Assembly (NCBI GenBank): GCA_038087875.1
Contig: JAXLNO010005853.1
Location: 124,001 to 188,000 of the forward strand
DNA from: Malacoraja senta
Lineage: Eukaryota
Reading direction: 5' to 3'
Length of the DNA: 64,000 nucleotides
A model generated the notes under the pieces. It was not told where the DNA came from, made no database searches, and saw nothing but the letters and a program-made list of their open reading frames with translations. This document shows positions 1-64,000 of the stretch, one piece after another; within the stretch, counting starts at the first letter, position 1; each line of letters opens with the position of its first letter. The position numbers were made by a program, and so were the translations under genes.

Positions 1-13
1 ATTTATGACCTTA

Positions 14-1560
14 CTAGACTAACTGGGACCCTTTAGGTCCCATTCTCACACGGGAGGGCTGGTCCCCCAACGCAATATTCCACCTCTCCACCAATTCCAA
101 TATTCCACCACTCACGCATAGCCCCCAACTGCACAGGCACAGCTGACCCTCTCATCCCCTCACCTCCCCACTCCGCCCCTTGCCCTTCCCACCCCCCATG
201 CACTCACTCCATCCCCCCCTCAAACCACCCCCTCCCCATCCACTCTTAGAGGCTCTCCGGCAGCGCAACCATTCCCTCCCATTGGGGTCCCATTGTGACG
301 TAGATAACGCAGGTATTACTGTGCAGGTGCAGCTGATGGGCACGGCAAGTGGAAAAGGGATTTATTAAAGCTTAAAATGTGAATAACTCTTAAAATATAA
401 CAACAATTTATATGTTAAAGAGGAGATTTATTCAGTCCATTCTTTCTTGTTGCATCTTTTGTTGCGTTCTGCAGCTGGGGGAGGGCGTCGTCTTCAGGCG
501 GGGGTTATCGGGGGCCGGTCGGGGAGCATCCTGCAGCCTGGGGAGGGGCACGGCTTCAGACGGTGTTGTTGGGGGCCGATGGGGGAGGGGGGAATATCCT
601 GCAGCCGGGGGAGGGGGTCGGCTTGAGGCAGAGGCCAGTGGGGGGAGCTTTCTGGAGGACTAGTATGGGTGTTGTGGACCAAAGTGACTGGTTTCCAGAG
701 GGCTGCCATGGCCTACCACTGCCGTGGCCTGCCGCTGGGGGGGGGGTGATGTGTGAGGGGAGAGGGTTGGGGGTGTGTGTGCAGGGGTGGTGAGACTTGT
801 GGACTCACAGTTCACTCACTCACGGCTTGCGGACTCACAGTTCACTCAGCCACATCTTGTGGACTCACAGTTCACACAGCCACAGCTTGTGGACTCACAA
901 TTCACTCATCTAGGGCTTGCAGACTCACGGTTCACTCAGCCACGGCTTGTGGACTCACAGTTCACTCAGCCACGGCTTGCGGACTCACAGTTCACTCAGC
1001 CACGGCTTGCGGATTCACAGGTCACTCAGCCACGGCTTGCGGACTCACAGTTCACTCGGACACGGCTAGCGGACTCACAGTTCACTCGGCCACGGCTTGC
1101 GGATTCACAGTTCACTTAGTCATGGCTTGTGGACTCACAGTTCACTCAGCCACGACTTGCGGACTCACAGTTCACTCAGCCACGGCTTGCGGACCCACAG
1201 ATCAGTCACTCACAGCTTGCGGACTTGCAGTTCAATCACTCACGGCCTGCGGACTCACAGTTCAGTCACTCACGGCTTGTGGACTCACTGTTCAGTCACT
1301 CACGGCTTGCGGACTCACAGTTCAGTCACCCACGGCTTTCGGACTCACAGTTCAGTCACTCACGGCTTGCGGACTCACAGTTCAGTCACTCACGGCTTGC
1401 GGAATCACAGTTCAGTAACTCACGGCTTGTGGACTCACAGTTCAGTCACTCACGGCTTGTGGACTCACAGTTCAGTCACTCATGGCATGTAGACCTAATG
1501 GAAGGTTTCAGAAAGCATGGGGACCTTTTTTAAATGCATTCCAGGTTTTGCAAATGCTTG
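14..1560 (-). mobile_element. Non-autonomous Helitron-like element A (3' end at 14; 5' end not resolved)
   Basis: The minus strand ends TGGGACC-TAAAG-GGTCCCA hairpin, GTTAGT, CTAG|T, the canonical Helitron 3' end. It contains an internal minisatellite and no RepHel ORF. Confidence 0.7.
790..1490. repeat. 30-bp minisatellite (TTCACTCAGCCACGGCTTGCGGACTCACAG), ~23 units in two variant blocks
   Basis: Exact 30-bp periodicity; the unit switches to TTCAGTCACTCACGG... at ~1200. Confidence 0.95.
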
Positions 1561-2252
1561 ATCATCAAGTACAGTTTAACAGCTTAACAGTCTATCCATT
1601 CACTTATCGTGGATTATTGTTGTGACAGGCTGATATTTGCATATGCTCACTGGCAATGACTGGGGAGTGATTATTTTTGGTATCTCGTTTTTTTGGGGGG
1701 GGGGTTTCATTGTTGTCTCGTTATATGTTGGCATAAGTTGTTTTTTATCTATTCTTTTCGTACACTCTATCTGTAAAAAATGGACAACTTTGCACTTTGT
1801 TATGTCTTGAAAACTAAACAATAAGATTTTGATTTTTTTTAAAAGGGAAGAATTCTTCAGGTTACTAGTTTTAAAAATGGCAGACCGATTTTCCTTTTAC
1901 AAACATGAGAAAATAGTCATGAGTCAAACTAATAGCCAGACAAGTCAAACCTGCTTCATCTTTGATGAAAATATAGCTGATATTCCATTGTCCTGCACTA
2001 TTCTCAAATCCACATCTGCAACTGTTCTCTTTCCTTCTACTCTCACCAGGGGAAAGGGATGAGAAGCATCTTCTTGAAAGACAGCACAGTGGTTCATCTG
2101 GTGGAGCTACTGCTTCAGGACGCAAGATAACCTGGTTCAATCCTGAACTCAGATTCTGTCTGTGTAGAGTTTGCACCTTCTCCCTATGAACATGTGGATT
2201 TTCTCCCACATCCCAAAGACAAACGGGTTTGTAGGTTAAATTGTCCTCTGTA

Positions 2253-4837
2253 TGGATAAAGTTCATGGATAAAGTTGTTATATGACAAGCCGACTGCCAG
2301 AATACTGACTAACCAAATACTCTCACCTAAATTTCAGCTATCCAGGGGCAATAGACAAGGGTGTGCATTATCACCCCTGTTATTTGCCCTTGCGATTGAA
2401 CCTTTAGCAGAAAGTATAAGAGTACATCCGAATTCATAGCAAAAGGATTTGAGTATAAGAGCAGGGAGGTTCTACTGCAGTTGTACAGGGTCTTGGTGAG
2501 GCCACACCTGGAGTATTGCATACAGTTTTGGTCACCAAATCTGAGGAAAGACATTCTTGCCATAGAGGGAGTACAGAGATGGTTCACCAGACTGATTCCT
2601 GGGATGGCAGGACTTTCATATGAAGATAGACTGGATAGACTCGGCTTGTACTCGCTAGAATTTAGAAGATTGAGGGGGGATCTTATAGAAACTTACAAGA
2701 TTCTTAAGGGGTTGGACAGGCTAGATGCAGGAAGATTGTTCCCGATGTTGGGGAAGTCCAGAACAAGGGGTCACAGTTTAAGGATAAGGGGGAAGTCTTT
2801 TAGAACCGAGATGAGAAAATCATTTTTCACACAGAGAGTGGTGAATCTGTAGAATTCTCTGCCACAGAAGGTAGTTGAGGCCAGTTCATTGGCTATATTT
2901 AAGAGGGATTTAGATGTGGCCCTTGTGGCTAAAGGGGTCAGGGGGTATGGAGAGAAGGCAGGTACAGGATACTGAGTTGGATGATCAGCCATGATCATAT
3001 TGAATGGCGGTGCAGGCTCGAATGGCCGAATGGCCTACTCCTGCACCTATATTCTATGTTTCTATGTTTCTATGAATATTCACGGATCTAATACTAAATA
3101 TTCTAATAATAAAATATCATTATATGCAGATGATGTATTACGATATATCACCAATTCACAAGTTAGCATTCCAAACATACTAAACCTTATAGAAGAATTC
3201 GGTTCCTTTTCAGGATATAGAATAAACTGGAACAAAAGTGAAATTATGTCAATAAAGCCTCAAGATCCGACACACCTTCTAAAATTCCCTTTTAGAATTG
3301 CTACGGAAAAATTTAAATATGTTCACGTAACTAGAAAATACACTTCTCTATTTCAAGCAAACTTTCCTCCATTAATTACCAAACTAAATGCCCTTATTCA
3401 ATTTTGGAAAACGCTTCCGATGTCTCTCATAGGCTGAATAAACGCCATAAAGATGAACTTCCTTCCACAAATCCTGTACTTATTTATCTCCCTAAAATTT
3501 TTTTTTTTAACTCGTTTCTCTGATCACAAACTTTATTTGGGATTATAAAACACACAGAATCCATAAACGACATCTATGTAAAGCTAAAGAAATTGGCGGA
3601 TTGGCTCTCCCCAATTTTTTGTACTATTACTGGGCAACGAATATCAAAAACGTAATCTATTGGATGGACAACACATGCCAACAGGTAAAATGGTTAATAA
3701 TGGAGAGAGAAGATTGTTTGCCTTTAAATATAGGCACGATTCTTCTCTCTCCAATAAATTTGAAGAAAACACTATATGAGAAAAATCTGATTATCCATAG
3801 TACTCTACGAATCTGGAAACAAGTGAAGTCAACCCATAAACTGAGAAATTTATCTCTTCTCTCACCAATTGCCAACAACCCCTCGTTCAAGCCGTCTATC
3901 TTAGACAAGACATTCATACACTGGGAAAGATTAGGAATTAAAAAATTGGGAGATCTTTATGAGATGGGAACTCTTCTCTCATTTCAAGAATTACAGTCGA
4001 GATATCATCTGAAAAGTAGCCAATACTTTAGATATCTTCAAATACGAGACTATCTGAAATCATATACCCAAGACTATCAATATATCGTTCCAGACACACT
4101 AGACGAATGTATGAATAGAAACTCGGATTCAAACAAGTTAATATCATACCTTTATAATACCCTTTTAAATATACAAACCACATCATCAGAAGTAATTAGA
4201 AGAGCTTGGGAAGATGAACTCGGCCTAACAATTTTAAAAGACAGATGGGAGGAAAGCCTTCTATATATACACAATTGGTCTCTTGCCGTTAGGCATTCGC
4301 TAATACAATTTAAAATACTGCATAGACTCTATTATTCAAAGTCTAAATTGAATAAGATCTTCCCAAATGTTTCTCCTATTTGTGATAAATGTCTCCTTCA
4401 GGAAGCAACTATAACCCATTCCTTTGCCTCTTGTATAAAGTTACATCATTTCTGGAGAGGAATTTTTGGAATTTTTGAAATTTTTTCTAAAACACTTAAA
4501 ATAAAATTGGACCCCGACACTGAACTGATCACTCTTGGTACTTCAGAAGCCTGTTCTGAGCTAACACTATTTCAAAGACGTTTCCTTAATTATGGCCTGA
4601 TTCTTTTTTTTTTCTTTCTTTTATCCACTCTTTGGCCACACTACTTTGGTAGTCTAGGGGTCCCATCTTTACACCTCTCACTTTTTCTCTCTCTTGTTCT
4701 TTCTCTTTTCGTTTCCTTTATTTTAAAGCTTAAAAGTTAAAATTGAAGCTGTACATTAACTGTATAATTATATATGCCGTTTGTTCTACTCTTGTACATT
4801 TGCTTCTAATAAATTAAAAAAATTAAAAATGTAAATA
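2253..4837 (+). mobile_element. 5'-truncated L1/Tx1-type LINE, ORF2 RT and C-terminus, frameshifted
   Basis: Translations [28 protein letters not shown] and QFKILHRLY...CDKC; A-rich tail; 15-bp TSD AAATTGTCCTCTGTA at 2238-2252 and 4838-4852. Confidence 0.92.
2434..3073 (+). mobile_element. CR1 LINE 3' fragment nested in L1
   Basis: LVRPHLEYCIQFWSP...GVQRWFTR; (TTCTATGT)n tail; the L1 reading frame VHPN|IHG is continuous across it (GAAT duplicated). Confidence 0.95.
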
Positions 4838-5150
4838 AAATTGTCCTCTGTAAATTGCCCCAAGTGTGTATTGGAGTGGATGTAAAAGCGGAATAACATA
4901 GAACTTGTGTGAATGGATGTTCAATGCTTAGCATGGACTCGGTGAGCCGAAGCGTTTGTTTCCATGCAATATCTTTAAAATAATCACATATCGGATTCTG
5001 TATCAGGCCATGGAGAGCCATACACATGGAAGTCTTGAATAATATCTCAGCAATCATCATGTCAGCCTAGCCCAGGAATTCAAGGCAGAGACTCGAGAAT
5101 GACCTGATCCAGTGGGAACTGCCTGCTACAGGGAGAAGACGAGTTGAAAC

Positions 5151-5391
5151 AGGGAGAGCCAGTGGATGTAGTGTACCTGGACTTTCAGAAAGCATTTGAT
5201 GTCCCACATAGGAGATAAGTGGGAAAAATTAGAGCACATGGTATTGGGGGTAGGGTGCTGACATGGATAGAAAATTGGTTGGCAGACAGGAAACAAAGGT
5301 TAGTGATTAACGGGTCCCTTTCAGAATGGCAGGCAGTGACTAGTGGGGTTCCGCAAGGCTCGGTGCTGGGACCGCAGCTATTTACAATATA
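5151..5391 (+). mobile_element. CR1 RT fragment, part 1 (continues at 14148)
   Basis: DVVYLDFQKAFD...[15 protein letters not shown]. Confidence 0.93.
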
Positions 5392-5399
5392 CTAGACTA

Positions 5400-6113
5400 T
5401 GTAGCGTGTTCGTCATTTCTATATTTTTTGTTTTTTTAATATGTCTAAGTGTTTGTTTTGGGTGTCTCTCGGTATGTCTTGTGTGAGGGGTGGTGGGGGG
5501 GAAAAGGGGGAAACTGTTTTTCAGTCACTTTCTCGACAGAGAGGCGACTTTTTCCATGTCGCTTCTCTGCCTCCCCTCTCACGGCCTGACAGCTTGGAAT
5601 GGAGCGGCCTTTCCCAGAGTCGGGCCCAAAGCATCAGCAGCGGGCGCAGCGTGGACTTTTCCATCGCGGAGTGGGGTGAACCGTTGCCGGAGGTTCCCAG
5701 AAAGGAGTGCTCCGATCGCTGGCCTGGTGACTTTGGCATCGTGGGGGTTGTGGTCTGTGGAGCTTCTACCGCGGGCGTGGCATGACATGGAGTTTGGGAT
5801 CCCTTGCCGGGGATTGCTGGAGAAGAGCTCCGACCGCCAGCCTGCGGCCCACAAAATCTTGAAGCCGTGGTCTCCGGTGGGAAAGTGGCCGATTCGGGCA
5901 CTCCAAGCCGCGGAGTGTATTTGACCGTCCCGACATCGGAGTTTTGATCATCCCAACGAGAGGGCCTGTACATCTGGTCGTCCGTAGCAGCGACTACGGA
6001 GGGTTTATGGCCCCAACCACAGATGAACAAAGGGAGGAGGACTAACTGAACTTTGTTGCCTTCCACCACAGTGAAAAATGCTGTGGTGGATGTTTGTGTT
6101 AAATTTTATTGTG
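5400..6113 (+). mobile_element. Unclassified non-autonomous interspersed repeat fragment inserted at the Helitron terminus
   Basis: Flanked by TACTAGACTA at 5390-5399 and 6114-6123. It shares TTGCCTTCCA(C/T)CACAGTG...CTGTGGTGGATGTTT with 35580-36310. Confidence 0.6.
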
Positions 6114-6317
6114 TACTAGACTAAGTGGGACCCATTGGGTCCCAGCTTCACACGGGAGGGCTGGTCACCCAATGCAATATTCCACCTCTCCACCAATTCC
6201 AATATTGCTGGCCAGGAAGGGGGGGGGGGTTCTGGAGCGCTAGTATGGTTGTTGTAGGTCAAAGGGACTTGTTTCCAGAGGCCTTGTATGGACATTGTCG
6301 GCCGAATGGATTCTTGG

Positions 6318-6480
6318 GCTGGCAGCTCCGTCACTGCGGCCAGGCAACTCAGTCACTCAGGCCAGGCAGCTCAGTCACTCAGGCCAGGCAGCTCAGTCAC
6401 TCAGGCCAGGCAGCTCAGTCACTCAGGCCAGGCAGCTCAGTCACTCAGGCCTGGCAGCTCAGTCACTCAGGCATGGCAGG
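6318..6480. repeat. 22-bp minisatellite (GGCCAGGCAGCTCAGTCACTCA)
   Basis: Direct periodicity; the mirror copy at ~21650-21870 has more units. Confidence 0.92.
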
Positions 6481-6757
6481 TTGGCAGCTCAGTATCTCGG
6501 GCCTGGTGGGCTGGCAGCTGAGAATGCCAGAAATTCTGCTGAAAACAGGTGACAGACTGTGAGAGAGAATGGGGAGAGGGTGGACAATCAATTTCAGACA
6601 TTTATCTTTTTTTACAGATCACAGCAATTAAGGAGGAAAGTCTATCCTTGCATGGATATCTGGAGCGCTAGTATGGGTGTTGTGCATTGAAGGGACTCGT
6701 TTCAAGAGGGCTAGTATGGACTGTGGACTGAATGGATTCTTGGACTTGCAATTCAGT

Positions 6758-6890
6758 GAGTCATGGCTGGTGGGCTGGCAGTTCACTGTCATGGCTGGTG
6801 GGCTGGCAGTTCACTTACTCATGGCTTGTGGGCTGGCAGTCCAGTCACTCACGGCTGGTGTGCTGGCAGTTCACTCAGTCACTCCTCCTT
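6758..6890. repeat. 28-30-bp minisatellite (TCATGGCTGGTGGGCTGGCAGTTCAC..), related to the 30-bp array
   Basis: About 4 units sharing TCA(C/T)GGCT(T/G)G...CAGTTCA with the 790-1490 array. Confidence 0.8.
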
Positions 6891-7299
6891 CCTTCACCCC
6901 CTCACTCTGCTCCTTGCCATTCCCCTCCCCCCCATGCATTCAGTCCATCTCCTCTCAACCTGCCCCCCCATGCACTCTTAGTGGCTCTCCGTCAGCACAT
7001 CCGTTCCTGCCTATTAGGTTCCCATGGTGATGAAGAACACGTAGGCATGGCAAGTGGAAAAAGGATTTATCAAAGTTTAAAATGTGAATGACTCTTAAAA
7101 TATAACAACAATTTAAATGTTAAAGATGAGATTTATTAAGTTATTTCTTGTTGTATTCTGCTGCTCACTGCCTCTGGATTACTCTTTGCTGTTGATATAT
7201 ATATTTTTAAAGACAATTTTGATATAGTGAGATTGAGCGGTCAAATGTTAACAAAGAAAATCTGAGAATTTACCTCAAAAGTCATCATGCAGTGGAGGC

Positions 7300-7530
7300 C
7301 TGTAAATCCAATCTCACAGCACTTGAAGCGGAGTGCAGGCCGCAAGTCCAACCTCACAGCACTCCAAGCAGTGTGAAGGCAGCAAGTCCAACCACACAGC
7401 ACTCCAAGCAGAGTGCAGGCAGCAAGTCCAACCTCACAGCACACCAAGCAGAGTGCAGGCAGCAAGTCCAACCTCACAGCACTCCAAGCGGATCCAGCAA
7501 ATCCAATTTCACAGAATTTCAAGCAGAGTG
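7300..7530. repeat. 40-bp minisatellite (GCAGAGTGCAGGCAGCAAGTCCAACCTCACAGCACTCCAA)
   Basis: AAGTCCA recurs at 7344, 7384, 7424 and 7464. Confidence 0.92.
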
Positions 7531-8028
7531 TACACACATACACTCACACCCACAGACACTCACACNNNNNNNNNNNNNNNNNNNNNNNNNNNNNNNNNNN
7601 NNNNNNNNNNNNNNNNNNNNNNNNNNNNNNNNNNNNNNNNNNNNNNNNNNNNNNNNNNNNNNNNNNNNNNNNNNNNNNNNNNNNNNNNNNNNNNNCACTC
7701 ACTCAGACACTCACACACACAGACCGACACACTCACACACTCACACAAACATACACTCACAGACACAGACAGACACACTCACAGACAGACACAGACAGAC
7801 ATAGACAGACACACAGACACACAAAAAGACACACAGACAGACACACAGACACACAGACAGACACACCCACAGACAGACACACAGAAAGACACACGCACAN
7901 NNNNNNNNNNNNNNNNNNNNNNNNNNNNNNNNNNNNNNNNNNNNNNNNNNNNNNNNNNNNNNNNNNNNNNNNNNNNNNNNNNNNNNNNNNNNNNNNNNNN
8001 NNNNNNNNNNNNNNNNNNNNNNNNNNNN
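7531..8028. repeat. (CA)/(CAGA)-rich microsatellite with N runs at 7566-7695 and 7900-8028
   Basis: Directly visible; mirrored by the (TG)-rich tract at ~20137-20630 with Ns at 20464-20621. Confidence 0.95.
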
Positions 8029-8745
8029 TTTTGAATACTCAAATGACTGAGTGCGGCGTCTCCACTCAGGGCCTTCCGCAGTCAGCAACACTTTCGCGTT
8101 CAGCACGACCTCTGCACTCACCGGAAATGACGCAATCAGCATGGCCTCATGGTCAACTCTGCGTGGTGCTCAGACGTGGCAGTCCTGTCCAACTCCTGCT
8201 CTCCACACCTCGAACATCTGGCGGTGAAGTGCCGTCCCTTCTACCTCCCAAGGGAATTCACCTCCATCATCCTGACCGCGGTCTACATCCCACCCCAGGC
8301 AGACGTCCGTCTGGCACTGGAGGAGCTGCACGCCGTGGTCAACAAACACCAGACGTCTTACCCCGAGGCGTTCACCACCATAGCTGGGGACTTCAATAAG
8401 GCAAACCTAAAGAAATCACTCCCTAACTTCCACCAACATGTCTCCTGCTGCACCAGAGGACCAAACACACTCGACCACTCAAGAATGCCTATCGTTCTAT
8501 CCCTCGCCCTCACTTCGGTAAATCCGACCATACCGCGGTGCTGCTTCTTCCTGCCTACAGGCAGCAATTAAAGAGCACATCCCCAGAGGTGAGGACAGTA
8601 CAGAGCTGGTCGGGGGGGGGGGGGGGGTGGTGCAGAGGAACAACTCCAGGACTGTTTGGAGTCTGTAGACTGGGCAATGTTCAAGGACTAGGCAACAGAC
8701 CTGAACGAATACGCCACAGTCATTACAGACTTCATTAAGAAGTGT

Positions 8746-9897
8746 TAAAGAAGGAACTGCAGATGCTGGTAAATCGAAGGTACACAAAAATGCTGGAGAA
8801 ACTCAGCGGGTGCTGCAGCATCTATGGAGCGAAGGAAATAGGTAACGTTTTGGGCCGAAACCCTTCTTCAGACTGATAGGGGGTGGGGAGAAGAAAGGAA
8901 AAAAGGAAAAAGGCGGAGGAGGAGCCCGAGGGCTGGAGGAGGGGAGGAGACAACCAGATGGCTGATGAAGGGGAGGGGACAGCAAGGGCTAGCAGAATTG
9001 GGAGAATTCAATGTTCAAGCCCCCAGGATGTAGACTGCCCAAGCGGAATATGAGGTGCATTTCCTCCAATTTACGGTGTTGCTCGCTGTGGCCATGGAGG
9101 AGGCCCAGGACAGAGAGGTCAGATACGGAATGGGAGGGGGAGTTGAAGTGCTGAGCCACTGGGAGTTCAGGTTGGTTATTGCGGACCGACCGGAGGTGTT
9201 CGACGAAACGATCGCCAAGCCTCCGCTTGGTCTCACCGATGTAGATCAGCTGGCATCTAGAGCAGCGAATGCAATAGATGAGGTTGGAGGAGATGCAGGT
9301 GAACCTCTGTCGCACCTGGAACGACTGCTTGGGTCCATGAATGGAGTAGAGGGGGGAGGTGAAGGGACAAGTGTTGCATCTCTTGCGGTTGCAAGGGAAA
9401 GTACCAGGGGAGGGGGTGGTATGGGAGGGAAGGGAAGAATTGACAAGGGAGTTACGGAGGGGGCGGTCTTTGCGGAAGGCAGACATAGGGGGAGATGGGA
9501 AGATGTGGCGAGTGGTGGGGTCACGTTGGAGGTGGCGAAACTGACGGAGGATCACTTGTTGTATGTGACAGCTGGTGGGGTGAAAGGTGAGGACTAGGGG
9601 GACTCTGCCCTTGTTGTGAGTGGGGGGATGGGGAGAGAGAGCAGTGTTGCGGGGTATGGCAGAGACCCTGGTGCGAACCTCATCTATGGTGGAGGAGGGG
9701 AACCCCCGTTCCCTGAAGAATGAGGACATTTCAGATGCCCTGGTGTGGAACGCCTCATCCTGGGAGCAGATGCGGCGTAGACGGAGGAATTGGGAGTGGG
9801 GGATGGAGTCCTTACAGGAAGCAGGGTGGGAAGAAATGTAGTCCAGATAGCCATGGGAGTCGGTAGGTTTGTAGTGGATGTCGGTAAGGAGTCTATC
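8746..9897 (-). mobile_element. Penelope-like element 3' half (RT thumb + GIY-YIG endonuclease + pLTR), minus copy
   Basis: ORF 8989..9729: CNRKRCNTC, YCIRCSRCQLIYIGETKRRLGDRF, GLNI; the pLTR ends at 8746. Confidence 0.93.
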
Positions 9898-10944
9898 ATT
9901 TCCGACACTTCCCTACCATTCCTTGACCTCACTATCTCCATCGCAGGTGATAGACTCCTTACCGACACCAGGGTTCCACACCAGGGCATCTGAAATGTCC
10001 TCATTCTTCAGGGAACGGGGGTTCCGCTCCTCCACCATAGATGAGGCTCGCACCAGGGTCTCTGCCATACCCCGCAACACTGCTCTCTCTCCCCATCCCC
10101 CCACTCACAACAAGGGCAGAGTCCCCCTAGTCCTCACCTTTCACCCCACCAGCCGTCACATACAACAAGTGATCCTCCGTCAGTTTCGCCACCTCCAACG
10201 TGACCCCACCACTCGCCACATCTTCCCATCTCCCCCTATGTCTGCCTTCCGCAAAGACCGCTCTCTCCGTAACTCCCTTGTCAATTCTTCCCTTCCCTCC
10301 CATACCACCCCCTCCCCTGGTACTTTCCCTTGCAACCGCAAGAGATGCAACACTTGTCCCTTCACCTCCCCCCTCTACTCCATTCAAGGACCCAAGCAGT
10401 CGTTCCAGGTGCGACAGAGGTTCACCTGCATCTCCTCCAACCTCATCTATTGCATTCGCTGCTCTAGATGCCAGCTGATCTACATCGGTGAGACCAAGCG
10501 GAGGCTTGGCGATCGTTTCGCCGAACACCTCCGGTCGGTCCGCAATAACCAACCTGAACTCCCGGTGGCTCAGCACTTCAACTCCCCCTCCCATTCCGTA
10601 TCTGACCTCTCTGTCCTGGGTCTCCTCCATGGCCACAGCGAGCAACACCGTAAATTGGAGGAAATGCACCTCATATTCCGCTTGGGCAGTCTACATCCTG
10701 GGGGCTTGAACATTGAATTCTCCCAATTCTGCTAGCCCTTGCTGTCCCCTCCCCTTCATCAGCCATCTGGTTGTCTCCTCCCCTCCCCCAGCCCTCGGGC
10801 TCCTCCTCCGCATTTTTCCTTTTTTCCTTTCTTCTCCCCACCCCTTATCAGTCTGAAGAAGGGTTTCGGCCCGAAACGTTACCTATTTCCTTCGCTCCAT
10901 AGATGCTGCTGCACCCGCTGAGTTTCTCCAGCATTTTTGTGTAC
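9898..10944 (+). mobile_element. Penelope-like element 3' half, plus copy (inverted partner)
   Basis: ORF 9878..10735 with the same GIY-YIG motifs. The pair is flanked by the 16-bp TSD CTTCATTAAGAAGTGT (8730-8745, 10945-10960). Confidence 0.93.
10848..10885 (+). ncRNA. Minimal type-I hammerhead-ribozyme-like motif in Penelope pLTR
   Basis: CTGAAGA-A-GGG(TTTCGG)CCC-GAAAC-GTT. The core boxes and stem II are present; stems I and III are very short. Confidence 0.5.
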
Positions 10945-13004
10945 CTTCATTAAGAAGTGTGTGGAGTACTGCATTCCCACCAAAACCTTCCGAGCATTTC
11001 CCAATCAGAAACCTTGGATGAACTTTGAGTTCGGCACTCTTCTGAAGTCCAGACACCGGGCATTCATGTCTGATGATAAAGTGGCCTACAAGTAGTCCAG
11101 ATACGACCTTGGTAAGGCCATCAAAAAGGCCAAAAGGGACTTCTGCTCCAAACTGGAGGAAGAGACAGATGTTCGGCGGCTGTGGCAGGGCCTGAATGCA
11201 ATCACCTCTTACAAGTCAAAATCAGGAGGCAGCTCGAATGTCGGCGAAACATCACTCCCTGATGAGCTCAATGCGTTTTACGCACGCTTTGATAGGGAGA
11301 ACATCGATGTGCCTTCCCGAGCCCCCATTCGCTGTGATGGTATTTCACTCTCAGTCACAGAGGCCGACGTCAGGAAATCCTTCAGAGGGGTGAACCCTCA
11401 AAAAGCGCCTGGAGCTGATGGTATACCTGGTCGTGTTCTAAAAACCTGTGCGGACCAACTGGCTGGAGTATTTACGGACATTTTCAACCTCTCACGTCTG
11501 AGGTCTGAGGTTCCCACCTGCTTCAAAAGGGCATCAATTATACCAGTGTCCAAGAAGAGTAAGGTGACGTGCCTCAATGACTATCGACCTGTTGCACTAA
11601 CGCCTGTGGTGATGATGTGCTTTGAGAGATTGATCATGACGCAGATCAACTCCTACCTCGACAAAAACCTGGATCCACTGCAGTTCGCTTACCGCCACAA
11701 CAGATCAACGGTAGATGCGATCTCGCTGGCCCTCCACTCCGCTCTGGACCACTTGAACAACAAAAACTCATGTCAGGCTGTTATTCATCGATTACAGCTC
11801 GGCATTTAATACAATCATCCCCTTCAAGCTGGTTACCAAACTTGCAGAACTGGGTCTCTGCGCATCCCTCTGCAATTGGATTCTCGACTTCCTCACTCTC
11901 AGACCACAGTCTGTTCGTATTGGTGGAAATGTGTCAGACTCGATAACAATCAGCACGGGAGCACCTCAAGGCTGCGTGCTCAGCCCGCTGCTGTACTCAC
12001 TCTATACTCATGACTGCGTAGCCGGACATAGTGCGAACTCCATCATCAAGCTCGCTGACGACACCACTGTTGTGGGGCATATCGCTGATGGGGATGAGTC
12101 AGAGTATAGAAGAGAGATCGAGCAACTGTCCATATGGTGCCAGCACAATAACCTAGCCCTCAACACCAGCAAAACCAAGGAACTGATTGTGGACTTTGGA
12201 AGAAGTAGGATGAAAACCCACAGTCCCATTTATATCAACGGGTCGATGGTTGAAAGGGTCAAGAGCTTCAAATTCCTGGGCGTGCACATCTCTGAAGATC
12301 TTTCCTGGTCCGAGAACACTGATGCCATTATTAAGAAAGCACATCAGCGCCTCTACTTCCTGAGAAGATTACGGAGAGTCGGTTTGTCAAGGAGGACTCT
12401 CGCTAACTTCTAGAGGTGCACAGTAGAGAGCATGCTGTCCGGTTGCATCGTGGCTTGGTTCGGCAACTTGAGCGCCCTGGACAGGAAAAGATTACAAAAA
12501 GTAGTAAACACTGCCCAGTCCATCATCGGCTCTGACCTCCCTTCCATCGAGGGGATCTATCACAGTCGCTGCCTCAAAAAGGCTGGCAGTATCATCAAGG
12601 ACCCACACCATCCTGGCCACACACTCATCTCCCTACTACCTTCAGGTAGAAGGTACAGGAGCCTGAAGACTGCAATGGCCAGGTTCAGGAATAGCTACTT
12701 CCCCACAGCCATCAGGCTATTAAACCTGGCTCGGACAAAACACTGAACTTTATTAGCCAATTAACTGTTATTTGCACTTTATCAGTATATTGATTCATGT
12801 GTGTATATATTTACAGAATGCCTTGTAGTCAATGCCTACTATGTTCTGTTGTGCTGAAGCAAAGCAAGAATTTAATTGTCCTATCAGGGACACATGACAA
12901 TAAACTCACTTGACTTGACGACCTATACACTATGCGGAAATCACAAAATGAACGGGACTTTTGCAGTAAACACAGTCGGACCTAATAAAGCTTTTATCCC
13001 CTTC

Positions 13005-13735
13005 CAAACACAGTTGCAATAGGCACAGTTGCAATAGGCACAGTTGCAATAGGCACAGTTGCAAAAGCCACAGTTACAAAAGCCGTAGTTGCAAAAGCCA
13101 CAGTTGCAAAAGCCACAGTTGCAAAAGCCATACATTTCAATAGCCACACGTTTCAATAGCCACACATTTCAATAGCCACACATTTCAATAGCCACACAAT
13201 TCAATAGCCACACAATTCAATAGCCACACAATTTAATAGCCACACAATTTAATAGCCACACAATTCAATAGCCACAGTTGCAAAAGCCACAGTTGCAAAA
13301 GCCACAGTTGCAATAGCTACAGTTGCAATCGCCACACAGTTGCAATTGCCACACAGTTGCTATAGCCACAGTTGCAATAGCCACAGTTGCAATAGCCACA
13401 CATTTCCATAGCCACACATTTCCAATAGCCACGCATTTCCAATAGCCATGCATTTTCAATTAGCGACGCATTTTTAATGACCCACACATTTTGAATTAGC
13501 CACGCATTTTTAATGACCCACACATTTTCAATAGCCACACATTACATTTAGCCACACATTTCAATTAGCCACACATTTCCAATAGCCGCACATTTCCAAT
13601 AGCCGCAGTTTAAAGGCACAGTTTAAAGGCACAGTTTAAAGGCACAGTTTAAAGGCAGAGTTTAAAGGCACAGTTTAAAGACAGTTTAAAGGCACGGTTT
13701 AAAGGCACGGTTAAAAGGCACAGTTAAAAGGCACA
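13005..13735. repeat. Composite minisatellite block (15-, 16/17-, ~32- and 13-bp units) in Helitron B
   Basis: CAGTTGCAATAGGCA, TAGCCACACATTTCAA and GTTTAAAGGCACA arrays; mirrored at ~16640-17375. Confidence 0.92.
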
Positions 13736-14147
13736 TAAAAACATTTATTCCTTCCAAACACAGTTCCAAATAAACCACATATAACCACACTCACAGTTTA
13801 ATAGACATGTGTTCAGTGTTCAGTTGATTCACAGCTCAGACTGAGAGTCGTTGCCTCTCCCTCCCCCATCTTGCAGCGACTGATGCACGTCCACACTTCC
13901 GGGTTTTATTAGTCCCTCCCCCCTCCCATTCACGGCATGATTGACAGGAGAGAGAAACTCAACATTTTTAAAACACTAATAACTCTTTTGACTTTCATCG
14001 ATGGGAAATATCCTCTGCACCTGATGAGTGGAGGGGAATTCTGAGTAAGATGGCCAAAAATCACAGCCGTAAGTGGTAGCGTTTTTTCTAAAATCTATAT
14101 ACAGCGCAAAAAGGAAGTGGTCAAGTTTAGACTTTTAATTATTTATA

Positions 14148-14422
14148 TATTAATGATTTGGACAAAGGGATTAAAAGTAACATTAGCAAATTTGCAGTTG
14201 ACACTAAGCTGGGTGGCAGTGTGAACAGTGAGGAGGATGCTATGAGGATGCAAGGTGACTTGGACAGGAGGGGTGAGTGGGCAGATGCATGGCAGATGCA
14301 GTTTAATGTGGATAAGTGTGAGGTTATCCACTTTGGTGGCAAAAACAAGAGGGCAGATTATTATCTAAATGGAGTCAAGTTGGGAAAAGGGGAAGTACAA
14401 CGGGATCTGGGGGTCGTTGTTC
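14148..14422 (+). mobile_element. CR1 RT fragment, part 2 (continuation of 5151-5391)
   Basis: YINDLDKGIKSNISKFAVDTKLGGSV follows GPQLFTI of part 1. Confidence 0.92.
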
Positions 14423-14804
14423 CTTGTGTGAACGTGGCGCCGACCGAAGAGAACCCGAAGCAAACAAGTGGAAGCCAAATAACCGAATGGAAACAAAGCT
14501 GAACCGCCAACTAACCGAAAGGGCGGGAAGCCTAAAAGCCATCTAACTGAAAGGCTGCGTTGCCTAAAAGCAAACTCACCGAATGGCCGCTCTGCCGAAA
14601 AGCCACCTACACGAAGGTGACGCCTACATTCCAACGGACCGAATGCCGCTCAACAGAAAAGTCAAATAACGGACATAACGTTACCGGGGTGTGGGACATC
14701 GGTGATTGGTCCAGACCCCCGCGTCCATCACATCACTGTGGAGGGATGAACATTGTCCCAAACCTCCGCTCCACCGTGAAGGGTGGCCGTGGGAGAGTGG
14801 GGGC
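14423..14804 (+). repeat. Unclassified element with spaced CCGAA motifs that truncates the CR1
   Basis: Several CCGAA(A/T/G)G motifs at ~20-60-bp spacing; mirrored at 15569-15945; family not recognised. Confidence 0.4.
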
Positions 14805-14925
14805 TGTCCCGAGGGATGCACACCTTCGGCCACTTACAACTTGGTGCTTGGGTTCAGATTGCCCAGTCACCTATGGCTTGTGTGGGAAAATGAACCCCAC
14901 ACGCTCCCGTCTCCCCTTCTCTCTC

Positions 14926-15368
14926 CCCTCTTCGCTCTCGCCTCCTCTATCTCTCCTTTATCTCTCTCCCCTCTCTCTCTCCCCTTCTCTCTATCCCCCT
15001 CCTCTCTCTCTCCCCCTCTCTCCCCCTTCTCTCTCTCCTCCTCTCTCTCCCCCTCCTCTCCCCCCTCTCTCCCTTCTCTCTCTCCTATTCTCTCTTTCAA
15101 TCCCCTCTTCCCTCTCTCCCGCCTCTCTCTCACCTGACTCTCTCTCCCTTCTCTCTCTCCTTCTCTCTCCTCCTCTCTCTCTCCCTACTCTCTCTCCCCC
15201 CTCTCTCTCCCTTCTCTCTCTCCCCCCTTCTCTCTCTCCCCTTCTCTCTTTCTAACCCCTCTTCTCTCTCCCCCTCTCTCTCCCTTCTCTCTCCCTTCTC
15301 TCTCCCTTCTCTCTATCTCCCTCCTTCTCTCTCCCCCCCTTTCCCTTTCTCTCCCCCTCCACTCTCTC
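14926..15368. repeat. CT-rich polypyrimidine low-complexity tract (palindrome spacer)
   Basis: Almost purely C/T on the plus strand; no mirror copy. Confidence 0.95.
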
Positions 15369-15568
15369 NNNNNNNNNNNNNNNNNNNNNNNNNNNNNNNN
15401 NNNNNNNNNNNNNNNNNNNNNNNNNNNNNNNNNNNNNNNNNNNNNNNNNNNNNNNNNNNNNNNNNNNNNNNNNNNNNNNNNNNNNNNNNNNNNNNNNNNN
15501 NNNNNNNNNNNNNNNNNNNNNNNNNNNNNNNNNNNNNNNNNNNNNNNNNNNNNNNNNNNNNNNNNNNN
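15369..15568. other. 200-N gap at the centre of the inverted duplication
   Basis: A run of exactly 200 N. Confidence 0.98.
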
Positions 15569-15945
15569 GCCCCCACTCTCCCACGGCCACCCTCTACGGG
15601 CTGTGGGTCGGGTGGAGCGGAGGTTTGGGACAATGTTCATCCCTCCACAGCTCTGGACCAATCACCGATGTCCCACACCCCGGTAACGTTATGTCCGTTA
15701 TTTGACTTTTCTGTTGAGCGGCATTCGGTCCGTTGGCCTGTAGGCGTCACCTTCGTGTAGGTGGAGTTTCGGCAGAGCGGCCATTTGGTGAGTTTGCTTT
15801 TAGGCAACGCAGCCTTTCAGTTAGATGGCTTTTAGGCTTCCCGCCCTTTCGGTTAGTTGGCGTTTCAGCTTTGTTTCCATTCGGTGATTTGGCTTCCACT
15901 TGTTTGCTTCGGGTTCTCTTCGGTCGGCGCCAGGTTCGCACAAGG

Positions 15946-16219
15946 AACAACGACCCCCAGATCCCATTGTACTTCCCCTTTTCCCAACTTGACTCCATTT
16001 AGATAATAATCTGCCTTCTTGTTTTTGCCACCAAAGTGGATAACCTCACACTTATCCACATTAAATCTGCATCTGCCATGCATCTGCCCACTCACCCCTC
16101 CTGTCCAAGTCACCTTGCATCCTCATAGCATCCTCCTCACTGTTCACACTGCCACCCAACTTAGTGTCAACTGCAAATTTGCTAATGTTACTTTAATTAC
16201 TTCGTCCAAATCATTAATA
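15946..16219 (-). mobile_element. CR1 RT fragment, part 2 (right-arm copy)
   Basis: Mirror of 14148-14422. Confidence 0.9.
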
Positions 16220-17464
16220 TATAAATAATTAAAAGTCTATACTTGACCACTTCCTTTTTGCGCTGTATATAGATTTTAGAAAAACCGCTACCACTTACGG
16301 CTGTGATTTTTGGCCATCTTACTCAGAGTTCCCCTCCACTCATCAGGTGCAGAGGATCGTTCCCATCGATGAAAGTTAAAAGAGTTATTAGTGTTTAAAA
16401 AATGTTGAGTTTCTCTCTCCTGTCAATCATGCCATGAATGGGAGGGGGGAGGGACTATAAAACCCGGAAGTGTGGACGTGCATCAGTCGCTGCAAGATGG
16501 GGGAGGGAGAGGCAACGACTCTCAGTCTGAGCTGTGAATCAACTGAACACTGAACACATGTCTATTAAACTGTGAGTGTGGTTATATGTGGTTTATTTGG
16601 AACTGTGTTTGGAAGGAATAAATGTTTTATGTGCCTTTTAACTGTGCCTTTTAACCGTGCCTTTAAACCGTGCCTTTAAACTGTGTCTTTAAACTGTGCC
16701 TTTAAACTCTGCCTTTAAACTGTGCCTTTAAACTGTGCCTTTAAACTGTGCCTTTAAACTGCGGCTATTGGAAATGTGCGGCTATTGGAAATGCGTGGCT
16801 AATTGAAATGTGTGGCTAAATGTAATGTGTGGCTATTGAAAATGTGTGGGTCATTAAAAATGCGTGGCTAATTCAAAATGTGTGGGTCATTAAAAATGCG
16901 TGGCTAATTGAAAATGCATGGCTATTGGAAATGCGTGGCTATTGGAAATGTGTGGCTATGGAAATGTGTGGCTATTGCAACTGTGGCTATTGCAACTGTG
17001 GCTATAGCAACTGTGTGGCAATTGCAGCTGTGTGGCGATTGCAACTGTAGCTATTGCAACTGTGGCTTTTGCAACTGTGGCTTTTGCAACTGTGGCTATT
17101 GAATTGTGTGGCTATTAAATTGTGTGGCTATTAAATTGTGTGGCTATTGAATTGTGTGGCTATTGAATTGTGTGGCTATTGAAATGTGTGGCTATTGAAA
17201 TGTGTGGCTATTGAAACGTGTGGCTATTGAAATGTATGGCTTTTGCAACTGTGGCTTTTGCAACTGTGGCTTTTGCAACTATGGCTTTTGTAACTGTGGC
17301 TTTTGCAACTGTGCCTATTGCAACTGTGCCTATTGCAACTGTGCCTATTGCAACTGTGCCTATTGCAACTGTGTTTGGAAGGGGATAAAAGCTTTATTAG
17401 GTTCGACTGTGTTTACTGCAAAAGTCCCGCTCATTTTGTGATTTCCGCATAGTGTATAGGTCGT

Positions 17465-20010
17465 CACGTCAAGTGAGTTTATTGTCATGTGTCCCTGATA
17501 GGACAATGAAATTCTTGCTTTGCTTCAGCACAACAGAACATAGTAGGCATTGACTACAAGGCATTCTGTAAATATATACACACATGAATTAATATACTGA
17601 TAAAGTGCAAATAACAGTTAATTGGCTAATAAAGTTCAGTGTTTTGTCCGAGCCAGGTTTAATAGCCTGATGGCTGTGGGGAAGTAGCTATTCCTGAACC
17701 TGGTCATTGCAGTCTTCAGGCTCCTGTACCTTCTACCTGAAGGTAGTAGGGAGATGAGTGTGTGGCCAGGATGGTGTGGGTCCTTGATGATACTGCCAGC
17801 CTTTTTGAGGCAGCGACTGTGATAGATCCCCTCGATGGAAGGGAGGTCAGAGCCGATGATGGACTGGGCAGTGTTTACTACTTTTTGTGATCTTTTCCTG
17901 TCCAGGGTGCTCAAGTTGCCGAACCAAGCCACGATGCAACCAGTCAGCATGCTCTCTACTGTGCACCTGTAGAAGTTAGCGAGAGTCCTCCTTGACAAAC
18001 CGACTCTCCGTAATCTTCTCAGGAAGTAGAGGCGCTGATATGCTTTCTTAATAATGGCATCAGTGTTCTCGGACCAGGAAAGATCTTCAGAGATGTGCAC
18101 GCCCAGTAATTTGAAGCTCTTGACCCTTTCAACCATCGACCGTTGATATAAATGGGACTGTGGGTTTTCATCCCACTCCTTCCAAAGTCCACAATCAGTT
18201 CCTTGGTTTTGCTGGTGTTGAGGGCCAGGTTATTGTGCTGGCACCATATGGACAGTTGCTCGATCTCTCTTCTATACTCTGACTCATCCCCATCAGCGAT
18301 ATGCCCCACAACAGTGGTGTCGTCAGCGAACTTGATGCTGGAGTTCGCACTATGTCCGGCTACACAGTCATGAGTATAGAGTGAGTACAGCAGGGGGCTG
18401 AGCACGCAGCCTTGAGGTGCTCCCGTGCTGATTGTTATCGAGTCTGACACATTTCCACCAATACGAACAGACTGTGGTCTGAGAGTGAGGAAGTCGAGGA
18501 TCCAATTGCAGAGGGATGAGCAGAGACCCAGTACTGCGAGTTTGGTAACCAGCTTGAAGGAGATGGTTGTATTAAATGCCGAGCTGTAATCGATGAATAA
18601 CAGCCTGACATATGAGTTTTTGTTGTCCAAGTGGTCCAGAGCGGAGTGGAGGGCCAGCGGGATCGCATCCACCGTTGATCTGTTGTGGCGGTAAGCGAAC
18701 TGCAGTGGGTCCAGGTTTTTATCGAGGTAGGAGTTGATCTGCGTCATGATCAACCTCTCAAAGCACATCATCACCACAGGCGTTAGTGCAACAGGTCGAT
18801 AGTCATTGAGGCACGTTACCTTACTCTTCTTGGGCACTGGTATAATTGAAGCCCTTTTGAAGCAGGAGGGAACCTCAGACCTCAGACGTGAGAGGTTGAA
18901 AATGTCTGTAAATACTCCAGCCAGTTGGTCTGCACAGGTTTTAGAACACGACCAGGTATACCATCAGGTCCAGGCGCTTTTCGAGGGTTCACCCCTCTGA
19001 AGGATTTCCTGATGTCGGCCTCTGTGACTGAGAGTGAAATACTATCACAGCGAATGGGGGCTCGGGAAGGCACATCGATGTTCTCCCTATCAAAGCGTGC
19101 GTAAAACGCATTGAGCTCATCAGGGAGTGATGTTTCGCCGACATTCGAGCTGCCTCCTGATTTCGACTTGTAAGAGGTGATTGCATTCAGGCCCTGCCAC
19201 AGCCGCCGAACATCTGTCTCTTCCTCCAGTTTGGAGCAGAAGTCCCTTTTGGCCTTTTTGATGGCCTTACCAAGGTCGTATCTGGACTACTTGTAGGCCA
19301 CTGTATCATCAGACATGAATGCCCAGTGTCTGGACTTCAGAAGAGTGCGGAACTCAAAGTTCATCCAAGGTTTCTGATTGGGAAATGCTCGGAAGGTTTT
19401 GGTGGGGATGCAGTACTCCACACACTTCTTAATGAAGTCTGTAACGACTGTGGTGTATTCGTTCAGGTCCGTTGCCGAGTCCTTGAACATTGCCCAGTCT
19501 ACAGACTCCAAACAGTCCTGGAGTTGTTCCTCTGCACCCCCCCCCCCCCTCCGACCAGCTCTGTACTGTCCTCACCTCTGAGGGTGCGCACTTTAATTGC
19601 TGCCTCTAGGCAGGAAGAAGCAGCACCGTGGTATGGTCGGATTTACCGAAGTGAGGGCGAGGGATAGAACGATAGGCATTCTTGAGTGGTCAAGGGTGTT
19701 TGGTCCTCTGGTGCAGCAGGAGACATGTTGGTGGAAGTTAGGGAGTGATTTCTTTAGGTTTGCCTTATTGAAGTCCCCGGCTATGGTGGTGAACGCCTCG
19801 GGGTAAGACGTCTGGTGTTTGTTGACCACGGCGTGCAGCTCCTCCAGTGCCAGACGGACGTCTGCCTGGGGTGGGATGTAGACCGCGGTCAGGATGATAG
19901 AGGTGAATTCCATTGGGAGGTAGAAGGGACGGCACTTCACCGCCAGATGTTCGAGGTGTGGAGAGCAGGAGTTGGACAGGACTGCCACGTCTGAGCACCA
20001 CACCATGCTG
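17465..20010 (-). mobile_element. Rex1/Babar LINE, right-arm copy, uninterrupted but frameshifted
   Basis: ORFs 19593..20096, 18019..18837 and 17636..18136; single empty site GACTTCATTAAGAAGTGTGTGG. Confidence 0.93.
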
Positions 20011-22079
20011 ATTGCGTCATTTCCGGTGAGTGCAGAGGTCGTGCTGAACGCGGAAGTGTTGCTGACTGCGGAAGGCCCTGAGTGGAGACGCCGCACTCAG
20101 CCGTTTGAATATTCAAAACATTTACTGCCATATATGTGGTGTGTGTGTGTGTGAGTGTGTCTTTGTGTGTGTGTGTAAGTGTATATTTGTGTGTGTGTGT
20201 TTGTGTGTGTCTGTGCATGTGTCTGTCTGTGCGTGTGTCTGTCTGTGCGTGTGTCTGTCTGTGCGCGTGTCTTTCTGTGTGTCTGTCTGTGGGTGTGTCT
20301 GTCTGTGTGTCTGTGTGTCTGTCTGTGTGTCTGTCTGTGTGTCTGTGTGTCTGTCTATGTCTGTCTGTGTCTGTCTGTGAGTGTGACTGTCTGTGTCTGT
20401 GAGTGTATGTTTGTGTGAGTGTGTGAGTGTGTTGGTCTGTGTGTGTGAGTGTCTGAGTGAGTGNNNNNNNNNNNNNNNNNNNNNNNNNNNNNNNNNNNNN
20501 NNNNNNNNNNNNNNNNNNNNNNNNNNNNNNNNNNNNNNNNNNNNNNNNNNNNNNNNNNNNNNNNNNNNNNNNNNNNNNNNNNNNNNNNNNNNNNNNNNNN
20601 NNNNNNNNNNNNNNNNNNNNNGTGTGTACGCTCTGCTTGAAATTCTGTGAAATTGGATTTGCTGGATCCGCTTGGAGTGCTGTGAGGTTGGACTTGCTGC
20701 CTGCACTCTGCTTGGTGTGCTGTGAGGTTGGACTTGCTGCCTTCACACTGCTTGGGGTGCTGTGAGGTTGGACTTGCGGCCTGCACTCCGCTTCAAGTGC
20801 TGTGAGATTGGATTTACAGGCCTCCACTGCATGATGACTTTTGAGGTAAATTCTCAGATTTTCTTTGTTAACATTTGACCGCTCAATCTCTCTATATCAA
20901 ATTGTCTTTAAAAATATATATATATCAACAGCAAAGAGTAATCCAGAGGCAGTGAGCAGCAGAATACAACAAGAAATAACTTAATAAATCTCATCTTTAA
21001 CATTTAAATTGTTGTTATATTTTAAGAGTCATTCACATTTTAAACTTTAATAAATCCTTTTTCCACTTGCCATGCCTGCGTGTTCTTCATCACCATGGGA
21101 ACCTAATAGGCAGGAACGGATGTGCTGACGGAGAGCCACTAAGAGTGCATGGGGGGGCAGGTTGAGAGGAGATGGACTGAATGCATGGGGGGGGAGGGGA
21201 ATGGCCAGGAGCAGAGTGGGGGAGGGGGTGAAGGAAGGAGGAGTGACTGAGTGAACTGCCAGCACTCCAGCTGTGAGTGACTGGACTGCCAGCCCACAAG
21301 CCATGAGTAAGTGAACTGCCAGACCACCAGCCATGACAGTGAACTGCCAGCCCACCAGCCATGACTCACTGAATTGCAAGTCCAAGAATCCATTCAGTCC
21401 ACAATGTCCATACTAGCCCTCTTGAAACGAGTCCCTTCAAGGCACAACACCCATACTAGCGCTCCAGATATCCATGCAAGGATAGACTTTCCTCCTTAAT
21501 TGCTGTGATCTGTAAAAAAAGATAAATGTCTGAAATTGATTGTCCACCCTCTCCCCCTTCTCTCTCACAGTCTGTCACCTGTTTTCAGCAGAATTTCTGG
21601 CATTCTCAGCTGCCAGCCCACCAGGCCCGAGATACTGAGCTGCCAACCTGCCATGCCTGAGTGACTGAGCTGCCAGGCCTGAGTGACTGAGCTGCCTGGC
21701 CTGAGTGACTGAGGTGCCTGACCTGAGTGACAATCTGCCTGGCCTGAGTGACTGAGCTGCCTGGCCTGAGTGACTGAGCTGCCTGGCCTGAGTGACTGAG
21801 CTGCCTGGCCTGAGTGACTGAGCTGCCTGGCCTGAGTGACTGAGCTGCCTGGCCGCAGTGACTGAGCTGCCAGCCCAAGAATCCATTTGGCCGACAATGT
21901 CCATACAAGGCCTCTGGAAACAAGTCCCTTTGACCTACAACAACCATACTAGCGCTCCAGAACCCCCCCCCCCCCTTCCTGGCCAGCAATATTGGAATTG
22001 GTGGAGAGGTGGAATATTGCATTGGGTGACCAGCCCTCCCGTGTAAAGCTGGGACCCAATGTGTCCCACTTAGTCTAGT

Positions 22080-22794
22080 ACACAATAAAATTTAACACAA
22101 ACATCCACCACAGCATTTTTCACTGTGGTGGAAGGCAACAAAGTTCAGTTAGTCCTCCTCCCTTTGTTCATCTGTGGTTGGGGCCATAAACCCTCCGTAG
22201 TCGCTGCTACGGACGACCAGATGTACAGGCCCTCTCGTTGGGATGATCAAAACTCCGATGTCGGGACGGTCAAATACACTCCGCGGCTTGGAGTGCCCGA
22301 ATCGGCCACTTTCCCACCGGAGACCACGGCTTCAAGATTTTGTGGGCCGCAGGCTGGCGGTCGGAGCTCTTCTCCAGCGATCCCCGGCAAGGGATCCCAG
22401 ACTCCATGTCATGCCACGCCCGCGGTAGAAGCTCCACAGACCACAACCCCCACGATGCCAAAGTCACCAGGCCAGCGATCGGAGCACTCCTTTCTGGGAA
22501 CCTCCGGCAACGGTTCACCCCGCTCCGCGATGGAAAAGTCCACGCTGCGCCCGCTGCTGATGCTTTGGGCCCGACTCTGGGAAAGGCCGCTCCATTCCAA
22601 GCTGTCAGGCCGTGAGAGGGGAGGCAGAGAAGCGACATGGAAAAAGTCGCCTCTCTGTCGAGAAAGCGACTGAAAAACAGTTTCCCCCTTTTCCCCCCCA
22701 CCACCCCTCACACAAGACATACCGAGAGACACCCAAAACAAACACTTAGACATATTAAAAAAACAAAAAATATAGAAATGACGAACACGCTACA
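22080..22794 (-). mobile_element. Unclassified repeat fragment, right-arm copy of 5400-6113
   Basis: Reverse-complement match. Confidence 0.6.
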
Positions 22795-22802
22795 TAGTCT
22801 AG

Positions 22803-23043
22803 TATATTGTAAATAGCTGCGGTCCCAGCACCGAGCCTTGCGGAACCCCACTAGTCACTGCCTGCCATTCTGAAAGGGACCCGTTAATCACTAACCTTTG
22901 TTTCCTGTCTGCCAACCAATTTTCTATCCATGTCAGCACCCTACCCCCAATACCATGTGCTCTAATTTTTCCCACTAATCTCCTATGTGGGACATCAAAT
23001 GCTTTCTGAAACTCCAGGTACACTACATCCACTGGCTCTCCCT
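22803..23043 (-). mobile_element. CR1 RT fragment, part 1 (right-arm copy)
   Basis: ORF 22799..23032 ...[16 protein letters not shown]. Confidence 0.92.
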
Positions 23044-24353
23044 GTTTCAGCTTGGCTTCTCCCTGTAGCAGGCAGTTCCCACTGGATCAGGTAATTCTCG
23101 AGTCTCTGCCTTGAATTCCTGGGCCAGGCTGACATGATGATTGCTGAGATAATATTCAAGGCTCTCCATGGCCTGATACAGAATCCGATATGTGATTATT
23201 TTAAAGAAATTGCATGGAAACAAACCCTTCAGCTCACCGAGTCCATGCTAACTATCGAACATCCATTCACACAAGTTCTATGTTATTCCGCTTTTACATC
23301 CACTCCAATACACACTTGGGGCAATTTACAGAGGACAATTTTATTTAAATTTTAAATTTTTTTAATTTATTAGAAGCAAATGTACAAGAGTAGAACAAAC
23401 GGCATATATAATTATAGTTAATGTACAGCTTCAATTTTAACTTTTTAGCTTTAAAATAAAGGAAACGAAAAGAGAAAGAACAAGAGGGAGAAAAAGTGAG
23501 AGGTGTAAAGATGGGACCCCTAGACTACCAAAGTAGTGTGGCCAAAGTGGATAAAAGAAAGAAAGAAAAAAAAGAATCAGGCCATAATTAAGGAAACATC
23601 TTTGAAATAATGTTAGCTCAGAACAGGCTTCTGAAGTACCAAGAGTGATCAGTTCAGTGGCGGGGTCCAATTTTATTTTAAGTGTTTTAGAACAAATTTC
23701 AAAAATTCCAAAATTCCTCTCCAGAAATGATGTAACTTTATACAAGAGGCAAAGGAATGGGTTATAGTTGCTTCCTGAAGGAGACATTTATCACAAATAG
23801 GAGAAACATTTGGGAAGATCTTATTCAGTTTAGACTTTGAATAATAGAGTCTGTGCAGTATTTTAAATTGTATTAACGAATGCCTAACGTTAAGAGAACA
23901 ATTGTGTATATATAGAAGGCTTTCCTCCCATCTGTCTTTTAAAATTGTTAGGCAAAGTTCATCTTCCCAAGCTCTTCTAATTACTTCTGATGATGTGGTT
24001 TGTATATTTAAAAGGGTATTATAAAGGTATGATATTAACTTGTTTGAATCCGAGTTTCTATTCATACATTCGTCTAGTGTGTCTGGAACCATATATTGAT
24101 AGTCTTGGGTATATGATTTCAGATAGTCTCGTATTTGAAGATATCTAAAGTATTGGCTACTTTTCAGATGATATTTTGACTGTCATTCTTGAAATGAGAG
24201 AAGAGTTCCCATCTCATAAAGATCTCCACATTTTAAATTCCTAATCTTTCCCAGTGTGTGAACGTCTTCTCTAAGATAGACGGCTTGAACGAGGGGTTGT
24301 TAGCAATTGGTGAGAGAAGAGATAAATATCTCAGTTTATGGGTTGACTTCACT

Positions 24354-25328
24354 CTACGGAGGGTATCAGAAGAGACTGGGAACAAGAGTTAGCTATTAAA
24401 ATTTCAAACGAAAGTTGGAATGAATACTTATTAAACGTGCATAAATGCTCGATTAATGTAAGACACACTTTAATACAATTTAAAATTTTACATAGATTAT
24501 ATTATTCGAAAACTAAAATTCATAAAATTTTCCCAAATGTAATCATCTATTTGTGATAAATGTCAATCCCAAGAAGCTACCATAACGCACTCATTTGTTT
24601 CTTGTACAAAAATTCAAAAATTTTGGAATTAAATTTTTGAAATCTTTACAAAGTTATTTAAAACAAGACTGATACCCAAAGCAGAATGGATTATCTTCGG
24701 TATAACGGAAGATGGTCCAGAACTAAATGTGTTTCAAAAGAAACTAATGGACTATGGGTTAATAACTGGAAAAAAGCTAATTCTAAAATTTTGGAAGAAG
24801 GCTCCAATACCAACTATAAATATGTGGATTTCAAATATGTTTGAAACATTACACCTAGAAGAGATAAGACTCCTCCAAGCAGGTAAACCAGATCACTTCC
24901 ACCTGACGTGGTCTGCATTTATAGAATTATTACAAACATAGGGTGCAAAAGTACTTTAAAAAAAATTGAGGTCAGGTAAGGGGGGATGATAGTTGAAGAG
25001 TTGGTATGTCCCATTTACGTAATGCTCATAAAAATATTTGTTTCTCTCTTTTTCCTCTTTCTCTCTTTCTTTCTTTCCTAGGGTCTATTTCTTAACTCTT
25101 TTTCTTTTGTTTTTAATTTTGCTCTTATAGGGTCTTCGACCTTTTTTGTTGTCACATTTTCTACACTTTCACTTTTTCCTTCACTTTCTTCTTTCTTTCA
25201 ATCTTTTACTTTTCTAGTGTAAAAAATAAATGGAGTACATTAATTGTAAGAAGATATAAATGACAAGTACTAATGTATGTGGTTGTAATGTAATGTACGT
25301 CTAATAAAATACAAATTAAAAAAAAATA
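24354..25328 (+). mobile_element. Second L1-family 3' fragment inserted antisense into the host L1 (right arm only)
   Basis: QFKILHRLYYSKTK, GKKLILKFWK; pyrimidine-rich 3' UTR; AATAAA + A tail; flanked by a ~170-bp direct duplication. Confidence 0.88.
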
Positions 25329-26246
25329 ATTCTTGAAATGAGAGAAGAGTTCCCATCTCATAAAGATCTCCCAATTTTTTAATTCCTAATCTTTCCCAGT
25401 GTGTGAACGTCTTGTCTAAGATAGACGGCTTGAACGAGGGGTTGTTGGCAATTGGTGAGAGAAGAGATAAATTTCTCAGTTTATGGGTTGACTTCACTTG
25501 TTTCCAGATTCGTAGAGTACTATGGATAATCAGATTTTTCTCATATAGTGTTTTCTTCAAATTTATTGGAGAGAGAAGAATCGTGCCTATATTTAAAGGC
25601 AAACAATCTTCTCTCTCCATTATTAACCATTTTACCTGTTGGCATGTGTTGTCCATCCAATAGATTACGTTTTTGATATTCGTTGCCCAGTAATAGTACA
25701 AAAAATTGGGGAGAGCCAATCCGCCAATTTCTTTAGGTTTACATAGATGTCGTTTATGGATTCTGTGTGTTTTATAATCCCAAATAAAGTTTGTGATCAG
25801 AGAAACGAGTTAAAAAAAAAAAATTTAGGGAGATAAATAAGTACAGGATTTGTGGAAGGAAGATCATCTTTATGGCATTTATTCAGCCTATGAGAGACAT
25901 CGGAAGCATTTTCCAAAATTGAATAAGGGCATTTAGTTTGGTAGTTAATGGAGGAAAGTTTGCTTGAAATAGAGAAGTGTATTTTCTAGTTACGTGAACA
26001 TATTTAAATTTTTCCGTAGCAATTCTAAAAGGGAATTTTAGAAGGTGTGTCGGATCTTGAGGCTTTATTGACATAATTTCACTTTTGTTCCAGTTTATTC
26101 TATATCCTGAAAAGGAACCAAATTCTTCTATAAGGTTTAGTATGTTTGGAATGCTAACTTGTGAATTGGTGATATATAGTAATACATCATCTGCATATAA
26201 TGATATTTTATTATTAGAATATTAAGTATTATATCCGTGAATATTC

Positions 26247-26886
26247 ATAGTAACATAGAAACATAGAAAATAGGTGCAGGAGTAGGCCATTCGGCCCTTC
26301 GAGCCTGCACCGCCATTCAATATGATCATGGCTGATCATCCAACTCAGTATCCTGTACCTGCCTTCTCTCCATACCCCCTGATCCCTTTAGCCACAAGGG
26401 CCACATCTAAATCCCTCTTAAATATAGCCAATGAACTGGCCTCAACTACCTTCTGTGGCAGAGAATTCTACAGATTCACCACTCTCTGTGTGAAAAATGA
26501 TTTTCTCATCTCGGTTCTAAAAGACTTCCCCCTTATCCTTAAACTGTGACCCCTTGTTCTGGACTTCCCCAACATCGGGAACAATCTTCCTGCATCTAGC
26601 CTGTCCAACCCCTTAAGAATTTTGTAAGTTTCTATAAGATCCCCCCTCAATCTTCTAAATTCTAGCGAGTACAAGCCGAGTCTATCCAGTCTATCTTCAT
26701 ATGAAAGTCCTGCCATCCCAGGAATCAGTCTGGTGAACCATCTCTGTACTCCCTCTGTGGCAAGAATGTCTTTCCTCAGATTTGGTGACCAAAACTGTAT
26801 GCAATACTCCAGGTGTGGCCTCACCAAGACCCCGTACAACTGCAGTAGAACCTCCCTGCTCTTATACTCAAATCCTTTTGCTATGA
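26247..26886 (-). mobile_element. CR1 3' fragment nested in L1 (right-arm copy)
   Basis: ORF 26468..26839; mirror of 2434-3073. Confidence 0.93.
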
Positions 26887-27531
26887 ATTCGGATGTACTC
26901 TTATACTTTCTGCTAAAGGTTCAATCGCAAGGGCAAATAACAGGGGTGATAATGCACACCCTTGTCTATTGCCCCTGGATAGCTGAAATTTAGGTGAGAG
27001 TATTTGGTTAGTCAGTATTCTGGCAGTCGGCTTGTCATATAACAACTTTATCCATGAACTTTATCCATACAGAGGACAATTTAACCTACAAACACTTGTC
27101 TTTGGGATGTGGGAGAAAATCCACATGTTCATAGGGAGAAGGTGCAAACTCTACACAGACAGAATCTGAGTTCAGGATTGAACCAGGTTATCTTGCGCTC
27201 TGAAACAGTAGCTCCACCAGATGAACCACTTTGCTGTCTTTCAAGAAGATGCTTCTCATCCCTTTCCCCTGGTGAGAGTAGAAGGAAAGAGAACAGCTCC
27301 AGATGTGGATTTGAGAATAGTGCAGGACAATGGAATATCAGCTATATTTTCATCAAAGTTGAAGCAGGTTTGACTTGTCTGACTATTAGTTTGACTCATG
27401 ACTATTTTCTCATGTTTGTAAAAGGAAAATCGGTCTGCCATTTTTAAAACCAGTAACCTGAAGAATTCTTCCCTTTTAAAAAAATCAAAATCTTATTGTT
27501 TAGTTTTCAAGACATAACAAAGTGCAAAGTT

Positions 27532-27849
27532 TGGACGACAGATGGCGCAAAGTGCAAAGTTTGGACGACAGATGTCGTTGTGTCCTTGGGCAAGACACTT
27601 CACCCACCTTTGCCTGCGTGTGAATGTGTGTGAATGTGTGTGAATGTGTGTGAGTGACTGGTGGTGGTCGGAGGGGCCGCAGGCGCAGATTAGCAGCCAC
27701 GCTTCCGTTAGTCTGCCCCAGGGCAGCTGTGGCTACAGAAGTAGCTCACCACCACCGAGAGTGACTGAGGAGTGAATGAATAATGCGATGTAAAGTGCCT
27801 TGAGTATTAGAAAGGCGCTATATAAATCCCATCCATTATTATTATTATT
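27532..27849 (+). mobile_element. 5'-truncated SINE with L2-type tail (right arm only)
   Basis: GTGTCCTTGGGCAAGACACTTCACCC...GCCCCAGGGCAGCTGTGGCTAC...TGTAAAGTGCCTTGAG...AAAGGCGCTATATAAAT and an (ATT)n tail. AAAGTT is duplicated at 27526-27531 and 27850-27855. The left arm has the empty site at ~1783-1800. Confidence 0.85.
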
Positions 27850-28079
27850 AAAGTTGTCCATTTGTTACAGACAGAGTGTACGAAAAGAATAGATAAAAAA
27901 CAACTTATGCCAACATATAACGAGACAACAATGAAAACCCCCCCAAAAAAACGAGATACCAAAAATAATCACTCCCCAGTCACTGCGAGTGAGCATATGC
28001 AAATATCAGCCTGTCACAACAATAATCCACAATAAGTGAATGGATAGACTGTTAAGCTGTTAAACTGTACATGATAATC

Positions 28080-29565
28080 AAGCATTTGCAAAACCTGGAA
28101 TGCATTTAAAAAAGGTCCCCACGCTTTCTGAAACCTTCCATTAGGTCTACATGCCATGAGTGACTGAACTGTGAGTCGACAAGCCATGAGTGACTGAACT
28201 GTGAGTCCACAAGCCGTGAGTGACTGAACTGTGATTCCGCAAGCCGTGAGTGACTGAACTGTGAGTCCGCAAGCCGTGAGTGACTGAACTGTGAGTCCGC
28301 AAGCCGTGAGTGACTGAACTGTGAGTCCGCAGGCCGTGAGTGATTGAACAGCGAGTCCGCAAGCCGTGAGTGACTGATCTGTGTGTCCGCAAGCCGTGGC
28401 TGAGTGAACTGTGAGTCCGCAAGTCGTGGCTGAGTGAACTGTGAGTCCGCAAGCCATGACCGAGTGAACTGTGAGTCCGCAAGCCGTGGCCGAGTGAACT
28501 GTGAGTCCGCAAGCCGTGGCCGAGTGAACTGTGAGTCCGCAAGCCATGGCTGAGTGACCTGTGAGTCCGCAAGCCGTGGCTGAGTGAACCGTGAGTCCGC
28601 AAGCCGTGGCTGAGTGAACTGTGAGTCCGCAAGCCGTGGCTGAGTGAACCGTGAGTCCGCAAGCACTAGACGAGTGAATTGTGAGTCCACAAGCTGTGGC
28701 TGTGTGAACTGTGAGTCCGCAAGATGTGGCTGAGTGAACTGTGAGTCCGCAAGCCGTGAGTGAGTGAACTGTGAGTCCACAAGTCTCACCACCCCTGCAC
28801 ACACACCCCCAACCCCCTCCCCTCACATATCACCCGACCCCCCCAGTGGCAGGCCACGGCAGCGGTAGGCCATGGCAGCCCTCTGGAAACCAGTCACTTT
28901 GGTCCACAACACCCATACTAGTCCTCCAGAAAGCTCCCCCCACTGGCCTCTGCCTGAAGCCGACCCCCTCCCCCGGCTGCAGGATATTCCCCCTCCCCCA
29001 TCGGCCCCCAACAACACCATCTGAAGCCGTGCCCTCCCCAGGCTGCAGGATGCTCCCCGACTGGCCCCCGATGGCCCCCGCCTGAAGACGACGCCCTCCC
29101 CCAGCTGCAGAACGCAACAAGAGATGCAACAAGAAAGAATGGACTGAATAAATCTCCTCTCTAACATTTAAATTGTTGTTATATTTTAAGAGTTATTCAC
29201 ATTTTAAGCTTTAATAAATCCCTTTTCCACTTGCCGTGCCCATGAGCTGCACCTGCACAGTAATACCTGCATTATCTACGTCACAATGGGAACCCAATGG
29301 GAGGGAATGGTTGCGCCACCGGAGAGCCGCTAAGAGTGGATGGGGAGGGGGTGGTTTGAGGGGGGATGGAGTGAGTGCATGGGGGAGTGGGAAGGGCAAG
29401 GGGCGGAATGGGGAGGGTGAGGGGAGGAGGGGGTCAGCTGAGTCTGCGCAGTTGGGGGCTATGCGTGAGTGGTGGAATATTGGAATTGGTGGAGAGGTGG
29501 AATATTGCGTTGGGGGACCAGTCTCCCGTGTGAGAATGGGACCTAAAGGGTCCCAGTTAGTCTAG
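28080..29565 (+). mobile_element. Helitron-like element A, right-arm copy, including the 30-bp array at ~28150-28785
   Basis: Hairpin TGGGACC/GGTCCCA, then GTTAGT, then CTAG|T at 29562-29566. Confidence 0.7.
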
Positions 29566-29579
29566 TAAGGTCATAGATT

Positions 29580-30060
29580 CCTAAGGGAAAGGAGCTGAAT
29601 TAGGCAATTTGGCCCATCAAATCTACTCCCACATTCAATCATGGCGGATCTATCTCTCCCTGCTCACCCCATTCTCATGCCTTCTCCCCATAACCTCTGA
29701 CACCTGTACTAATCAAGAATTTATCTATCTTGGCCTTAAAAATATCCATTGACAGCCTCCGCAGCCTTCTGTGGCAAAGAATTCCACAGATTCACCACCC
29801 TCTGACTCTAAAAATTCCTCCTCATCTCCTTCCTAAAGGAATGTCCTTTAGTTCTGAAGCTATGATCTCTAGTCCTGGACTCTCTCACTATTGGAAACAT
29901 CCTCCCCACATCCATTCTGTCCAAGCCTTTCATTATTCTGTTTGTTTCAATGATGGTACCCGCCTCATTCTTCTAAACTCCAGCGAGTACAGGCCCAATG
30001 CGTCAAATGCTCATTATATGTTAACCTACTAATTCCTGGGATCATTCTTGTAAACCTATC
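29580..30060 (-). mobile_element. Old CR1 3' fragment
   Basis: GAATTCCACAGATTCACCACCCTCTG and CATTCAATCATGGC signatures. Confidence 0.8.
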
Positions 30061-30337
30061 ATGTGTTAAGCAAAAAAGCAGTCAGCAAAAAAGACTATAC
30101 ATGATCAAGCCGTTCACAGTGTACAAATGCAGGAGAAAGGGAATAACCTTTACTGCAAGGTAAATTCCAGTAAAGTCCAATAAAATATAGTTATATAGTT
30201 CTAGAGTCTCTAATGAGGTTGATGGTAGGTCAAGACTGCTCCCTTGTTAGCGATATTTCTACACACAGTGTACATGGTTTCCTGATGGTCAGTACAGGCT
30301 CAGTGGGCCGAAGGGCCTGTTTCTACCGGATATTACC

Positions 30338-32303
30338 TAGCTTTGTTACAAAACCTGTAATCAGCGGAACTACAAATCTGCCAATCCCGGTGCGTGCAAT
30401 TTCGGAATATTTGGGGCGCGGGGTGGGGTGGTGGGGGGGGCGGGATTAAAATGCAGGTTTGTATTGGTTGTCGGAGAGGGATTTCCTCGGGCTGCTAGCT
30501 GAAGAAGAAAAATCGTTCGCCCTTCCGTTCGCGGGTTAATTAAAAAATTGCTGCACCATTGCGTCGCTGTATTAAACTTAAACGCGACTAAAAAAGCCTT
30601 CACCGTCTTCAACATCACGGATCGCAAGTGCAGGACAAAACAAAAGGTATGTCGTAAATTTAACATACTATTTTGGTTTTTGGTGTGACTTTATTTTTAT
30701 CTTATGAGGCGGAAAATGTTATTTAGGCCCCCATACGAATCGGCCATGTCTTGCCTGCCGATATTGGCTTAACATTTACAGCAACGGCAACATGATCAAT
30801 ATTTTCACACTAAATATCCACAACAGGTTTAGTCAGATGTATTGTGCAAAAAATATTATTTTATCTTGAGAGTGGATGTTTCTCAATTAATTTACAGGAA
30901 TTAAACATTAAATTCCTTCCATTTGCATATAAATTCAGGACAAAGTGAGATTTAAAAATCATGTTATATTGTGAACGTGTGTGAATGGGATCAGTTTGTT
31001 ATTTGTTATTTGGATACTTAGGCTATTTGAAAAAATTAGCCTTTTCTTAAGAAATGGATAGATGTTTAGATCAAGTAATTGAATTTAGATGAATGTAATT
31101 GATTAGATGAATTAATTGTTTGAATTTTTTGTTGGGTATTTACTATTTGTTTTAGCGTTAACGTTATCATTTCTTCCTTTTTTTCTAAAAATGGAAATTA
31201 TAACTTGTTTCTTTCTTTCTTTTAAAATCTTTTTATTAATTTTTTTCAAAAACAAAAACAAAACAAAAAAAAGAATGATAAACATAACAGTGATATTATC
31301 CATAGGGATCAGGGTTACATAATAACAAGTATAACCTGAGTATGAGCAATGTCAAAATACACATTGAGTATAGACCTCAAAGTAAAGAGAAAAACAAAAC
31401 TCCCTAAACTAACATAAGCAAAACAAAATCTGGGCTGCAAAGAATTTCAACAATTTAAGTCCCTGTTTGTCGCCAAGTCCGTTCCACCGTATAAAGGTAA
31501 AAGAATTATTATAACGGTTGGAGAGGGAACAATTTATATTGTGTGAGAATGTTCAATAACGCTCCCCCAAGTCTATCAAATTTAACCAAGGGTTCAACAA
31601 TGTCACTCTTAATTTTTTCTAAATTTAAACATGATATCGTTTCAGAATACCAATGAAGTGTGGTAGGAGGATTAGAGTCTTTCCATTTAAATAAAATAGA
31701 TCTTCTGGCAATTAATGTAGTAAAAGCAATCAGCCGATGGGCGGAATGGGACAGATAAGTAGAATCTAACATTGGTAGCCCAAAAATGGCAGGAATTGTA
31801 ATTTATTTACCTATCGGTTATGGACTTACAGCATATAATACAATAATATTAAAGTTCTGATCTTGAGAATATCACATTTTTGAATTTTCAAGGCAGTCTG
31901 GGTGATTATTACTATTTCCGTCACAACGGTCAATTTTGTAATTAGCTATAATTAGGTAACTAACTAATTATATGCTTTCATTTCAGGTCATCGAAGTAAG
32001 ATGTTTCATATTTGTTTCAGAATGCTTCAATCTATAATAACTGAAATTTTCATTCAGTTCTCTTAATGTTTAGGAAAGTTATGGGCTTTTGACTGTCCTC
32101 GATCACAGCTTTTGTGTTTAGTCAATGGAAAAGCAATAGGGAACAAGATGCTAATATCCCAGTATGAAAATTACCATAACGTTTTTTATACTGAAGATAT
32201 GAAAGTGGATTAGATATCAAATTAAAGTTCTTTTTATGCTTTATCTTATGGGATAAAATTACAGGCTTGATTTTTTAAATCTCAAAATGTTGTAACATTC
32301 CTA
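30338..32303. mobile_element. Probable non-autonomous DNA transposon with imperfect TIRs, interrupted by an L1 fragment
   Basis: Starts TAGCTTTGTTACAAAA; the reverse complement of the end reads TAGGAATGTTACAACA. AT-rich body, no transposase ORF. Confidence 0.45.
31210..31830 (-). mobile_element. L1/Tx1 3' fragment
   Basis: ORF 31509..31772 IAFTTLIARRSILFKWKDSNPPT...LNLEKIK; T-rich tail on the plus strand. Confidence 0.8.
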
Positions 32304-32329
32304 CATTACCACAAAGATCATTGATAACA

Positions 32330-32720
32330 GTGAGTCATCGACTCACGTGTGTAGGAAGGAAGTGGAGATCGCTACCGGGGAGAAGGTTGCGAGCTCCACA
32401 CCGACAGCTCAGGAGGCCGGGACCTGACCCTGGGGTCCCCGGGCCTGACAGGCAACTGCGGCGTCGGCTACACTCGCGGTGCTTCGGCCCGTTCCCGGCG
32501 ACCTGCCCCGCTGACCGCCTCACCGGCCGTCGGCCATCCCCTTCGGAAACCCACCGGCTCTCTCCTGTCCTCCCTCCTTCCCGCCGAGGGTGACCGCTCC
32601 TCACCGCCACTCGGCCCATCGCTCTCCTCCGCGCCCCACATTGCCAACGGTCACGGGTACAAAATGGCGCTGGTGTCTTCTCGCCAGAACCTTCCCCGCG
32701 CCGGAGAGGGTGAGGATTAT
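32330..32720. promoter_or_regulatory. CpG-island promoter candidate (YY1-type AAAATGGCG at 32661-32669, ETS GGAAGT, E-box CACGTG)
   Basis: An isolated GC/CpG-rich island in AT-rich surroundings; donor-like AGG|GTGAGG at 32709/32710. Confidence 0.6.
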
Positions 32721-32839
32721 GGAGAGGAGATGGGTGGTATTATGATTGGAATAGACAGGTGGTATTATGATGGGAGTGTACGGGTTTGGTGGGTTCGTGA
32801 GAGGAGGAGAGCTTCCGTGAGCGAAAGGGAGAGGTTAAG

Positions 32840-33225
32840 TTTATTCCTTGGAGCGCAGGAGAATGAGGGATGATCTTATAGAGGTGTACAAAATCATGAG
32901 AGGAATAGATCGGATAGACACACTAGAGTCTCTTGCCCAGAGTAGGGGAGTCGAGGACCAGAGGACACACGTTTTAAGGTGAAGGTGAAAAGATTTAATA
33001 GGAATCTGAGGGGTAAATTTTTCGCACAAAGTATGGACGAGCTGCCAGAGGAGGTAGTTGAGGCAGGGACTGTCCTAACGTTTAATAAACATTTAGATAG
33101 TCACATGGATAGGGCAGGTTTGGGTCCAAACGCAGGCAGGTGGAACTAGTGCAGCTGGGACATGTTGGCCGATGTGTGGGCAAGTTGGCCGGAGGGCCTG
33201 TTTCCACGCTGTATCACTCTATGAC
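32840..33225 (+). mobile_element. CR1 3' fragment
   Basis: GATCTTATAGAGGTGTACAAAATCATGAG...CTGTATCACTCTATGAC. Confidence 0.85.
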
Positions 33226-33239
33226 GTTCTCAGAGAGGA

Positions 33240-33530
33240 TTTGTGAGGGGACCCCGGGGACGAGATGGGAGGGTTTATGGGGGGAGGTGATGAGTGGATT
33301 TGGGAGGGGGTGGGGATGGGTGAGTTGTGAGGGGAGGGGATGGGAGGGTTTGTGAGGAGAGTGGCGGGGGTGGGATGTGTTTGTGAGGGGAGGGGACGGG
33401 ATGGATTTGTGAGGGGAGGGGATGGGTGAGTTTGTGAGGGGAGGGGACGGGGAGGGTTTGAGTAGAGAAGACTGGATGGTGAGTTTGTGAGAGGGGGGAG
33501 GGGGGGAGGTTTGTGAAGGGAGTGCGGGTG
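33240..33530. repeat. G-rich degenerate tandem repeat (TTTGTGAGGGGAGGGGA..)
   Basis: Recurring TTTGTGAG(G/A)GG motif. Confidence 0.75.
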
Positions 33531-34319
33531 ATCGGTGGGGATGGAGAGATGTGGTGCACCGTGGTTGCTGCTCCAGCTGTGGGTGGGTGGTGGAGGCCTA
33601 GAGGGAAGGGAGAGATCCTGAGGGAGAACGAGTGCTCCTGATGGAGGAAACAGAACCTGAGGAAGATGGAGAGGTCTTGCGTAAGAGATCCTGAGGGAGA
33701 GGGGGAGTTCCTGAGAGATAAGGAGAGATCCAGAGGGATAGGGAGAAATCCGGAGGAAACATAGCCTGCTGGCCTGACCGTGTGGTGTGATGGAAGCTGA
33801 GTGTCCTTGGAAGTTTTTAGACGTGAGTGAATCCACCCACCGCCTCCCCTTCCACTTCGTGGACTAAGTGCAGGTAAGTAGGGTCAGTACTGGAGGGCAT
33901 TGGAGGGTCAGAATGGATGTAATGGGCCGAGTGCCTGTTCCTGTGCTCTGTGTGATCCATGTCTATGAATTATTCAACAATTTCTGTTGGCAGCTTGATA
34001 TTTGTACAATCTTTCTCCACTCCAGTCTAAACCCTTTCCTGAATTTCTCCCTACAGAGAACCAACCAGAATCAGTGGCTGAACCTTGCACCTCTGCTCAC
34101 AGTGCTCCCTTTTTTAATGTCCCCACCCTGGTCTTCTCCCTTCCTCAACTTTACTGCCATTTGATTTACAGTCTACTGTGTTGCTCTTGTTATTTGTCAA
34201 GGAGTCATTTTATTTTCCTGTCATGGTACGAAAGGGCTGCCTTTTTATCTGATTCTCTTGGTGAATCGTATTCTATAATATCATCCTGTAAAAGTCGGCA
34301 AAAGCTGGGGTGGGAATGG

Positions 34320-35265
34320 CAATAGACAATAGACAATAGGTGCAGGAGTAGGCCATTTGGCCCTTCGAGCCAGCACCGCCATCAATGTGATCATGGCTGA
34401 TCATCCCCAAACAGTAGCCCGTTTCCTGCCTTCTCCCCATATCCCTGACTCCGCTATTTTTAAGAGCCCTATCTAGCTCTCTCTTGAAAGCATCCAGAGA
34501 ACCTGCCTCCAGAGAATTCCACAGACTCACCACTCTCTGTGAGAAAAAGTGTTTCCCCGTCTACGTTGTAAATGGCTTACTCCTTATTCTTAAGCTGTGG
34601 CCCCTGGTTCTGGACTCCCCCAACATCGGGAACATGTTTCCTGCCTCTAGCGTGTCCAAGCCCTTAACAATCTTAATGTTTCAATGAGACAGCCTGTCAT
34701 CCTTCTAAACTCCAAAGTGTACAAGCCCAGCTGCTCCATTCTCTCAGCATATGACAGTCCCGCCATCCCAGGAATTAACCTTGTATACCTACGCTGCACT
34801 CCCTCAATAGCAAGAAGTCCTTCCTCAAATTAGGGGACCAAACTGCACACAATACTCCAGGTGTGTTCTCACTAGGGCTCTGTACAACTGCAGAAGGACC
34901 TCTTTGCTCCTAAATTTGATTCCTCTTGTTATAAAAGGCCAACATGCCATTCGCTTTCTTCACTGCCTGCTGTACCTGCATGCTTACTTTCATAGACTGA
35001 TGTACAAGAACCCCAGATCCTGTTGTACTTCCCCTTTTCCCAACTTGATGCTATTTAGATAGTTATCTGCCTTCCTGTTTTTGCTACCAAAGTGGATAAC
35101 CTCACATTTATCCGCATTAAACTTCATCTGCCATGCATCTGCCCACTCCCCCAACCTGTCCAAGTCAACCTGCATTCTCATAGCATCCTCCTCACAGTTC
35201 ACACTGCCACCCAGCTTTGTGTCATCTGCAAATTTGCTAATGTTACTTTGAATCCTTCATCCTAA
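34320..35265 (-). mobile_element. CR1 RT/3' fragment
   Basis: ORF 34990..35202 KCEVIHFG; (CAATAGA)n tail on the plus strand. Confidence 0.88.
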
Positions 35266-35579
35266 TGGGAAAAGGTGAAGATACAAAGTTTTATTGAGCA
35301 GCATGGGGGTAATTGTGAAATGTTCACAGTTCCTTCAGCACTTGTTCACACATTTCTACCGTAGATCAGATCCACCCTCGTTCTGGACATACCATCTGAT
35401 AGATCTATTCCATTCACCCTTGGTGTGTCCACGGGACAGCTCTTTGAACACCTCCTCGTATAATGACCTACGAACAGCCAGCAGACCTCTGTTTCCCATT
35501 CCATAACACATCTCATCACTTTCCACGAAAACCACCAACCTGACAATTCCCCAAAACCCATACTGCCTGTTCCACCAGG

Positions 35580-36310
35580 GCGGCGCACGATTGCAGCCCC
35601 GCCAACAGTCGTGTCTGTTTTTCCGTCCTTTTTTAAATTTTTAGTGTGTTTTAAAAGTTGTCTAAATGTTCTCCCGGTTTGTTTTATGTGGTGGGAGGGG
35701 GAGGGGGGTCGGGGGAAGTCTCTTACCTCGCCAGAGTTGCGATGATTTTCGGGTCGTATCCCCGGTTGCACTTCGGCCGAATATCAATGGACCTGGAGGC
35801 CTCCTCGGATTGACTTTGGAGCCCCTCCGCAGGATGTGGACTTAACATCGAAGCTGAACCCTTGTCTGGATTGTTCCAATCGCATCCTGCAGACTTTACC
35901 ATCGAGCTCGCAGTCTCGCGAGAGGCAGGGTCGGGAACTCCACGACGCAGAGGTTCGACCAGCCCCAACCCGGGGATCCAATCGCCGCCGTGGGGGTGAT
36001 GACATCCCCCCGATGCAGGAGCTGATGATGCGGAGGCCCCAAATGCCGCCGACTACTGTAGTCAAGATCATCCCGGCAATGAAGGGCTCGAGGCCCCGAA
36101 CTGAGGGAGAGCAAATAAGGGAAGAGATTGAACTTTCTTTTGCCTTCCATCACAGTGAGGAATGTGGAGGAGTCACTGTGGTGGATGTTTATGTTAAAAT
36201 GTATTTTGTGTGTCCATTGCTTTTTATTTGTATGACTGACTTGACAAATGAAATTCTTCGTATGTTGCAAAACATACTTGGCTAATAAATTATTATCGTG
36301 ATTGATTGAT
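35580..36310 (+). mobile_element. Unclassified non-autonomous retroposon with GC-rich body and AATAAA/(GATT)n tail
   Basis: Shares motifs with 5400-6113; the 3' tail resembles Rex1/RTE-type ends. Confidence 0.55.
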
Positions 36311-36344
36311 TGTGATCTCCTGGAGTGGAAAGGCTCTTCTTGAG

Positions 36345-36800
36345 ATGATTTCAAGATGGGTAATTTCCACTCTAGGAAATCTGGGATGTCCTCCTTTTAG
36401 AGGAAACGCGGTTGCCCCCCAAACTCCACAACACCCTACAGTTGTGTATGATGCCCTCACCTGTGTCTCCTCCATTCGTACAGCTCCCCTCCCCCCCTCC
36501 CTTCCTCCAAGCAGAACAGGTTTAGAGTTCCCCTGGACCTTATCTTTTACCCCACCAGCCTCCACATCCACACGAATATTTTATGATATTTCCACTAACC
36601 ACAACGTGATGCCCACCCCAGGTCTTATCTTCACATCGCTTCCCATTTCTGCCTTGACAAGAGACCACTTTGCCCCTGCACCCAGGTGCACTTATCCCTC
36701 CACACTCACGTCTCCCTTGCCACTGCCACTTTCCCCTGTCACTGCAAAATGCACTGGATGCAAAGGCCTCACATTTCACATCTTCTGCAACATTTCCTGA
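36345..36800 (+). mobile_element. Decayed Penelope fragment
   Basis: Similar to 9980-10340 (AGAGTTCCCCTGG.CCT...CCCCACCAGCC...CCCACCC..C..ATCTTC.CATC). Confidence 0.65.
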
Positions 36801-36964
36801 AGGTTTGCAAGTGTTAAATGCAACAAATGGTGTTTGAGAGAAATAAACAAACTACACACCAGTTAGCCTCACACAATTAGCATTTATTTTGCTAGAATCT
36901 ATATGTGATAACTGCTCATTTTGAAAGTTTCAAGGGATTAGATAAAATCAATTTGCATTTTAAT

Positions 36965-38260
36965 GAACATAGGAACAGTACAGCACAGGAACAGGCCCTT
37001 CGGCCCAACATGTCCCTACCAAATTTGATGGCTGGTAAACTAACCTCTTCTGCCTACTTGTGATACACATTCCCCCCTTCCCTGTATATCCATGTGTCTA
37101 TCTAATTGCCTCTTCAATGCCCTATTGTATCTGATTCCACTAAACCTGGCAGGGCATTCCAGGCCCCATCACTCTATGTAGAACAAAACCTGCCCCTCAT
37201 ATTAAAACTATACCCTCTAGTCTTTGTCATTTCTACCTGGGGAAAAGGTTTTGACTGTCTACCTAATCTCTGCTTCTCATAGTTTTTTATACTTCTATCA
37301 GATTTTCCCTCAATATCCGACTCTCTAGAGAAAACAATCCAAGTATGTCCAACCTCTCCTCAGAGCTCATACTTTCTAATCCTGGTAAACCTTTTCTGCA
37401 CCCTCTCCAAAGAGCTTCCACATGCTTCCTGTACTGGGGCTATCAGAACTGCACACATTTTTATTTATTCAAGGTTTGACAAACCTGCTAGGAGTTTTTT
37501 TCCAAGTATGTAATTGGTAGAAAAATATGAGTGGGTGCAGTGTATTTGCATGTTCAGAAGATCTTTAATCAAATACCACATTGAGGTAGGTATGCGAAAT
37601 TCAAGCACTGATATTGGGGGAATGAAATCTAATAGGAACCAGTGGGCCGTAGAATGAGGGTGATGGTGTTAAGATATGTGGAAGACAGTTAGGAAAAGGT
37701 TTGCATTCACACACCAATCAAATAATAACTTGCCGTTTCATTTCCCCCTAAAATTGGGTACGTGTACATGAAACACAAGAGACTTGCGTGCAGGTATTGT
37801 AAGCAGTTGTAAAGACAAATGGAATGCTGGTTTTTATTGCACAAGATGAGTGTATGAAAGTAAGGATGTTTTAATGCAACATTACTGGGTACATTTCCCC
37901 CCATCATACTAATTCAGCTAATTTTTTCTCCACTCACTTAAACCGTCTATATGTCTGTGCCGGCCCATTGCGTCCTCATCACTTACTAACCCACCTGCCT
38001 TTGATTCGTCAGACAGCGTCTCTGCAGTATTTTTGGTGCTTTCATCCTTTGTTTGCTTTGGATACTCTGTTCCTTTTATATACTTGCAGAAGCTCCTTTT
38101 ATCCATTTTATATTTACCAATTTTTTCCATCAATCCTGTCCTCATAATTTTTTAAGATGTTTACTTCTGTCTTACAATCTCCCAATCCTCTTACAAATAA
38201 TCTTCACAACATTACTGTCGGCATTTTCTTTCATTTTGAAACTACTTTAGCCAACTGCTA
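36965..38260. mobile_element. Cluster of old CR1 fragments in both orientations
   Basis: CR1 tail (GGCCCTTCGGCCC, AGAAAACAATCC) and RT-derived remnants. Confidence 0.6.
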
Positions 38261-39026
38261 TCACACCATTGTAAATGCCTTAATTAAAGTTTAGCAAACC
38301 GGATTCAGACACAAGTGAACTGGGTACCAGATTCTTCAATGTAGTCATCCCTCTTTACCAGGAGATCTCATCTCATGTTACAAGACGTGCCCAATCCTTG
38401 AACCCAACCACCAGTCCAATTTGGGTAAAGCCCATATTCCGGCTGTTCCGGTAATGGAAATTCTCCCTTGCAGAATTCACAAATCACCAGTGAAAAATTT
38501 GAGATGCAGAATAAAATATGCACTCTTGGAATGTGTAAAAAAAATATTATGTGGTTTCAGCTCACACGTAACGCTCCATAATGCAGGGAACACCTGTGAT
38601 CCGCAAGGAAAAGGGAATGTCTCTCCAGAGTGCAAAGGATACTCAACGGGTCAGGCGGCATCTGTGCAGAGAGAAAGAGTTCATGCTACTGATTGAATAG
38701 CTGAGACAATAAAACAGATTGTTGGTGCAGAAAGAGTGAGATAGAGAGAGAGGGACAGCGACAAAGGAATGTCTTATGGGGAGAGGCCTGGTTTCCATAG
38801 TAATAAATGATTGACAAAGCTATCTGGGCATTTAGAAAGAGAACATGTAGAAACTGCAAATGCAAGCCAGAGCTACAGGAGATGGCCACAGATCAGGCCG
38901 TGCCCATAGAGAGAGGAAAATGTTCATAATGCAGATGGATTATCTACAACACAGCTGACCAGCTTTGACACAGACAGAGAAAGTGAGCACACCGATATTG
39001 TTGATTGCAGAGTCTAGCCTGGAAAG

Positions 39027-39113
39027 CTACACCATGCACTGTTCCGAGTAAATGGTTGAATGGCATGGAAGAGCAGATGATGGAGTCGCAAAGGGAATGG
39101 TCCCCTCAGGATG
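39027..39113 (-). CDS. Candidate terminal cytoplasmic exon of the Ig receptor (HPEG...STIYSEQCMV*)
   Basis: TTTCAG| acceptor and a Tyr motif near the stop, but the phase does not join directly to the TM exon. Confidence 0.3.
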   Translation of the reverse strand, partial: HPEGTIPFATPSSALPCHSTIYSEQCMV

Positions 39114-39644
39114 CTGAAAGTGTAGGCAGGTGGAAGATGTGTCTGTTGGTGGACCCGCACCGATGGTAACAGAAGCTATAAAGGTTGATCCACTGAATGC
39201 AGAGACTAGTGGGTGGGAAATGAGGATCAGGGAAAATCTATTCTTCCTCTGCCTTGGGGAGAGAATTAGCAAAGAAGTTCATGAAAAAGATTCAAAGCTG
39301 CCAAGGCCTCTGTCAGCTAATGTAGAGATTAAACCATGGGTTTAGGATGAAGGAAGACAGCTAAGAGGCATGTGAAACTTGAGTTCTATGTGGATGCAGG
39401 AAGCTGCAGCAATGCAGTTGCAAATGTATCAGATACACCACTGAGGGAGGGGCCGCTGAGTGGGACTGATGTGAGGACAGCTCCATGTACCCCACAGACA
39501 CACGGTCATAGCTGTGGGAATGTAGCATTGTTTCTCTCTGAAGTTACACTGCCTGATCCACATCAACAGAACCTGCCACTGTCACTGGAGATGCAGCATC
39601 CCTCCTGTTGACACCGGCAATGGAGCTGAGATGGTGACGTTCAC

Positions 39645-40009
39645 CTCTCTTCAACCAGCAGAAAGTGAAGCCAATTATAAGAAAATAGACCGCATAAATG
39701 GCAGCCCGAATGGCCAACACTCTTGGTCCATCCTCAAATAGGTGGATCTCACGCGTGTCTATCTGGTGTTCATTCACAGCCACACACGTGTATTTCCCTG
39801 GCAGCCTGGGGTGAAGCAGCTTTCCCACAGTCAGTAGTTTCTCTGGATCATGCGTGACTATCATCTCACTACTGTTCACGGGCAGTGCGCTGTTCCCTGG
39901 GCCGATCCACGTGATGTTTGCAGGGGGCTTCCTTCAGCCCTGCACACGAGGGTGTGTTCTCCAGTTACATTGTCGTTCACAACAGACAGCTCCAGGATGG
40001 TGGCTGGGA
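39645..40009 (-). pseudogene. Ig C2-type domain + transmembrane exon of an IgSF receptor, with a 1-bp frameshift at 39923-39927
   Basis: Acceptor CCTTCTCCAAG| and donor G|GTGAAC. Translation VPATILE...TLVCRAEGSP[fs]ANITWIG...GKYTCVAVNEH...RVLAIRAAIYAVYFLIIGFTFCWLKR. Confidence 0.85.
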
Positions 40010-40271
40010 CTTGGAGAAGGAAAAGATACAATTAAATTCATTGAATTAATCACTGTTGATGGTGTGTGCGGATAGAGACCATCTGAATGGGGATTGGAAG
40101 GACACACCTAGGAGACTGCAGTGAAATATTTGCAGATATGATAGTGTCTTTGAGAAGCACATGGATCTACATAGAAAATAAATAGATACATAGAAAATAG
40201 GTGCAGGAGTAGGCCATTCGGCCCTTCGAGCCTGCACCGCCATTCAATATGATCATGGCTGATCATCCAAC

Positions 40272-43100
40272 TCAGTATCCCGTACCTGCCTTCTCTCCAT
40301 ACCCCCTGATCCCTTTAGCCACAAGGGCCACATCTAACTCCCTCTTAAATATAGCCAATGAACTGGCCTCAACTACCCTCTGTGGCAGAGAGTTCCAGAG
40401 ATTCACCACTCTCTGTGTAAAAAAGATTTTCCTCATCTCGGTCTTAAATGATTTCCCCCTTATCCTTAAGCTGTGACCCCTTGTCCTGGAATTCCCCAAC
40501 ATCGGGAACAATCTTCCTGCATCTAGCCTGTCCAACCCCATAAGAATTTTGTACGTTTCTATAAGATCCCTCTCAATCTCCTAAATTCTAGCGAGTATAA
40601 GCCAAGTCTATCCAGTCTTTCTTCATATGAAAGTCCTGACATCCCAGGAATCAGTCTGGTGAACCTTCTCTGCACTCCCTCTATGGCTATAATGTCCTTC
40701 CTCAGATTTGGAGACCAAAACTGTACGCAATACTCCAGGTGTGGTCTCACCAAGACCCTGTACAATTGCAGTAGAACCTCCCTGCTCCTATACTCAAATC
40801 CTCTTGCTATGAAGGCCAACATACCATTCGCTTTCTTCACTGCCTGCTGCACCTGCATGCCTACTTTCAATGACTGGTGTACCATGACACCCAGGTCTCG
40901 CTGCACCTCCCCATTTCCTAATCGGCCACCATTTAGATAATAGTCTGCCTTCCCGTTTTTGCCACCAAAGTGGATAACCTCACATTTATCCACATTATAC
41001 TGCATCTGCCAAACATTTGTCCACTCACCCAGCCTATCCAAGTCACCTTGCAGTCTCCTAGCATCCTCCTCACAGCTAACGCTGCCCCCCAGCTTAGTGT
41101 CATCCGCAAACTTGGAGATGTTGCTTTCACTTCCCTCGTCCAGATCATTAATATAAATTGTAAATAGCTGGGGTCCCAGCACTGAGCCTTGCGGTACCCC
41201 ACTAGTCACTGCCTGCCATTGTGAAAAGGACCCGTTTACTCCTACTCTTTGCTTCCTGTTTGCCAGCCAGTTCTCTATCCACATCAATACTGAACCCCCA
41301 ATACCGTGTGATTTAAGTTTGTATCCTAATCTCTTATGTGGTACCTTGTCGAAAGCCTTCTGAAAGTCCAGATACAACACATCCACTGGTTCTCCCCTAT
41401 CCACTCTACTAGTTACATCCTCGAAAAATTCTATAAGATTCGTCAGACACGATTTACCTTTCGTAAATCCATGCTGACTTTGTCCAATGATTTCACCACT
41501 TTCCAAATGTGCTGCTATCCCATCTTTAATAACTGACTCTAGCAGTTTCCCCACTACCGATGTTAGACTAACTGGTCTGTAATTCCCCGTTTTCTCTCTC
41601 CCTCCCTTCTTAAAAAGTGGGGTTACGTTTGCTACCCTCCAATCCTCAGGAACTACTCCAGAATCTAAAGAATTTTGAAAAATTATCACTAATGCATCCA
41701 CTATTTCTGGGGCTACTTCCTTAAGTACTCTGGGATGCAGCCTATCTGGCCCTGGTGATTTATCGGCCTTTAATCCATTCAATTTACCCAACACCACTTC
41801 CCGACTAACCTGGATTTCACTCAGTTCCTCCATCTCCTTTGACCCGCGGCCCCCTGCTATTTCCGGCAGATTATTTATGTCTTCCTTAGTGAAGACGGAA
41901 CCAAAGTAGTTATTCAATTGGTCCGCCATATCCTTGTTCCCCATGATCAATTCACCTGTTTCTGACTGCAAGGGACCTACATTTGTTTTAACTAATCTCT
42001 TTCTCTTCACATATCTATAAAAACTTTTGCAGTCAGTTTTTATGTTCCCTGCCAGTTTCCTTTCATAATCTATTTTCCCTTTCCTAATTAAGCCCTTTGT
42101 CCTCCTCTGCTGGTCTCTGAATTTCTCCCAGTCCTCTGGTATGCTGCTTTTTCTGGCTAATTTGTACGCAACATCTTTTGCTTTGATACTATCCCCTGAT
42201 TTCCCTTGTTATCCACGGATGCACTACCTTCCCTGATTTATTCTTTTGCCAAACTGGGATGAACATTTTTTGTAGTTCATCCATGCAGTCTTTAAATGCC
42301 TTCCATTGCATATCCACCGTCAACCGTTTTAGAACTAATTGCCAGTCAATCTTGGCCAATTCACGTCTCATACCCTCAAAGTTACCTTTTTTTAAGTTCA
42401 GAACCGTTGTTTCTGAATTAACAATGTCACTCTCCATCCTAATGAAGAACTCAACCATATTATGGTCACTCTTGCCCAAGGGGGCACGCACAACAAGTCT
42501 GCTAACTAACCCTTCCTCATTACTCAATACCCAGTCTAGAATAGCCTGCTCTCTCGTTGGTTCCTCTACATGTTGGTTTAGATAACTATCCCTCATACAT
42601 TCCAAGAAATCCTCTTCCTCAGCACCCCTGCCAATTTGATTCACCCAATCTATATGTAGATTGAAGTCACCCATTATAACTGTTTTGCCTTTGTTGCACG
42701 CATTTCTAATTTCCTGTTTGATGCCATCCCCAACTTCACTACTACTGCTAGGTGGCCTGTACACAACACCCACCAGCGTTTTCTGCCCCTTAGTGTTTCG
42801 TAGCTCTACCCATACTGATTCCACATCCTCCAAGCTAATGTCCTTCCTTTCCACTGCGTTAATCTCCTCTCTAACCAGCAACGCTACCCCACCTCCTTTT
42901 CCTTTCTCTCTATCCCTCCTGAATATTGAATATCCCTGGATGTTCAGCTCCCAGCCTTGGTCACCCTGGAGCCATGTCTCCGTGATCCCAACTATATCAT
43001 AATCATTAATTGCTATCTGCACGTTCAACTCATCGACCTTATTACGAATGCTCCTTGCATTGAGACACAAAGCCTTCAGGCTTGTTTTTACAACGCTCTT
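40272..43100 (-). pseudogene. CR1 ORF2 (APE endonuclease + RT), two frameshifts (~42200 and ~40565)
   Basis: LNARS, ITETW, GGGVAL, MGDFN, SDH; [14 protein letters not shown]; split across ORFs 42189..43382, 40559..42010 and 40272..40541. Confidence 0.9.
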
Positions 43101-43387
43101 ACCCCTTATACAATTATGTTGGAAAGTGGCTCTTTTTGATTTTTGCCCTGGATTTGTCTGCCTGCCACTTTTACTTTTCACCTTGCTACCTATTGCTTCC
43201 GCCCGCATTTTGCACCCCTCTGTTTCTCTGCTCACCCATTTAAGAACCCCACCACCTCTTATTCTCTGTTTATTATTGTTTTCTTCTTTCCCCCCTACAT
43301 GTTGGGTCTGAGTGCTTTCCTTCTCTGCCTCCTGCCTCACACACTGTCTAATAGCATTCTCTATTTGAGTCCCTCCCCCCAATCATT

Positions 43388-44344
43388 CTAGTTTAAAGTC
43401 TCCCCAGTAGCCTTTGCAGATCTCCCCGCCAGGATATCGGTCCCCCTCAGGTTCAAGTGCAACCCATCCTTTTTGTACAGGTCGAACCTTCCACAAAAGA
43501 GGTCCCAATGATCCAGAAATTTGAATCCCTGCCTTCTGCACCAGTCCTTCAGCCACGCATTTATCCTCCACCTCGCTCCATTCCTACTCTCACTGTCGCG
43601 TGGCACAGGCAGTAATCCCGAGATTGTTACCTTCGCTGTCCTTCTCTTTAACTCCCCTCCTAACTCCCTAAATTCTCCTTTCAGGACCTCTTCTCTTTTT
43701 TTACCTATGTCATTGGTACTTATATGTATCACGACTTCGGGCTCGTCTCCCTGCCCTTTCAGGATGTCTTGGACACGTTGAGACACATCACAGACCCTGG
43801 CACCAGGGAGGCAAACTACCATCCGGGTCTCCCGACTGCGTCCACAGAATCGCCTGTCTGACCCCCTAACTATAGAGTCCCCTATTAATATTGCCCTCCT
43901 CTTCTTACCCTTCTGAGCAACAGGACCGGTCTCTATACCGGAGGCCCGGCCGCTGTCGCTACCCCCAGGTAGGCTGTCCACCCCAACAGTGCTCAAACAG
44001 GAGTACTTATTGTCAAGGTGTACAGCCACCGGGGTACTCTCTAGTCCCTGCCTGTGCCCCTTGCCTCTCCCAACCGTGATCCACTTGCCTGCCTCCTGTG
44101 GTGTTGGAGTGACCACATCCCTGTAACTCCTCTCGATGACTTCCTCGCTCTCCCTGACCAGACGGAGGTCATCGAGCTGCTGCTCCAGGTTCCTAATACG
44201 GTCCATTAGGAGCCCCATCTCGATACACCTGACGCAGATGTGGACGTCTGGAGGGCTATCAGACTCCATGACTTCCCACATCTGACATCCAGAACAGTAA
44301 ACTGCCCTGGCCCTCATACTCCCCTTACACTGGATAGAATACAA
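43388..44344 (-). CDS. CR1 ORF1 (Cys-rich N-terminus, coiled coil, SGNH esterase)
   Basis: CSGC...CVRC; LEQQLDDLRL; IGDSIVRG; DGLHLN. Confidence 0.88.
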   Translation of the reverse strand: MYSIQCKGSMRARAVYCSGCQMWEVMESDSPPDVHICVRCIEMGLLMDRIRNLEQQLDDLRLVRESEEVIERSYRDVVTPTPQEAGKWITVGRGKGHRQGLESTPVAVHLDNKYSCLSTVGVDSLPGGSDSGRASGIETGPVAQKGKKRRAILIGDSIVRGSDRRFCGRSRETRMVVCLPGARVCDVSQRVQDILKGQGDEPEVVIHISTNDIGKKREEVLKGEFRELGGELKRRTAKVTISGLLPVPRDSESRNGARWRINAWLKDWCRRQGFKFLDHWDLFCGRFDLYKKDGLHLNLRGTDILAGRSAKATGETLN

Positions 44345-44929
44345 AACAAACTGCTACAATACAAAACAAACTGCTACAATACAGTACAATCAGCAGGGAT
44401 CTGACTCTCAATCAGCTGCTCCCTCTTGTCTGCGTCCACCAATCAGCGGCTTCCTCAAACCCACTTGTTTTTGAAGTGGAACTTGGAACGTTACAGATTT
44501 GGGTTCCTCTTTAACTCCTACCGCTCGTGTGTAGCTCCTCCCTCTGCGATATCTCCAACGGCTCTTGGGCCTCTGTTGACTCTCTGATCTACAGGGAATG
44601 GAGGGATATGGATCATGTGTCGGCAGATGATATTAGTTTAACTTACCGTACCATTATGTTCTGCACAGATATTGCGGGCCAAAGGGCCTGTTCCTGTGCT
44701 GTACTGTTCTATGTAATATTCAGTGAGAGAACATACAGGTTCCCGGAGTCGATGTGAATGGAAAGAGACGGATGTAAATACCCCAGGGCAGTCTGTGGAT
44801 CTTTGCAACACAGACCATGTCATAGACACAGGGACTGGAGGTTCAGCAGGTGAATGTGGTTCTGAATGTCTGCACCATAAGCTCATCTGCGGGAGACGCG
44901 GTTCATAGGATTATACGTGATAATAGTAG

Positions 44930-45610
44930 AATGAGAACATTCGGCCCATTAAGTCTACTCCATCATTCAACCGTGGCTGATCTATCTCTCCTAACTCAAT
45001 TCTCCTTCCTTCTCATAACCTCTGACACCCGCACTAATCAGGAATCGATTTATCTCTGGACCCTCTCCAGAGCCAGCACATCCTTCCTCAGATATGGTGC
45101 CTAAAATTGCTCACAATTTTCCAAATGTGGCCTGACCAGCGCCTGAAAGAGTCTCAGCATTACATCCCTACTTTAGTATATAAGCCCTCTTGAAATAAAT
45201 GCTAGCATTGCGTTTGCTTTCTTTACAACTGATTCGACTTGCAGATTAACTTTTGGGAATCCTGCACCAGCATTCCCAAGTCGCCTTGCACCTCCGATTT
45301 CCGGATTCTCTGTCCAATTAGAAAATAATCAACGCCTTTAATCCTACCACCAAAATACATGACTCTACACTTTTTCACACTTTTCTATCTGCCACTTCTC
45401 TGCCCACTCTCCTAACCTATCCAAGTTCTTCTGCAGAGTCCCTGCTTTCTCTGCACTACCTGCCCCTTCACCTATTTTCGTATCATCCGCAAACTTGGCC
45501 ACAAAGCCTTCAATCCCCTCATCCAAATCAATAATATACAGCGTGAAGAGCAGCGGCCCCAGCACCGAGCCCTGCGGAACTCTGCTAGTAACTGGCAGCC
45601 AACCAGAAAA
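44930..45610 (-). mobile_element. Old CR1 RT/3' fragments
   Basis: ORF 45365..45697 [15 protein letters not shown]...FADDTK. Confidence 0.85.
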
Positions 45611-46079
45611 GGCCTGGTTAACCGAATTAGGAGGGGTGGGGATTTTTAACTTCCGCGCCCTAATCTCATCTGCGGGAGGAACCCCCCCACCGCACACCTC
45701 CCCTGGGGAAGAAGGGCTGAAGAGGGCTGTGCAAGGTGAGGGTCAACATTCCAGGACAACTGGAATGGAGGCGGCGGCTGCAATGGGCCTCTGTGGCCAC
45801 TGCATCGAGGACTGTAAAATGGTGCAAAATGGCAACTGTTGCCCAGACTCAGTGGGTTCTTCTGTACATTATGTACTAACCGGGGGGATTGTGCTTATTG
45901 ATGTAAGGTGATATTCTTACTGATCTATATGCAAAAATGTATTTCACTGTAATTGGTACATGTGATAATAAAGAAACCATTGAACCGAAAATAGACACAA
46001 AATGCTGGAGTAATTCAGCGGGCAGGCAGCATCTCTGGATAGAATGAATGGGTGACGTTTCGGGCCGTGACTCTTCTTC

Positions 46080-46288
46080 AGGAGAACTGAGTCAGTATCA
46101 CAGATGCTGTAGAACTCGCCAGTTCTGATAGAAACAGCGGGCAAGTCACCTGAAATTGTTCTATTCAAGGTTGACCCATTGAACCATTGAGTCAACATTG
46201 AATACAACAATTTCTGGTAACTTTCTCGCTGTTTGTATCAGATGTTCTACAGCAGGTTATCCATCTGTGATACTGACTCAGTTCTCCT
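46080..46288. repeat. ~210-bp fold-back (hairpin) element
   Basis: Perfect 27-bp outer inverted repeat (46080-46106 / 46262-46288), imperfect inner stem, 15-nt loop at 46176-46190. Confidence 0.9.
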
Positions 46289-46980
46289 CTCTCCACTGAC
46301 ACTGCCTGATCTGCTGGGTGTTTCTTGCAGCTCTGACGTGCATTTTGCAGCTCTGGTTTATATCTTTGTTTGTGTTCTCTGTCTCCAGTTTCCTTCCTTA
46401 ATTTATCAACCAGATAATTTCATCAACAGCAAACCTAGACTCACCCTTTCAGAGATATTTCCTATTACCAATCCACCCCTCTATACAACCTCTGCAACTT
46501 CAGCTAATTTATTTTGTTGGATTAATCGTTGAGAGAATAACTGATTAATATTCCATTTTGCTTATCTTCAGTAGAACTGGTTAGTTTTGATAAAAGAGAG
46601 AAAATGTATCATCCAAAATTCTTGAATTCAATGGAGTCTGCAATGATGCAGTGAGCCCTGTTCTTCAAATTGCATTTGACTGGTTATAAGGAAGTCACAA
46701 AAAATAGAGAGGAGGGAATTGCATGGATGATTAAAATTACAAGCAACAGAAAGCTCAGGATTAACCATGTAGAATGAATAAAAGGTTTTCCCTCATTCCC
46801 CTGCCCATCAACTGCATTTATTCCTTGGGAAAGCAGCCAACATAATCAAGGACCACTCACACCCGAGTTACTCTCTTCTCCCCTCCCCCATTACCAGAAC
46901 CACAGGCTGAAAACAATGTCACTGGAGGTCCCATGATTCTCCCATGAACACAAGCAATGGAGATTAGACATGATGTTCAC

Positions 46981-47128
46981 CCATGTTGAACCACTAGAAA
47001 GTGAAGCCAATCACAAGAAAGTAGACCCAATAAACGGCAGCTGAAATGATCAACCTGTCCATTCCCTCCCGCACACACAGGTATCTCCAGATACATTATC
47101 ACCATCGCTCCAAGATGGTGGCTGAAGC
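46981..47128 (-). pseudogene. Internally deleted, stop-containing paralog of the C2+TM exon
   Basis: CAGCCACCATC(C/T)TGGAGC start and AAVYWVYFLVIGFTF*WFNM end are homologous to 39645-40009; splice sites are retained and the flanking introns are also similar. Confidence 0.85.
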
Positions 47129-47328
47129 CTAGAGAGGGATAAAAGTCAATTACCTTCACTGTTATTCATTGGTGCAGGGGGAGAACCAGGAAGGGGTGAA
47201 GATTTGAAAGAGACCCAGCAGGAGAATGGAGTGCAATATTCAGAGAGGAAACAGAACAAAGCTCATTCTTCTTACCGTTGTTTAATGTGATTTTATCATT
47301 TACTCCTCAACACTGAATGTTTCCTTAC

Positions 47329-47691
47329 CCAAAACCTGTAGTCCCATCTCATCCTGAGTCACCTGAATATTCTGAGGGAATTTCCAGATCCAAACATGAC
47401 AGAAATAGTTGTTGGTGTCATTCAACGTGAGTCCCCTCACTCTGATGGAGGCGTCTCCCTTGTCTAGGTTTCCCACCAGCTCATATCGACCTCCTCTATT
47501 TACATTGTCAGTGCCGTGACCGCTTGTGGGGTCGGAGCGGGTATGATTAAAGACAACGGACTCTTCCCATGGAGTCCCCTTCATCCAGAGGATAGTGATC
47601 ACCCTGCTCTTTGTGCTCGAGGGGCTGAAGGTGCATCTCAGTGTGGCACCACCTCCTCTCTTCCCGATCACCATGGATGCGCTGACATCAC
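47329..47691 (-). CDS. Ig V-set domain exon of an IgSF receptor (Siglec/CD33-like or NKp30-like fold)
   Basis: Open phase-1/phase-1 exon: TLRCTF, ILWMK, GRYELVGNLDKGDASIRV, DTNNYFCHV; donor G|GTAAGG. The acceptor TACGAG is weak. Confidence 0.88.
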
Positions 47692-47791
47692 CTCGTATAG
47701 AGAATGATTTAAAATATGGACATTATTCATTGGTCGAATGCATTAAACACATTTTCTTCATCAATACTTCACCTGTGTCTGTGACCATGTT

Positions 47792-47999
47792 GATAGACAC
47801 AAAATGCTGGAGTAACTGAGCGGATCAGGCAGCATCTCTGGAGAAAAGGAGTAGGTGATGTTTCAGAATGGAACCCTTCTTCAGACCTGAAGAAGAATCT
47901 ATTCCATTTCTCCATAGATGCTGCCTGGCACGTTGTGTTACTCCAGCATTTTGTGTCTATCTTCGGTATAAATCAGCATCTGCAGTTCCTTCCTACACA
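47792..47999. mobile_element. Inverted pair of Penelope pLTR 3' ends with 14-bp TSD
   Basis: TCTGTGACCATGTT at 47778-47791 and 48000-48013; GATAGACACAAAATGCTGGAGTAAC paired with GTTACTCCAGCATTTTGTGTCTATC. Confidence 0.85.
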
Positions 48000-48789
48000 T
48001 CTGTGACCATGTTTCTCCATCCCACTCCCACTCTGACCCATCTGTCCTTGACCCTCCTGCGCTGCTCTAGAGCGATGAAATGTAACTGTAAATGTAACTT
48101 CATCTTCTTTACAAATAATATGTAGAATTCTCAAATCAACTTGAATAATTGCAGGTGACCTGCTTGTATTTTTATATAACCTACAATGCTGCTAAATCAC
48201 GCCTAAAACCTTGGAACATTGTACTGTCAGTCCTGCCCCTCGCTCACCAAAACTCTAATGGCCACAACATCATACTTGCATGCATTAATCCAAACTCTAC
48301 ATTCATCTGCCTTACACATAATACGCATAGCATTGAAATAAACACACTTCAGCCCATCAGTTCCACTGTGTTCATTAACCTGACCCTGCCAGCCCTTCTG
48401 ATCAGTCTTAAGCTGAAGTCTACATCCCATTCAATTCCTCCACCTGCTCCAGTTCCCAACCTTCTGCCAAACTAGATTAAACACTCCTAAGTGGCAGCAA
48501 CACACCTTCCTACGTGGATATTGTCGCCCCTCCAGTTGACTCTGCATTCAGACCTGATTAATTTTACAGCAATTTCTGTTTTAATTCTTGATGAAGGGGA
48601 AGTTCTGTTGTCAATGTAAGTGGAGTTTAGGGTTAGGGTGGACAATATATCTAGCAGGATTGATAAGCAAGGATCCAGTCGATGTAGTATACCTCTACTA
48701 CATTTACTACTGCATGTTCTATTTCCATCGAATGTAACAAGATTGCAGATGGAATATGAAAAGGTGGAGTAGGTGTGTGAGATAAATAT

Positions 48790-49016
48790 TGACAGAAACA
48801 TAGAAACATAGAAACATAGAAAATAGGTGCAGGAGTAGGCCATTCGTCCCTTCGAGCCTGCACCTCCATTCAATATGATCATGGCTGATCATCCAACTCA
48901 GTATCCTGTACCTGCTTTCTCTCCATACCCCCTGATCCCTTTAGCCACATGGGCCAAATCTAACTCCCTCTTAAATATACCCAATGAACTGGCCTCAACT
49001 ACCTTCTGTGGCAGAG
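48790..49016 (-). mobile_element. CR1 3' end
   Basis: (ACATAGAA)n tail and GGCCATTCG.CCCTTCGAGCCTGCAC. Confidence 0.88.
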
Positions 49017-51420
49017 AATAGTAAGATTAAACGAGAACTTACCAGTTTGAAGTTTGATCTTTATTTTATGAGGAGTTACGTTGAGGGATTACGTGAAGAA
49101 GAGCCCGTCCAGCCGCACACGCGTCAATCTTCAAAGCAGCGGAGTGAAATCACAGACGACAATTACTGAAGTATGATAGTAAGATACATAAATAATAGAA
49201 CTACCAGCTCAATCTTTTATGAGGGTGGGAGCAGACGGCACGTAATCCCTCAACGTAACTCCTCATAAAATAAAGATCAAACGTCAAACTGGTAAGTTCT
49301 CATTTAATCTTACTATTTTACTTCGGAGTCACGTGAGTGACTATGTGAAGATTTCAAAGCTCTGTGATTTCAGGCCGTAGATTCAATCCAGGCGCTCACT
49401 GCATTGATTGACTCTAAATAAGTAAAACAATCAACAATACACAACCATAACATGGATGCAACCAATTAATGGTTAATTTATCATCATAATAGTAACCCCT
49501 TTATCACAAAAGGAATATTTAATACTAAATCCCATAATAACACCACCAAATAACCACAGGTATTATAATCTCCTTATGGTAATAGGTGAATTCTTTCACT
49601 TATGCCTGCAGCCATGAGGATATGTTTTATTAGAACATCCAATTCCTTGGCCGTCAAACTTGATGGTGCCCTGGTGAAATAAGATTAAAATTTGTCAATA
49701 TCCATACCTGCATCAAGCAACACATGCTTTAGCCATTTTTAAAATAGTCTAAACCGACACTTTCCTATGCAGCTATTTATGGCTAATAAAATACTCATAC
49801 TGAACCTCGTTAAGGTTCTGATAGCTTCAATCTAACATTGTAAATGTGATACCACACATAGACGTGGATCCGTAGGATATGCTGAAACCCCAACTTACAT
49901 CCTGTGATTCCACATCTACTCTGTTTAAGCAATTCATAGACATAGAACACAATATTAACTGTTTGTCTCTTTCCATCATGTCTATTCTTACTTTCTGCAA
50001 TAGTTGCACTCTCTGTGCATAAACCAGTCCCCTGAACTTGACTTCCTTAATGATAATTCAAGCCAAGGACCGCACTGTAATAGGAGTCCATAAACAAACA
50101 ATATAGCATATCTCTTACATTCCAGATTATTGTATACTTGTGTCTAAGAGGTTTTAGAATTAAAATCCTTTCATAAATTTGCAGACCAAAGGGTGTAACC
50201 CTACCACATTTTGTTCTGATTCCTCCATAGATATGCAGTAACGGCACTCCTTGCAGTATTCATATCATTATAGCTTAACTGCTAATAAAATAAAGAGTTT
50301 ACAGAACTCTAACACTACTGATATGTCTATAGTGTGATATGTAATAGTCTGCTTAAACAAAACATATCCCATTTCTTTATGTAAGAAATGTACTACTTCT
50401 GGGTACATCCCTCCAGATTGCAATAATATCCACAGTACAATCTGATAGTCCTCTTCCGATAAATGTCACTCCTTAAAATCTGTAAATCAACAACCAATAT
50501 GATTATGTAAAGGATGTGAATCATCAGTTATAGAGTGCACAAACAGATTAATTCTGTTTGGAAATCATAAGAGGCTTTTGTGATCATTTTAAACACCTCA
50601 GGGTACCATGGTTTTGTAGATACAATCTAGTACCACCAATACTCCCGAAACGGAATCCTGTTTGCTCATCTGTACATACTGTTAAATGAGAAAAATGGAA
50701 AATGTATACAAATATTTTACCCCAATGCAGCAAAAAATATTCACCACTACTGACCCAGTATCAGACTTTATAACATATATTTAGGTAATTGGAGGTTAAA
50801 TCTGGAAACAAACAAGTCATCAATCGTGCTATAATATTGTTAAATTTCTCACGATTCAACATACATTCTATATTATCATTGATTTACATGACTTTTGAGT
50901 CTTCAACTATATTGAATCTACCTCATAGGTAGATTGCCAATCAAATATTTCTGGTAAATACCAGATCCAGATCACATTAGTCAGTCTATTACAAGATACT
51001 GATTTAAACCACTTGAATGATTGACATACGTTCTATTCCGTAGTCTCAAACTATGTCTAAACATTCAACTTTGCATATAAGAGCAAATAAGCTTTAGGTC
51101 ATAAATGTTCCTAAAACTTACATAATGATCCCTTGTTATTTGATCAAAAGGTACTTTCTCCATATTCCCTGTACCTCCACAGCTGAAAATACTTATATGA
51201 CCTCAACTTAGAGCACTACCATTAGTGTGTAGCATAATGGAAGGTGTTTAGCCAGAATCCCTCTGGAGGTATTTGAGACACTCCTGATTCATTAATATTC
51301 CAGTAATAACTGTAACTGGCAAATACATGGCCTGGCAAACTTACCATAAATTGTATTATCCATGCTTACTATAAACTTTGATAATGCCGCAATCTAAATT
51401 CTACAGCTGAAAAGAAGCAA
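49017..51420 (-). mobile_element. Decayed DIRS-type (tyrosine recombinase) retrotransposon with ITR/ICR inverted repeats
   Basis: Minus-strand 49740-49600 reads KWLKHVLLDAGMDIDKF*SYFTRAPSS...ILMAAG (YR box II-like). There is a ~79-bp inverted repeat at 49017-49095 / 49239-49317. The far boundary is approximate. Confidence 0.72.
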
Positions 51421-51458
51421 AATGTGTAACATGGGCTTGTTTCCTGCCTAATTGAAGG

Positions 51459-52460
51459 TTGGTGCTCTATAATGAGCTTAATACCACTTCATGCAATGGA
51501 TGCAGTGGGAAGGTGTGGAGCGGAGGAAGATCAGCTGGAAAGAACTATGGGAAATGGAAGCAAGCAAGATCAGCTTCATCATCAGAGCGACATATGACGT
51601 GCTTCCATCACCAAAGAACCTCCATCAGTGGTACGGCGAGGATCCAACCTGTGCCATCTGCCCAACTCCAGCGACCCTCAAAAACATCATGGTAGGCTGC
51701 AAGACCAGCTTCACACGTGGCGGCATAATCAGGTACTAAAAAGCCTGGCATCAGCCCTTGAGAACAGGCGGTGTGCGACCAACTCCTTGCCTCCAAGAGC
51801 AAGCAACCCCCCCCCCAAGGGTAACAACCTTTGTCCGAGAAGGACAGAAAACATCTAAATTTCCTTCCACCAGATCAGAAGAAGGAAACCTATGCAGGGC
51901 CCGTGACTGGAGGATGTTGGCGGACATCGGCCGACAACTAATTTTTCCACCTGAAATTGCTTCCACCAACCTCAGGCCAGACTTGGTGTTCTGGTCCCCT
52001 TCACAGAAGACTGCTTACATCATAGAGCTCACAGTTCCATGCGAGAACTCTGTTGAGGAGGCCTATGAGCGTAAGAAGCTGCGCTACGCAGAGCTTGCAG
52101 CAGAGGCAACGCAGCGTGGCTGGAACACCAAAATCTATCCAGTTGAAGTGGGATGCAGAGGATTTGTTGCATCATCTACCATCAGACTGCTGAAGGAGCT
52201 TGGAATCCACGGTCAGGCTCTGCGGAAGACCATAAGATCACTCTCAGAGGCGGCTGAAAGAAGCAGCCGGTGGATTTGGCTCAAGCGGAAAGACCCATGC
52301 TGGGCCCCAAGTATGTTGGGGTGAATCTTTGGGACGGTTTGACACGGGACACGCGCTGAGGGTTGATCATCCTGCAGCGGGCTGCGTTTGTGGTGGGTGT
52401 ATAGTGTTAAAAGGCCGAAACACCCAGTGATGCAAGGGTACACTACTGATGATGTGTCCT
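51459..52460 (+). mobile_element. HERO/NeSL-like non-LTR retrotransposon 3' part (CCHC + restriction-like endonuclease)
   Basis: RATYDVLPSP, CAIC...GC, WRHNQVL, LRPDLVFWS, IELTVP, YERKKLRY, PVEVGCRG; one frameshift. Confidence 0.85.
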
Positions 52461-52504
52461 GTGCCCAACTGTCCTGAAGGTTACCCCCCCCCCCCCGATG
52501 TTGA

Positions 52505-53060
52505 GCGTCTACCACTCTCAACAATCAACGAATGTCGTGAAATGCTCCCCACCTATTGGCACAAGGGACTTCTTAACATCTTGTCCTGTGTACTTGATCC
52601 TATATGCTTCAATAAGATTCCCTCTCATCCTTCTAAATTCCAGAGTGTACAAGCCCAGCCGCTCCATTCTGTCAACATAAGATAGTTCCGCCATCCCGGG
52701 AATTAACCTTGTGAACCTGCGTTGCACTCCCTCAATAGCAAGAATGTCCTTCCTCAAATTTAGAGACCAAAACTGCACACAATACTCCAGGTGTGGTCTC
52801 ACCAGGGGCCTGTACAACTGCAAAAGGACCTCTTTGCTCCTTTACTCAATTCCTCTTGTTATGAAGCACAACATGCCATTAGCTTTCTTCACTGCCTGCT
52901 GCACCTGCATGCTTATTTTCAGTGAGTGATGAACAAGTAGATCTCTTTCTACTTCCCCTTTTCCCACCCGGACACCATTCAGATAATAATCTGCCTTCCT
53001 GTTTTTGCCACCAAAATGTATCCACATTAATGTGAGGTTATCCACATAGTCTGCAGCTGT
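52505..53060 (-). mobile_element. CR1 RT/3' fragment
   Basis: ORF 52518..52823 LVRPHLEYCVQFWS. Confidence 0.88.
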
Positions 53061-53700
53061 GGGGTTGGTTAATGAACTTGATGTAGAAAAGTAGCTGTTC
53101 CTGAACTAGTGGTGTGGGACTTCAGACTTCTGCACCTCCTGCCCGACGGCAGCTTCAATATGGCTGGTCCAGGAGAAATTGTCGGCGATATTGACTCCTC
53201 GGAATTTGAAGTTTTCAACTGCTTGCCTCGTGAGGTTGATCACTATCTCCTTTGTCTTGCTGACATTATGAGAAAGGTTGTATCGACACCAAGACATGAG
53301 GTTCTCGATCTCCTACCTGTACTCTGTCTCATCATTATTTGATATCCAGTTGCCGGGTTGAGTGTTGACACCAAGTCACGCTAGTTTGGTGATAAGCTTT
53401 GACGGTATAATGGTGTTAAAGGCAGAGCCATAGTCAATGAATAGGAATCTGATGTTGGTGTCTCTCTTATCCAGGTCTTATCTTAGGGATGAGCGTATGG
53501 CCAGGGTGATGGCATCGTCCGTGGACCTGTTGGGGCGGTAGGCAAACTGCTATGGGTCAAGGCCACTTGGTAGACTGGATTTAATGCATTCCATGACTAG
53601 CCTCTCAAAACATTTCATGATGGTGGATGTCAAGGCCATAGGGCGGTAGTCGTTTTGGCATGATGTCTTGTTTTTCATCGGCACCGGGATGATGGTGTTC
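53061..53700 (-). mobile_element. Decayed Rex1/Babar RT fragment
   Basis: NDYRPMALT-like (CGACTACCGCCCTATGGCCTTGAC on the minus strand), QFAYRPNRST, NVSKTKEIV. Confidence 0.8.
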
Positions 53701-54328
53701 ATTTATAATTTTATAAACTACTATCAGGACTCCCCTCGACCTCCAACACTCCAGAGAAAACAATTGAAGTTGGTCCAACCTTCACCTAATAGCTAATATC
53801 CAATACAGCTACCATTCTGGAAAAGCTCTTCTGCAACCTCAGCAAAGTCACATCAAAGATGCACAGAGTCTCTTGCCCAGAGTAGGGGAATCAAGGACCG
53901 GAGGACGTAGATTCAAGGTGAAGGGGGAAAGATTTAATAGGAATCTGAGGGGTAACCTTTTCACACAAAGGGTGGTGGGTGTTTGGAACAAGCTACCAGA
54001 GGAGGTAGTTGAGGAAGAAACAGTTAGACAGGTACATGGATAGGACAAGTTTGGAGGGATATGGACCAAGCGCAGGCAGGTGGGACTAGTGTAGCTGGGA
54101 CATGTTGGCCAAGTGTGGGCAAGTTGGGCCGAAGGGCCTGTTTCCACACTGTATCACTCTATAACTCTCCACATCTTTCCTGGAATGGGTCATGCAAATG
54201 CAGCTGAACCAAAGTTCTATAAAGTTGATGACTACAGAGAGACTGGAGCCTAGCAGTGTGTGTATTCAGCACTCCAATGGGTTAATCCGAGCAGATATCT
54301 GATAAAAGAAAGCCACTTCCCTCATCAA

Positions 54329-56890
54329 ACAGGAAATTAGAAATGCGTGCAACAAAGGCAAAACAGTTATAATGGGTGACTTCAATCTACATATAGATTG
54401 GGTGAATCAAATTGGCAGGGGTGCTGAGGAAGAGGATTTCTTGGAATGTATGCGGGATAGTTATCTAAACCAACATGTAGAGGAACCAACGAGAGAGCAG
54501 GCTATTCTAGACTGGGTATTGAGTAATGAGGAAGGGTTAGTTAGCAGTCTTGTTGTGCATGCCCCCTTGGGCAAGAGTGACCATAATATGGTTGCGTTCT
54601 TCATTAGGATGGAGAGTGACATTGTTAATTCAGAAACAACGGTTCTGAACTTAAAGAAAGGTAACTTTGAGGGTATGAGACGTGAATTGGCCAAGATTGA
54701 CTGGCAATTAGTTCTAAAAGGGTTGACGGTGGATATGCAATGGAAGGCATTTAAAGACTGCATGGATGAACTACAAAAATTGTTCATCCCAGTTTGGCAA
54801 AAGAAGAAATCAGGGAAGGTAGTGCATCCGTGGATAACAAGGGAAATCAGGGATAGTATCAAAGCAAAAGATGATGCGTACAAATTAGCCAGAAAAAGCA
54901 GCATACCAGAGGACTGGGAGAAATTCAGAGACCAGCAGAGGAGGACAAAGGGCTTAATTAGGAAAGGGAAAATAGATTATGAAAGGAAACTGGCAGGGAA
55001 CATAAAAACTGACTGCAAAAGTTTTTATAGATATGTGAAGAGAAAGAGATTAGTTAAAACAAATGTAGGTCCCTTGCAGTCAGAAACAGGTGAATTGATC
55101 ATGGGGAACAAGGATATGGCGGACCAATTGAATAACTACTTTGGTTCTGTCTTCACTAAGGAAGACATAAATAATCTGCCGGAAATAGCAGGGGGCCGCG
55201 ACAAGGTACCACATAAGAGATTAGTATAGAAGGAGATGGAGGAACTGAGTGAAATCCAGGTTAGTCGGGAAGTGGTGTTGGGTAAATTGAATGGATTAAA
55301 GGCCGATAAATCACCAGGGCCAGATAGGCTGCATCCCAGAATACTTAAGGAAGTAGCTCCAGAAATAGTGGATGCATTTGATAATTTTTCAAAACTCTTT
55401 AGATTCTGGAGTAGTTCCTGAGGATTGGAGGGTAGCAAACGTAACCCCACTTTTTAAGAAGGGAGGGAGAGAGAAAACGGGGAATTACAGACCAGTTAGT
55501 CTAACATCGGTAGTGGGGAAACTGCTAGAGTCACTTATTAAAGATGGGATAGCAGCACATTTGGAAAGTGGTGAAATCATTGGACAAAGTCAGCATGGAT
55601 TTACGAAAGGTAAATCATGTCTGACGAATCTTATATAATTTTTCGAGGATGTAACTAGTAGAGTGGATATGGGAGAACCAGTGGATGTGTTGTATCTGGA
55701 CTTTCAGAAGGCTTTCGACAAGGTACCACATAAGAGATTAGTATACAAACTTAAAGCACATGGTATTGGGGGTTCAGTATTGATGTGGATAGAGAACTGG
55801 CTGGCAAACAGGAAGCAAAGAGTAGGAGTAAACGGGTCCTTTTCACAATGGCAGGCAGTGACTAGTGGGGTACCGCAAGGCTCAGTGCTGGGACCCCAGC
55901 TATTTACAATTTATATTAATGAACTGGATGAGGGAATTGAAGGCAACATCTCCAAGTTTGCGGATGACACTAAGCTGGGGGGCAGTGTTAGCTGTGAGGA
56001 GGATGCTAGGAGACTGCAAGGTGACTTGGATAGGCTGGGTGAGTGGGCAAATGTTTGGCAGATGCAGTATAATGTGGATAAATGTGAGGTTATCCACTTT
56101 GGTGGCAAAAACAGGAAAGCAGACTATTATCTAAATGGTGGCCGATTAGGAAATGGGGAGATGCAGCGAGACCTGGGTGTCATGGTACACCAGTCATTGA
56201 AAGTAGGCATGCAGGTGCAGCAGGCAGTGAAGAAAGCGAATGGTATGTTAGCTTTCATAGCAAAAGGATTTGAGTATAGGAGCAGGGAGGTTCTACTGCA
56301 GTTGTACAGGGTCTTGGTGAGACCACACCTGGAGTATTGCGTACAGTTTTGGTCTCCAAATCTGAGGAAGGACATTATAGCCATAGAGGGAGTGCAGAGA
56401 AGGTTCACCAGACTGATTCCTGGGATGTCAGGACTTTCATATGAAGAAAGACTGGATAGACTTGGCTTATACTCGCGAGAATTTAGGAGATTGAGAGGGG
56501 ATCTTATAGAAACGTACAACATTTTTATGGGGTTGGACAGGCTAGATGCAGGAAGATTGTTCCCGATGTTGGGGAAGTCCAGGACAAGGGGTCACAGTTT
56601 AAGGATAAGGGGGAAATCCTTTAAGACTGAGATGAGGAAAAACTTTTTCACACAGAGAGTGGTGAATCTCTGGAACTCTCTGCCACAGAGGGTAGTTGAT
56701 GCCAGTTCATTGGCTATATTTAAGAGGGAGTTAGATGTGGCCCTTGTGGCTAAGGGGATCAGGGGGTATGGAGAGAAGGCAGGTACGGGATACTGAGTTG
56801 GATGATCAGCCATGATCATATTGAATGGCGGTGCAGGCTCGAAGGGCCGAATGGCCTACTCCTGCACCTATTTTCTATGTATCTATGTAT
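54329..56890 (+). mobile_element. 5'-truncated CR1 LINE of the same subfamily as 40172-44585, several frameshifts/stops
   Basis: ORFs 54372..55229, 55372..55638 and 55663..56796; (TCTATGTA)n tail. Confidence 0.95.
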
Positions 56891-57904
56891 CTATCTACTT
56901 ATCGCTGGGTCACAGCTGTTGCCTCAAGTTTTAAAATCCTTTCCTGTAACCGAGGGAGGAACTTCTCGACAAGGGGAAGATGTGTCTGAGTCATTGGGGG
57001 GAGGGGGTGGGGGGGGGGAGGGGGCATTGATCAGCTAAGTATGGGCACTTGATGGAATGGGTAAACATAAATCCTTGTCCCATTTCTGGGTGGCCCGTTG
57101 CCCTCCAAACCCTTCCTATTCATATATGTTCAAATTTATTTTAGTAAATGTAATTTAGTAAATGTCTTAAATGTAATTGAGTCTGCTTCCATAGCTTCCT
57201 CTGGCAGCTTGATCCAGATATAGACTACCCTCTGAGTGAAAGAAGGGTCCCTCTTAATCTCTCCCCTCTCAACTTAAGCCTATGCCCTCTGGTTTTAAAA
57301 TCATCAACCCTGGGGAAAAAGACTGAGCATTCACTTTATCTATGCTTTGCATTATCTTTTATCCCCCTACATCCTTCTGCACTCCAAAAAAACCCATCCC
57401 AGCCTATCCAACCTCTCCCCATAACTCAAGCCGTAAGCCCAGCTAGCATCCTGGTGAATCTCTTCTGCACCCTTTCCAACTTAATGCCATCCTTCCTGCA
57501 GTTGGGCCACCAGCACTGCACATAGTACACACCAATGATGTGTACGGCTACTTCATGATGTCCCAACTTCTGTGTTCAGTTCCATGCCCAGTGAAAGTAA
57601 GCATGCAAAAGCCTAGGGATCTGCATGTTGTAGCCATGAGCATTGCAGTTGAGTGCCATACTATTGGCATTTGTCCAGACGATAAAAAACATGGAATTAC
57701 ACAGGCACTGACTAAACCATTTGAGGGGAAATAAAGGTTAAAAAGGCAACTTGAGCAGATGTCCCATTTCCTTTGTTGCAATAATGATTAAACTTGGAAA
57801 CCACTTACCCTGGGCTGTGTTTCATCGAGACTTGACTCATCCATTTATACCAACATGGTTTAATTGGGCCAGACATCACGTTTCTGCACTGTAAGTTCTA
57901 TGTT

Positions 57905-58201
57905 TAGTTCAGAGATACAGCATGGAAACAGGCAATTTGGCTCACCGAGTCCACGCCGACCATCGATCACCAGTTAACACTAGTTCTATGTCATCCCACT
58001 TCCTGCACATTGAGGGGAAATTTACAGAGGCCAAGTAGCCTAAAAACCTGCTCGTCTTTGGGATGTGGGAGGAAACCGGAGCACCCGGAAGAAACCCTAG
58101 TAGTTACAGGGAGCACATGCAAACTACTCACAGACAGCACCAGAAGTCAGGATCGAACCAGCACCTCTGGCGTTGTGAGGCAGCATTGCCACTGTGCCAC
58201 C
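57905..58201 (-). mobile_element. V-SINE
   Basis: TTTGGGATGTGGGAGGAAACCGGAGCACCCGGAAGAAACC core on the plus strand; head reverse complement CACTGTGCCACC. Confidence 0.88.
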
Positions 58202-58885
58202 TCTATGTCTCGAAGAGGCCCACATTGTACTTCCCCAGTGGGCAACTAGGATGATCTGATAAAACCTGTGGCTGGATAGACAATGAAGCTGTTTTATTTT
58301 TGGACAGGAGTATGAGCAAGATGGCGTGACCAGGTGAATTTTAATTGTTGATTTTGCTGGTCAACAACCCACACTGGTGAACATGTCCCAGCTACACTAG
58401 TCCCACCTGCCTGCACTTGGTCCATATCCCTCCAAACTTGTCCTATCCATGTACCTGTCTAACTGTTTCTTCCTCAACTACCTCCTCTGGCAGTTTGTTC
58501 CAAACACCCACCACCCTTTGTGTGAAAAAGTTGCCCCTCAGATTCCTATTAAATATTTTCCCCTTCACCTTGAATCTATTTCCTCCGGTCATCGATGTAC
58601 CTCACTGGACGTGGGCATATAACAATAAACCTGACTTGACTGGTGTACAATTGCACAGACCATTATCCAGAGTCACAAGTTCAAAAGCTTAAAAAAGCTG
58701 CTGGAATTTCTTAGAAGATAATGAATCAGATAAATTTGAAATAAAATGCTCGCAGCTGTAATTGTGATGATAAAACTACTTGCTTGTGCATAGAGGGGAA
58801 GGGAATCAATAGCCTGGACTTTTTATGACTGTATATCATAGTCTTAGTCATAATCAGACAGCATAAAAACAGACCCTTGAGACAA

Positions 58886-60510
58886 CTCATCCATACCGAT
58901 CAACATGCCAATGCCATCTACACTAGTCCCATTTGCCTGCATTTGACCTACATCTCGCTAAACCTTTCCTATCCATGCACCTGCCCATATGTCTTTCAAC
59001 TGTTGTTCTTGTACCCACCTCAACTCCTTTCTCTCGAAGCTTGTTCCAGATACATATCAACCTCTGTGTAAAAACATTGCTCCTCAGGTTCCTGTTAAAT
59101 GTTTCCCCTCTCAGCTTGTGGTTAGCTCTTGGAACTGCACCATAAGCATTCCAGTCTGTGTAGGTAGGAATGGGAAATAAGGGCTGGCTGTGACTGTGAA
59201 GCCCACAGAGCCAGACACAGGCACCTCTCTGGATGTAGAGAAAAAAATGGGTTGGGTGAGACTCTGAATAGGCAACTGTTTTGTTCACCCCCGACGGGTT
59301 GAAGGGGGAGAAAGGGAGAGCAAGGGGTGGTGTGGAAAGAGTGGATTGGGTGGGGAATGGGGGAGAGAAGCCAGCGAGGGGATGGGAGAGAATTCAATAA
59401 GGTGGGAGTGAAGAAAGAGAAACACAGGCAGCACTGTGGCACAGCGATAGAACTGTTGCCTGATAGCGCCAGAGATCTGGGTTCGATACTGACTATGGAT
59501 GCTGTCCGTTCAAAATTTGTACGTTCTCCCTGTGACCACGTGGGTTTCCTCCCGGTGCTCCAGTTTCCTCCTACACTCCAAAGGCACACAGGTTTGTAGG
59601 TTAATTGACTTTGTTAAAATTGTTCCGAGTGTGTAGTGTGTCCCTAGTTTGGACTAAAAGTGCTAGTGTACGGGGTGATCGCTGGAAGGGACACAGATTC
59701 AGTGGGCCAAAGGGCCTGTTTCCACTCTATATTTCTAAAGGCCAAACTCAACACATTAACATTAATGTGTAGACAGTGGTTGCCCTGACACTGGTGTGAT
59801 AACATTCTGCAAACTGGAGTATTTTTGGAAGGGTGGTGTGATTCAGATTAACTTCCCTCAGAGTTTCGTACAGCAAAGCATGAAACGAGATGTGGTGCAA
59901 TCATCGATTCTCAGGAACTGCTGTTGGGAGAAGGCCAAATGACTGTACCCATTCTGATAGATATGTCATCTCACAGACACAAGGAATGGACAATAAATAT
60001 TGGATCAACCAGCAACAACTGCATCTCCTGAACATGTCAGTCTGAAAAATTAATGCCAATGATTGCAATGATTTTACAGAAGAGCTGACAAATTTACGTG
60101 CCATTCCTGTGTTGTAACAATTAAACTACAAAACCATTCTACACAATGTGTTGAGGGAGAAGGGGATAGTCATGTAGTATAGAAAAAGGCCCTTTGAAAA
60201 AGGCCAACTCATCCCTGCTGACCAAGGTCACCCATCTAAGCCAGTCCCATTTGCCCACATTAGCTCCATATCCTCTCAATCTTTCCCCATTCCCAGCTGA
60301 ACCTTAACCTGGATTGCATTTCACTCTCCTTAATGTCAATGTGCCCAGAAGTGAGTACTCTGTACTCTTTTGTTTATTGCCCCTCCTCTTCTCAAAGGTA
60401 GCTTCTCAAAGAATTTTATTGTCAAGCAGCAATGACTTGAACAAATTCTTGCTAAGTGAAGGTTTGTACTGCATCTGAGTGAATTATTACAATTTTTTAT
60501 AATCATTCTA
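58886..60510 (+). repeat. Direct segmental duplication, copy 1
   Basis: Matches 62493-64000 (initial offset 3607 bp). Confidence 0.93.
59427..59736 (+). mobile_element. V-SINE (in duplicated block; copy at 63036-63343)
   Basis: GGCAGCACTGTGGCACAGCG...GGTTCGAT...GTTCTCCCTGTGACCACGTGGGTTTCCTCC. Confidence 0.9.
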
Positions 60511-60514
60511 TATC

Positions 60515-61940
60515 AATGACGATGGGATCATATACGGCAAGATTAGCAAGTTTGCAGATGATACAAAGTGGGTGGTTTTGCAGATAGGGAAGATGGTTGT
60601 GAAAAATTGCAGCAAGATCTTCATCGATTGGCCAGATGGGCTGAGGAATGGTTGATCGAATTTAATACAGAGAAATGTGAGGTGTTGCATTTTGGGAAAT
60701 CTAGCATGGGCAGGACATACACAGTCAATGGAAGGGCTCTGGTAGGTGTCGTAGAGCAGAGGGATCTAGGAATGCAGGTGCATAGTCCCTTGAATGTGGA
60801 GTTGCAGGTAGTTTGGGTGGTCAAAAAGGATTTTGGCACATTCGCCTTCATCTGTCAGAATATTGAGTATGGATGTTGGGAGGTCATGTTGCAGTTGTAA
60901 AAGACGTTGGTTAGGCCACATTTAGAGTATTGTGTTCAGTTCTGTGCATCACGTAATAGGAACGATGTTGTCAAGCTGGAAAGGGTGCAGAGAGGTTTTA
61001 CGAGGATGTTGCCAGGATTAGAGGGTCTGAGCTATAGGGGAAGGTTGAGTAGGCTGGGTATTACTTGGAGCACAGGAAGATGAGGGGTGATTTTATAGAT
61101 GTGTATTAAATCATGAGAGGAATAGATCGGGTAGATGCACAGAGTGTCTTGCCCAGAGTAAGTGAATCGAGGACCAGAGGGCATAGGTTTAAGGTGAAGG
61201 GGAAAAGATTTAGTAGGAATCTGAGGGATAACATTTTCACACAAAGGGTGGTGGGTGTATGGAACAAGCTGCCAGAGGAGGTAGTTGAGGCAGGGTCTAT
61301 CCCAACATTTAAGAAACTGTTAAGACAGGTACATGGAGAGGACAAGTTTGGAGGGATATGGTGAGACTACGTAGCTTGAACATGTTGGCCAGTGTGGGCA
61401 AGTTGGCTGAAGGGTCTGTTTCCATGCTCGACCACTATGGCTCCAATTTCCCAACATTAAATTAAACCAGCTAGCCTAAAGTGACTAAGCAGATCCAGAT
61501 TAGTTTATTGTCACGTATACCAGAATAATATGAAATTCCTTGTGCACATGAAGCTCACAAAGTATAGAGTATACACATGAGCAGTTGAGGGGAGAACTGA
61601 CAGAAGTCTATAAAATTGTGGGAAGCATAGATAGGGTCGACAGTCAGAATCTTTTTCCCAGAATGGAAATGCCAAAGACTAGAGAGCATAGCTTTAAGGT
61701 GAGAAGAGCTAAGTTTAAAGGAGGCAAGGTTTTTTTTACACAAAAAGGTGGAGCATGGAACAAGCTGTCAGGAATGATGGAGGATGTGGTTATGATAGTG
61801 GCATTTAACAGGCTTTTAGATAGACACATGGAGGGATACGGATAATGTGCAGGAAGACAGGATTATTAATCATGGCATCATGTCCGGCACGGACATTAAG
61901 GGATGAAGGGCCTGTTCCTGTGCTGTGGTGTTCTATGATA
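60515..61940 (+). mobile_element. Old CR1 RT/3' fragments (two tails)
   Basis: ISKFADDT, KCEVLHFG, RGHRFKVKG, then a second CR1 tail. Confidence 0.85.
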
Positions 61941-62492
61941 ATGGTAGATACAACTGTAGTGGCCATTTGGCCTGTTTTGCGTGTCATTGATGATGACCAT
62001 GTGCTTTAAATTTTAGACTGCCCGTTATATTGTGGGTGGGATTTATGACATGTTTTGGGGCATGTTTGGAGCTTAGTTTAGTTTTTAGATTAGTTTGGAA
62101 AGACCATGGGGAAGGTTAACCCTTCTACCATGTGAGATCATGCGGGATCATGCAGATCTTGCCAATGTTACGGAGACACGAGGAGTTTACTAATGTCTAA
62201 AGTAATAAGCTGGAGTTGGAAGAAGATTGTAGTAATGAGTCGGAAGAAACTTGGATGTATTTTACTTTCTATCAACAATGAAGCATTTATTCATAAAAAG
62301 ACTGTGTTTTGAAGCCATATCTGTGAAGAAGCTCTGAAGGTCTCTGCGAGTGAGCTCGCATGCGTTTAGAAGACACCCCTTCAACCATTCTCATTCAAAT
62401 AGCAGCTAGGGTGCTAATTACCTGAAAGATATGAAAATCTGCCGCTACAACAACAACAACTATAATCTTATCCCCTCTGATAAACGTTGCTC

Positions 62493-64000
62493 CTCATCCA
62501 TACCGATGAACATGCCCATACCATCTACACTAGTCCCATTTGCCTGCATTTGACCTACATCTCATTAAACCTTCCTATCCATGTACCTGCCCATGTGTCT
62601 TTCAACTGTTGTTCTTGTACCCGCCTCAACTCCTTCCTCTGGAAGCTTGTTCCAGATGCATATCAACCTCTGTGTAAAAACATTGCTCCTCAGGTTCCTG
62701 TTAAATGTTTCCCCTCTCAGCTTGTGGTTAGCTCTTAAAACTGCACTATAAGCATTCCAGTCTGTGTAGGTAGGAATGGGAAATAAGGGCTGGCTGTGCC
62801 TGTGAAGCCCACAGAGCCAGCCACAGGCACCTCCCTGGATGCAGAGAAAAAAATGGGTTGGGTGAGACTCTGAATAGGCAATCGTTTTGTTCACCCCCGA
62901 CAGGTTGAAGGGTGAGAAAGGGAGAGCAAGGGGTGGTGTGAGAGGAGTGGAGTGGGTGGGGAATGGGGGAGAGAAGCCAGCGAGGGGATGGGAGAGAATT
63001 CAATAAGAGGGTGGGAGTGAAGAAAGAGAAACAGAGGCAGCACTGTGGCACAGCGATAGAACTGTTGCCTGATGGCACCAGAGACCTGGGTTCGATACTG
63101 ACTATGGATGCTGTCCGATCAAAGTTTGTACGTTCTCCCTGTGACCACGTGGGTTTCCTCCCAGTGCTCCAGTTTCCTCCTACACTCCAAAGACACACAG
63201 GTTTGTAGGTTAATTGACTTTGTTAAAATTGTTCCGAGTGTGTAGTGTGTCCCTAGTTTGGACTAAAAGTGCTAGTGTACGGGGTGATCGCTGGTAGGGA
63301 CACAGACTCAGTGGGCCAAAGGGCCTGTTTCCACTCTATATCTCTAAAGGCCAAACTCAACACATTAACATTAATGTGTAGACAGTGGTTGCCCTGTCAC
63401 TGGTGTGATAACATTCTGCAAACCACAGTATTTTTGGAAGAGTGGTGTGATTCAGATTAACTTCCCTCACAAGGAATGGACAATAAAAATTGGATCAACC
63501 AGCAACAACCGCATCTCCTGAACATGTCAGTCTGAAAAATTAATGCCAATGATCGCAATGATTTTACAGAAGTGCTGACAAATTTATGTGCCATTCCTGT
63601 GTTGCAACAATTAAACTACAAAACCATTCTACACAATGTGTTGAGGGAGAAGGAGATAGTCATGTAGTATAGAAAAAGGCCCTTTGAAAAAGGCCAACTC
63701 ATCCCTGTTGACCAATGTCACCCATCAAAGCCAGTCCCATTTGCCCACATTTGCTCCATATCATCTCAATCTTTCCCCATTCCCAGCTGAACCTTAACCT
63801 GGATTGCATTTCACTCTCCTTAACGTCAATGTGCCCAGAAGTGAGTACTCTGTACTCTTTTGTTTATTGCCCCTCCTCTTCTCAAAGGTAGCTTCTCAAA
63901 GAATTTTATTGTCAAGCAGCAATGACTTGAACAAATTCTTGCTAAGTGAAGGTTTGTACTGCATCTGAGTGAATTATTACAATTTTTTATAATCATTCTA
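62493..64000 (+). repeat. Direct segmental duplication, copy 2 (runs off the window; internal deletion relative to copy 1)
   Basis: CTCATCCATACCGAT start; lacks ~59860-59980 of copy 1. Confidence 0.93.

Follow-up and report, generated by a model that had tools for sequence, protein, structure and literature searches.

Does the mirror-image sequence that opens this window (the whole stretch of 64,000 nucleotides from the skate Malacoraja senta that was analysed) exist in the chromosome, or only in the scaffold? The duplication is genuine as sequence in the scaffold. As a chromosome structure the palindrome is unproven, and the mirror adjacency of its two arms rests on the scaffold only. We consider a false duplication more likely than a real palindrome, and set out here the arms, the gap between them, their divergence, the corresponding loci of related skates and the explanations that compete.

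Two collinear copies of one segment

Self-BLAST joins the two arms, A (1-14804) and B (29578-15569), as collinear, inverted copies in a single chain, with identities of 90-98.6% per block. The arms and the blocks of the chain are as follows.

1-14804, plus strand: arm A, nested transposons and minisatellites (self-BLAST chain, block-wise MAFFT)
15569-29578, minus strand: arm B, inverted copy of arm A (self-BLAST)
A 1-1791 = B 29578-27850, inverted: chain block 1 (self-BLAST)
A 1786-3993 = B 27531-25327, inverted: chain block 2 (self-BLAST)
A 3822-7492 = B 24353-20632, inverted: chain block 3 (self-BLAST)
A 7696-7899 = B 20463-20260, inverted: chain block 4 (self-BLAST)
A 8029-8745 = B 20118-19422, inverted: chain block 5 (self-BLAST)
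A 10945-14804 = B 19437-15569, inverted: chain block 6 (self-BLAST)

The original prediction, that the elements of 1-14804 recur reverse-complemented in 15569-29578, is borne out by this chain. Because unrelated transposons and minisatellites follow one another in the same nested order in A and B (TRF, ORFs), the arms represent one duplicated segment and not a chance likeness. Independent transposon copies, the other candidate considered, are excluded by the nested order that several unrelated elements and the minisatellites share between the arms.

The prediction had also named three transposon insertions, substitutions and tandem-repeat copy numbers as the differences between the arms, and all of these are found. 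The larger ones are listed together with an insertion that both arms carry.

8746-10944, no strand assigned: Penelope-like head-to-head dimer of 2,199 bp, A only (self-BLAST, GIY-YIG ORFs)
27532-27849, minus strand: SINE-like element of 318 bp with an (ATT)n tail, B only (self-BLAST, alignment)
24354-25326, minus strand: poly-A-tailed LINE 3' fragment of 973 bp, B only (self-BLAST, alignment)
796-1494, plus strand: minisatellite of 23 copies of a 30-bp unit (TRF, alignment)
5392-14143, plus strand: composite insertion with a nested reverse transcriptase (RT) element, both arms (comparison with thorny skate locus L003)

The two halves of the Penelope dimer (8776-9751 and 10948-9973) are 98.6% alike, and the dimer is flanked by a 16-bp target-site duplication, CTTCATTAAGAAGTGT, at 8730-8745 and 10945-10960. 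The empty site is preserved in B, where CTTCATTAAGAAGTGT is single-copy at 19422-19437. On either side of the LINE fragment lies one copy of a 172-bp direct duplication (24182-24353 and 25327-25498), which corresponds to A 3822-3993. No second copy of the SINE-like insert was found in the window or in the loci of six relatives. The partner of the 30-bp minisatellite in B (28153-28783) has 21 copies of the unit, a difference of 60 bp. The composite insertion splits a CR1 copy into 4830-5391 and 14144-14422, and the RT ORF lies at 18019-18837 in arm B.

The adjoining receptor gene

The arms lie beside an immune-receptor locus, as had been proposed, with the exons of an immunoglobulin-type receptor at 47.8-39.6 kb on the minus strand.

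39565-47782, minus strand: Siglec-15-like V-C2-TM receptor gene (ORFs, tblastn with skate proteins)
about 47300-47782, minus strand: V exon (ORFs, tblastn)
44586-44872, minus strand: C2 exon (ORFs, tblastn)
39565-40010, minus strand: TM exon (ORFs, tblastn)
40178-44344: 4.2-kb CR1 element in a receptor intron (Pfam on the CR1 ORFs)
29579-39564, minus strand: spacer downstream of the receptor gene, orthologous to thorny skate and Rhinoraja spacers

The V exon search led to gene models of thorny skate, little skate and Rhinoraja. Beyond this gene, at 49-64 kb, tblastn with skate proteins found no match to further receptor cassettes. Further 3' tail exons may lie inside the spacer, near 36.6-36.9 and 33.8 kb. 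The parts of the arms that fall within the window carry transposons only.

Position 29578 mirrors the first base of the window, and is therefore a limit of the window and not a boundary of the arm. The homology of the arms, which had been traced to base 1, almost certainly runs on upstream, judging from the thorny skate (Amblyraja radiata) ortholog, which is unbroken from the receptor 3' exons through 29578 into the arm. This ortholog, locus L004, follows the order of the window over the C2 exon (from 44872), the TM exon and all of the spacer, aligns without a break across 29578 (29982-29120, the part inside arm B corresponding to A 2-456), and continues to A 1841-2024.

N runs and the centre of the mirror

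There are four N runs in the window (7566-7695, 7900-8028, 15369-15568 and 20464-20621). They fall at the following sites, listed with the unpartnered inner end of A.

7566-8028, no strand assigned: two N runs in A around a (CA/CAGA)n microsatellite (self-BLAST, TRF, sequence)
20464-20621, no strand assigned: N run in B at the homologous microsatellite site (self-BLAST, sequence)
15369-15568, no strand assigned: 200-N run, the sole true scaffold gap and nominal centre of the palindrome (N-run scan)
14805-15368, plus strand: inner end of A, with no partner in B (TRF, composition scan, self-BLAST)

The three microsatellite runs preserve order, orientation and spacing between the arms. The first A run and the B run stop at the same homologous base, and the anchors on either side (A 7537 with B 20622, and A 7696 with B 20463) enclose 158 positions in each arm, made up of 28 letters and 130 N in A, and of 158 N in B. 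Opposite the second A run, of 129 N, arm B has 141 real bases, one 12-bp unit more. Because estimated gap sizes would match less well, these three runs behave like length-preserving masks over known sequence.

The 200-N run is of another kind, and lies exactly between the two copies. Homology in arm B begins at 15569, the first base past this run. On the other side, the 564 unpartnered bases of A consist of about 105 ordinary bases followed by a polypyrimidine (CT) array that extends from about 14910 to the contig end.

Divergence between the arms

Block-wise alignments of A and B contain 264 mismatches in 12,141 aligned bases, with a transition-to-transversion ratio of 165:99. With the tandem repeats left out, 209 of 9857 sites are substituted, a divergence of 2.12% counting substitutions only. 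Divergence per kilobase varies between 0.9 and 3.4%, and this heterogeneity is significant (p = 3.5e-4). The resulting identity of 97.9% lies below the criterion of about 99.9% for palindromes maintained by conversion, and the suggestion of arm-to-arm gene conversion finds no support here, as an identity at this level carries no sign of sustained conversion.

When thorny skate serves as the outgroup in a three-way alignment, the derived changes fall almost evenly on the two arms (20 versus 23). Unequal branch lengths, at which BLAST identities had hinted, disappear in this alignment. On this comparison both copies are equally old, and younger than the split from thorny skate. Collinear nested transposons, private insertions with target-site duplications and symmetric derived changes together identify the arms as copies of one segment. 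The two copies are oppositely oriented and each has since acquired mutations of its own, as in an inverted segmental duplication, where the orientation is that given by the scaffold only.

The layout in related skates

The best orthologous identities are 92-95% in thorny skate, 92.6% in Leucoraja erinacea and 88-90% in Rhinoraja longicauda; the loci compared include those on A. radiata CM021368.1 and R. longicauda CM130165.1. A second thorny skate locus, L003, contains no N and starts with the orthologs of A 2097-2252, 4830-5391 and 14144-14422, joined directly to one another at 91-94% identity to these three segments. The composite insertion is absent here, with L003 133-692 and 689-965 joining the CR1 halves directly, so that the 8.8-kb insertion and other elements are specific to the lineage of the window. 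Most of the 15 kb of the arm consists of transposons inserted in that lineage only.

L003 continues into CT-rich arrays (1651-2850 and 3751-4800), and about 18 kb further on reaches a same-strand receptor gene at its V1 region. Within 40 kb, L003 shows no inverted copy of the arm. Since the thorny skate ortholog of the arm and its CT array precede a same-strand gene, the mirror layout is not ancestral, and its absence would fit either a young event or an artefact. Receptor units stand in tandem in the relatives (thorny skate L004; Rhinoraja L005 and L006). Two units on the same strand are found 80 kb apart in Rhinoraja, and three receptor genes of mixed orientation are spread over 600 kb in thorny skate. 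The proposal of a large inverted amplicon thus stands in part: the arms are duplicates of one ancestral segment, but thorny skate has no palindrome at the orthologous site.

A probable head-to-head join of two contigs

The mirror layout is probably, by a modest preponderance, an artefact of scaffolding that joined two homologous contigs end to end. These would be the two alleles of a locus or, with about the same likelihood, paralogous units that lie next to each other. The sequence shows the duplication, its divergence, the gap at the centre and an ancestral layout that is not palindromic, whereas we infer the mis-join itself, the status of the copies as alleles or paralogues, and the technology behind the break.

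Under this explanation both arms would be true copies, each assembled on its own, of the transposon-filled spacer downstream of the Siglec-15-like receptor gene. One contig (X) would end at 15368 within the polypyrimidine (CT) array. The other (Y) would run from 15569 to at least 64000, its sole N run being the probable mask at 20464-20621, and would halt about 100 bases before the equivalent CT array, read from the same side. Dropout of long reads over GA/CT-rich sequence may have broken both copies at this array, and the scaffolder would then have oriented contigs X and Y so that the homologous ends meet at a 200-N placeholder. HiFi coverage falls over GA-rich sequence (PMC9186530), which would account for the shared break point of the two copies at the CT array.

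Several observations favour such a join. The sole true gap lies at the centre, arm B starts at its edge, and the last 564 bases of A are left unpartnered. A gap between copies is a recognized hallmark of false duplications, one that true duplications lacked in the comparison by the Vertebrate Genomes Project, VGP (PMC9516828, PMC8081667), and the two copies meet at a gap here. At 2.12%, the divergence is comparable in magnitude with the genome-wide heterozygosity of 1.56% in little skate, a different species (PMC10115646). The equal branch lengths are those expected of copies of equal age. In thorny skate, an N-free stretch holds the arm ortholog and its CT arrays, then about 18 kb and a same-strand gene, with no mirror, and the relatives carry their receptor units in tandem.

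The closest known counterpart is the heterotype (haplotypic) false duplication described in VGP assemblies. There, too, diverged copies abut a gap with homology reaching the contig end, in a repeat-rich polymorphic region, and the arms in the window diverge to a degree comparable with the heterozygosity of a related skate. Unlike the inverted skate arms, most of the published cases (Rhie et al., 2021, PMC8081667; Ko et al., 2022, PMC9516828) are tandem. Siglec-15-like arrays in A. radiata and R. longicauda provide the second point of reference. They share with the window a unit of gene, spacer and CT array at 88-95% identity, in several copies per cluster, but in these arrays the spacer is followed by a same-strand unit, whereas in the window it is followed by its own mirror image.

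A possible lineage-specific inverted duplication

The main competitor to a contig join is less probable, and takes the assembly to be correct. A real, lineage-specific inverted segmental duplication would span no less than 15 kb per arm, and probably 34 kb or more, and would have arisen once this lineage had separated from Amblyraja and Leucoraja. Possible routes include a break followed by fold-back, or template switching, at the triplex-prone polypyrimidine tract. It would put two Siglec-15-like receptor genes tail to tail. The copies would since have drifted 2.1% apart and gained three private transposon insertions, with a hard-to-read centre that is merely missing from the assembly. The fully specified version, in which arms of at least 34 kb flank a triplex-prone polypyrimidine centre with the two Siglec-15-like genes tail to tail, is slightly more doubtful again.

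Distinct arms, and private insertions with proper target-site duplications, are what such a duplication would leave, and the number of these insertions matches the substitution divergence, considering how many shared insertions built up after thorny skate branched off. Both the private insertions and the even branch lengths suit paralogues as well as alleles. The receptor family forms a fast-duplicating cluster that occupies both orientations in thorny skate. The CT array at the inner end would explain an assembly break at a true centre, and a centre composed of CT array, spacer and GA array would assemble with exactly the appearance seen here. Against this stand the homology of the arms beginning at the very edge of the gap, the non-palindromic ortholog in thorny skate, and an identity that gives no sign of arm-to-arm homogenization.

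Palindromes of proven structure offer a comparison. In the large ampliconic palindromes of mammalian sex chromosomes, such as P1-P8 of the human Y, arms of tens of kilobases surround a short spacer next to multi-copy genes; the arms carry genes, and the structure has been proven on single clones. The arms of palindromes P1-P8 are reportedly at least 99.9% identical through gene conversion (Skaletsky et al., 2003; Rozen et al., 2003). The skate arms, as arranged in the scaffold, resemble P1-P8 in their length, inverted orientation, short spacer and multi-copy gene neighbourhood, and differ in that the human arms are gene-bearing and at least 99.9% identical, whereas the skate arms carry transposons only within the window and are 97.9% identical.

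Public sequencing runs were also compared with the arms, which have about 48% of their 31-mers in common. The word share of the arm A query is 0.65 and 0.53 in the best two samples and 0.36-0.43 in the others; that of the arm B query is 0.55 and 0.43 in the best two samples and 0.33-0.41 in the others. These shares are model-dependent: on a crude model A-type words would be better represented than B-type words in the best two samples, but the two would be equally represented if the Penelope words are saturated. The lower shares of B might, on the first of these models only, count against a real duplication. The near-constant share of about 0.4 in the remaining runs looks like generic transposon words. 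Two arm ORFs, one used in an exact look-up and one in a homology search, returned no public contigs.

A fold-back chimera, produced by a long read with an overlooked hairpin adapter, is highly improbable, as is an assembler error that duplicated the end of a contig in reverse. Such artefacts are usually recognized by an inverted repeat at the contig end, but they give near-identical arms, whereas these arms differ by 2.12%, three insertions with target-site duplications and tandem-repeat copy number, and their derived changes are split evenly (20 versus 23). The private insertions and the divergence effectively refute both.

Implications for receptor clusters

If the mirror is an artefact, claims about receptor copy number, palindromes or gene conversion at this skate locus need checks of read depth and spanning reads, and the same warning applies to other 200-N joins in this assembly. 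If it is real, the window would hold a young, large palindrome in a cartilaginous-fish immune-receptor cluster, with a plausible breakpoint at an H-DNA-type tract. Such a young autosomal immune-locus palindrome would have been caught before or without homogenization, with a candidate fold-back breakpoint, and would be of moderate interest for the expansion and rearrangement of receptor clusters.

Two results are useful under either reading. For three of the four N runs, order and length agree from one arm to the other, and in thorny skate the ortholog supplies the ancestral, non-mirrored layout.

The inverted arms and the spacer

The contig carrying arm A (1-14804) stops at 15368 inside a polypyrimidine (CT) array. 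Comparable sequence exists in thorny skate (Amblyraja radiata, CM021368.1; locus L003), as follows.

L003 1651-2850: CT-rich array, about 1 kb
L003 3751-4800: CT-rich array, about 1 kb

Because these arrays come after the A. radiata sequence orthologous to the inner end of the arm, the polypyrimidine tract at the contig break is, on comparative sequence grounds, an old and conserved part of the spacer.

Three runs of N lie within the arms, all over a (CA/CAGA)n microsatellite.

7566-7695: N run, arm A
7900-8028: N run, arm A
20464-20621: N run, arm B (15569-29578, the inverted copy)

In the arm-to-arm comparison, the positions between shared anchors are equal in number (158 in arm B and 28 + 130 in arm A), and the runs at 7566-7695 and 20464-20621 stop at one and the same homologous base. 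For the run at 7900-8028, the 129 positions of arm A correspond to 141 in arm B, a difference of one 12-bp unit. The three runs look like length-preserving masks over the microsatellite rather than assembly gaps.

Among the insertions private to one arm are the following, the first in arm A and the second in arm B.

8730-10960: Penelope-like head-to-head dimer with a single 16-bp target-site duplication, CTTCATTAAGAAGTGT
24182-25498: 973-bp poly-A-tailed 3' fragment of a LINE, with a flanking 172-bp direct duplication of its target

With its two halves 98.6% alike, the Penelope-like dimer seems to have arisen after the arms diverged. The target-site duplication around the LINE fragment is unusual both in its length and in its uneven mutation; compared with arm A, one 172-bp copy has 2 differing bases and the other 11.

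Both arms (2032-2175 and 27143-27286) match residues 184-231 of a Rhinoraja gene model (P0156) over 48 residues at 73-75%, and these residues probably represent a transposon-derived exon in the automatic Rhinoraja model.

The receptor gene and other repeats

Relative to the gene models of thorny and little skate (L001 16482-30035 and L002 17126-21088), the Siglec-15-like receptor gene of the window (39565-47782, minus strand) lacks the V2-V4-bearing stretch; the break point, at 45054, adjoins a LINE fragment. On this comparison, either the window's copy is a one-V deletion derivative or domains were gained by the others.

40178-42723: copy of a young CR1 family
54323-56890: second copy of the same family, inverted relative to the first and 11.6 kb from it

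These copies are 97.2% alike, and one from thorny skate (L003 29966-33035) shows 95.9% identity. The family either evolves very slowly or has been active recently across skate genera.

58886-60510 and 62493-64000: direct repeat of about 1.5 kb, 95-98% identity, period about 3.6 kb, reaching the window end

This repeat could represent a tandem duplication or one element in two copies.

Follow-up and report, generated by a model that had tools for sequence, protein, structure and literature searches.

A reduced, probably decaying or polymorphically null member of the skate Siglec-15-like gene cluster

We find that two minus-strand exons in a 64-kb window (the whole stretch of DNA analysed) belong, by homology, to a chondrichthyan Siglec-15-like family that carries the NCBI name "sialic acid-binding Ig-like lectin 15", and that the locus is probably a reduced member of the tandem cluster formed by this family in skates, decaying or polymorphically null, and not a working lectin-less receptor. 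The marks of reduction are the deletion of two V domains (V3 and V4), a LINE inserted just 5' of the C2 exon, a frameshift of 1 bp that breaks C2 on the reference haplotype, and the lack of a V1 or leader over 16 kb upstream. The features on which this reading draws are collected in Table 1.

Table 1. Coordinates of the features described, in window positions
Feature	Start	End	Strand	Basis or remark
ITIM-like VGYMEL	39478	39495	-	In the frame of the tail, but beyond the stop codon
C2, TM and cytoplasmic-tail exon	39544	40010	-	Acceptor AG 40012-40011; stop 39546-39544
Frameshift site in the C2 exon, 1 bp missing	39931	39932	-	Window GAAGGAAG; Amblyraja GAAGCGAAG; other contigs GAAGGGAAG
LINE, gene-sense orientation	40172	44585	-	ORF1 with GDSL-esterase-like domain, endonuclease, reverse transcriptase
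Deletion junction	44868	44872	-	Segment present in all three related loci is absent here
Relic of a second C2-TM exon	46979	47150	-	SATILE start like the C2 exon; most of the C2 domain gone
V-set exon, V2 type, Siglec-15-like gene	47329	47691	-	Pfam V-set 6.6e-16; tree; alignment to 7zoz

The V-set exon and its place in the family

The V-set exon, whose full codons run from 47689 to 47330, is flanked by an AG acceptor (47693-47692) and a GT donor (47328-47327) and has both ends in phase 1; as the initial annotation had reported, its translation contains both RYELVGNLDKGDASIRV and YFCHV, together with the canonical B-F cysteine pair and two N-X-S/T sites. A fold search with the predicted structure of the V domain (pLDDT 86.6) ranks 7zoz, a Siglec-15 structure, first among solved structures (TM-score 0.81, rmsd 2.5 Å), in keeping with the Siglec-like scaffold proposed earlier, and the framework GR(F/Y)xLxGN...D(A/L)S(I/L)RV...YFCxV is common to both. 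Alignment to 7zoz places His98 (codon CAT, 47398-47396) at the essential-Arg site of Siglec-15 YFCRV, a substitution that had been noted correctly. The Siglec hallmark of an F-strand Arg in the ligand-binding V-set domain is accordingly absent from the window V, and the window holds no V1 exon. In Siglecs the V-set domain is N-terminal and C2-set domains come after it; here a C2 exon follows the V exon, but intact relatives have this V type in second place, and no N-terminus of this copy was found.

Queried one at a time in word-indexed protein searches, the V exon returned two matches and the C2-TM exon one because of the length window of these searches, and an exhaustive search was used instead. 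With the V exon this gives 200 proteins at E <= 0.001, of which the top matches come from skates, rays, sharks and chimaeras and are labelled Siglec-15 or uncharacterised by NCBI. The usual layout of the family is leader, V1 (Arg), V2 (His), C2 and TM, relatives carry two to four V domains, and nearly all chondrichthyan members have Arg in V1 and His in V2-type domains. The V1 of the intact protein, read as a Siglec-15-type lectin domain, bears the F-strand Arg, and in skates V2 is followed by V3 and V4, both apparently derived from V2. In a tree of these domains, the window V groups with the V2 domains of Amblyraja (support 100/99) and the V1 domains form a separate clade (100/100); the initial annotation had described an uncharacterised V-C2-TM receptor, which as a stand-alone protein is not supported by this placement, as the V exon is the second V of the family and an Arg-bearing V1 precedes it in intact relatives. 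Against human Siglec-15, V1 scores 4e-16 (62.4 bits) and the window V 3.2e-7 (33.6 bits), values that place V1 nearer than the V2 type to the lectin domain of Siglec-15.

His at the F-strand site is, as judged from these alignments, a family-wide trait of the membrane-proximal domain and no evidence for a new ligand. Since it is normal across chondrichthyan V2 domains, it gives no information on the non-sialic ligand that had been deduced from it; a known gene with His as the norm at this site had been named beforehand as what would refute the proposal, and the V2 domains of the family, which normally carry His, do so. The main practical value of the locus is this caution, that His in place of the Siglec Arg reflects domain position and offers no clue to the ligand.

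The reading frame of the V exon is open in both species compared, with a dN of 0.10 and a dS of 0.077, and the changes are concentrated in the BC, C'C'' and FG loops over an unchanged framework, a pattern that looks more like selection than free decay. A weak tblastn extension 5' of the exon (47782-47690), which contains a stop, was considered as a putative V1 remnant and rejected; we read it as intron because the same non-coding sequence is conserved directly upstream of V2 in Amblyraja.

The family is a multi-copy tandem cluster in skates, and the earlier claim of a lineage-expanded chondrichthyan IgSF family is supported. The Amblyraja locus L001 is collinear with the window (~93% identical DNA) and has its V1 9 kb upstream of V2; since L001 and a second locus, L003, are about equally similar to the window (92-95%), neither can be assigned as a one-to-one orthologue. 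In the literature on Siglecs and Siglec-15 in sharks and cartilaginous fish, and on DAP12 in elephant shark, we find no description of this family. The single locus carries little weight, as one reduced copy in a family already auto-annotated across skates, rays, sharks and chimaeras. The family itself has moderate interest for its combination of a Siglec-15-type lectin domain with extra V domains.

The C2-TM-tail exon and its frameshift

The second exon joins a C2-type Ig domain directly to the TM stretch RVLAIRAAIYAVYFLIIGFTFCWL. The initial annotation was right about this join, but the C2 part is not one open frame in the assembly, its first 28 codons and the remainder lying in different frames with a premature stop 15 codons past the frameshift; nor does the exon end at 39645, as had been proposed, since in related gene models and in a contig the reading frame continues past the GT at 39642-39641 as far as the stop codon (Table 1). 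The reported TM Arg is present (codon CGG, 39708-39706), inside the hydrophobic core VLAIRAAIY... of a TM spanning 39720-39652 and about five residues inward of the outer helix end, and it is conserved in Rhinoraja (models P0010 and P0152) and in Pristis (P0162). The cytoplasmic tail that follows has 34 residues and no tyrosine, and its stop position is common to the window, P0010 and P0162. The stretch homologous to the VGYMEL motif is counted as coding in the Rhinoraja paralogue model P0152.

Homology to relatives extends over the whole exon. The match to P0010 reaches 1e-66; the second part of the exon is 84-89% identical in protein to P0010 and P0012 and 66% identical to P0162, and the first 29 codons are 72-79% identical to the Rhinoraja models. 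The exon would represent a batoid subclass, with Arg near the outer membrane end and a short tyrosine-free tail, a layout known from receptors that signal via an acidic ITAM adaptor, here putative; a basic TM residue and a short tail without signalling tyrosines, the sequence marks of ITAM-adaptor receptors, are both present. Since Rhinoraja and Pristis share this combination, an activating-type class is plausible, and of the "activating or decoy" role proposed initially, the activating-type anchor is a fair reading of the conserved TM Arg and short tail. Elsewhere in the family the TM has a mid-membrane Lys (P0008, P0011, P0018), or is neutral and followed by a tyrosine-motif tail, and the co-occurrence of Lys-TM, Arg-TM and tyrosine-tail versions is, on the predicted proteins, characteristic of paired receptors with activating and inhibitory members.

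The break in the C2 frame is due to a 1-bp deletion relative to Amblyraja, the assembly having GG in place of the GGG or GCG of relatives. Both versions, frameshifted and restored, occur among contigs from the same species. An extra base behind 39930 accounts for all of the depth of the X1, X25 and X23 contigs and for about half of that of X2. The species thus has an intact-frame version whose flanking intron is nearly identical (X1 and about half of X2), and the gene may consequently work on other haplotypes; because contigs can drop variants, this version may be either an allele or a recent paralogue. The comparison covered the C2-TM exon region. Contigs of a related organism end exactly at the exon border, 40010, with zero intron depth, much as spliced RNA would, and in a search of sequencing runs no run recorded as RNA contains the V or the C2-TM exon.

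Losses and insertions around the two exons

A relic of a second C2-TM exon sits 180 bp downstream of the V exon, with stops in the homologous frame and Ser in place of the Arg of the live TM. The same relic follows V2 in both Amblyraja loci, L001 (20144-20245) and L003 (15071-15121), and is also found in the Rhinoraja locus L004 (7122-7278), in which no V2 exon was found; in the two Amblyraja loci a relic C2-TM exon follows V3 as well. Relics in these positions, after V2 and after V3, point to internal duplication of a V-C2-TM unit as the origin of the four-V skate genes.

All three related loci contain a segment that is missing from the window at ~44870, with flanks at 22666/29201 (L001), 16980/30035 (L003) and 8726/10562 (L004) that all map to the same window point. 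In Amblyraja the missing segment contains V3, a second TM relic and V4; its Rhinoraja counterpart has a V4-type exon. The locus shows that V-domain number is still shifting through deletion. Because all V exons are phase 1-1, the V2-to-C2 splice stays in frame despite the loss of V3 and V4. The 7.3-kb V-C2 intron also contains the 4.4-kb LINE, 154 bp upstream of the C2 exon. An 8-bp target-site duplication TGTAGATC borders the LINE on both sides (44593-44586 and 40171-40164), and the Amblyraja loci lack the element.

Between the V exon and the upstream end of the window, a distance of 16 kb, there is neither a V1 nor a leader exon. A V1 profile run over six frames of the whole window recovers only the V2 exon, and tblastn with ten family proteins for V1, leader and tyrosine-tail exons yields only the two exons and the relic, in agreement with the initial annotation, which had found no leader. 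The upstream 16 kb are rich in transposable elements, and V1 and leader could therefore lie past the window end (position 64000). Counterpoints to decay at this locus are the intact-frame version in the species, the compatible phases, the open V exon and this possible location of V1 and leader.

Alternative readings and comparison with known receptors

A working V-C2-TM(Arg) activating receptor on the intact allele, with the V2-type domain as its only or outermost V and its leader beyond the window, is a possible but doubtful alternative; such a protein would derive from Siglec-15, lack the lectin Arg and signal via an ITAM adaptor. The restored frame in X1 and X2, good splice sites of compatible phase, an open V exon with non-synonymous change focused on loops, the Arg-bearing TM and short tail common to the sawfish Pristis model and the spliced-RNA-like contig ends at 40010 all speak for it, as does the Rhinoraja NCBI model P0010 (266 aa), which consists of exactly one V, one C2 and a TM with Arg. 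Against it, the Rhinoraja single-V models look partial because a signal peptide is missing from their start, C2 is out of frame on the reference haplotype, 16 kb of upstream sequence contain no leader or V1, a sense LINE stands 154 bp before the acceptor, and in the collinear L001 a V1 is found upstream of V2. It is unlikely that the V3-V4 deletion has left, on the intact allele, a minimal V2-C2-TM(Arg) receptor, with or without V1, that recognises protein, activates and is paired with an inhibitory multi-V neighbour. If this were true, the sole or outermost V would be without the lectin Arg and would have diversifying loops, in a Siglec-15 descendant with a changed role, and the two relic C2-TM exons would record a multi-V build-up by repeated internal V-C2-TM duplication.

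That the frameshift is an assembly error only, and the locus an ordinary intact family member, we regard as quite improbable: X1, in which both exons are best represented, has the extra-base version exclusively, but roughly half of the X2 depth agrees with the window in lacking that base, GG versus GGG is very short for a homopolymer error, and the other structural losses stand regardless. It is hardly credible that the two exons are alternative downstream exons of a neighbouring multi-V inhibitory gene that yield an activating isoform; although the exon phases are compatible and paired activating and inhibitory forms exist in the family, splicing would have to span >32 kb, mostly of transposable-element DNA, the collinear Amblyraja V2 has its own V1 9 kb upstream, and no gene model of the relatives has such a layout. 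A reduced family member that is decaying or polymorphically null remains our preferred reading.

Comparison with chondrichthyan gene models (Amblyraja XP_032874704.1, Rhinoraja XP_078286866.1, Pristis P0162, Heptranchias XP_067838218.1 and Callorhinchus LOC103174418) brings out both the kinship and the reduction. The window V and the V2 of the Amblyraja four-V model are 84% identical, and the TM Arg, the Pristis stop position and the relic exon after V2 are shared, whereas the window copy is without V3, V4 and, in the window, V1 and leader, and has the LINE and the assembly frameshift; the Amblyraja four-V paralogue L003 has a neutral TM, in contrast to the Arg type of the window.

Siglec-15 has a single V and a single C2 domain, and pairs with DAP12 through a mid-membrane Lys. 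The order V, C2, TM and a basic TM residue are common to the window exons, and the full-length relative P0009 matches 7zoz over V2-C2-TM at 2.6e-24 (next match, 6e-16); however, the single V domain of Siglec-15 bears the essential Arg where the window V has His, and its Lys lies mid-membrane where the window Arg is near the outer end. In the activating Ig receptors NKp46, GPVI, Fc alpha RI and LILRA, a TM Arg mediates pairing with FcR gamma. They resemble the window gene in the position of the Arg, about five residues inward of the outer TM end, in a short tail that lacks tyrosine motifs and in having inhibitory tyrosine-tail relatives inside the same family, but show no homology to it past the Ig superfamily, and adaptor pairing here is putative. 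The V domain of TIM-3 (HAVCR2) equals Siglec-15 in its sequence score to the window V (2.1e-7) and is a good fold match; TIM proteins differ in having V domains with extra cysteines and a mucin stalk instead of C2, and full-length relatives score far better to Siglec-15 than to any TIM protein.

Placement of the V domain in a Siglec-15-like family

When the V exon is used as query in an exhaustive profile search, 200 proteins are returned at E <= 0.001, with best matches from Amblyraja radiata, Rhinoraja longicauda, Mobula, Heptranchias, Callorhinchus, Scyliorhinus and Rhincodon, mostly named "sialic acid-binding Ig-like lectin 15" or "uncharacterized" by NCBI. Full-length members (P0009 from Heptranchias, P0011 and P0008) comprise a leader, V1, V2, C2 and a transmembrane segment (TM), while the Amblyraja model P0003 reads V1-V2-V3-V4-C2; two Amblyraja loci share collinear stretches with the window at 91-96% DNA identity. 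We then read the residue aligned to the window His in every V domain of the family proteins, and find Arg in the V1 domains (CRVEL or CRVDF) and His in nearly all chondrichthyan V2-type domains, the exceptions being Tyr (Amblyraja V4 copies), Cys (one Mobula protein) and Arg (a whale shark protein); Rhinoraja V4-type exons carry His. When 27 V domains are placed in a maximum-likelihood tree, the window V groups with two Amblyraja V2 exons (100/99), and skate V2, V3 and V4 all fall inside the V2 clade, with all V1 domains set apart (100/100). The initial annotation had taken the His as a sign of an uncharacterised receptor with a non-sialic ligand, a reading that, by that annotation's own standard of refutation, falls to clear homology to a named family in which His is the norm. 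The locus is one further, damaged member of a family known from automatic annotation; no paper describing a chondrichthyan Siglec-15-like family was found in the searchable literature.

The V exon itself lies on the minus strand, its motifs RYELVGNLDKGDASIRV and YFCHV and its coordinates as first annotated, and its 120 full codons match the Pfam V-set (6.6e-16). A confident AlphaFold model (pLDDT 86.6) finds the Siglec-15 V domain as its best solved-structure match (TM-score 0.81, rmsd 2.5 A). Against human Siglec-15 (7zoz), the full-length Heptranchias protein scores 2.6e-24 and is collinear across V2-C2-TM; the lectin domain is matched more closely by V1 on its own (4e-16, 62.4 bits, CD33 next), compared with 3.2e-7 and 33.6 bits for the window V, on par with TIM-3, and the Arg of Siglec-15 YFCRV aligns with window His98. 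Conservation and domain position suggest that V1 would be the lectin-type domain, and V2 a duplicated membrane-proximal V whose Arg may have been lost early in cartilaginous fishes.

The V reading frame is open in both the window and Amblyraja. Window 47330-47689 is 91.1% identical to 19527-19892 of Amblyraja locus L001, as compared to 94.0-94.5% for flanking non-coding DNA, with 26 non-synonymous and 6 synonymous differences (dN 0.10, dS 0.077). Replacements concentrate in three predicted loops (BC, C'C'' and FG) and the framework is identical, a pattern that fits a diversifying immune receptor with recent function.

Features of the locus and its relatives (window positions unless a locus is named)
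Feature	Position	Strand	Remarks
V exon	47691-47329	minus	acceptor AG 47693-47692, donor GT 47328-47327; phase 1 at both ends
Dead C2-TM exon copy (relic after V2)	47150-46979	minus	~180 bp downstream of V exon
LINE, 4.4 kb	40172-44585	minus, gene-sense	esterase-type ORF1, endonuclease, reverse transcriptase
C2-TM-tail exon	40010 to stop 39546-39544	minus	preceded by AG 40012-40011
TM stretch	39720-39652	minus	Arg codon 39708-39706
ITIM-like VGYMEL	39495-39478	minus	in the tail's frame, just past the stop codon
Relic after V2, Amblyraja L001	20144-20245
Relic after V2, Amblyraja L003	15071-15121
Same relic (no V2 exon found), Rhinoraja L004	7122-7278
Second relic, Amblyraja L001	25994-26122		between V3 and V4
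Second relic, Amblyraja L003	28358-28489		between V3 and V4

The C2-TM-tail exon and its frameshift

In the second exon, a C2-type Ig domain is directly continuous with the hydrophobic TM stretch VLAIRAAIYAVYFLIIGFTFCWL, followed by a 34-residue tail that contains no tyrosine. The motifs and coordinates first assigned to this exon hold, except for its 3' end, placed at GT 39642-39641, which related models and one related-organism contig read past. The Arg-bearing TM is common to the window, Rhinoraja models P0010 and P0152 and the sawfish Pristis model P0162 (LAIRAAIY in all), and in the alignment the window stop coincides with the Pristis C-terminus; in one Rhinoraja paralogue, Trp stands in place of the Arg. 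Other family anchors have either a mid-membrane Lys and a very short tail (P0008, P0011, P0018) or a neutral TM with several tyrosine motifs behind it (P0009, P0005). Since the Arg-type exon can be aligned to the neutral-TM type (IGFT.W.LK(R/K)G), it is probably descended from that type. Receptors that couple to an acidic ITAM adaptor (NKp46, GPVI, Fc alpha RI, LILRA) combine an Arg near the outer end of the TM with a tail lacking tyrosine, and the window exon is laid out alike; "activating", as initially proposed, is reasonable for a receptor class of this TM layout, with a putative adaptor suggested by analogy. The stretch homologous to VGYMEL is coding in P0152 and preceded by a stop at the P0010 locus, and as DNA identity at this motif is not above that of its flanks, no conclusion is drawn from it.

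The C2 domain occupies two frames. One takes in the first 28 codons (VPATILEL...CRAEGS) and reaches a stop 15 codons past the shift, the other the remainder (PPANITW onward); relative to Amblyraja radiata, one base is missing in the window (GAAGGAAG vs GAAGCGAAG). Alignment of Logan contigs to window 39300-40300 reveals an extra base behind 39930 that brings back AEGKPPANITW, in all of the depth of the same-species run X1, in about half of that of a second same-species run, X2, and in X25 and X23, runs of other organisms. The X1 contig is otherwise near-identical to the window, intron included. Because contig depths carry both, the frameshifted form is present in reads and assembly and an intact form also exists; the latter is either an allele or a very recent paralogue, which the contigs cannot tell apart.

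The contigs of X25 and X23, from two other organisms (window 39729-40010), end at or <=3 bases from the exon border at 40010, those of X25 with zero depth in the intron. Such ends would fit spliced homologue transcripts from related species.

Probable duplication and deletion, and a LINE insertion, within the gene

The dead exon copy retains the acceptor and first residues (SATILE) of a C2-TM exon, with most of the C2 domain gone, stops in the homologous frame, and Ser at the position of the live copy's Arg. The relic that follows V2 in the window and at both Amblyraja loci also occurs in Rhinoraja, at a locus that yielded no V2 exon, and both Amblyraja loci harbor the second relic. Taken together with the V-domain tree, these relics suggest that the V2-C2-TM block was duplicated repeatedly within the gene to give the skate four-V genes, and that the inner C2-TM exons then decayed. 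Sequences from Amblyraja, Rhinoraja and Pristis, taken together, confirm the four-V layout and the Arg-type anchor. The window copy would afterwards have lost V3 and V4 again. At ~44870, it joins two points that lie 6.5 kb (L001), 13 kb (L003) and 1.8 kb (Rhinoraja L004) apart, and the missing segment contains a V4-type exon in Rhinoraja and, in Amblyraja, V3 and V4 with the second TM relic between them; end points common to three related loci argue for deletion in the window's lineage.

The LINE is flanked by an 8-bp target-site duplication (TGTAGATC), ends 154 bp upstream of the C2 exon, and is not present at Amblyraja loci L001 and L003. A second copy of this young element lies at 54323-56896 (+); the ORFs encode an esterase-type ORF1 (318 aa), endonuclease (397 aa) and reverse transcriptase (483 aa), and Amblyraja carries fragments up to 96% identical.

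At L001, which is collinear with the window, the V3 exon (26439-26787) is divided between two frames and the NCBI model, P0002, is 185 aa with only V1 and part of V2; this copy may also be damaged. Window 36705-37723, a 1-kb stretch that lies downstream of the gene, is 91% identical to L001 116-1143, which is found 9 kb upstream of V1 in Amblyraja. The two stretches have opposite relative orientations, suggestive of a rearrangement or of a neighbouring copy that is inverted. Beside the window stretch, at 36557-36685, lies a stop-containing pseudo-exon that serves as the C-terminus in Rhinoraja model P0012.

A decaying copy or a working receptor

We consider it fairly probable that this copy is reduced, decaying or polymorphically null. 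A working receptor with its 5' exons beyond the window, which we regard as unlikely, would draw on the existence of an intact-frame version, on compatible exon phases throughout, so that V2 spliced to C2 keeps the frame, on a V exon that is open in both species and diverges faster than its flanks with loop-clustered changes, and on the organism E contigs, which end exactly at 40010 with no intron depth as spliced homologue RNA would. However, the reference sequence is frameshifted, a LINE adjoins the C2 acceptor, and neither tblastn with ten relatives nor a six-frame search with a V1 profile finds a V1, leader or further tail exon in the whole window. Amblyraja synteny ends at 48795, a transposable-element boundary, and no counterpart of the Amblyraja V1, which sits 9 kb upstream of V2, is found in the remaining 15 kb of transposable-element-rich window; this too speaks against the working receptor and is in accord with the decaying copy that we favor.

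The same upstream stretch contains a 188-aa ORF at 51758-52324 (+) with no Pfam match. Two near-identical ORFs of ~150 aa, 59122-59589 (-) and 62746-63198 (-), lie 3.6 kb apart and probably belong to a repeated element.
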